Origin: Macrostomum lignano
Taxonomy: Eukaryota
NCBI GenBank assembly: GCA_002269645.1
Contig: NIVC01004602.1
Location: 1-40,834 of the forward strand
Direction of reading: 5' to 3'
DNA length: 40,834 nt
Part shown: positions 1-40,834 of the stretch, one piece after another
Position numbering within the stretch: the stretch's first letter is position 1
How the letters are laid out: each line of letters opens with the position of its first letter
Made by a program: the position numbers and the translations under genes
Notes under the pieces: model-generated
What the model was told of the DNA's origin: nothing
What the model saw: only the letters and a program-made list of their open reading frames with translations
Database searches by the model: none

Positions 1-625
1 GCAGTTTCATATTAATTTGTGTGAGCGCTTTTTAGATTTTCCGTTTTTGTGTTCCGTTGATTTTTTACTTATAGTTCACATTATTATTATTGTCTGACTC
101 ACAAGTTTTTATGTTTTAGTCCGAATTACACTACTTGTGTAAGTAGCAAAGCTGTAATGTGTGGCTTGTAAGTTTTTTTATTATATACAAGGTAACTATA
201 TCGGTTTGTAGTAGTTGCTGGATGTTTGCTCTGTGTGAGCTAATAAATAATAAACAATAAAATAATGCAGAGCTAGTAAAGTGAAGTTTTAATTTATTTG
301 TTCGTTTATTATTATTACTTTTTTAATATAGTGGGTTAGTTACGTATACATTGTATTGACTATTGATATAAATTGAAATATGAACTGTATACTTGATATC
401 AGCTAATGACAGTTTCATCATTGCAGGATAACAGACAGAGAAAAATAAATTTAGTTTGTTCAATTTTTAAAACAACTTCTACCAACAGCTGTGTTATAAT
501 AGGGACTAGACTAGAATAACACCGTGAGTTTATTTCTGATCAGTTCACCAGAACAATAAAAATGGCGTAGTTTTGTCTCATGAGACGGCTCACAAGTGCT
601 TGAAGATGCAGCAATTATTCATAAA

Positions 626-2310
626 TTATCTACGACTGAAAATCAGCCGATAATCTCCGGGCACTCGCAGTGATCCCATGTGTCCCCTGAGGATGTCGTC
701 CTTCTTTGCCGCACTCTCCGGCTCCGGCCGCACCCGGTACCGCTGCATGATGGCCGTGAAGAACAGGAAAATCTCCATTCGCGCCAGAGACTCGCCAACG
801 CAAGAGCGCCGACCAATCAGGAACGGGATGAGGTACGGACTGCTCCGGTAGCGACCTTTGTTGTCGAGAAAGTGCTCAGGGTAGAACTCGTTCGGTCTCT
901 CCCAGTACTCGGCTCGGTGGTGGACGCCGTAAACCAGTGGGATGATGATCGCATCGCTCGGGATTCGGTAGCCGTGGAAGGTTGCGTCTTCCACTGAGCG
1001 ATGGAAAACTCCGATGGCAGCCAGCGAGGCTTTTCTGTAGGTCTCGTCGATGACAGCGCTGGTGTAGTGCAGTTCTGTCCTGTCCTGCATCCGTGGACGC
1101 CTCGATTGACCGACGACGGAGTCGAGCTCGTTCTGGACTCGGTCCTGCACCTCCGGATAGAAGGCCATGTAGAGCAGCAGCCACTCCATCGATCGGGCGG
1201 TCGTGTCAGTGCCGGCCAGGTAGAACTCGAAGCACACTCGGATGAGCTGGAACTCCTTGAACGTCTCAAAGTCGCCAGCCTTCTCAGCCTTGCGCTTCTC
1301 CTGTTGTAAAATTTACGAAATGGTTTAGCACTAATTGGTTTACTTTTATACTAGTGCTGGTCTTCGGACCAAATTCTAAATTCTTCCAGCGGTCTCACCT
1401 GGATGTACGCATCGCACAGGCAGGTGGGCTGCACATCGGACCCAGCCGGCATCGCCGCCTCCCGCAGTCGGATCTGCTGGCGAAAGAACTCGTTCAGGTA
1501 TTCGACATCGCGAAACACCCGCGTAGACATCGGTATGATGTCCAGCAGCTTCTCGGCGGCCGGGAACAGAAAGCAGGCGGTCTCGGAGATGCCCGACTCC
1601 AGCGTGGCCGCGATCAGGCTGGTCACCTTCTTGAAGTCGGGATCGTCGCGGTGAAACCGCCTGCCAAGCGTCATCTCGGTGATGACGGAATTCACGGCCA
1701 GCAGAAATGTGTCCAGAGTTTTCACCGGCTGCGCAGCCTCCGCTGCCTCGTCCAGCTGCTGCAGCAGCGGCTCCAGCTGGTCCTCGATCATGCCAACCGC
1801 CTTGGAGCCGGAGAACCCGATCTCACGCAGGGTCCTCAAACTCAGTCGTCTCTGATGGCACCAGACTTTGCCTTCGACTAGAAATATGCCACAGTTCCTG
1901 GTCATCTTCTCAAACAGGCGCAGTCTTGGCCTGCCCGCAAACACCGGGTCGTCCAGCATCTCCTTCATCAGCGGATAGGAGTTCACTACCACAAACAGTC
2001 GGCCGCCCAGATAGAACGAGCACAAGTCGCCGTACTTCTGGCATTCCTTCTGCATCGTCAGGTGCAGGCACAGGGCGTCGGCCCAGGGCAGTCGCCCCAG
2101 CAGCGGCACCCCGACAGGCCCGGGCGGCAGGTCGCGAGCTCGCCTCCAGCTGCAGTAGGCTGCGTAGGCGGCGGCGGCGGCTGCCACGGCTACCATCGCC
2201 GTAGCTGCCGAGCACATTGTCGAACTGCTGGACGTCGAACTCGAAGCCAAGCCGGTGACCGCCAGCGTCCAGTGCAGCCAGTCGGTGAACAGTTGGCGAT
2301 GCGGTTGCAT
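626..2310 (-). CDS. Cytochrome P450, clan 2 (CYP2-like), copy 1; intact; exons 2310-1399 and 1300-626
   Basis: PPGP hinge (DLPPGPVGVPLLG), WxxxR (WCHQR), I-helix AGTDTT, ExxR (ETYR), PERF-like NEFYPEHF and heme motif FLIGRRSCVG. Phase-0 intron 1301-1398 (GTGAGA...ACAG). First in-frame ATG is 2310 (528 aa); alternative ATG at 2217 (497 aa). Confidence 0.95.
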
Positions 2311-2537
2311 TGCAGTTTGGCTTATGTAGGCTGTCTTATTAGATGGCGAACAGACGAAGGCGTAAAGGGAGCGGTTACTGTCTAGCGGAGCGGCGCTTGT
2401 CCTTCATTAGATAGTCCTCGGGTTAAGGGGGGGGGGGAGACTCCCAGCCAACCGGGTGTGTGTCTGCGGGTGGCCAGTTGTGCCTTAGCTTTTTAGCCAA
2501 TTGTGTTTGCCAAAGAAAGCTCTCGACAGGGTGCTAT

Positions 2538-2549
2538 TTTTATATCTGC
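2538..2549 (-). promoter_or_regulatory. TATA-like element GCAGATATAAAA upstream of CYP copy 1
   Basis: The same 12-mer lies on the sense strand upstream of copy 2 (12436-12447). Confidence 0.35.
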
Positions 2550-2881
2550 GTCTGTCTAACCGCGCTTACGCAGCGAGTATTTGCGCATTGCTGCTGCATG
2601 GGTTCGTCAAGTTTATTCACACAAGCTCAGGGCGCAAATACCGCAGACAAGAAATGGAAGAATCCATGCCGAAATTTAATTTGTTTCCCAAAACGATTCT
2701 GAATTAGACTAGACAATGTAACCTTGTAGAGTGCGACTGCAGCGGAGTATAGTGTAAAAAACAGTCAATATTTTTAATCGCGTGATCTTAGTTTCTTAAA
2801 TAATTTGTTTCCATTTAAATGAGACGGTACGGCAACTAGAGTTCAGTCTGGATCATTTTGCTAAAAACCGCTCATTGACCC

Positions 2882-3678
2882 CTAGAAAAGCCACTAAATG
2901 ACTACTAGAAAAGCCACTAAATGACTACTAAAAAAGCCACTGAATGACTACTAGAAAAGCCACTAATTGACTACTAGAAAAGCCACTAATTGACTACTAG
3001 AAAAGCCACTGAATGACTACTAGAAAAGCCACTAATTGACTACTAGAAAAGCCACTAATTGACTACTAGAAAAGCCACTAATTGACTACTAGAAAAGCCA
3101 CTAATTGACTACTAGAAAAGCCACTAATTGACTACTAGAAAAGCCACTAATTGACTACTAGAAAAGCCACTAAATGACTACTAGAAAAGCCACTGAATGA
3201 CTACTAGAAAAGCCACTAATTGACTACTAGAAAAGCCACTAAATGACTACTAGAAAAGCCACTGAATGACTACTAGAAAAGCCACTAATTGACTACTAGA
3301 AAAGCCACTAAATGACTACTAGAAAAGCCACTGAATGACTATTAGAAAAGCCACTAATTGACTACTAGAAAAGCCACTAATTGACTACTAGAAAAGCCAC
3401 TAATTGACTACTAGAAAAGCCACTAATTGACTACTAGAAAAGCCACTGAATGACTACTAGAAAAGCCACTAATTGACTACTAGAAAAGCCACTAAATGAC
3501 TACTAGAAAAGCCACTGAATGACTACTAGAAAAGCCACTAATTGACTACTAGAAAAGCCACTAATTGACTACTAGAAAAGCCACTAATTGACTACTAGAA
3601 AAGCCACTAATTGACTACTAGAAAAGCCACTAAATGACTACTAGAAAAGCCACTAATTGACTACTAGAATAGCCACTA
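2882..3678. repeat. Minisatellite, 23-bp unit CTAGAAAAGCCACTAATTGACTA, about 35 copies
   Basis: Head-to-tail units; variants AAT/ATT/GAA at one position. Confidence 0.97.
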
Positions 3679-4770
3679 CATGTAATTGACTAGGAGCTTG
3701 ACTTGGCTAAAAAGCCCTAGAAGCTTGTTATAAAAATCAATGAAAAATCGTCAGAAAGCACAACATTTCCAAACGAATACTAGCAATAACTTGCTGTCTG
3801 AGGCCAATACCGTCCTCTAGTACAGACAACAGAATTCTTGTGTCTCTAGACCCTGAATTCGTGGCTTTTTGACCTTATACCTATTTATCCCATTCAACAC
3901 CATCACCACTGAAAGCCAGTCCAGTAGGCTTACTAATTTAAGGTTTAAGGTCAGACGGCTTGACCCAAGGTACGAGCAATATCATATACGAAATCCGCTT
4001 TGCTGTACAAACGTACGGCACAGCCCGGAGCCTCGTTACTTCACTGTGAGCTTCACCCTGCCCTAACTCTTCCCCCTTAGTGGAAAGGAGGTTGTTCCCT
4101 CCTGAAAGAGGCCGCCTGCGAGTTCGCGCGCACTTTTTAATCATTTTTCATTTTCTGCTACAGGCATAGGCTTTCTTTTTCTAAAACCAGCTGTGTATAA
4201 CAAAATCTGCGCAATATTATTAATCCCTGCAGATTCAGTAGAAACTGAGATTTTTCACAGTTGTGAAATTTCATAACTCCAACAATTTACACTCGACATC
4301 ACAATTCCCAAGCTTCACAACTTCCATTTCTGATCTAAGTTGGTAACCCGTCTCAAAAGTAAAATGATCTTGAATTGAGCACTTGGAGGAAATTTGAGCA
4401 GTGCATAAGTTCGAGAGGCAAAAGGGCAACAGGTTCAGACGAGTCGCCTAAGTGCAAAAGGCTAAAAATGATATGCAAAGTGAACTTTTGGGGCAGTTGT
4501 CAGACACTTGAACTCGGCTCGCCCCTCCGCCAGTCGCGTCATGTCAATAACCATGGAACGAGAAGGATTCAGCTCTCCTCTTTCCTCTCCCTCTCTCTGT
4601 CTTTCTTTCTTACCCAGACTTCTCTATATACTCCTCAAGCGCATTTTAAATACTTCAGTATAATATTGTACGTACTCGAACTCTGAGTCATGGAGTACTA
4701 AAACATAGTCCATCTTGATTTATAGTAACTACTTGCAGAAACATTTTCCCAAGATCTATCTGCAACATAA

Positions 4771-4885
4771 GCAACAACAACCACAACAATAACAACTAAC
4801 AAAACAAAAACCAACAACGAATGTGCACCTATTTCCGCCCACCGGCTGCCTGCAGCGTCATCAGCAGCACCTCTTATACCTTGGG
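4771..4885 (-). mobile_element. Possible very degraded 3' fragment of the same RTE-type LINE family
   Basis: Minus strand GAGGTGCTGCTGATGACGCTGCAG (EVLLMTLQ) resembles the EVLL motif of the elements at 16.2 and 24.2 kb and is followed by a degenerate (TTG)n tail. Confidence 0.35.
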
Positions 4886-5199
4886 TTGCTGTATTGTTTA
4901 ATAGCTAAGCTAAATTCCATGCTAATAGAAATAGTTTTCGCATTCCATGGCTGTTTAGTTTGTCGAAGCGAGAGAGACAGGTAGAGAGAGACAGAGAGGC
5001 TTAGATGAGCTAGTTAGAAAGCACTTGCTTTTATTAAAGTACGCTTGGACTTATCCAGGGCTGTCTTTTTAACTGTCCCCGCCTTGCAGAGGTGTAGTGT
5101 GAGCTTGTGACATAGAAGAAGCAAGATAGAGTAGCTGGTATTCATATGAAATTACACAGAATGACATGCGAGTAGTTGTTATGAACGGCAGACACAAGA

Positions 5200-6127
5200 G
5201 GTCACAAGACCTAAAATACGAGTTCAGTGGTCCAGATGCCAGGTTACACTTGTCACTAAGCCTAAAATATGAGTTCAATTGTCCAGATGCCAAGTTACAC
5301 TGGTCACTAAGCCTAAAATATGAGTTCAGTGGTCCAGATGCCAGGTTACACTGGTCACTAAGCCTAAAATACGAGTTCAGTGGTCCAGATGCCAGGTTAC
5401 ACTTGTCACTAAGCCTAAATACGAGTTCAGTGGTCCAGATGCCAAGTTACACTGGTCACTAAGCCTAAAATACGAGTTCAGTGGACCAGATGCCAAGTTA
5501 CACTGGTCACTAAGCCCAAAATACGAGTTCAGTTGTCCAGATGTCAAGTTACACTTGTCACTAAGCCTAAAATATGAGTTCAATTGTCCAGATGCCAAGT
5601 TACACTGGTCACTAAGCCTAAAATATGAGTTCAGTGGTCCAGATGCCAGGTTTACACTGGTCACTAAGCCTAAAATACGAGTTCAGTGGTCCAGATGCCA
5701 AGTTACACTGGTCACTAAGCCTAAAATACGAGTTCAATTGTCCAGATGTCAAGTTACACTGGTCACTAAGGCTAAAATACGAGTTCAATTGTCCAGATGC
5801 TAAGTTACACTGGTCACTAAGCCTAAAATATGAGTTCAGTTGTCCAGATGCCAAGTTACACTGGTCACTAAGCCCAAAATACGAGTTCAGTTGTCCAGAT
5901 GTCAAGTTACACTGGTCACTAAGCCTAAAATATGAGTTCAGTGGTCCAGATGCCAGGTTTACACTGGTCACTAAGCCCAAAATACGAGTTCAGTTGTCCA
6001 GATGCCAAGTTACACTGGTCACTAAGCCTAAAATATGAGTTCAGTTGTCCAGATGCCAAGTTACACTGGTCACTAAGCCTAAAATATGAGTTTAGTGGTC
6101 CAGATGCCAGGTTACACTTGTCACTAA
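5200..6127. repeat. Minisatellite, 51-bp unit GTCACTAAGCCTAAAATACGAGTTCAGTGGTCCAGATGCCAAGTTACACTG, about 18 copies
   Basis: 51-bp period (e.g. 5252, 5303). The unit length is a multiple of 3, which creates spurious repetitive ORFs. Confidence 0.97.
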
Positions 6128-7130
6128 ATAAAATTACAAAGTGATAATTAGCAGGGTTTGTCTGCGTCTGTCGTAAGAGTATAGTTATAATCTGTGCTTA
6201 TTAGTACCAATAAAAAAATAATTAGCCATTTCATACCATATCACATGTTTTAGAGCTACAATTAGGAGCTTTCATGCCAGTATGAAGACTTTTCTAAGAA
6301 ATTATATGGGTGCAATTACAGGCTTTAAGTAAATAGCCATTGAAGAAGACCCGTGGATTCAGTTGCGCTGACCTTCCAGGGTCCACATGCGTTGAGTCAT
6401 TGAGTCTAGCTGTAGTTTTCTTGCAGAATTGCGAACCTGTCATTTAGGTATTTTTGAGAGTTGATAGTTTTGAGACCTGAATAATGCCCCACCCTTTAGT
6501 GCACTTAAGCCGCACTGCATTGTAAATTGAGAGGCGAGGGTGAAGGAGACGACCCAGGGTAAAACCCCTGTCACTAATTCTCTGCATAACACCTATTATA
6601 CTCTGCTGCCAAAGCATTCGTAGTATGCCCTGAATTCTCTCTCTCACGCGGCCCCGCAAGGCCAGTTCACTGCTCTCTGCATGCTAGAAAGCTAACTAAC
6701 TGCAAGCGGTGCAGGGTCACGCCCGATACAAATCCGGTACAGAATCAGTTTTTAGACCTCTGGGGTGGGGTGGGGGAGGGGCGGGTGCTACAGGTCGGGC
6801 CCTCAGTAAACAATGGTTGCAGTGTTTCTCACCTTTTGGGAAGCTGTTTACTGCGGTGAGAGAAACCAGCTGCGCCGGGCTTTTATGTGGTTTTTAGGGG
6901 CTTTTTTACGGCAGAGCTAGTCTACACTTTTCTGAACTCGGTGACCTCTGCATTTGGAGCTGTGGAGCCTGTGGCTATGAGGGGGAGATTATTTAGTGCA
7001 AATGGCACGGAATCAGAGCTTGCACTTTTGCATTTGCATTTGCACTTAAAATACGACACTTTCTTCTGGCATGAAATGAGAGCAAATTTATTCGCGATTC
7101 AAACAGAGTTTTCGCGATTGATTCAAATAA

Positions 7131-9038
7131 AGTCTGTATTTGAATCTATCGCTACAGTCTGTATTTGAATCGGTCTCTACCTGGTAAGTCTGTATTTGAA
7201 CCTATCGCTACAGTCTGTATTTGAATCGGTCTCTAAGTCTGTATTTGAATCTGTCTCTAAGTCTGTATTTGAATCTATCGCTACAGTCTTTATTTGAATC
7301 GGTCTCTAAGTCTGTATTTGAATCTGTCTGTAAGACTGTATTTGAATCTGTCTCTAAGTCTGTATTTGAATCTGTCTCTAAGTCTGTATTTGAATCTGTC
7401 TCTAAGTCTGTATTTGAATCTATCGCTACAGTCTGTATTTGAATCTGTCTCTAAGTCTGTATTTGAATCTATCGCTACAGTCTGTATTTGAATCGGTTTC
7501 TAAGTCTGTATTTGAATCGGTCTCTAAGTCTGTATTTGAATCTGTCTGTAAGACTGTATTTGAATCTGTCTCTAAGTCTGTATTTGAATCTGTCTCTAAG
7601 TCTGTATTTGAATCTGTCTCTAAGTCTGTATTTGAATCTATCGCTACAGTCTGTATTTGAATCGGTTTCTAAGTCTGTATTTGAATCTGTCTCTAAGTCT
7701 GTATTTGAATCTATCGCTACAGTTTGTATTTGAATCAGTATCTAAGTCTGTATTTGAATATATCGCTACAGTCTGTATTTGAATCAGTATCTAAGTCTGT
7801 ATTTGAATCTGTCTGTAAGTCTGTATTTGAATCTGTCTGTAAGTCTGTATTTGAATCTGTCTCTAAGTCTGTATTTGAATCTGTCTGTAAGTCTGTATTT
7901 GAATCTGTCTCTAAGTCTGTATTTGAATCTATCGCTACAGTTTGTATTTGAATCAGTATCTAAGTCTGTATTTGAATCTATCGCTACAGTCTGTATTTGA
8001 ATCAGTATCTAAGTCTGTATTTGAATCTATCGCTACAGTCTGTATTTGAATCTATCGCTACAGTCTGTATTTGAATCGGTCTCTAAGTCTGTATTTGAGT
8101 CTATCGCTACAGTCTGTATTTGAATCTGTCCTCTAAATCTGTATTTGAATCTGTCTCTAAGTCTGTATTTGAATCTATCGCTACAGTCTGTATTTGAATC
8201 TGTCTCTAAGTCTGTATTTGAATCTATCGCTACAGTCTGTATTTGAATCGGTATCTAAGTCTGTATTTGAGTCTATCGCTACAGTCTGTATTTGAATCTG
8301 TCCTCAAAATCTGTATTTGAATCTGTCTGTAAGTCTGTATTTGAATCGGTCTCTAAGTCTGTATTTGAATCGGTCTCTAAGTCTGTATTTGAATCGGTCT
8401 CTAAGTCTGTATTTGAATCTGTCTCTAAGTCTGTATTTGAATCGGTCTCTAAGTCTGTATTTGAATCTGTCGCTACAGTCTGTATTTGAATCTGTCGCTA
8501 CAGTCTGTATTTGAATCTGTCGCTACAGTCTGTATTTGAATCGGTCTCTAAGTCTGTATTTGAGTCTATCGCTACAGTCTGTATTTGAATCTGTCCTCTA
8601 AATCTGTATTTGAATCTGTCTGTAAGTCTGTATTTGAATCGGTCTCTCTAAGTCTGTATTTGAATCTGTCTCTAAGTCTGTATTTGAATCTATCGCTACA
8701 GTCTGTATTTGAATCTGTCTCTAAGTCTGTATTTGAATCTATCGCTACAGTCTGTATTTGAATCTATCGCTACAGTCTGTATTTGAATCGGTATCTAAGT
8801 CTGTATTTGAGTCTATCGCTACAGTCTGTATTTGAATCTGTCCTCAAAATCTGTATTTGAATCTGTCTGTAAGTCTGTATTTGAATCGGTCTCTAAGTCT
8901 GTATTTGAATCGGTCTCTAAGTCTGTATTTGAATCGGTCTCTAAGTCTGTATTTGAATCTGTCGCTACAGTCTGTATTTGAATCTGTCGCTACAGTCTGT
9001 ATTTGAATCTGTCGCTACAGTCTGTATTTGAATCGGTC
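7131..9038. repeat. Minisatellite of mixed 24-bp (GTCTGTATTTGAATCTGTCTCTAA) and 25-bp (GTCTGTATTTGAATCTATCGCTACA) units, about 1.9 kb
   Basis: Near-invariant core TCTGTATTTGAATC with two alternating tails; rare variants recur in blocks. Confidence 0.97.
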
Positions 9039-9436
9039 TAGAGACTTGGAGACTGATTAAAAAAGACTCTAAACTAGGAGGGCAAAATTATTTCGCTAAT
9101 TGGCTCTTCTGTGCACTAGAAGTTTTGAAGCGAAAATATTGCTACTACGATTGCAAGTTGTGCCTCAATTCTCTCCCGGGGGGATTTTCGGTTCTGCATT
9201 CTGTGCGACTTTTTGGACTGACGAACTGAAGCAAGTTGGGTCGGTTTAGGGGTGGGGGAGTTTGTGGGAGACAGAAAAACAAGGAAAGTTCTGAAGGGGC
9301 AGGACAAACAGAAAGAATCCGATTGAAAAGTAGTACGCAGTACTAGAAATTAGAATAGCGTTGTTTATAATGAACGTTTTTGAGCTGAAGGAATAAATAT
9401 GAGGGATAGAGAGAGTGGGGAGAGTGTTGAGAAAGA

Positions 9437-10018
9437 GGACAGCGGAGAGGAGGAGGAGACAGCGGATAGAGGAGGAGACAGCGGATAGAGGAGGAGACAG
9501 CGGATAGAGGAGGAGACAGCGGATAGAGGAGGAGACAGCGGATAGAGGAGGAGACAGCGGATAGAGGAGGAGACAGCGGATAGAGGAGGAGACAGCGGAT
9601 AGAGGAGGAGACAGCGGATAGAGGAGGAGACAGCGGATAGAGGAGGAGACAGCGGATAGAGGAGGAGACAGCGGATAGAGGAGGAGACAGCGGATAGAGG
9701 AGGAGACAGCGGATAGAGGAGGAGACAGCGGATAGAGGAGGAGACAGTGGAGAGGAGGAGAGAGCGAAGAAGAGGAGACAGCGGATAGAGAAGGAGACAG
9801 CGGATAGAGAAGGAGACAGCGGATAGAGGAGACAGCGGAGGAGGAGACAGCGGAGAAGAAGAGGGGACAGCGGATAGAGAAGGAGACAGCGGATAAAGGA
9901 GACAGCGAAGGAGGAGACAGCGGAGAAGAAGAGGGGACAGCGGATAGAGGAGGGAGAAGAAGAGGAGAAAGCGGAGAAGAAGAGGAGACAGCGGATAGAG
10001 GAGGAGACAGCGGATAAA
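9437..10018. repeat. Purine-rich minisatellite, 19-bp unit GGAGACAGCGGATAGAGGA
   Basis: Near-perfect copies 9460-9745, degenerating to the right. Confidence 0.95.
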
Positions 10019-10510
10019 GAGGGAGACTGTTGTGTAGATAATATTAATGCAATACTTGTGGTTATTAGAAATAGCTAACCCTTTTGCTTCGAAACGAAAG
10101 CGCACGCGATGCGCTACTAAGAGTAGGCTACTTACCATTTTTGAACCATATGATCATAGGCTGTAGTGTCAGTTTTCGACTGTAAAACGTCGATCTGAAT
10201 TTATTTTATGTCCATCTGTCAGGGAGTTAAAAGTTAAAGAACAAAAAAAGCATAAAAGATATCTCTATTTTGTCTGGGAGGACACGATTACACAAAAATA
10301 CACTAAATTACAATTATCAATTAACTCTTATAAATATCTCGTAAGCTCTAAAGTTACTCTTCAGATTTTTATACTTAGCCAGTTAAAACCATTGTATCGG
10401 TTACTCGGCTAATGTGCTTCCGTATAAAAAGATAGAATAAACTATAGCAGTTAGCTCTTTAGACAGACCGTGATAGTTTTCACTGTGGTCAAGCTCTGAT
10501 TCAGCTGGCA

Positions 10511-12367
10511 TCAGCGCCGGTCCATCGTGACTTGATAGTCGCCGGGAAATACGAAAGCCCCAATTGATCCAGCGAGGATCTCCTCTTTGCGGGCGGCGAA
10601 CTCCGGCTCTGGCCGCACCCGGTACCGCTGCATGATGGCCGTGAAGAACAGGAAAATCTCCATTCGCGCCAGAGACTCGCCAACGCAAGAACGCCGACCA
10701 ATCAGGAACGGGATGAGGTACGGACTGCTCCGGTAGCGACCTTCGTCGTCGAGAAAGTGCTCAGGGTAGAACTCGTTCGGTCTCTCCCAGTACTCGGCTC
10801 GGTGGTGGACGCCGTAAACCAGTGGGATGATGATCGCATCGCTCGGGATCCGGTAGCCGTGGAAGGTTGCGTCTTCCACTGAGCGATGGAAAACTCCAGT
10901 ACCGACCAGCGAGGCCTTTCTGTAGGTCTCGTCGATGACAGCGCTGGTGTAGTGCAGTTCTGTCCTGTCCTGCATGCGTGGACGCCTCGATTGACCGACG
11001 ACGGAGTCGAGCTCGTTCTGGACTCGGTCCTGCACCTCCGGATAGAAGGCCATGTAGAGCAGCAGCCACTCCATCGATCGGGCGGTCGTGTCAGTGCCGG
11101 CCAGGAAGAACTCCATGGTCACTCGGATGATTTGGTGCTCTTTGAACGTCTCAAAGTCGCCAGCCGTCTCAGCTTGGCGCTTCTCCTGAAATTAGTTGCA
11201 AAGCCGAGCAATATGGGGTGACATGATGACACGCGCTTGAGTAAACAACCGAATACCTGGCTGTTTTTTTGTCTTCTTCTTTACAAAATGACCACGAAAA
11301 CTTCTGTAGCAATCCAAAGTAACTGGTTAGGTCTCTCTATTGTGCTAAGTATTGTGAGAGGGCAAAACGTGTCATCAAAGTCTGTGTGTCTTTGAGAATT
11401 CCAAAAAAGCATTAGTAGTGATATATAAGCTCTGTTTCGGGAGAATCTCGCTGCAGGAAAACTTTATCGATTGATAGCGTTAGATCGAGATGTTATTAGC
11501 TCACCTTAATGTAGGCATCGCAGAGGCACTGCGGCTCAACGCTCTCATCTTTCATCACCGCTTCGCGTTTGCGAATCTGGCCCGAATCATGTCGTGCAGG
11601 CGCTCGGTGTCGCTAACAAGACTGCTCGAGGCCGGCACGAGGTCAGCCAGCCGTTCCATAGCTGGGAACAGGAACTCCACACCTTGAATGATGCCATCTT
11701 CTATCAGCTTCTTGACAATGGCGTTCACCAGCTTCATAGCTGGATCGTCGGCTTCGAACTTCTGTCCAAGCGTCATCTCCGCGACGATGGCGTTTGAAGC
11801 CAGTAGGAAGGTTTCTAGCAGCTGGACTGGCTCGTACAGAGCGGCGATCTCGTCAAAGCCGTTGAACATGCTATCGAGCTGTTCGTCTACCATCTCCACC
11901 GTCCGCTTTCTAGCGAAGCCGAAGTCGCGTAGAGTGCGCAGACTTAAGCGTCGCTGCTGATTCCAGACGTCGCCCTCCGTGAAGATGATGCCGCAGCCGC
12001 GGGTCAGCTTCTTGAATAGGCGGAGCTGCGGCCTGCCGGAGAACATCTGACTGTCCAGCATCTCCTTCATCAGCGGGTACGAGTTCACTACAATAACCAG
12101 TCGCGAGCCAAGGTAAAACGAACTGATGTCGCCGTACTGTTGACAGATCTTCATCATGCTTCGGTGCATCTGGTTGCGACTTATCCATGGCAACCGTCCT
12201 AGCACGGGCAGGCCTACGGGTCCGGGCGGCAGGTCGCGACCCTGTCGCCAAGAGTACAGCATGTACGCCGCGGCAAGTCCCGCGGCCGCTGGTGCAGCTA
12301 CCGTATAGAAATTATCCCCTAGGAGGCTGGCTAAGGATTTCGGTAGCATTTCTATGACTCCTTCCAT
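10511..12367 (-). CDS. Cytochrome P450, clan 2, copy 2; exons 12367-11505 and 11185-10511; one -1 frameshift at about 11580
   Basis: All P450 motifs present; intron 11186-11504 (GTGAGC...TTCAG). Exon 1 is 863 nt. Adding one base in ATTCGGGCCAGATT restores QIRKREAVMKDESVEPQCLCDAYIK, collinear with the paralogs (512 aa). Confidence 0.88.
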
Positions 12368-12435
12368 CTGTAGCTGAGTTTTAGATTCGTGACAGTTGGC
12401 AAAGTTTCTTTGGTTTTCTTATGACTTTTAGAGAA

Positions 12436-12456
12436 TTTTATATCTGCATTTTATAT
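12436..12456 (-). promoter_or_regulatory. Two TATAAAA boxes about 70-90 bp upstream of the CYP copy 2 ATG
   Basis: Minus-strand TATAAAA at 12442-12436 and 12456-12450. Confidence 0.4.
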
Positions 12457-13016
12457 TGCATAAACAATTGACGAATGTACAACGTACCACAAACTTATGC
12501 AGCGCTGTGTGTGCACAGGTTTCTTGGGGGGGGGGGGGGTTGAGATTTTACGTAATGTACGCAGCTACATATACCTTGGAGATGCTGAGAGATTGTGGAG
12601 CGCTCAAATACACTGCATGGTCCGAGGCCTGTACTCGAGTACGCTGCTCCGACCTTGAGCTGGTCCCGAGAGGCTTAAAACGACCCCCAAAGGTAATAGT
12701 TTGTAAGGCTAGAGTACAAACAGAGGGCACGCTGGGATTCTTCAAGGCCATTCAATGATTTTAGTTTAACCCCCATCTTTTCGCGTGCAGCTGTTCGATC
12801 AGTTCGCTTAGATTAGTGTCACTTCTAAGTACAGTATGCACTAATAAACTACAAGACACAATGGGTCTGCAAAATGTTTTCAACAAAATTTTCTGAAGAA
12901 ACAAAGCATCTGCTTTAATAGTCCACTGACCTTGCAGTGTAACAAGCTCTCCAAAGAAGCTTCACAAAAATTGTTGCTAAGATTCTGCTTCATGAAACTT
13001 TCAACCAGATGACTAG

Positions 13017-13283
13017 AATGACCGAGACATCCCATTCTTAGAAACGCAGAGACAGACATCCCATTCCTAGAAACGCCGAGACATCCATTCCTAGAAACAC
13101 CAAGACTTCCCATTCCTAGAAACGCCAAAGCTTCCCATTTCTAGAAACGCCGAGACATCCAAATCCTAGAAACACCAAGACTTCCCATTTCTAGAAACGC
13201 AGAGGCATCCCATTCCTAGAAACGCCGCGCACGAGATATCCCATTCTTAGAAACGCCTGGAGACATCCCGTTCCTAGAAACGT
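13017..13283. repeat. Short tandem repeat, about 24-25-bp unit GAGACATCCCATTCCTAGAAACGCC, about 10 copies
   Basis: Recurrent TTCCTAGAA/TTCTTAGAA/TTTCTAGAA core. Confidence 0.9.
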
Positions 13284-13933
13284 TATCGATTGGCAACAGC
13301 TTAATCCGTAGCTGCACTTCAAGTTTGATTCTGGCGTTAAACTTTACATTACTTGGATGGCCTCTTATTCTCAAGATAATTTGTATAGCTTTACATTACG
13401 TATTAGTTAATTTTTTACTCCTATTTTTAGAAACATAAAAAATACACTGATATTCGGCAACCCAACATTAAATTTAGTTTTCTCTAAATGTTGTATTGCA
13501 TAGCTACTTGCTGAGTAGCATATCAAGCGCTTATTTCTCTATTATAGAAGGGAGTGTAAAATTGCATAGATTTAAAAAAGTAGAAAAAATACCAATGTAG
13601 CTACTAAGCTAACAAGTAGTACTGTCGAGTCACGGCTTACGCATTGCTAAATTTCAAAACTGGAAGAGAACACAGCTTATAATTATTATTTAAGCATAAA
13701 TCGCAGTTTGCTTCCAGCGCTATTATTTATCTGCTAATAACTACAAAAGAAGAAAGCGTTGAGCCATCCGAAATACTTCAAGTACTACATCCTGACAAAA
13801 TCAATGGAGTCAATCTTTCGCTTATACACGGTTTAGGCTGTTGAAATAAATATAAGCTATGATATCAAAGCTGAATTTTCTCTTAAAAACATGCTTAGAA
13901 TGTCGCTGGCAAAAGCTGTCCAAAACCAAAGCC

Positions 13934-15591
13934 TTACCGTAGACTTATTATGAGTCGATTTTCACCAGGAATTCTCACCGCTCCGAGCTGACCGGTGAGG
14001 ATCTCCTCTCTGCGGGCCGCGCACTCCGGCTCCGGCCGCACCCGGTACCGCTGCATGATGGCCGTGAAGAACAGGAAAATCTCCATTCGCGCCAGAGACT
14101 CGCCCGGGCAGGCGCGCCGACCAATCAGGAACGGGATGAGGTACGGACTGCTCCGGTAGCGACCTTCGTCGTCGAGAAAGTGCTCAGGGTAGAACTCGTT
14201 CGGTCTCTCCCAGTACTCGGCTCGGTGGTGGACGCCGTACACCAGCGGAAGGATCACAGCATCGCTGGGGATCCGGTAGCCGTGGAAGTTCGTGTCCTCT
14301 ACGGCTCGGTGGAACAGACCACAGGCTACCAGCGAAGCTTTTCTGTAGGTCTCGTCGATGACAGCGCTGGTGTAGTGCAGTTCTGTCCTGTCCTGCATCC
14401 GTGGACGCCTCGACTGACCGATTACGGAGTCGAGCTCGTTCTGGACTCGGTCCTGCACCTCCGGATAGAAGGCCATGTAGAGCAGCAGCCACTCCATCGA
14501 TCGGGCAGTCGTGTCAGTGCCGGCCAGGAAGAACTCGAAGCACACTCGAACGATCTGAAACTCCTTGAACGTCTCAAAGTCGCCAGCCTTCTCGGCTTTT
14601 CGTTTTTCCTGGAAGCGATTAGAAAGTTTTTTGAAGTTGCCTCAATTATAGCATTCTGCTGGACTTTAATTCTAATAATTTATATGTCATAGCTTACTAG
14701 CAGGTACGTATCGCACAGGCATCGCGGTTGAGCTCCCTCCGTCTCCATGATCTTCTGGCGTTTACGGACTTCCTCTTGGATGAAGTTGTGCACGAAATCT
14801 GCTTTGACAATTCTCGCATCGGTCATTGGCAGCACGGAGACGAGCAGTTCAACCGCTTTGTATAGAAATGGGGCACTTTGAAACAGGCGAAGTTGAATCA
14901 GGTCGTTGATGTTGGAGTTCACCTTTTGAAAGTGCGGATCATTCCTATCGAACCTTTTGCCGAGCGTCATCTCGGTGATGACAGAGTTCGAAGCCAGCAG
15001 AAAGCTATTCACCACTTTAGCGCCCGCGCAAGACGAGGAAAATCTGTCGAAGCACTCGAAGATGATGTCCAGCTGGTCGTCGATCATATCGATCGTTTTC
15101 AGGCGCGCGAAGCCGGAGTCGCGAAGCGATTTGAGACTCAACCGACGGTGCCGGCTCCACTGCTCGCCTTCTTTGATGAGGATTCCGCAGTCGCGCGTAA
15201 CTCGTCGCATAAATGACATCTGCGGTCGTCCGGCGAACGTTTGGTCGTCCAGCATCTCCTTCATAAGCGGGTAGGAGTTCACGATGACGAATAGTCGCGA
15301 GCCAAGGTAAAACGAACAGATGTCGCCGTATCTTTCGCACTCCTTCGCCATAGTCAGGTGGATGTTGTCCATGTCAGACCAAGGCACTCGGCCGAGCACT
15401 GGGACACCGACGGGGCCAGGGGGGAGGTCGCGGTTTCGAACCCAGCGGTTCAATAGATAGACCCCAGCAGCGGCGGCTGCAGGAACAGCTGTCAGAAAAA
15501 GCCATTTTTTGTCATTCTCAAGGTTCAACAAGCTCGTCAATAGCGATCTAGTAGACAATGGGCCTGGCAGAAGCCCGCTTAGTGACGCCAT
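13934..15591 (-). CDS. Cytochrome P450, clan 2, copy 3; intact; exons 15591-14698 and 14608-13934 (522 aa)
   Basis: ATG 15591 (the ORF track starts at a TTG). DLPPGP, WSRHR, AGTDTT, ETYR, heme motif FLIGRRACPG; 89-bp phase-0 intron GTAAGC...CCAG. Confidence 0.95.
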
Positions 15592-16176
15592 TTTGGCTTG
15601 TGGCTTGTGCAAAGAGCAGCTATATAGAAACTGAATGCTAGTAGCATAATTCAGCCCCTTTTATGCTCGCGCAACCCAGGTTATTTTCCATTCTTCTTTT
15701 TTCGATTGTCCGAGCTTCTTCCAGTTGTAGCCCTCTAAAACTTTTAGAGGGTAAATCTAAAATTAGCTGCATTGTACTTCTGCCCACCTAAAACAGGTTT
15801 TCAAGCCTCTTTTTCTATCGCAGCTTTGCTAGACAACCTCCTCGGTTCTCTACATAGGTATAAGCGCTCAGCGACTAGAGAAGAGTTTCGTCATTTTGTG
15901 TTACTCACCTCACTCAGAGTTGAAATTATGAGACAACACAGGTCTGGCTACGAATTTGAGAACCTGCAAAGCACTATTTATCAGTTGTGTTCTCTTAAAG
16001 ATTTCTTGCAGGGACTTGCTTTTTAGAAATATAGAATCTAGAAGGAAACCCTGAAAATTGCTGGCGCGGCCTTCGGCAGCTCTGAGGCAATTCTGCTCAT
16101 TCCGGTGACTCCTGAGCACAAACAAGGGCGCCGATACTGTATGCAGGCACGCACTCATGCACTACACACGCTCACA

Positions 16177-16892
16177 AAAACAACAACAACAACAACAACA
16201 AAATACGCGTTCAGCGTCACACGGCGCGCCTCAGGGCCGGGTCGCGAATGAACGCCACTCCGCCAGCCGAATCCGGGGTGCCGGCGTCAGCCAGCAGGCA
16301 GTCGATGAGTTCGGGCCTGCCTATGCGATATGCGTTAGCAGCAGCACCTCCTGCACCGGCTGTGCGCAGTACGACTTTGGCGCGGATGATGTGGCCTGCC
16401 AGCTGGAGTCGCCGTCGGCGCAACAGGTCGCTTGGACGGACTAGGCCGTCGCGGCAATACAAAGCCGCGTTGGTCACTCGCTCGTAGCCGATCTTGAAGG
16501 CGCCGCGTCAAGGCGCTCGCTGTCCGAGTGCTCGAGCGACTCCGTCAGCGTCAAGGTCTCTGCGCTGTACAGCAGGACGGTCTCGATCACCGCCTGGAAC
16601 AACACCGCCCTCTTGGCGGTCAGGTAAGGCCTCGGACTGCAGGACTGCCCTCACAGAACGAAAGGCAGCCCAGGCAAGCCCGCGGCGACGCCGCAAATCC
16701 TCGCGGACGCCGGGAACCAGACCGCCGAGGTAGACGAACTGCTGACAACGCGGAAGCTCTGTCGCCTGTCCATCAGCACCTCGGCACGAAATCGCAGCCT
16801 CGATGTCGTCCGGCACGCAGAGCACGACGGTCTTCTGAGTGTTGACCACCAGGCCGACACTCGCAGCAACAGCAACTGGGTTGTCCAGCTCC
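16177..16892 (-). mobile_element. 5'-truncated, frameshifted RTE-type non-LTR retrotransposon with (TTG)n tail and 10-bp TSD
   Basis: RT C-terminal motifs GLVVNTQKT, QQFVYLG, LFQAVIETVLLYSAET and RRRRLQLAGHII in shifting frames; tail 16177-16202; direct repeat CACGCTCACA at 16167-16176 and 16893-16902. Confidence 0.9.
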
Positions 16893-17548
16893 CACGCTCA
16901 CACAGGGTGTACAGTAGCTTTCTGAATCGCACAGCAACCACCTGACCAATTTTTATGCGCAAAGGCCAAATAAATTCGCTGTCCGAGTGGCCTCTGCCCC
17001 AACCTGGCCTCCACCCCGCCGAACGATCTTCTAATTTAGTTGTCCATGATGCCAAGCAACCCTGTGCGTCAGTATACCACAGTAAAGCAGTTCTACAGCT
17101 AAGACTAAGCAATTATTTTCACTATTCCAACCCATTACGCGAATCGAACAGTAGAGGGCATCTCAGGCTAAGGTTAATCGTTATAGTGCATTTTATCTGC
17201 AACCGGTTATGCGCATTTCAATTTAGCCCTGAAACTCATACCCTGCTGTATGGCCCTGTGAGTCTAAATCTGACTCTGCATTCGCTATTATTCCAAGCTT
17301 GAAGAGCGAGCTCATTCTGTGCTCATTCTGTGCGATAAAGCTGCGTTGAAAGGGTGTCTAAAAATAGTTTGTGCTGAAGCCAGCTTAGCCATCTTTAATG
17401 CTGCATATGACGCATTTGCGCGTAACCTCCAAATCTTATAGACACTGAACGGTATAGGCAGTTTCTTATCTTTTAAACAGGCTTCAGTTTCTGATTGGAA
17501 AGATTCACGAACTAATGAGTGCACTAATGAGAAGGCACAACACCACGA

Positions 17549-18047
<499 letters not shown>

Positions 18048-19121
18048 TTTGCAGGCAGAATAAGGAAACAGTTAGCATGGAACATCTATTCCCTAAAAAG
18101 ATTTCTGACCTTTAAGAAGATGCTGAGGGTTTGAAAAAGACATTATTTGGATAAAACCATTTGGTCTTTCTTTTGTCAAGAGTTACAAGAAACTGTGAAG
18201 AAAGCAGTTGATGATTTGATAGGTTGCGATGTGATGGTTTTTTAGCAATTATCCAATTCTCCAAAAGTAGTCTATAGACAACCTTCTTTAGCCAGATCCT
18301 TTGTAGCAGATTAAGTATATTGAACCAGAGCATAAAAGGAGATTGCGCAATGTCCACTCTTATCTTGCCCACCTTTTCAAAACTTCTACAGTTAACGATT
18401 GGACAGTTGAACATAAAGTCTAGCAAGTTATTATTGAGAAGAAAAAAAATCAAAACTAAATTGAGCTAACTCTATTCCAGATTACAATCGGTCTGAACCA
18501 CCTGTAAATTGGTTTGAGTAGGTTTGAGTAATCTTTGACCTGCGGAGTTGCTTGCGGCAGCGTTAACTTGCCTTTATGCAACTGTAGGTGAGAGCAATAT
18601 TGCATTTGCATATAAATATGAGCCACTTCTATTTTTTGCTTGCTACTGTTCTGCAAAAACCTTTTTGTTCTCATCTTGCATCTCTCTCAGCTTTCTGAAA
18701 ACGACAATGCAGTGTAGGTGTTTTTTGCTCGGGCTTGATTTGTCAAAATAATTAAATAGCTGCAGCCATGGCCTGTGTATTTTCCATTGGAATTAATAAC
18801 GTACGCTAAACAATCCAGCAAACCGTACCTCCTGCCATCCTCTTTTCATTCCTTACCCTCACACTCTGCAAAGCCCTCTTGTACGAGCTACTAGCCTGTG
18901 TGTTCAAAATTAACTAGGGTGTACACCGGTCACAGTGTACACTCTGCCCTAACCGTACAAGGAGAATGTACTCAAAGTATACGCCTGCCCAACAGCTTGG
19001 GGTAACTGAAAAGAAAAACCTTTACACGCTAAAGAGCTTTTGCAAAACAGAAAACACTTCTGCGAACCCTGAGGCTGAAAGAGTGCTTTGCTACTAGCGA
19101 AGAAACTAGAAGTAAACAAAA

Positions 19122-20752
19122 ATGCTTCGCCAGATTCTGCCGTCGCAACTGGTGAGTCTAGCGGACTCCGTTTTCTCCCAATCGGACAGCAGCTACAAGA
19201 AGGCCATCGCAACTGCCGCGATACCCGCCGCTCTCGGGGCCTACGTCCTCTACTACTGGCGACAAGGACGCGACCTCCCTCCCGGTCCTGTAGGCCTGCC
19301 TCTCATTGGCCGTCTGCCATGGACCGATCCGAAGAACTTGCACCTCACGATGCAGAAAGTGGCAGAGAAGTACGGCGACATTACTTCGTTCTACCTTGGC
19401 TCGCGCCTGCTCATTGTGCTCAACTCTTACCCGATGATGAAGGAGATGCTGGACGACTACAACTTTGCTGGTAGACCGAGACTGCGTCTGTTCTTAAAAC
19501 TGACCCGCGACTGCGGCATCATCTTCACGGAGGGAGACATGTGGAGCCAGCATCGTCGATTGAGTCTGCGAACTCTGCGAGACTTCGGCTTTGCTAGAGC
19601 GCAAACTGTAGAGATGGTCGACGATCAACTGGACTCCATCTTCCAGACGCTTGATGAGGCCGCGACGTCGGTCACACCGATGGAGGTGCTCGGCACTTTC
19701 ATTCTCGCCTCCAACTCGATCATCACTGAGATGACACTCGGTCACCGATTTGAGCGAAACGATCCCGAGTTTCAGAAGGTCAACAAGCTCATCAAGAAAC
19801 TACTTGAAGAGGGCATTGTTCAAACGGCAAGCGCTTTGTTCCCAGCTGTTGAACGATTCATCGTACTGTTCCCGCTATCAAGCAGCGTCGTTCACGATGT
19901 TGAATATCTGCACTCGTTCATACGGAAAGAGATCCAACAGCGTGAGAAGGTGATGGTCGACGAAAGCACAGAACCGGAATGTCTATGCGATGTCTACATC
20001 CACGTGAGTGAATTAAGGCTTCACTATTTCTACAGTCGTATAAATAACAGCAATCCCTTTGATTAACTTTCTCACAGGAAAAGCGCAAGGCTGAGAAGGC
20101 TGGCGACTTTGAGACGTTCAAGGAGTTCCAGCTCATACGCGTAATCCTTGAGTTTTTCCTGGCCGGCACTGACACGACCGCCCGATCGATAGAATGGCTG
20201 CTGCTCTACATGGCCTTCTATCCGGAGGTGCAGGACCGAGTCCAGAACGAGCTCGACTCCGTAATCGGTCAGTCGAGGCGTCCACGGATGCAGGACAGGA
20301 CAGAACTGCACTACACCAGCGCTGTCATCGACGAGACCTACAGAAAGGCCTCCCTCGCTGCCATCGGGGTGTTCCACCGAGCCGTTGAGGAAACCCATTT
20401 CCACGGCTACCGGATCCCATCGGATGCTTTCATCATTCCGAACGTGTACGGCGTCCACCACCGAGTCGAGTACTGGGAGAGACCGAACGAGTTCTACCCT
20501 GAGCACTTCCTCGACAACGAAGGTCGCTACCGGAGCAGTCCGTACCTCATCCCGTTCCTGATTGGTAGGCGTTCTTGCGTTGGCGAGTCTCTGGCGCGAA
20601 TGGAGATTGTCCTGTTCTTCACGGCCATCATGCAGCGGTACCGGGTGCGGCCGGCCCCGGAGAGTGCGGCAAAGAAGGATGACATCCTGTCTGGTTGGAT
20701 GGGATCTTTGCGTATTCCAGGTGAATACCGTCTGATTTTCGACCGCCGTTAG
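19122..20752 (+). CDS. Cytochrome P450, clan 2, copy 4; intact; exons 19122-20003 and 20078-20752 (518 aa)
   Basis: ATG 19122; DLPPGP, WSQHR, AGTDTT, ETYR, FLIGRRSCVG; 74-bp phase-0 intron GTGAGT...ACAG. Confidence 0.95.
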
Positions 20753-21463
20753 GTCTCCTGATCGCCAGGTTCTGGTTCTGAACTGTGCGTACATATCCAT
20801 TGTTTTCAATTTAAAATCTGACGTAACGAGATCAGTTTGAAACTTCAATTTTAGCTACACTTAGCACATTGGATTGAATTTACGTTGTTATTTCTCACAG
20901 TGGAAAAATTTCACTGCTGTATTCTTTTTTTCAAGCCTACTTTTTCCAGAAAGCAGTTTTTTTATTGTAGCTATCACAGTATTTGAATATGTTCTTAGAA
21001 TCTTAGCCACTCATATCACAGTGTACATCTTTTTGTGAAATAAAATAAATACGAGTGTTATAAAAACAAGTAGAGTAAACCTTTTTGTCTTTAAAATTTG
21101 GTACTTATTACTTATGAAAAGTTTTACTCAGAACTTTTGGCTAATTTTAGAGCACGATTATCACAAGACCAAAAACAACTCAACGAGGCCACAAAGCAGA
21201 CAGACGCTAGAACGATAAGGGTAAATCAAGTAATAGGTGTTACAGTATAGCTAGTTGCTATTTAGCTACTATTCCAACTGAGCGAACCACTCGCTAAGCG
21301 CTTTGCAGGTGCACGTACCATACATATAAGGACTGGAATATCTTGGAGATATTTAGAACGATTATAATTAAGCAAATTCTGGGTAAAAATGTAATTTTTA
21401 TCATGTGCAGGGCCAAATGAAAACAACAGAAGCTACTTTTGTTCTAAAAATATCAATCAAGGT

Positions 21464-23093
21464 CTATCGACGGCTCATAATCAACTGGTATCGCCCCGGC
21501 ATCCGCAAAATTCCAAGACGACCAGACGGAATGTCGTCCTTCTTCTTGCCGCACTTTCCAGCTCCGGCCGCACCCGGTACCGCTGCATGATGGCCGTGAA
21601 GAACAGGACAATCTCCATTCGCGCCAGAGACTCGCCAACGCAAGAGCGCCGACCAATCAGGAACGGGATGAGGTACGGACTGCTCCGGTAGCGACCTTCG
21701 TCGTCGAGAAAGTGCTCAGGGTAGAACTCGTTCGGTCTCTCCCAGTACTCGGCTCGGTGGTGGACGCCGTACACCAGCGGAAGGATCACAGCATCGCTGG
21801 GGATCCGGTAGCCGTGGAAATGGGTTTCCTCAACGGCTCGGTGGAACAGACCACAGGCTACCAGCGAAGCTTTTCTGTAGGTCTCGTCGATGACAGCGCT
21901 GGTGTAGTGCAGTTCTGTCCTGTCCTGCATCCGTGGACGCCTCGACTGACCGATTACGGAGTCGAGCTCGTTCTGGACTCGGTCCTGCACCTCCGGATAG
22001 AAGGCCATGTAGAGCAGCAGCCACTCCATCGATCGGGCGGTCGTGTCAGTGCCGGCCAGGAAGAACTCGAAGCACACTCGGATGAGCTGGAAATCCTTGA
22101 ACGTCTCAAAGTCGCCAGCCTTCTCAGCCTTGCGCTTTTCCTAATAAGTAGTCATGGTGGCAATCAAATCGTTAAAGTTTCAGCTGTTAAAAAATAATTT
22201 GTGTTTTTGTGCTCCTGTCTGAATTCGAGTTTTTACCTGGATATATACATCGTAGAGACACTCGGGTTCCGTACTTTCATCCACCATTATCTTCTCACGC
22301 TGTTGGATCCCTTTCCGTATGAACGAGTGCAGGTACTCTAGATTCTGAACAACGCTGCTTGATAGACCAAACAGCTCACCAAATCTGTCAATGATCGGAA
22401 ACGAGACACTTGCTGATTCGGTTATGCCGTCGTCAGGTAGTTTTTTCATCAATGCATTGACTTTCAAGAACTCGGGATCGTTTCGCTCAAATCGGTGACC
22501 GAGTGTCATCTCAGTGATGATGGAGTTGGAGGCGAGAATGAAAGTGCCGAGCACCTCCATCGGTGTGACCGACGTCGCGGCCTCATCAAGCGTCTGGAAG
22601 ATGGAGTCCAGTTGATCGTCGACCATCTCTACAGTTTGCGCTCCAGCAAAGCCGAAGTCTCGCAGAGTTCGCAGACTTCCGTGAAGATGATGCCGCAGTC
22701 GCGGGTCAGCTGTAAGAATAGACGCAGTCTCGGTCTACCAGCAAAGTTGTAGTCTACCAGCATCTCCTTCATCATCGGGTACGAGTTGAGCACAATGAGC
22801 AGGCGCGAGCCAAGGTAGAACGAAGTAATGTCGCCGTACTTCTCTGCCACTTTCTGCATCGTGAGGTGCAAGTTCTTCGGATCGGTCCATGGCAGACGGC
22901 CAATGAGAGGCAGGCCTACAGGACCGGGAGGGAGGTCGCGTCCTTGTCGCCATTAGCCATTAGTAGAGGACGTAGGCCCCGAGAGCGGCGGGAATCGCGG
23001 CAGTTGCGATGGCCTTCTTGTAGCTGCTGTCCGATTGGGAGAAACGGAGTCCGCTAGACTCGTCAGTTGCGACGGCAGAATCTGTCGAAGCAT
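21464..23093 (-). pseudogene. Cytochrome P450 copy 5, pseudogene; exons 23093-22237 and 22140-21464
   Basis: Relative to copy 4: -1 T at about 23043; TAC>TAA plus a 7-bp duplication (TAATGGC) at about 22947-22962; a 31-bp deletion at about 22680 removing WSQHR; +2 nt at about 21545. Intron 22141-22236 keeps GT-AG. Confidence 0.92.
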
Positions 23094-23865
23094 ATTTTGC
23101 TAGGTTTTTTTAAATCAACGTTACAGCAAGCTTGGCGCTTATAACTCGTATAGCTGCATGTACAGACATACGTTAAAGTAAGCTTGTGTGAATGACCGAC
23201 CAACCCTCTGCACAAAAGCGTACACTTCGCTCGCTCTTCGCTGGGATGCTCTATTCGTAGCATGGTTTAGAGTATAGCAGTTTTTTCTTGAGAAATTCTC
23301 ATCTGCGCTTTTGTTGTTTCTGTTGAAGGGCGTATATACAGCATGTACTTGCATATTCGTTTTTTTAACCTCGTAGCGGGATAACTGGCTGTGCAGTGGA
23401 AATTTCTATGTGCTTTACAGACATCGACTAAGCTGCCATTCGCAAGTGCGTTACGCTGCAATTAGACAAGCAATACGTACGTAGCGCAGAGTTTTAAAAG
23501 CTTTGTTCCATGCAAGACGACTCAAGTAAGAGGAGTAAAAAAATCATTATTGCATTTGATTTATGTATGTAGGAGGCAGGCCCAATGTTCATCTTTTATG
23601 TCTAGACTTTCAAATATAGCCCATACAGTTGGTATTATAAAGCTTTTTCATTTAGAAAATTAGGATTGTGAGTTCATTTAATATCCTACGTACAATCGTA
23701 CATGTCCTACATATGTGCCTAAAAACCGTGACAACGCGGCTCGATCATTGTTGGTTTTACGTTCGAATCTTTTTTCTTTCCTAATTGTTCAGTTGTTGAA
23801 TTAACGAACGCAGAAACAATATAGATAATTATCCGGGCGCTCAGTGGCACCAAAAGAGGGCTTGG

Positions 23866-23982
23866 CCAATAGGAGGGCGGCTCGTATATTTATGCACGCG
23901 GGGAAGGAAAGTTCTAGAAAGACCGGGAGAGGAAACTTCTGGAACAATGCGTAAACAAGTCCTGCTGTGGAAGTTTCTAGAA
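23866..23982 (-). promoter_or_regulatory. Heat-shock promoter-like module: three perfect HSEs, a FOXO-type site, and TATA-like, GC-like and CCAAT elements
   Basis: GAAagTTCtaGAA 23907-23919, GAAacTTCtgGAA 23932-23944, GAAgtTTCtaGAA 23970-23982; GTAAACAA 23951-23958; CATAAATATA (minus) 23894-23885; GGGCGG 23875-23880; CCAAT 23866-23870. Minus orientation is inferred from the HSE-then-TATA order. Confidence 0.75.
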
Positions 23983-24227
23983 ACCCTGTCCCCGAACTAT
24001 CCCTTCGCATAGCATGCCTTTGCAATACACAACGCTAATCTTAGCTAAATGACTGAAATAAAAAGTGTAACAGCTGAATACAGGACAGTGCTTGTACATG
24101 TTACAGTATACAGTTATCAAGCTGCTCACCATGGACTTGTATATGTCGATATAACCGTTCTTTTCATTTTTAAATTTAAAGTACATGGCCACGTATAGCA
24201 ATACGAAGCGTACATGTACCTCTGCAA

Positions 24228-24536
24228 GGCTACGAGCGAGTGATCAACGCGCGGCTTTGTATCACCGCGCCGGCCTGGTCCGTCCAAGCGACCTGTTGCG
24301 CCGTCGGCGACTCCAGCTGGCAGGCCACATCATCCACGCCGAGTCGTACTGCCCAGAGCCGGTGCAGGAGGTGCTGCTGGCCCTACTGGCGGGGCAAGGC
24401 CCGCGCACTTGGCGTTTAATCGTCGACTGCATGCCTGCTGTGGCTGACGCCGGCTGCCCTGGATTCGGCCCTGAGGGGCGCCCTGTGACACTGAACTCGT
24501 ATTCTGTTGTTGTTGTTGTTGTCACTGTTGTTGTCA
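24228..24536 (+). mobile_element. Short 5'-truncated RTE-type LINE 3' end with (TGT)n tail
   Basis: Homologous to the 16.2-kb element (DLLRRRRLQLAGHIIHAESYCPEPVQEVLL; 3' end GGCCCTGAGG...TGTGACACTGAACTCGTATT); tail TGTTGTTGTTGTTGTTGT. No clear TSD. Confidence 0.85.
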
Positions 24537-26164
24537 ATAATGCAGCAGCGAAGTTTGATAATTACAGCTAACTTTAATCATAATACGTACTTTAAAAATG
24601 CCATGGCCAATTGTTTTCTTGAAAAAAGCACAGGGTTCTTAACTTTCAGTATTTGAAAAACAGTATCTTTCGATTGCTATGATGATGAATAAGTTCGTCC
24701 AATTGGTCGCAGGGTGCAAACAGAGATCGACGACTTTGTTCTTTTTGAGCGATACCCATGCATGCTTGGGGGCCATATAGAGAGATATATACGAGTATTA
24801 TAACCCAAACTTTATCTTTATTGAAAATTTCAATTTTTTTTTACTCATCCCAAACGGAGCTATATATAGTTCGTTCATTCCAAAGATATGCTACGCCTAG
24901 CTTTGATGTGCTTATTTGATTCTGAAAATTTGACAAACCATGCAGAGAGCAGCATATATAGGCCTCTAAATCTTTTATCAATTGATAATTAAGTAAATGC
25001 TTTTATAATGGTTTCATCTTAAAGCAAAATTTCTTTTTGAATGGTTACATTTTGTTCATACATGTAGTTGTTTATGTACTTCAATAACCATGTATTTATA
25101 TATATTTGCTCGCCAGGATTTCTTTGCTCTTTGCTTAAACTTACAGTATCTACTTTATACAATTTTTATCAAAACATCAAATGATACTAAGATTCCATTT
25201 CATTACTAACATTTATCCTGCGCTTTAAAGCTTTTTGCTGTCGCACATTTGTTTTCATGCAGTTTTATGTACCGGTCGCAAAAATTAAGTTTTGCGCAAA
25301 TTCAAACTTAATAATTTCGTAGAAAAGGTTCTCTAAAATTACGAATATAACGTTCAGCAAACAAAAATCGTCTCGCCAAAATCTTAGTTTAACTTTCGAA
25401 AATGCATTTGTGTAAATCAACTCACTTTTTTCGTATTGGTAATCAGGCTGTCAATCCTGTCATGCCTAAGCTATTTATTACTAGTACTACTAAGAATAAG
25501 AAGTTAATAATTATTAAATTCATGTATCCTTTCAAGTGATCGCAATTCATAGATAAAGGCAGGGTAAATTAGCCTTTACATAGGTAATGCATCTGTTATC
25601 TGTATACCGTATATAATATTGTTTCCATTCAACCCACTTTGGTGAAGAGATTTGGCAAACGTCAATTACAACGAAAAATACTGTTGCACTCTAACTAAAA
25701 CTAAAAGTTCGCCTTTGCCAAAGGCGAAATGGACTGCATCCAAATATTTTTTGCATTTCATTCATATTATAGCGGCTGCATTCCTGCAATTTAATTCAAT
25801 TCCATTCTGCATTCATTTCATTAGGTTCATTCATCATTAAATACTAAACCATTGCTTAAAATTTATGTTTGGACTTTAGAGTCAGAAATTTTGTTTACCC
25901 TGGGGGCTGGGGCCAGATGCCCAGATAAAGAACTAAGCTAATGGCTGCTGGCCATTAGCTTAAGGGGGAAATAGAAGAGAGAAAAGAGAAGAAACAAAAA
26001 AGATAAAAATCCCTAGACAAGGGCCTAGTCTAGAAAATGGGAATCATTTTCTATTTAGAATAGGGCCTATTGTAAATATTTTTGGTGCTATTTACCTAGT
26101 ACTATATAATAGTATTAGCATAATTATTTATATAGTAACTGAAAAAAAATTATAAATATTTCTA

Positions 26165-27159
26165 TGGCAATCCTGTTGTAGTTTTGTATATTACATTATT
26201 TTTGTTAAAAATAATAACTTTTAAGTAACCTTAAGTGTAATAAGGGATAGAATAGATAAAAAAATGAATTTAACTTATTATTGAGTATCTACTATTGTTT
26301 GAATATATATAAACAATGTTAATGGAGGTTAAAGTAGATAATAATGCTACACTAAATAGTACCTCGAGTGAGCCACTTCATAGAAGCTATTTCATCTATG
26401 GTTAGGGATCGGACGAGATCTCGATCTCGAGATCCGAGATCTTGGGGTTTTCTCAAATCTCAATCTCGACTTCATGATCTCGAAAAAATGTCAAGATTTG
26501 AGATAAAAATTAAATGTTCGAAAAAACATTTCAATCTATAAGAAGCATGCAACATCATATCATAGAGTTTGATGGTGTCAATGTCAATATTTTGTTTAAA
26601 TTTTGCATGTTACGAAGAATACTTTTCTAATTTAAGACCCTATTAACTAAAAAATAGATGATAAAGATAACAAACAAATTTAATATATAGTTTTGAGAGT
26701 TTATAGTTTTTATTTTAATATTAATTTACTTTATTTCACTTATTAAATATATTTTTTGTTCCACTATGTCTTGAATCTTGATCAAATCTCAAATATCTTG
26801 AAGAGGCCAATCTCGAATCTCGAAAATCTCGAAAATTCAATATTGTCCAACCCCTATCTATGGTTATTCTATAGACTATGCAAGTTGACAAATTAGTTTG
26901 CAAAGTTCTGTAGTAAGATGTTGCTTGGCCATAGGCATAATTATTATTGGGGCAGCAGGTCAGCTAGCTATAAATTGCTAGAAAGAAAACATATTCTTTT
27001 TAAATATCATAAAATATGCATTTAAGCAAAATTAGGCACTTAATAATATATTAAATTTGTTTCCTATTATCTATTCTATCATTTACTAAGCATAAAGTTA
27101 CTTAAAAGTTTTTATTTTTAACAAAAATAATTTTATAAGCAAAACTACAGGATTGCCCA
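26165..27159. mobile_element. About 1-kb non-autonomous DNA element with about 110-bp imperfect terminal inverted repeats
   Basis: 26165-26275 (GGCAATCCTG..TAGTTTTG..ATTATTTTTGTTAAAAATA..AACTTTTAAGTAAC..GATAGAATAGATAA) matches the reverse complement of 27050-27159. TSD not identified. Confidence 0.65.
26403..26856. mobile_element. hAT-type MITE, 454 bp, nested in the element above
   Basis: TIRs TAGGGATCGGAC / GTCCAACCCCTA; 8-bp TSD TCTATGGT at 26395-26402 and 26857-26864; subterminal ATCTCGA clusters at both ends. Confidence 0.88.
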
Positions 27160-30006
27160 TTTATTTTATATTTTTATAATGAGTTAAAACTAACAAAGCC
27201 AAGGGTAAATAAAGTATAGATAGGTATAGTTTATGATATATATTTATATTTTATATAGCTTAGTATTTGTTATTGAAGTGGGGCAGAGAAATGAAAATTT
27301 TCTCGGTGGTTGGTAGGTTTGACACCAAATTGGGGCAGTTCTAACTTTTGAATTGTTTGTAATGTTGAATTTGCAGAAATTAAATCCAAAAAATTGCATA
27401 GACAAACTCTAACAAAATTTCTCCTGTTTTTCTAGCTGCCAGGGTCCTCAATTCTGGGGGAGGGTAGTTTCAGTCGTAGGCAAGCAGTCTTCATTCTGCA
27501 TGAGCATTCAGAGTGGGTCCTTAGACACCAAAACAGATGTACATTGTATGCTTGACTTATTACTGCGAGTAGAGTAGCACTGCCACCACCATAATTTATG
27601 TATTATGGAACATTAAAGTCTCAGAGCTTCTTTAAATCGAGAACTTGGTTATTTTATGCCCTATAGACAAATGACTTAAGATAGGCTATGGCTCTTAATT
27701 AGGTATTTAGCAACAGAAAATAAAATAAATTAATGTTCATTTATTATAATTAGTAGGATAGTTAGTTATTGAATGTTTGGGTTGACTTGACGACAAATGA
27801 TACTGGGGGAGCCATGGTGCGAGGCTTTAAATTAAAGTTGAAAGAGACTAAGCTAAGGTAGAGTACAAGTTATGAGAAATGTATTAATGGGTATTATTAA
27901 ATGGAGCACTAGCAAAGCAGAGTATTAGCAAAAATAGATAGGGCTACTAAATAATTTGAGAAAACAAGAAGAGGGGAGAGGTTATAGAGTTGGGCCAAAT
28001 GAGGCCAATTAAATACAAATGGGGGAGCAGACGTTGGGCAAGGAAGTACAGAGTCTGGGGACAGGATGTGGACATGGGTCCAGAACATGGGGAGCAAAAA
28101 TCGCCGCAGAAAATCAAAGAGGAAACAAACAAAATCAGAAAAAGAACATGCAAGACCAGAAAAAAGGGTGGGAAAACCAGAACAGGGACCGAAATTCATC
28201 ATTGAACTGCACCACAGGATACACAGATTGGGCCCACAAATGGGGCAACAGCAAAATGGGGGGTCCAATGTCAGTCCATAAAATTTTTATTAGAAAATTT
28301 AAAATAATAAAACATCAGTGGGAGTTTGCACTACCACATAATTACTAATAATTATGCAATATATAAGGGTTTATAAGAAACAAGAATTGGACACATTTGT
28401 TTTTTAATTAACATTGATAATAGAATACAACTGATAAGCAGAAGAATATTTTTTATTCTGGCATATGCTTTCTATGATTTAGATTATCAGATAAAAAGCC
28501 TTATTGAATTAAGTTTCAAAAATCCACAGATGCACAATATTGATACTAAAAAAGTAGTCCAAATGTGTGATATTGGAGACAAAAGAATGATAAGTATAAT
28601 GACATGATTTGAAAAATTATAAAACATGGCAGAAAATGGCAGATAACAACCAATAGAAATATTTAGAAAGTAAAGTAAATATTCTGAAACTCAATAGCCT
28701 ACTCAGTCTTAAATGACAATTATAGTATTCCTGCAATACCATATGTGCATCATGTTTCTAACATTGCTACCTGTTAACTATGATATGCTGTAACATGCAA
28801 TACTACCCTGCTTTTCAACTTTAATTCTGTTGCACAATGTAACATTGCTTGCCTTTCTTGAATCCACAATGTGACATTAGAAAATGTTGAAAATGCAATA
28901 GACAGCCATCTACAGTTTGTTAACTTTTCTAATAAAGATAAGAGGAGACAGATAAGATATAGTAATACGATAAGATAAGAGATTGTAGTGGTTATAGTGG
29001 AACTCTATAGAGAAGTAGCAAGTAGTTCTTATTTGTTTCTTTGATCTATATATACTAATTGATAAATATAGCATTTTCATATCTATTAGGCCTGTTTTAT
29101 TGGTTTTTCTGATTCTTCTTAGCATATGCACAATAGAATATAGTCTAGGAAAAAAGTTAAAAAAATTAAAAAAATTAGAATGTTCTGTTCTGGATCATGT
29201 TTTGCACTGAGAAAATGTTTTAATATGTCTGTAGCTTTAAGTCCCATGTCTGTCAAATACTTATTGCAGGTAATAAAATAAAATAATATTTATAATATTA
29301 AAATGAATAGATATTATTTATTTTATTTTATTATTCAAATTGTAAGATATTTTGTTAGCAATTTATAGTAATATAGTTTTCCACATCTGAACTTGTCTAT
29401 TAGGATGGCTAGTTAATGGCTAAAATTATGGAATTTATATGTTGGATTTTGTTCTTTGCTAGTTTCTTAGGTAAGGTTTTTGGGCATCTTATCCATTTTA
29501 AAAACCTTGATTTTTTTAGAATATAGCTATCATAAAGAAAACACAAATCAGCTTAGAATTAAAAAGCTTTTAGTCACTGCTTATAGTTAAATTATAGTTA
29601 TAGTTATAGACCAATTATAGTTATAGACTTAAAAAACAGGTTGTCAAATTTAGGCAATCGAGTAAAACTTTTTAAGATTTCAACAATTGCAATATTAAAT
29701 GCTATTAATATAGTATTTATTGTTTATTTAATGATATTTAAAAGTTATTAGCAACAAATCGAAAAAACAGAAATGCCCAAAAATGGCTGATTTTCTAAGT
29801 AAGGGATTGGTGCTTCATTTTATAAAAAGATGGTACACTTGTATTGATAAAATTTTGCAATGCTAAACTATTAAATACTGCTGCTTCTGCTTAGAGCGGT
29901 TAATGTGGCTATTCATTTATTTCAGCTTAATTGTCATGAATTTATGTCATGAACTTAATTCGTGGTTGAATTCGCTGAGTAATTAGTCAACTAGAAATTA
30001 GTTACC

Positions 30007-32025
30007 ATGCTATCGCGAGGTGGTAAAAAACACCTTGGTTCAGGCCTTGGCGGCGTGAGCATCGGCATTGATGGTCGCTACATTCGCAAAGAATTGCCAA
30101 CAACATTTCAACAGCCGCCAGTGCCAGATTCTGCACTGATCAGTTGCCATGGTAACAGGCAGCGGCCTCTGATGCCTATTGTGCCATTGAATCATGTGAC
30201 TGCTGCGTCAGCATCAACCGCAGCCGGTGAAGATCTCCTGCCTCCCGGCTGGTCCATCAACTGGACAATTCGAGGCAGGAAGTACTACATTGACCACACT
30301 AACCGGACAACATCCTGGAGCCACCCGCTGGCTAGGGAGTCTCTGCCCAGCGGCTGGGACCGGATTGAAAGTCAAGAGAAAGGCATCTACTATGTCAAGT
30401 GAGGATTCTTTCCTCTGTATCAGCCGGGATTCTTTACGATGACTGGCCTGTCTAGCAACTGAGGATCTAAGGGGCTGGCCCAGGATTGAGGATCTGGGAG
30501 GCCTGCCTAGCAACTGAGGATCTGGGTCCTGGTAGGCTGGCCCAGCAATTGAGGATCTGGGAGGCTGGCCCAGCAGCTGAGGATCTGGGAGGCTGGCCTA
30601 GCAATTGAGGATCTGGGAGGCTGGCCCAGCAGCTGAGGATCTGGGAGGCTGGCCCAGCAGCTGAGGATCTGGGAGGCTGGCCCAGCAGCTGAGGATCTGG
30701 GAGGCTGGCCCAGCAACCGAGGATCTGGGAGACTGGCACAATAACTGAGGATCTGAGAGGCTGGCCCAGCAACTGAGGATCTGGGAGGGCGGACCACCAA
30801 GTGCTCATCTGGGAGGGTGACAATGGCCCAGTCTGCAGGTCAGAAACCCAAACTTCAGAAGTGATGTCATTTACTCTCCCACTCCTCACCACTGTTGAAC
30901 AGTCGAGTGGCCAGAACGGTGCAGTACCATCACCCCGGCCTGCCATTAAACGGTATATCAGTACCCACAGTAGCTCAGCAGAAGCAGCAAATGGCCGGGC
31001 CAAAACAGGCCTCCTGGTTGCTAGGCAGCGATGGAAATTCTCCTAGGCGACCGCCGCTGCCCGTTAGCGAGCCAGTGGAACCCGCAACTGTCACTGTAGA
31101 GTCATCTGGAGATCAAGCTGCAATTAAAAAGACAGGTAATTTGAATAAAACAATCACTTTTTATTAGGCAGGTACACATGCTTCAGTTTAGTTTTTAAGA
31201 ATAATTTCACCACTTTTCATGTTTCTTAGAAATATTCCGTACCTATCCATGTTTCTTAGAAACGATCTAAATTCTTATACTTTTCTCAAGATCTGCTAGA
31301 TTTTAGCGTTTCTTAAAATTTTCCAAGATTAGATTGTTTTTTGTTAGAATTATCAATGAATATTTGTGTTTCTTAGAATAGATGTTAAATTTTCTTAAAA
31401 ATCGTTTAAAATAATTAGTTTCTTAGAATCATCCTTAAGTAGTCATTTAGTAATAGCGCTCTAAAGTAAGCTGCTTTTCTCAGGAATTGCCAAATTTTGA
31501 GCGTTTCTTAAAAAATCCCTAGAACGATGGTTTTTTTTAGAATCGTCCAAAATGTTTCGCGCTTCTTAGAACCGCATTACGACAGACTACATCACATAGT
31601 TATGCATCATGCGAACGCGAACAAACTCACTTGGTTTCTTAGAATGGTATTCAAAATTGTTGGTTTTTGTTAGAATCGGCTCATTATTGTGCTTCTTGGA
31701 ATTGGTGTTAAATTGTTGCAGTTTCTAAGAAGGCTTTTCTAAGAATCAGCTTAATATATTCTAAGAAACCTTTCCAGACCTGGAGTCGTTTTTATCCGTA
31801 TACGCCAGAGCGCCAGCAGCCTACGACAATCGAATTAATTGGGGCGCATTCTCGTCTGACGAATTGGAACGCGCATCGGACCTGCTTGGCCGAATGGCTA
31901 AACAGGAGACCGAGTCCATTGTGGCGGCCTACGAGCGCTACAGGGTGGCGCTGATTGCCAGAAAGCGGGCAATGGAAGACTGCGGCGGATGTGCAGACTC
32001 GCATCGTTACTCGTCGCTGCTCTGA
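30007..32025 (+). CDS. sav: Salvador / WW45 (Hippo pathway scaffold); exons 30007-30398, 30903-31135, 31778-32025 (290 aa)
   Basis: N-terminal MLSR..GRYIRKE (SAV1 has MLSRK..GKYVKKE). WW1 [30 protein letters not shown]. Atypical WW2 [18 protein letters not shown]|[12 protein letters not shown] spans intron 1. [37 protein letters not shown]. Both introns are GT-AG with matching phases (2 and 1). Confidence 0.93.
30455..30787. repeat. GC-rich minisatellite, 28-bp unit CAGCTGAGGATCTGGGAGGCTGGCCCAG, in sav intron 1
   Basis: About 12 units; period 28 (30551, 30579). Confidence 0.95.
31215..31770. repeat. Degenerate tandem repeat (period about 29 bp) with TTCTTAGAA core, in sav intron 2
   Basis: GTTTCTTAGAA and variants recur at about 31222, 31251, 31369, 31419, 31562 and 31635; the reverse form TTCTAAGAA occurs at about 31723, 31737 and 31759. 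Confidence 0.7.
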
Positions 32026-32269
32026 TTACAATATTGTCCGCCCGGTATTTTCAGTTGCGCTCGTAAATTTCAGCTGGTTACAATAACAGCTGTTCTTTTT
32101 TATCGAGTTACTTTGTAAGCTTTCTATAAATATCTGCCTTAACTTACATTCCTTGGCGCTTTTGTCTTAAATATCGATCCAAAAGTCTCCCTAAGTCATA
32201 TATATCCCTAAATATTTCTAAATCCTACTTTATAAGGTATAAGGTATAATTATAGATCTTTCCAAATTC

Positions 32270-32860
32270 CACACATTTTAATTTCCCTAAACTCTACCCC
32301 ATAAATCTCTCAAAATTTCACATTTAAATCTCCCGAAATTTTACCCATATATCTCCCCAAGTTCACCTCATAAATCTCTCCAAACTTCACACCATAAATT
32401 TCTCCAAACTTCACACCATAAATTTCTCCAAACTTCACACCATAAATCTTCCCAAATTCCAACCATAAATGTCTCCAAATTTCCCCCCCATAAATCTCCC
32501 CAAATTCCAACCATAAATCTCCCCAAATTCCAACCATAAATGTCCCCAAATTTCCCCCCCCCATAAATCTCCCCAAATTCCAACCATAAATCTCCCCAAA
32601 TTCCAACCATAAATCTCCCCAAATTTCCACCCATAAATCTCCCCAAATTCCAACCATAAATCCCCCCAAATTCCAACCATAAATGTCCCCAAATTTCCCC
32701 CCATAAATCTCCCCAAATTCCAACCATAAATCTCCCCAAATTCCAACCATAAATGTCCCCAAATTTCATCCAATAAATCTCCCCTAAACTTCACCCATAA
32801 ATCTCCCCAAATTTCACCCCATAAATTTCCCTGAACTCTACCCCATTAAACTCCCCAAAT
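32270..32860. repeat. C-rich minisatellite, about 22-23-bp unit CCATAAATCTCCCCAAATTCCAA
   Basis: Tandem units downstream of sav. Confidence 0.93.
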
Positions 32861-33571
32861 TACACGTTACAAGAGCACAAAAAATTCAATCAGGTATTTA
32901 TTACTCACATTTCAGCTTTTTTACTCAATAGAAACGCTGCTTGTTTTTTGCTTTAATCTATAGCATTATTAGTAGTCTAATATGAATCTTGCAATAAAAT
33001 CTAGTCGCTGAATTTCTTCTAGTTCTGCTTCACCTTCTACTGCATAATAGTAGGAGTTTATTACATGTGATTATTATTTAAATATTATTGCTATACAATT
33101 TTATAATAATCTGCTGCATTCCATTTCTTTGTTCAGTTTTTTTATAACTACTTTTATGTGTACTACTAATAAGTAGGCAGATATTTTTGTCATTAAATTT
33201 GCAATTCTGCTATGCCCAACCGCTGTGTCTTAATGCCCTGTTTTCTTCGCTCGGTGATGCTAGCGCTGTCTGTCTATTGTTATTAAAGTGAACTGGAATT
33301 TTCTTTATTTTTTTCAAGTCAATATTGTGCAACAAGCAATCAGTTTATTTAGTTGACTATTCAATGTACATGTACTGTTTTAACTAAGTTGCAAAAATAA
33401 ACACGCATCTTGATGTTTATTGTTTCGGATTTTTGATTGTTAAACAGAGAATACTATTGCTAGTTTTTTAATGAAGTTTTTATTCAATTTTTAATTCAGT
33501 TTTAGTATTCGCGAATGTTTTTTTCGGGAACTATTAAGTGTGTGTAGGATGGAAACACTGAAGTTTAGTTG

Positions 33572-33880
33572 GGAAAAATGGACACACTGAAGGTCAGTTA
33601 GGGGATATAATTGAGCCACTGATGGTCAATTAGGGGATCGAATGGACACTGAAGGTCAATTAGGGGATCGAATGGACACTGAAAGTCACAACTGAAGGTC
33701 ATTTAGGGGATAGAATGGACACTGAAGGTCAATTGGGGGATCGAATGGACCCTGAAGGTCATTTAGGGGATAGAATGGACACTCAAGGTCAAATAGGGGA
33801 TAGAATGGACACTCAAGGTCAAATAGGGGATAGAATGGACACTCAAGGTCAAATAGGGGATAGAATGGACCCACTGAGGC
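33572..33880. repeat. Minisatellite, 30-bp unit GGACACTGAAGGTCAATTAGGGGATCGAAT
   Basis: About 10 units. Confidence 0.93.
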
Positions 33881-34085
33881 TCAGTTGGGGCGACAGAAAT
33901 GAAGGACACTGAGAAAATATTTAAAAGTTCAGTAAGATTTTGAGCAAAATTGTAAATGCGTTTGATTTCAATGCTTCAATTTATGTAAGGCCAAAAATTA
34001 TAACTCAATTTGGGTTCCACGCGGTACAAAAGGGATACCAAAGTGCCAGAGATACTGAAGTTGTGGCTCCCGGATTGGAAAGCCA

Positions 34086-37000
34086 ATGGAGGCTTGCGAT
34101 GCTGAGCTGCTGCATCAGCTAGGCAAACTGTTGGCCTTCCTAGGCGGCGAGGTTCGGCTCAGTGTAGGCGATTCGAGTGTGAGTAAGGTTGAGTCAGTGT
34201 GAGTAAGGCTGAGAGTGAGAAGGATGACTGTGAGTAAGGCTGGGTCAGTGTGAGTAAGGCTGAGAGTGAGAAGGATGACTGTGAGTAAGGCTGGGTCAGT
34301 GTGAGTAAGGCTGAGAGTGAGAAGAATGACTGTGACTAAGGTTGAGTCAGTGTGAGTAAGGCTGAGAGTGAGAAGGATGACTGAGTAAGGCTGGGTCAGT
34401 GTGAGTAAGGCTGAGAGTGAGAAGGATGACTGTGAGTAAGGCTGGGTCAGTGTGAGTAAGGCTGAGAGTGAGAAGAATGACTGTGAGTAAGGCTGAGTCA
34501 GTGTGAGTAAGGCTGAGAGTGAGAAGGATGACTGTGAGTAAGGCTGGGTCAGTGTGAGTAAGGCTGAGAGTGAGAAGGATGACTGTGAGTAAGGCTGGGT
34601 CAGTGTGAGTAAGGCTGAGAGTGAGAAGAATGACTGTGAGTAAGGCTGGGTCAGTGTGAGTAAGGCTGAGAGTGAGAAGGATGACTGTGAGTAAGGCTGG
34701 GTCAGTGTGAGTAAGGCTGAGAGTGAGAAGAATGACTGTGAGTAAGGCTGGGTCAGTGTGAGTAAGGCTGAGAGTGAGAAGGATGACTGTGAGTAAGGCT
34801 GGGTCAGTGTGACTAAGGCTGAGAGTGAGAAGAATGACTGTGAGTAAGGCTGAGTGTCTGTCTTAGAGTCTGTCTGTCTGTCTGTCTCTCTGTCTGTCCG
34901 TCTATCTGTCTATCTGTCTGTCTGTCTGTCTGTCTGCTTGCCTGCCTGCCTGTCCGCTAGTCAATTATCCACTAAACACCCACCAACCAACCTCAGGGCC
35001 TTCTTCTCTCGGCGAAGCGAGCGCATTTAAATTTGATTCGCCCACCGGACAGTAAGCAGCAACAGTCGCCGTCTTCACCGCCCCTGATTGACTGGGCGCA
35101 GGTGCACTTCCCCGAGTCCTCCCTGACAGCAGTCTCGTCCTGGGATTCGCCATCGCATCCAATCGTCTGGCTCGCCGGGCTCGTTCGCCGACTCGCCGTT
35201 GGTTGCGCGAAAGATCCCTGCCTAGCCGAAGAGTGCCTCAATCCGCTGTGCGATGCCGTCTCGACTAAGATCAGGCAAATGGGCAGTGCGGATGCTACGG
35301 GTAGCCTGGCTCAACTAATTGTCTGGTTGGCCACCTTGGAGATTGATGATGATGATGACGCAATCGAACGGCAGAGATTAACTGTAGCAGCTGGCGAAGC
35401 TGCGCGCCGGAGGCTGCTAGAGATTCGATCGGAATTGAGTCGGTCCTCAAGGCTTGAGCTGTACCTGGCTCTGTGTTGGACTCGCCATAACTGCCTGCCA
35501 ACAGCTGCTGTGAATGTAACCGATTGTTGCCTGCCTCAGTCGGCTATTGACCTCGATGCTGTCTGGCCTGCAGCTGCTCGGCTCACTGCTCAGCAGAGAC
35601 GTCTGCTGGCCTGCTCTGGGCTGAAGGACCGGCGGGACCGACTGGCTGAACTGGCCGAGTTGAGCTGGGCGGATGGCTGCCGGCTGGATCGGCTGGCTGG
35701 GGTGAGGATCGGGCTGATGGGCTTTCGGGGAAGCTTTACAGGAATGTTTTAGGATATGGGATTTTTAGGGATATGGGATTTTTAGGGATATGGGATTTTT
35801 AGGGATATGGGATTTTTAGGGATATAGGATTTGTAGGGATATGGGATTTTTAGGGATATGGGATTTTTAGGGATATGGGATTTTTAGGGATATGGGATTT
35901 TTAGGGATATGGGATTTTTAGGGATATGGGATTTTTAGGGATTTGTGATTTCAGAGATATGAGAATTTTAGGGTATGAGACTTAGGGATATGGGATTTTT
36001 AGGGATATGGGATTTTTAGGGATATAGGATTTTTAGGGATTTGTGATTCTCAGAGATATAGGATTTTTAGGGTATGAGATTTTTAAGGATATGGGATTGT
36101 TAGGGATGTAGGATTTTTTTAGTGATATGGGAATTTTAGGATCTAAGCGTATGATATGAGGTTTTATGAGACATTGACTTTTAAAGTATATAGGATTTTA
36201 TGGATATTGATTGAATTTTTTAGATATGGGATTTTTAAGGATATAGAATTTTTTGGATATGGGATTTTTAGGGGTGTGGGATTTTTAGGGTGTGGGATTT
36301 TTAGGGATGTGGGATTTTTAGGGATATGGGATTTTTAAGAATATGGGATTTTTAGTGATATAGGATTTTAGGTTATATTATTTCTAGGGATATGAGTTTT
36401 TTAAAGATGGGATTTTAAAGGTATGGAATTTTAAAGGATATGATATTTTAGGGATATGGGATTTTATGAGATATTGGATTTTTTAAGTATATGAGATTTT
36501 TAGGGATATGAGATCTATAAAGTTTGAGACCTATAGTACGAAGTTTATAAAAGAGTGGTTCCTATACTACATTAAATTTAGAAATTTATTGATTCAGCAG
36601 TATGAGATGAGGATCCATCTGAGGATGAGGAGTCAATTGTCTGGGATTTTGATAATCTTAGATACTTGCATTCTAAGATCTGGGGATTTCCTTCGACTTG
36701 GCAGGAAACAGCCTTTGCTCTACTTAAAGACGGCGCTCCCGACTCGATTCTGTCTCGGTTATTCAACTTTGGCGAGGGCGAGGGCGAGGGCGACCATTAC
36801 TTCGCCGAGGCGGCCCAACGCGCCATCGATAGTCAGTGGCGCCGATTGGGCGCCTTCGCTAGCGTGCAGCGCGCCGTTGACTGGGCTCTGCGGCGGCGAG
36901 ACTGCGGCGACTCCGCCGATGGTCTGGACGGCGAATCGACGAGTCGGCGAAAGCGACTTCGAGACGATCGGCTGGTCAGGGCGAGGGATTACTGCTCGGC

Positions 37001-40000
37001 GCTTCAGGGACTGTTTAGGGATTGCGGGTGAGACTTTGGATTCGAGTTTTGCTTGATAAATTTTGGTTTTTGTCTCAGTTTAGATTTTATTAGAATCACT
37101 TTAGATCTTATTAGGATCAGTTTAGATTCTGTTAGAATCATTTTAGGTTCCATTAGGATCATTTTAGATTCTATTATGATCAGTTTTAGATTCTATTAGG
37201 ATCAGTTTTAGATTTTATTAGGATCAGTTTTAGATTCTATTATGATCAGTTTTAGATTCTATTAGGATCAGTTTTAGATTCTATTAGGATCAGTTTTAGA
37301 TTTTATTAGGATCAGTTTATATTCTGTTAGGATCAGTTTAGATTCTATTAGGATCAGTTTAGATTCTATTAGGATCAGTTTAGATTCTATTAGAATCAGT
37401 TTTGTTTCTTTTAGGATCAGTTTAGATTCTATTAGAATCAGTTTTGTTTCTTTTAGGATCAGTTTTAGATTCTATTATGATCAGTTTTAGATTCTATTAG
37501 GATCAGTTTTAGATTCTATTAGGATCAGTTTTAGATTTTATTAGGATCAGTTTATATTCTGTTAGGATCAGTTTAGATTCTATTAGGATCAGTTTAGATT
37601 CTATTAGGATCAGTTTAGATTCTATTAGAATCAGTTTTGTTTCTTTTAGGATCAGTTTAGATTCTATTAGGATCAGTTTTGGTTCTTTTAGGATCAGTTT
37701 AGATTCTATCTCGTACTAAAATCAGTTTAGATTCTATTAGGATCAATTTAGATTCGGTTAGCATCAATTTAGATTCGGTTAGGATCAATTTAGATTCGTT
37801 TAGGATCAGTTTAGATTCTTTTAGGATCAGTTTAGATTCTATCTCGTACTAAAATCAATTTAGATTTGGTTAGGATCAATTTAGATTCGGTTAGGATCAA
37901 TTTAGATTTGGTTAGGATCAATTTAGATTCGTTTAGGATCAGCTTAGCATTTCACCAAGACCAGTTTAGTTACTGCTAAGATAGAGTTCAGTTATGCTCT
38001 ACTCGAACTGTTTCCAGTTTTGCACCTTTCAAAACTACCAGCACTATCACTCCGCAGCATCAGTCTCAGCCGCGATCAAGAGTCCCGCCTAGTCGGAGGC
38101 GCCGGCCTTTCCAGCCTTCTCAGCCAGCTCGCCTCCGTCGCTGCTCCCGCCCTCCTGCCCGACTGTCGCCTCGCTGTCGACTCCTTGACTCGCGCCGTCG
38201 CCGCCGCCGCCGCCGCTGCCGCTTCGACCTCCGACGAAGTCCCCGCCGCTGAAATAGTCGATCGCGAAGTGTCGCTGCTCCGCTGCGCCCAAGCCGTCGC
38301 TTGCATCGTCCGCGCGCTCAACGTCGACGTGGCAGCGTCGGCGGCGTCGGCTACTGCCGTGTCGGAGGCGGACTATGACGCCGAGTCGAACCCGATCGAC
38401 GCCATGGCCGCCCTGGTGTCGCTGGCCGGCCAGCTGGCTAGCGGGGTGTCCGACTTGCTTCTTCGGGGCGAATTGCTTCGTCGACTAATTCAACTGCTGT
38501 TCCTCCGGCGAAGGCAGCTGCGAGCGTTCAATCGGCTTGCGCGAGAGTCAAGCGTCGATAGCGGAATCGGCGGTGCCGGTAGCGTCGCTGGTGTCGGCGG
38601 CGCGGGTGTCGACCACGGCAACGAGCTGGTAGCGTCCGACAATTTTGTCCGGCTTCATCTTGTTGAGATGCGTCACCTTGTAGCGGCGTTGAGGCAGCAG
38701 TTGGCGGCGGTTAAAACCGGACACTTGTCCGAATTCAGCCCCGAAGACTTGGCCGAACTTCGCAGTCTGGTCAATGGGCTGGAGTCTAGGCTGGCCGACC
38801 TGCAGTGGCGTCAGGAGCTGATCGCCTCGCTGCCCGAGCAGCCCGCCTTTGCCGCGGTTGAGCTGCCCGCCGCCGCTTTTGCTGGGGAAGACAGCAGGTG
38901 AGGCTTCCCGCACTGTCTTCCTACAGATTTCCTGAGAATCCCACACTCCATTCCCAAAATCCCACACTCCCTTTCCCAAATCCCACACCCCCTTTCCCAA
39001 ATTCCACACTCCCTTCCCCAAATCTCACACTTCCTTCCCCAAATCCCACACTCCCTTTCCCAAATCCAAACTCCCCCAAATCCCACACTCCCTTCCCCAA
39101 ATCCCACACTCCCCAAATCCCACACTTCCTTTCCCAAATCCACACTCCCTTCCCCAAATCCCACACTCCCTTTCCCAAATCCCACACTCCCTTTCCCAAA
39201 TCCCACACTCCTTCCCCAAATCCCACACTCCTTTCCCAAATCCCACACTCCCTTTCCCAAATCCCACACTCTCTTTCCCAAATCCCACACTCCCTTCCCC
39301 AAATCCCACACTCCCTTCCCCAAATCCCACACTCTCTTTCCCAAATCCCACACTCCCTTCCCAAATCCCACACTCCCTTCCCCAAATCCCACACTCTCTT
39401 TCCCAAATCCCACACTCCCTTCCCCAAATCCCACACTCCCTTCCCCAAATCCCACACTCCCTTCCCCAAATCCCTCGCTCCCTTTCCCAAATGCTACACT
39501 CCTTTGAATCCCACATTTTTTCAAATCCCACACTGTTTCTTTCAAATAATTTGACACCATTTGACTATAGTTTCAAATCGCAAACTATTCCTTGGAATAA
39601 TGTACCAAAGTGCCACATCTGTTTCACATCAACACTCCCTATAACGCAACAACGAAACATTCCCAGACACCGCAGGCCCGCAAACTGTCAGCCTCGGCTT
39701 CATCAAAATCCGCACCAGTCGGCAGCGCCACCCAGTCTGGCAGCGAAGATTCACAACAACTGGGCACCGCTGCTCAGACTCCGCCTCATAATCTTCATCA
39801 GCATCAAAAGTTCCGCCGCCGATTAGTGCACTACCTGGATTGCCCGGGACCCAGCCTGTTGGGTCTGTGCCTGATTCGCGGCAATCTGCAAGGCGCCTCT
39901 CAGACGGTGAAAATCTACAATCTTCAGCACAGCAGGCTGTGCGCTGAGCTGCACTGGCAGGAGCTGTTCCGTTCGAGACTGCTTCAACTGCGCACTCTTA

Positions 40001-40435
40001 GCGTTGGCGCCGCCGCTGCCGCAGCTTTGAGCACTTCCGCTTCCGGTGTTATTTCCGGTTCCGCTCAATCGACCTCGTCCTCGGTGTTGTCGTCAGGCGG
40101 TTTCGGTCAGGCGTCGTTAAGCGCTATTCGAGCAACAGCCCCCTGGTCAGGCTGGGGCCAACTAAATTAGCCGAGGAGCTGCTGTCGCAGATGCCAGATC
40201 GGTTCGCTGGCAGTTTGGTTGCCATAGCAACGGCGCCAACGCGGCCGCATCATCATCATATGGGCCATCATTATCACGCGCGATGGAAGGGATTATTAAG
40301 CGAATATTTGGCGGCCACGACGCGCTCCGGGTTGCCTAGCGATTTTGCGCACCTGTTGGACTTGGCTTGCGTCGGGCGGTCAGCCTGCCGGCTGTGAGAG
40401 ACCTGCTGCTCATGGCTAAGGACAGGATGCCGAAG
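34086..40435 (+). CDS. ZFYVE26: Probable ZFYVE26 / spastizin (SPG15) homolog, 5' part, continuing beyond the window; exons about 34086-34178 (tentative), 34997-35701, 36601-37027, 37992-38897, 39667-40435
   Basis: Collinear matches to human spastizin as I recall it: VLHLSKLPAL vs LHHLTNLPAL; LADLQWRQELI vs VSEAQWRHKVV; PGPSLLGLCLIRGNLQGASQTVKIYNLQHSRLCAEL vs PPESLLASCILRGNFAEAHQVLFTFNLKSSPSSGEL; SLSAIRATA vs TLQAIGSAA; LLDLAC vs AFDLAC. Strong GTGAG donors at 34179, 35702, 37028, 38898 and 40436. Four single-base restorations are needed (about 36605, 39677, 40140, 40375). The N-terminus is unresolved and the FYVE domain would lie outside the window. Confidence 0.72.
34177..34856. repeat. Minisatellite, 51-bp unit GTGTGAGTAAGGCTGAGAGTGAGAAGGATGACTGTGAGTAAGGCTGGGTCA, about 13 copies
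   Basis: Starts at the putative splice donor; two GTGAGTAAGG per unit. Confidence 0.95.
34858..34955. repeat. (TCTG)n / (CCTG)n microsatellite
   Basis: Tetranucleotide run just before the acceptor at 34995-34996. Confidence 0.92.
35748..36510. repeat. Intronic minisatellite, 18-bp unit TAGGGATATGGGATTTTT
   Basis: Perfect for about 190 bp, then degenerate. Confidence 0.95.
37070..37945. repeat. Intronic minisatellite, 21-22-bp unit TTAGGATCAGTTTTAGATTCTA
   Basis: Fills nearly the whole 37028-37991 intron. Confidence 0.95.
38930..39530. repeat. Intronic C-rich minisatellite, 21-bp unit CCCAAATCCCACACTCCCTTC
   Basis: About 28 units starting about 30 bp after the donor at 38898. Confidence 0.95.
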
Positions 40436-40489
40436 GTGAGTGCACCTGAAGTCGGGGCTGGTGGATATATTTTTCTTTAGTTTAGGTCT

Positions 40490-40834
40490 ACTATACTTAG
40501 TGATTTAGTTTGTTTATAAATTGGGAGTTCTGATCTACAGTTAAGGTTTTGGGTTGTTTATTTTATTATTTAGGTTCTTTTGGTTTAGGATTTAGGTTTT
40601 TAATTTATGATTTAGGTTCTTTAGTTTATGATTTCTAAGGTTCTTTAGTTTAGGATTTAGGTTTTTCAGTTTAGGATTTAGGTTCTTAATTTTAGGTTTT
40701 TAATTTATGATTTAGGTTCTTTAGTTTATGATTTCTAAGGTTCTTTAGTTTATAGGATTTAGGTTCTTTAGTTTGGATTTAGGCTCTTTAGTTTAGGATT
40801 TAGGCTCTTTAGTTTAGGATTTAGGCTCTTTAGT
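40490..40834. repeat. Intronic T-rich minisatellite, about 21-bp unit TTAGTTTAGGATTTAGGTTCT, running to the window end
   Basis: Degenerate TTTAGG-containing units after the donor at 40436. Confidence 0.88.

Follow-up and report, generated by a model that had tools for sequence, protein, structure and literature searches.

A cluster of five two-exon P450 genes

Contig NIVC01004602.1 of the Macrostomum lignano Mlig_3_7 assembly, analysed here as one window of 40,834 nt, contains five two-exon P450 genes of clan-2-like type within 22 kb, referred to as c1 to c5. The reading frames of c1, c3 and c4 are intact and that of c2 probably is as well; c5 is a pseudogene. c4 is encoded on the plus strand and the other copies on the minus strand. 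All five introns are GT-AG introns in phase 0. In c1, exon 1 (1399-2310, 912 nt, 304 codons) encodes the region of substrate-recognition sites (SRSs) 1-3 and is followed by a 98-nt intron (1301-1398) and by exon 2 (626-1300, 675 nt), which runs from the I helix to the stop codon. The c1 protein is identical to P0003 (BOX15_Mlig001422g2). c2 consists of exon 1 (11505-12367, 863 nt), an intron of 319 nt (11186-11504) and exon 2 (10511-11185, 675 nt). Its exon 1 carries a 1-nt frameshift in the window, at a GGG run (11584). This frameshift is probably a homopolymer assembly error, since two other contigs, one overlapping the window (L003) and one carrying a second copy of the cluster (L002), have GGGG at this run and encode an intact 512-aa protein.

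c3 is composed of exon 1 (14698-15591, 894 nt), an 89-nt intron (14609-14697) and exon 2 (13934-14608, 675 nt). In c4, exon 1 (19122-20003, 882 nt), a 74-nt intron (20004-20077) and exon 2 (20078-20752, 675 nt) encode a protein identical to P0131 (BOX15_Mlig002316g1/g2). The pseudogene c5 is arranged tail-to-tail with c4. Its exon 1 remnant (22237-23093) resembles exon 1 of c4 (91%), has lost 31 nt by deletion and carries several frameshifts; a 96-nt intron (22141-22236) separates it from exon 2 (21464-22140), which is 677 nt long and shifted in frame because of a 2-nt insertion near codon 199. c5 is an inverted copy of c4 that has decayed.

The Pfam p450 profile (PF00067) matches c4 with 348.8 bits (E=6e-104) over profile positions 1-461 of 462 and c1 with 323.3 bits (E=3e-96), a full-length match above the gathering score that places the proteins in this family. 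The signature motifs AGTDTT (I helix), ETYR (the ExxR of the K helix), PEHF (PERF-like) and FLIGRRSCVG (haem-binding; FLIGRRACPG in c3) are present in c1-c4 and align with their counterparts in CYP2B4. The best-matching solved structures are CYP2B4, 2R1 and 2C5 (E ~1e-77), and an N-terminal PPGP is present. The likeness to CYP2 is one of clan 2 level only: the best vertebrate CYP2 matches have 30-36% identity, below the at least 40% expected within the CYP2 family, so the CYP2 scheme serves for numbering here and not for family membership.

Homogenised cores and variable segments of exon 2

The two exons differ sharply in their divergence. Identity between copies is 85-90% in exon 2 and 55-65% in exon 1, apart from the c4/c5 pair, and the introns are at random identity. 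Divergent exon 1s and introns had been noted in the first-pass annotation, whose exon 2 coordinates and lengths (675 nt in four copies, 677 nt in the pseudogene) we also recovered. It had named an exon 2 dS as high as that of exon 1 as evidence against gene conversion; NG86 dS was instead 0.20-0.44 in exon 2 and 1.6-2.6 in exon 1, a contrast that holds pair by pair (Fisher p 1e-16 to 1e-37). The 68-nt run TGGCTGCTG...GACTCCGT (exon 2 nt 118-185), which it had described as identical in all five copies, was found exactly five times with zero mismatches, where chance would produce none. Further runs of 59, 47, 43 and 42 nt are invariant across the five copies. In the identity profile the intron is random, a value of 0.85 is reached from nt 2 of exon 2, and two cores are at ~1.0; identity then declines across nt 577-676 and is random in the 3' UTR.

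The cores comprise codons 28-89 and 124-191. They lie at 1034-1219 and 728-931 in c1, 10919-11104 and 10613-10816 in c2, 14342-14527 and 14036-14239 in c3, and 21874-22059 and 21568-21771 in c5, all on the minus strand, and at 20159-20344 and 20447-20650 on the plus strand in c4. In the first core are the C-terminal half of the I helix and the sequence up to and including the ExxR motif of the K helix; the second contains the meander, the haem-binding loop and the L helix. Among the paralogs, pS in the cores is ~0.05 and third positions differ by 0.015-0.054; in exon 1, third positions differ by 0.54-0.58, with a pS of ~0.70 and a pN of 0.32. The higher GC3 of the cores (0.79-0.81, against 0.65-0.69) fits biased conversion but is not diagnostic, because GC3 in the other species considered below is also high there.

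Of the 148 variable nucleotides in exon 2, 129 sit in three segments (codons 1-27, 90-123 and 192-224) that total 285 of its 675 nt. The first-pass annotation had placed three patches of difference at SRS4, SRS5 and SRS6. The peptides it quoted are correct, as is the mapping by alignment to CYP2B4, which equates codons 94-98 with residues 363-367 and codons 207-213 with residues 474-480; the segments, however, are wider than the SRSs. Only 15 of the 51 amino-acid-variable codons are inside SRS4-6 and 36 are outside, and much non-SRS sequence (exon 1 and codons 102-123, 192-204 and 213-224) escapes homogenisation as well. The SRSs are enriched in variable codons with synonymous differences only, to the same degree as in amino-acid-variable codons, and the variable segments hold as many synonymous as amino-acid differences. 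Within codons 28-191, variability did not differ between SRS and non-SRS positions (p=0.26). The pN/pS ratios are 0.43 for SRS4, 0.20 for SRS5 and 0.60 for SRS6. Ten of the key CYP2B specificity positions (PMC3425548 Table 3) are encoded in exon 2. Five of them vary (363, 367, 477, 478 and 480), and the five in the I helix (290, 294, 297, 298 and 302) show no variation among the copies.

Two of the three variable segments are edges of the homogenised stretch. Codons 192-224, with a pS of 0.68 and a pN of 0.27, are as diverged as exon 1, and the C-terminal segment therefore lies outside the stretch. The internal segment, codons 90-123, holds SRS5, whose codons 94-98 encode AAIGV in c1 (1007-1021, minus strand), VGTGV in c2 (10892-10906, minus), VACGL in c3 (14315-14329, minus) and AAIGV in c4 (20357-20371, plus). 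Here the copies form the haplogroups {c1,c2}, {c3,c5} and c4, and divergence between the groups is saturated.

Gene conversion among the paralogs

For comparison between species we used one transcript from one other species (L001/P0002, 'sp2'). In the neighbour-joining tree of exon 1, c2 groups with sp2 at 97% bootstrap and monophyly of the M. lignano copies receives 0%. In the tree of the exon 2 cores, c1-c4 of M. lignano are monophyletic at 97% and the c2+sp2 group receives 0%; the variable segments give c2+sp2 at 45%. Within the cores, paralogs of one species are closer to each other than to the ortholog and the flanks keep orthology, as judged with this one outside sequence. A permutation of polymorphic sites in the style of GENECONV, a check that the first-pass annotation had proposed, revealed significant shared fragments within exon 2 in 4 of 10 pairs at P<=0.0035 (c1-c2 0.001, c1-c4 0.001, c1-c5 0.0035 and c3-c5 0.0005).

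Constraint on the nucleic acid itself, from an antisense gene, RNA structure or extreme codon bias, could in principle conserve the synonymous sites of exon 2 with no conversion. Long antisense ORFs do cross every exon 2, one of them annotated as a protein (P0134), and the GC3 of the cores is high. The same core synonymous sites nevertheless vary freely against the other-species transcript (pS 0.42-0.57), so that the cores are homogeneous without constraint as the explanation. Constraint also cannot yield pair-specific mosaics, incongruent trees or haplotype blocks that match other paralogs. This alternative is largely refuted, and we give it hardly any credence.

Old exon 1s joined to young-looking exon 2 cores might also recall a UGT1A-like ancestral locus, in which alternative first exons were spliced to one exon 2 that was recently duplicated beside each of them; the split into a variable half for substrate binding and a constant half for the cofactor is similar. 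This origin is contradicted by ancient divergence inside exon 2, where the last 33 codons and codons 90-123 are diverged like exon 1. In addition, the introns are unrelated, and c2 and the other-species protein are orthologous at SRS6. Each exon 2 is thus as old as its exon 1, and a shared-exon origin is exceedingly improbable.

The second cluster copy, L002, is colinear with the window at 96.5%. Between the two, c3 differs at 25 of 675 sites in exon 2 and at 4 of 894 in exon 1 (p=1.7e-6), a greater variability of exon 2 that is due to conversion and not to relaxed constraint. The exon 2 of c5 is a mosaic of c3-type, c4-type and c1-type blocks. It differs from its counterpart c5' in L002 at 37 sites, almost all within blocks matching other paralogs; the SRS5 region is c3-type in c5 and c1-type in c5'. 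A c4-type block is found in c3' at nt 309-321. Overall, c5 and c5' took up c3-, c1- and c4-type blocks in the internal segment, and events are also seen there in c3' and c4'. L002 further contains private single-copy variants inside the cores (E50V and D53N in c4'; nt 420, 423 and 477 in c3').

Mlig_3_7 was polished in Pilon with Illumina and RNA-seq reads (PMC5730564). Mapping of such reads across paralogs, or a partial collapse, might therefore have made the blocks identical. Polishing with RNA-seq touches only exons and would be in line with the abrupt change in identity at the splice acceptor, and the contig does contain homopolymer errors. The copies have not been collapsed, however: they are 3-9 kb apart, and each has an exon 1, introns and intergenic repeats of its own. 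L002 repeats the same cores together with its private core variants, which cross-polishing should erase, and copy-specific patches persist down to 8 nt. Reads from paralogs with 85-90% identity would also be expected to map best to their own copy. Finally, UniProt A0A1I8... proteins, which we take to derive from the separately assembled ML2 assembly, include the c4 exon 2 in the same form, as well as c3 exon 2 translated in antisense. An assembly artefact is thus very unlikely.

The mosaics, the tree incongruence and the paralog-matching blocks between cluster copies bear out the repeated conversion of exon 2 that the first-pass annotation had proposed, and concerted evolution of this exon through gene conversion is strongly supported by the sequences. 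We estimate a probability of roughly 80% for the following history. The tandem duplications are old: the final ~100 nt of the coding sequence are saturated at synonymous sites, and so are exon 1, the introns and the 3' UTRs. At least one of the duplications took place before the split from another species. Recurrent interlocus conversion in short tracts (tens to ~200 nt) holds exon 2 near-identical over nt ~1-576, and has continued on the timescale that separates the two cluster copies. The variable segments would then be old unconverted sequence and not the product of new diversifying substitution.

Specificity residues and comparison with known systems

The first-pass annotation had gone further, proposing that conversion keeps a common scaffold, that selection keeps SRS4-6 different, and that the outcome is a recombining detoxification repertoire. 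Conversion itself is well supported, and several observations hint at selection. Between c1 and c2, 14 differences are found over nt 78-576, 6 of them within nt 281-288 (P<5e-6). These are codons 94-96, equivalent to CYP2B4 363-365, and they form a three-codon island in an otherwise converted stretch. In the working gene pairs, conversion reached the SRS5 region and left residues 94-98 unchanged; their replacement by conversion is seen only in c5/c5', the single pseudogene pair in this comparison. Half of the key CYP2B positions in exon 2 vary. The SRS6 of the other-species protein matches c2 at 8 of 12 residues and the other paralogs at 4-5 of 12, suggesting that SRS6 still tracks orthology. 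The same conclusion was reached for primate CYP2D (PMC4419802). On the other side stand the low pN/pS of the SRSs (0.20-0.60) and the equal clustering of synonymous differences in them. The SRS6 patch is the entire last 33 codons, the SRS4 patch adjoins the intron and misses the I-helix contact residues, and at SRS4 and SRS5 c2 is no nearer to the other-species protein than c1 is. Selection on the patches is at most suggested, a role of the cluster in detoxification would be putative, and the proposal as a whole is partly supported. In its full form we find it conceivable but on balance doubtful.

The same pattern might arise neutrally if conversion tracts could begin and terminate only at places of existing similarity between paralogs. 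Early-drifting segments, and those that adjoin an intron or UTR, would then stay diverged mechanically, and their overlap with the SRSs would reflect only weaker protein constraint there. Two variable segments are indeed at the edges of the stretch, with identity turning random exactly at the intron and the UTR; all hold old synonymous and non-synonymous differences with a pN/pS not above that of exon 1, and the C-terminal segment is fast between species too (pN 0.23-0.35 vs sp2). However, the events in c5, c5', c3' and c4' demonstrate that conversion crosses the internal segment, which is thus no mechanical barrier, and six differences in three SRS5 codons with near-identical flanks are hard to produce by tract mechanics alone. 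Core 1 (helices J to K) also shows no particular conservation in P0004, P0005 and P0007, M. lignano paralogs of 50% identity, so the cores cannot simply be equated with the parts under strongest constraint. This neutral account is tentative, with the odds somewhat against it. The odds are roughly even that conversions swapping SRS5 or SRS6 residues in working copies are removed by purifying selection.

A more active role of conversion would be the shuffling of SRS-bearing blocks between paralogs, with c5 as reservoir and donor, in the manner of the pseudo-V genes in chicken immunoglobulin diversification. Haplotypes and subgenomes would then carry differing combinations of specificity patches on one scaffold, and this system would have produced the differences in c5/c5', c3/c3' and c4/c4' as its standing variation. 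From our analysis we consider it improbable.

The cluster provides a small and clean case of concerted evolution confined to one exon, with ancient and freshly homogenised sequence side by side and with c5 as an internal control. The neopolyploid genome gives extra cluster copies, which allow a relative dating of conversion events. If the codons for CYP2B4 363-365 and 474-480 set substrate preference, selection would hold specificity residues against conversion outside vertebrates as well. In practice, trees or dN/dS computed from whole coding sequences of such P450 clusters mislead.

Several known systems share parts of this pattern. In the red/green (L/M) opsins of primates, conversion homogenises the paralogs and selection keeps a few function-defining codons different; the protected sites are demonstrated spectral-tuning residues, whereas in this unrelated family the role of the M. 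lignano codons is inferred by homology to CYP2B only. Genes of the UGT1A type join a variable first exon to shared constant exons. They resemble the cluster in having a variable N-terminal substrate-binding half and a near-constant C-terminal half for cofactor or haem binding, but in the cluster an exon 2 is physically present in every gene and is kept constant by conversion and not by shared splicing.

Among P450s, CYP21A2 and the adjacent pseudogene CYP21A1P in the RCCX module exchange short conversion tracts, as outlined in one account (PMC3843699). Likewise, c5 has clearly received tracts and may have donated some. CYP21 conversion is best known for pathogenic transfers into one functional gene, whereas M. 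lignano has four paralogs that look functional. CYP1A1/CYP1A2 and avian CYP1A4/CYP1A5 (Goldstone and Stegeman, 2006; PMC3199271) show region- or exon-specific conversion between two old P450 paralogs, detected as in our trees by a switch between duplication-first and species-first topologies along the gene. There the paralogs are only two and head-to-head, and the SRSs are not spared, the converted regions including SRS1 and SRS5. The primate CYP2D6/CYP2D7/CYP2D8 genes have been interpreted as under purifying selection at the SRSs despite conversion (Yasukochi and Satta, 2015; PMC4419802). They too are tandem CYP2-type paralogs homogenised by interlocus conversion with the involvement of a pseudogene, and their SRS sequences retain paralog or ortholog identity. 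In CYP2D whole genes including introns are converted; in the two-exon genes of this flatworm the converted part is ~576 nt of one exon, and exon 1 with SRS1-3, the introns and the 3' end lie wholly outside it. The pattern in M. lignano has thus already been described for primate CYP2D, which is its direct published precedent.

The P450 cluster and its surroundings

Five cytochrome P450 genes are located within positions 626-23093 of contig NIVC01004602.1 (40,834 nt; Macrostomum lignano DV1 assembly Mlig_3_7, GCA_002269645.1). All five have a two-exon structure with a single GT-AG intron of phase 0. c1 (exon 2 626-1300, exon 1 1399-2310), c2 (exon 2 10511-11185, exon 1 11505-12367) and c3 (exon 2 13934-14608, exon 1 14698-15591) are on the minus strand. 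c4 (exon 1 19122-20003, exon 2 20078-20752) is on the plus strand and lies tail-to-tail with c5 (exon 2 21464-22140, exon 1 remnant 22237-23093; minus strand). The annotated proteins BOX15_Mlig001422g2 and BOX15_Mlig002316g1/g2 are identical to c1 and c4, respectively. Both c1 (E=3e-96) and c4 (E=6e-104) match the Pfam p450 family over the full length and contain the motifs AGTDTT, ETYR, PEHF and FLIGRRSCVG. Among solved structures, CYP2B4, 2R1 and 2C5 score best (E about 1e-77). The proteins share only 30-36% identity with vertebrate CYP2 members; they are therefore clan-2-like and, with a 40% threshold for family membership, fall outside the CYP2 family.

c5 is a true pseudogene: exon 1 carries several frameshifts and a 31-nt deletion, and exon 2 a 2-nt insertion that is common to a second copy of the cluster on contig NIVC01001181.1 (genes c2' to c5'). 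When c5 exon 1 is divided into 22235-22677 and 22678-23099, its 5' part shares about 95-97% identity with c4 and c4', against only about 85% for its 3' part. This reflects either uneven decay or sequence from another donor.

A 1-nt frameshift at position 11584 in c2 exon 1 falls in a G run, read as GGG. Both the second cluster copy and the overlapping contig NIVC01002926.1 read GGGG and encode an intact 512-aa protein, and c2 is therefore most likely intact at this length. The first 12.3 kb of the window is assembled again at the end of NIVC01002926.1 with 99.94% identity. This overlap (window 1-12308) contains no substitutions, just homopolymer-length indels and tandem-repeat alignment shifts, and represents one haplotype assembled twice rather than another locus. 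We rejected c2 as a second pseudogene, since the frameshift is a difference in homopolymer length from NIVC01002926.1, with no substitutions between the two contigs. The GGG is probably a PacBio homopolymer error, which caused the truncated 270-aa annotation in the window contig.

The spacers between the P450 genes are mostly tandem repeat: a 23-nt unit x35 (2863-3678), a 51-nt unit x18 (5200-6127), a 24-nt unit x78 (7130-9039), a 19-nt unit x32 (9438-10027), a 25-nt unit x10 (13013-13282) and (GTCT)x125 (17549-18048). More repeat arrays fill 30.5-40.8 kb. An ORF at 30007-30402 (+) encodes a WW domain (Pfam PF00397, E=2.4e-12) and is probably an exon of a neighbouring gene. No Pfam match was found for the long ORFs at 35033-35752, 38020-38901 and 39610-40170, or for the GC-rich ORFs at 16508-17112 (-) and 24185-24571 (+) (local GC about 0.60). 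By eye, the latter two look like retroelement tails.

Homogenisation of exon 2 by gene conversion

All features noted at first reading were confirmed. Exon 2 is 675 nt long in c1-c4 and 677 nt in c5. The 68-nt run described in the first-pass annotation as shared by all five copies has five exact occurrences, with 0 expected by chance, and all five copies also share invariant runs of 59, 47, 43 and 42 nt. Pairwise identity is 85-90% in exon 2 and 55-65% in exon 1 (c4/c5 excepted, 91%), and the introns (74-319 nt) are unalignable. Pairwise identity averages 0.24-0.43 in the intron, leaps to 0.85 from exon 2 nt 2, reaches about 1.0 in two core regions, falls from 0.71 to 0.52 across nt 577-676 and is at random level in the 3' UTR. 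The dS (NG86) is 0.20-0.44 in exon 2 versus 1.6-2.6 in exon 1, and the contrast between the exons is significant for each pair (Fisher p=1e-16 to 1e-37).

Homogenisation is uneven along the exon. In the cores (codons 28-89 and 124-191), mean pS is 0.054 and 0.046, and pN 0.007 and 0.020, respectively. Codons 192-224 (pS 0.68, pN 0.27) are indistinguishable from exon 1 (0.70, 0.32), which places the whole 3' end, beyond SRS6 alone, outside the homogenised stretch. Codons 90-123 form the haplogroups {c1,c2}, {c3,c5} and c4, with pS saturated between groups and low within them, and codons 1-27 are intermediate (pS 0.38). As first noted, the differences cluster in three segments; together these span 285 of the 675 nt and contain 129 of the 148 variable sites. 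Synonymous differences there are as numerous as non-synonymous ones, and these segments are therefore old sequence that was retained and not sites of new amino-acid change.

Mlig_3_7 was assembled with Canu from PacBio reads and polished by Pilon with Illumina and RNA-seq reads (PMC5730564), and the worry that polishing copied sequence across paralogs is thus legitimate. However, the copies are 3-9 kb apart, their exon 1s, introns and satellite-rich spacers are all unique, and copy-specific patches down to 8 nt survive. The second cluster copy has the same cores, plus private single-copy variants within them. The same c4 exon 2 is also present in UniProt A0A1I8... proteins, together with c3 exon 2 translated in antisense; these proteins presumably derive from ML2, a separate assembly. 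A polishing artefact is accordingly a very improbable source of the exon 2 identity.

Gene conversion, proposed from the sequence pattern at first reading, is borne out by cross-species pS, tree incongruence, mosaic fragments and the second cluster copy. In exon 1, a transcript of a different species (P0002; Logan assembly of SRR28338165) is nearest to c2, with a pN of 0.195; the pN between c2 and the remaining M. lignano paralogs is 0.25-0.34. The cores of this transcript differ from those of every M. lignano copy with a pS of 0.42-0.57. Core synonymous sites can therefore change freely, which makes the near-identity within M. lignano secondary. In neighbour-joining trees rooted with more distant M. 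lignano P450s and containing this one outside-species sequence, the exon 1 tree groups it with c2 (97% bootstrap; M. lignano monophyly 0%), whereas the core tree supports M. lignano monophyly (97%; c2 grouping 0%). The variable-segment tree again places it beside c2, with only 45% bootstrap. A GENECONV-style permutation of polymorphic sites in exon 2 identified significant pair-specific fragments (P=0.0005 to 0.012): c1-c2 nt 342-432, c1-c4 nt 6-58, c1-c5 nt 49-78, c3-c5 nt 114-306 and c4-c5 nt 294-336. Conversion is ongoing and acts through short tracts, spanning tens to about 200 nt. A search with the P0002 exon 2 peptide returned no paralogs from that species among its 10 matches (40-61% identity) and also missed P0002 itself; its sole Macrostomum match was P0125, a 148-aa M. 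lignano fragment (61% identity).

Other origins of the exon 2 identity were considered. Cross-species pS rules out synonymous constraint or an antisense gene, and a UGT1A-like shared exon is ruled out because some segments of exon 2 match exon 1 in age. GC3 is raised in the cores but also in the species of P0002, and is not diagnostic of GC-biased conversion. Long antisense ORFs, up to 258 aa, run through every exon 2 (680-1309(+), 10886-11221(+), 14180-14692(+), 20072-20848(-) and 21712-22197(+)), and one is incorporated in P0134 (UniProt A0A1I8J8E8), fused to the c4 product. Rather than being genes, these ORFs most likely arise incidentally from GC3-rich codon usage, and the synonymous divergence between species speaks against constraint from them.

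The second cluster copy (NIVC01001181.1 281363-303528) is colinear with window 9953-27529 at 96.5% identity, versus 98.65% just beyond the cluster (window 23616-27529). The higher divergence of the cluster fits conversion importing differences. M. lignano is a neopolyploid (PMC5730564, PMC10733133), and the second copy is either an allele or a homeolog. c5 and c5' have 37 exon 2 differences, nearly all in blocks matching c1, c3 or c4; the SRS5 region is c3-type in c5 and c1-type in c5'. c3' has a c4-type block at nt 309-321. Between the cluster copies, c3 differs at 25/675 sites in exon 2 versus 4/894 in exon 1 (p=1.7e-6), and c4 at 14/675 versus 8/882. In the UniProt A0A1I8... proteins P0133, P0134 and P0135, a c4'-type exon 1 (G23, N24, F, Y) is joined to a window-type c4 exon 2; this implies that a third haplotype or homeolog exists, or that the two described here have recombined.

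A second P450 group on other M. lignano contigs (P0004, P0005, P0007) has about 50% identity to c1-c4, and its members have in common a long near-identical peptide around the haem-binding loop (…EFYPEHFLDQKGVFTGPGKNVPFLIGRRAC.GEGLARMEVFLMFTAIMQRYRVSLAPEFVG…). Partial homogenisation of this kind may also affect other clusters.

Substrate-recognition sites and selection

In our alignment, codon n of exon 2 pairs with CYP2B4 residue n+269 across SRS4 and SRS5 and with n+267 at SRS6. The three variable peptides singled out in the first-pass annotation do overlap SRS4 (about codons 18-36), SRS5 (91-101) and SRS6 (205-212). The fit between the variable patches and the SRSs is loose. Amino-acid-variable codons are enriched in SRSs (15/38 vs 36/186 elsewhere; odds ratio 2.7, p=0.01), and synonymous-only variable codons equally so (13/38 vs 29/186; p=0.012). 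Within codons 28-191, no SRS effect on variability was found (p=0.26). Ten of the CYP2B specificity positions listed in Table 3 of PMC3425548 fall in exon 2; the I-helix positions 290, 294, 297, 298 and 302 are invariant among the paralogs and 363, 367, 477, 478 and 480 are variable. Positive (diversifying) selection is unsupported: pN/pS is 0.43 in SRS4, 0.20 in SRS5 and 0.60 in SRS6, and below 1 in every SRS and segment. The test is a crude one, and site models are invalidated by conversion.

Three observations, few as they are, are suggestive of selection and agree with the original proposal. c1 and c2 have 14 differences in nt 78-576, of which 6 are within nt 281-288 (P<5e-6). This stretch, codons 94-96 or CYP2B4 363-365, is an island within otherwise converted sequence. 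The SRS6 of c2 (GSIGAFVFPGD) matches that of the other species (GSIGALIFPAD) far better than does any other paralog. In conversions of the SRS5 region, residues 94-98 are unchanged in c3' and c4' and replaced in the pseudogene pair. Alternatively, the patches may be neutral, consisting of tract edges and segments that diverged early, which explains two of the three patches as well as selection does. Of the original proposal, that conversion homogenises exon 2 while selection keeps SRS4, SRS5 and SRS6 different, conversion thus stands, the SRSs are a loose description of where the differences are, and selection on them is possible. The detoxification role it attached to a recombining repertoire is putative.

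Comparison with known systems

Our literature search found no papers on M. lignano P450 evolution. In primate CYP2D, conversion acts across the cluster 'but not at the SRSs', which are under purifying selection (Yasukochi & Satta 2015, PMC4419802); this published model is essentially the one proposed at first reading for the M. lignano cluster. Region-specific conversion in CYP1A1/1A2 and avian CYP1A4/5 includes SRS1 and SRS5 (PMC3199271, Goldstone & Stegeman 2006). Conversion is also reported for CYP21A2 and its pseudogene (PMC3843699) and has been suggested for gastropod CYP4BL genes (PMC3022543). Particular to the M. lignano case are its flatworm host, the limitation of conversion to about 576 nt of one exon, its abrupt end at the splice acceptor, and the additional cluster copies provided by neopolyploidy, which date conversion events.

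Follow-up and report, generated by a model that had tools for sequence, protein, structure and literature searches.

The cluster of heat-shock elements (HSEs) at positions 23907-23982 of the 40.8-kb window, by which we mean the whole stretch of Macrostomum lignano DNA analysed, almost certainly belongs to a solo LTR of the retrotransposon Mlig-id115|Mag, whose U3 promoter it forms. The feature is a further copy of a published, experimentally characterised kind of element and is in this sense already known. The sequence-only reading had described an orphan heat-shock promoter and offered four origins for it: a stress-inducible CYP promoter, a stranded promoter of a lost hsp gene, a stress-induced non-coding RNA, or an HSE cassette carried by a mobile element. 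Only the last of these holds, the cassette being identified as a solo LTR of the heat-activated Mlig-id115|Mag by its alignment, its exact ends and the target-site duplication (TSD) around it. Because the solo LTR is without the transposon interior, the promoter appears orphaned. The features of the locus are as follows.

24035 to 24039: upstream copy of the TSD, CTAAT on the plus strand and ATTAG on the minus strand, as read from the sequence
23786 to 24034, minus strand: solo LTR of Mlig-id115|Mag (= Mlig_LTR-RT_ID206), 249 bp, from the end-to-end alignment with the LTR of plasmid KU60
23970 to 23982, minus strand: distal HSE, reading TTCTAGAAACTTC then C on the minus strand and matching the published form nTTCnaGAAnnTTCc
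23951 to 23958, plus strand: GTAAACAA, a forkhead/DAF-16-type 8-mer, also in the cloned LTR
23932 to 23944, minus strand: middle HSE, reading TTCCAGAAGTTTC then C on the minus strand and matching the published form
23907 to 23919, minus strand: proximal HSE, reading TTCTAGAACTTTC then C on the minus strand and matching the published form
23885 to 23894, minus strand: TATA-like box CATAAATATA, read from 23894 to 23885, the same in the cloned LTR
23781 to 23785: downstream copy of the TSD, CTAAT on the plus strand and ATTAG on the minus strand, abutting the ...GAACA end of the LTR
23677 to 23682, minus strand: ATTAAA hexamer, a putative transcript stop and the only AATAAA or ATTAAA on this strand from the TATA box to where CYP copy 5 ends

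The three perfect HSEs that had been noticed within 76 bp are the sole exact matches to GAAnnTTCnnGAA in the window (23907-23919, 23932-23944 and 23970-23982). Over the entire window and both strands 0.70 such matches are expected, and the chance of three falling inside 76 bp, estimated from this rate, is about 1e-6 per window, which bears out the earlier judgement that the trio is unlikely to be accidental. Read on the minus strand, all three take exactly the form nTTCnaGAAnnTTCc; each of them consists of three units, the fourth unit being absent. When the whole window was scanned for HSEs under relaxed settings, the sites outside the cluster were all isolated and carried one mismatch, and the observation that no such cluster lies upstream of CYP copies 1-4 stands. 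The TATA box reported past the last HSE on the minus strand is the TATA-like CATAAATATA, with a gap of 12 nt between it and the proximal HSE. As had been stated, the first minus-strand ATG, at 23748, opens a frame of 9 codons (MIEPRCHGF*). This short frame and the A-rich leader-like tract described along with it are both present, but they are located in the flanking DNA outside the LTR and are not parts of the promoter unit.

The alignment of the minus strand from 24034 to 23786 with the LTR promoter in KU60 spans all 249 bp, end to end. The reference LTR is the sequence given under the name ID206 in the preprint supplement, taken from machine-read PDF text with errors. Against two such machine-read, error-bearing versions of the reference, the identity is 92.5-93% (233-235 matches); it is 94.9% when only the 13 differences common to both versions are counted. 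None of these 13 shared differences, which are substitutions or indels, falls in an HSE core or in the TATA box. Family membership is defined by at least 80% identity over at least 80% of the LTR, and the window copy shows 92.5-95% identity over 100% of the 249 bp. It also has, within the LTR, the three canonical HSEs nTTCnaGAAnnTTCc with a TATA box downstream of them. The Mag-clade gag-pol internal region that belongs to the family definition is absent, as the TSD abuts the LTR. It should be mentioned that the clustering by which the authors delimited families additionally demanded an alignment of 400 bp, which is beyond the reach of any solo LTR (PMC12801592). The window copy thus shares with the Mlig-id115|Mag LTR about 95% identity over the full 249 bp, three nTTCnaGAAnnTTCc HSEs, a TATA box, the word GTAAACAA and, but for the first base, ends of the TGT...ACA type; it differs from the family in being a solo LTR without gag-pol, in its 13 substitutions or indels and in a mutated first base.

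A close examination of the two ends shows that the LTR in the window runs CGT...ACA and the reference TGT...ACA, a single T-to-C change at the first base. On the minus strand the LTR is preceded by ...GATTAG and followed by ATTAG GAAAG..., so that a direct repeat of 5 bp, without mismatch, encloses it; the chance probability of a flanking ATTAG match like this is about 1e-3. It is noted that the downstream end of the LTR was set partly by the TG...CA rule together with the duplicated 5-mer, the cloned fragment continuing with ATG and the window with ATT. Since the downstream copy of the TSD abuts the ...GAACA end, the interior of the retroelement is missing after it. In all six frames of 23094-24250, Pfam at E<=10 detected neither gag nor pol, the only match being a sub-threshold one to a DUF, and no tRNA-complementary primer-binding site starting with TGG is present after the LTR. 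The qPCR primers of the published study for the interior of the element find no site within 3 mismatches. A search for repeats within the window, together with blastn at word size 7 using the LTR and its two flanks as queries, detected neither a second LTR copy nor terminal inverted repeats, and Rfam had no match in 23000-24400 at E<=1. Considering that the TSD directly flanks the LTR and that a primer-binding site, gag and pol are absent behind it, we conclude that the element is a solo LTR.

Other accounts of the cluster fare poorly beside this one. An accidental gathering of HSE-like words can be dismissed: apart from the shortness of the 13-mers nothing speaks for it, and against it stand three sites in 76 bp where 0.7 are expected window-wide, as well as 249 bp that match a published element. 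It is very improbable that the LTR stands at the 5' end of a full-length element or of a truncated one. In favour of that reading one may point to the single LTR visible in a window that holds other repeats, and to the cloned fragment, which reads ...ACAATG where the window has ...ACAATT. Yet the 5-mer before the LTR is repeated immediately past its ACA end, the TGG-starting tRNA-complementary site does not follow, and neither a gag/pol signal in the 690 bp that separate it from the CYP pseudogene nor a second LTR in 40 kb is found. Still less credible is a host promoter of the hsp70/small-hsp type, stranded after the loss of its gene, for example through the inverted CYP duplication described below. 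Clustered trimeric HSEs near a TATA box do resemble hsp promoters. However, the 249 bp match a transposon LTR from the first to the last base and are bounded by a 5-bp TSD, and the six-frame Pfam scan of 23094-24250 at E<=10 detected no remnant of HSP70, HSP20 or DnaJ. The earlier remark that no heat-shock gene lies behind the cluster is borne out by the same scan, and the idea of a promoter left over from a lost hsp gene is contradicted by it and by the exact LTR ends and TSD. Host hsp70/hsp20 promoters (e.g. Mlig-hsp20, plasmid KU49) resemble the window element in having trimeric HSEs directly before a TATA box, and the heat induction of the Mlig-id115|Mag family is of the same order as theirs; the window element differs in that no hsp coding sequence lies downstream and in that LTR ends and a TSD mark its bounds.

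A 10-mer, TCAACAACAG, is common to the hsp20 leader before the ATG (...CCAGTCAACAACAGCATG), which is known from cloning primers, and to the 3' end of the cloned LTR (...AATTCAACAACAGAACA). In the window copy one base of this 10-mer differs. The sharing hints weakly at a host hsp gene as the possible source of the LTR promoter, and chance would explain it just as well. We rejected an argument for host-promoter capture from TCAACAACAG, the 10-mer being too short and its complexity too low.

Heat activation of the family has been published. In M. lignano, canonical HSEs occur in the LTRs of six LTR retrotransposon families, four of which are strongly heat-induced (Ustyantsev et al., Mob DNA 2025, PMC12801592). 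Mlig-id115|Mag, listed as Mlig_LTR-RT_ID206 in the preprint (10.1101/2024.12.18.629116), is a Ty3 retrotransposon of the Mag clade and the strongest-induced family; it is represented by 19 LTR-bearing (near-full-length) genome copies, with three HSEs per LTR (PMC12801592). After 2 h at 37 C its transcripts show a log2FC of 8.11 (FDR 5e-182), an increase of about 270-fold that is on par with host hsp genes (PMC12801592). The LTR was cloned into plasmid KU60, and in injected eggs the heat induction of the reporter was lost once all original HSEs nTTCnaGAAnnTTCc had been mutated; a stable line with the intact LTR reporter was likewise heat-responsive (PMC12801592). The isolated LTR is sufficient for heat induction, and the HSEs are necessary for it (PMC12801592). 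HSF is the presumed factor, direct binding being noted by the authors as not shown (PMC12801592).

We propose that a Mlig-id115|Mag retrotransposon (Ty3/Mag clade) inserted into the M. lignano genome, and that recombination between its two LTRs then removed the internal genes and left one LTR behind. In LTRs of the family, three trimeric HSEs stand about 12-90 nt ahead of a TATA box. Upon heat shock, heat-shock factor would presumably bind the HSEs, transcription by RNA polymerase II would start in the LTR, and the transposon would thereby exploit the heat-shock response of its host. Since neither the TATA box nor any of the three HSEs is damaged, the solo LTR described here is, judging from its sequence, probably still heat-responsive. 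Transcription is predicted to start near 23855-23865, about 25-30 nt downstream of the TATA box, and a transcript from about 23860 would cover the final 75 nt of the LTR and continue in the flanking DNA. There it would end near the ATTAAA at 23682 or else go on in the direction of CYP pseudogene copy 5; with the sole poly(A)-type hexamer at 23682, a short non-coding RNA or a pseudogene read-through would be expected. Non-coding RNA may be read out from the LTR into the flank on heat shock.

The neighbouring genes were examined as well. Five CYP2-like copies, each with two exons and one short intron, form a tandem or inverted array in the window.

2310 to 626, minus strand: CYP copy 1
12367 to 10511, minus strand: CYP copy 2
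15612 to 13934, minus strand: CYP copy 3
19122 to 20752, plus strand: CYP copy 4
23093 to 21481, minus strand: CYP copy 5, an inverted and frameshifted duplicate of copy 4 that shares the orientation of the LTR

Clear frameshifts are confined to copy 5: its exon 1 has a 1-bp deletion and a 7-bp insertion, and its ORFs are broken. Its ATG at 23093 lies 693 bp beyond the LTR end. Copies 1-4 have long open exons with 51-82% identity per exon to a 519-aa Logan homologue (P0001), and they may be intact genes rather than pseudogenes. The best named match of copy 4 is the M. lignano protein UniRef A0A1I8F872 (P0002), which proved to be a frameshifted model of copy 1 (626-2329), with identical stretches of 46 and 34 residues; other parts of the protein match alternative frames of the copy 1 DNA. 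This mosaic probably stems from indel errors in an older assembly, so that the entry is unreliable. The identical stretches place the window in M. lignano or in an extremely near relative. Copies 4 and 5 constitute a tail-to-tail inverted duplication (19112-23103; 84-98% identical) around a spacer of about 730 bp. The homology between them ends about 10 bp upstream of each ATG, and the LTR region has no counterpart at copy 4; the HSE region is therefore outside the CYP duplication unit. It is noted that the breakpoint of this duplication is oddly precise, at the start of the coding sequence.

These observations bear on two ways in which the cluster could belong to the CYP genes. As to origin, the earlier suggestion of a stress-inducible CYP promoter finds no support: the CYP unit stops some 10 bp short of the ATG, the reading frame of copy 5 is disrupted by frameshifts, and heat upregulates none of the annotated P450s. 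The last point follows from Table S2 of the preprint, in which the first entry with 'P450' is row one of the down-regulated sheet (10.1101/2024.12.18.629116), and it applies to annotated transcripts, which the table covers and among which an unannotated pseudogene transcript would escape. That row holds the CYP2-like transcript MligTCv3c-8751.2, with a log2FC of -6.0 after heat shock (10.1101/2024.12.18.629116). The other way, whatever the origin of the solo LTR, is its co-option as a heat-inducible promoter or enhancer of the adjacent CYP gene or genes. Such a co-option would suit an LTR in the same orientation as copy 5 and 693 bp upstream of its ATG, with intact HSEs and TATA box and one intervening poly(A)-type hexamer, and it has a parallel in two solo LTRs of heat-upregulated HSE-containing families that are found within 2 kb of mildly upregulated genes (PMC12801592). 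The broken ORFs of copy 5, the lack of any heat-upregulated P450 among the annotated ones and the decrease of one CYP2-like gene argue against it, and we consider it unlikely, though less so than a misread 5' LTR or a lost hsp gene. Equally doubtful is a domesticated LTR that would act as a heat-switch, either by giving rise to a chimeric LTR-CYP pseudogene RNA or as an enhancer modulating the CYP2-like cluster. If true, such a heat-switch might contribute to the strong heat-induced changes of P450 expression in M. lignano.

The solo LTR also contains the DAF-16/FOXO word that had been pointed out between the second and third HSE, GTAAACAA at 23951-23958. The presence of this word is by itself weak evidence for a forkhead site, because it occurs 5 times in the window compared to 1.5 expected. 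One of its copies directly precedes the ATG of CYP copy 4. It is common to the window LTR and the cloned LTR, and these copies, being 95% alike, are too similar to show constraint. The analogy to HSF1 and FOXO in C. elegans was based on one 8-mer, and the explanation by a solo LTR works without it.

Several other features of the window should be mentioned. At 13030-13290, 660-920 bp upstream of the ATG of CYP copy 2, about ten tandem 25-bp units contain TTCCTAGAA (TTCnnnGAA, STAT/GAS-like) or TTTCTAGAAAC (a two-unit HSE-like palindrome), and two one-mismatch HSEs are located near this array at 12956-13001. A LINE-type retroelement is present as two fragments, one 5'-truncated at about 24220-24540 (plus strand) and the other at 16174-17112 (minus strand), with the related stretch at 16174-16469; their 3' ends are 86-93% alike. 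The ORF for the C-terminal part of the LINE reverse transcriptase has a tail of the '...RRRRLQLAGHIIH...' type. The fragment at 24220-24540 is situated 185 bp upstream of the solo LTR. An ORF at 30007-30402 (plus strand) contains two WW-domain-like motifs and appears to resemble Salvador/SAV1 of the Hippo pathway. Minisatellites are exceptionally dense, with units of 8, 17, 19, 21, 23-25, 28 and 51 bp, some of which yield long spurious ORFs; this density agrees with the repeat-rich genome of M. lignano. They are found at the following positions.

2725 to 3700: minisatellite
5163 to 6228: minisatellite
7139 to 9040: minisatellite
9374 to 9900: minisatellite
17425 to 18100: minisatellite
30473 to 30864: minisatellite
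32239 to 32844: minisatellite
34078 to 34957: minisatellite
35698 to 36550: minisatellite
37046 to 37990: minisatellite
38866 to 39543: minisatellite

We have compared the solo LTR to other mobile elements that carry HSEs. ONSEN (ATCOPIA78), a Ty1/copia element of Arabidopsis, is heat-activated through LTR HSEs that are bound by heat-shock factor, and its solo as well as its full-length LTRs can make neighbouring DNA heat-responsive. Both ONSEN and Mlig-id115|Mag are LTR retrotransposons with HSEs in the LTR, but they belong to different superfamilies, live in hosts of different kingdoms and have no sequence similarity. The HSEs common to ONSEN and the M. lignano LTRs were read by the authors as a convergent acquisition (PMC12801592). 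In C. elegans, Helitron1_CE is a mobile element that spreads HSE clusters and is activated via HSF-1 (cited in PMC12801592). It is likewise an HSE-carrying mobile element; in contrast to the solo LTR, it is a rolling-circle DNA transposon, without an LTR or a promoter unit of TATA plus R/U5.

Transposons that carry HSEs scatter ready-made heat-inducible promoters, and this published mechanism resolves the puzzle of a heat-shock promoter with no gene behind it. In the annotation of the M. lignano genome, an HSE cluster should first be compared with the six LTR families that bear HSEs, and only then be called a host promoter. Any intact solo LTR of this kind may give rise to heat-induced read-out transcripts in the neighbourhood of host genes, in this case of the CYP2-like cluster.
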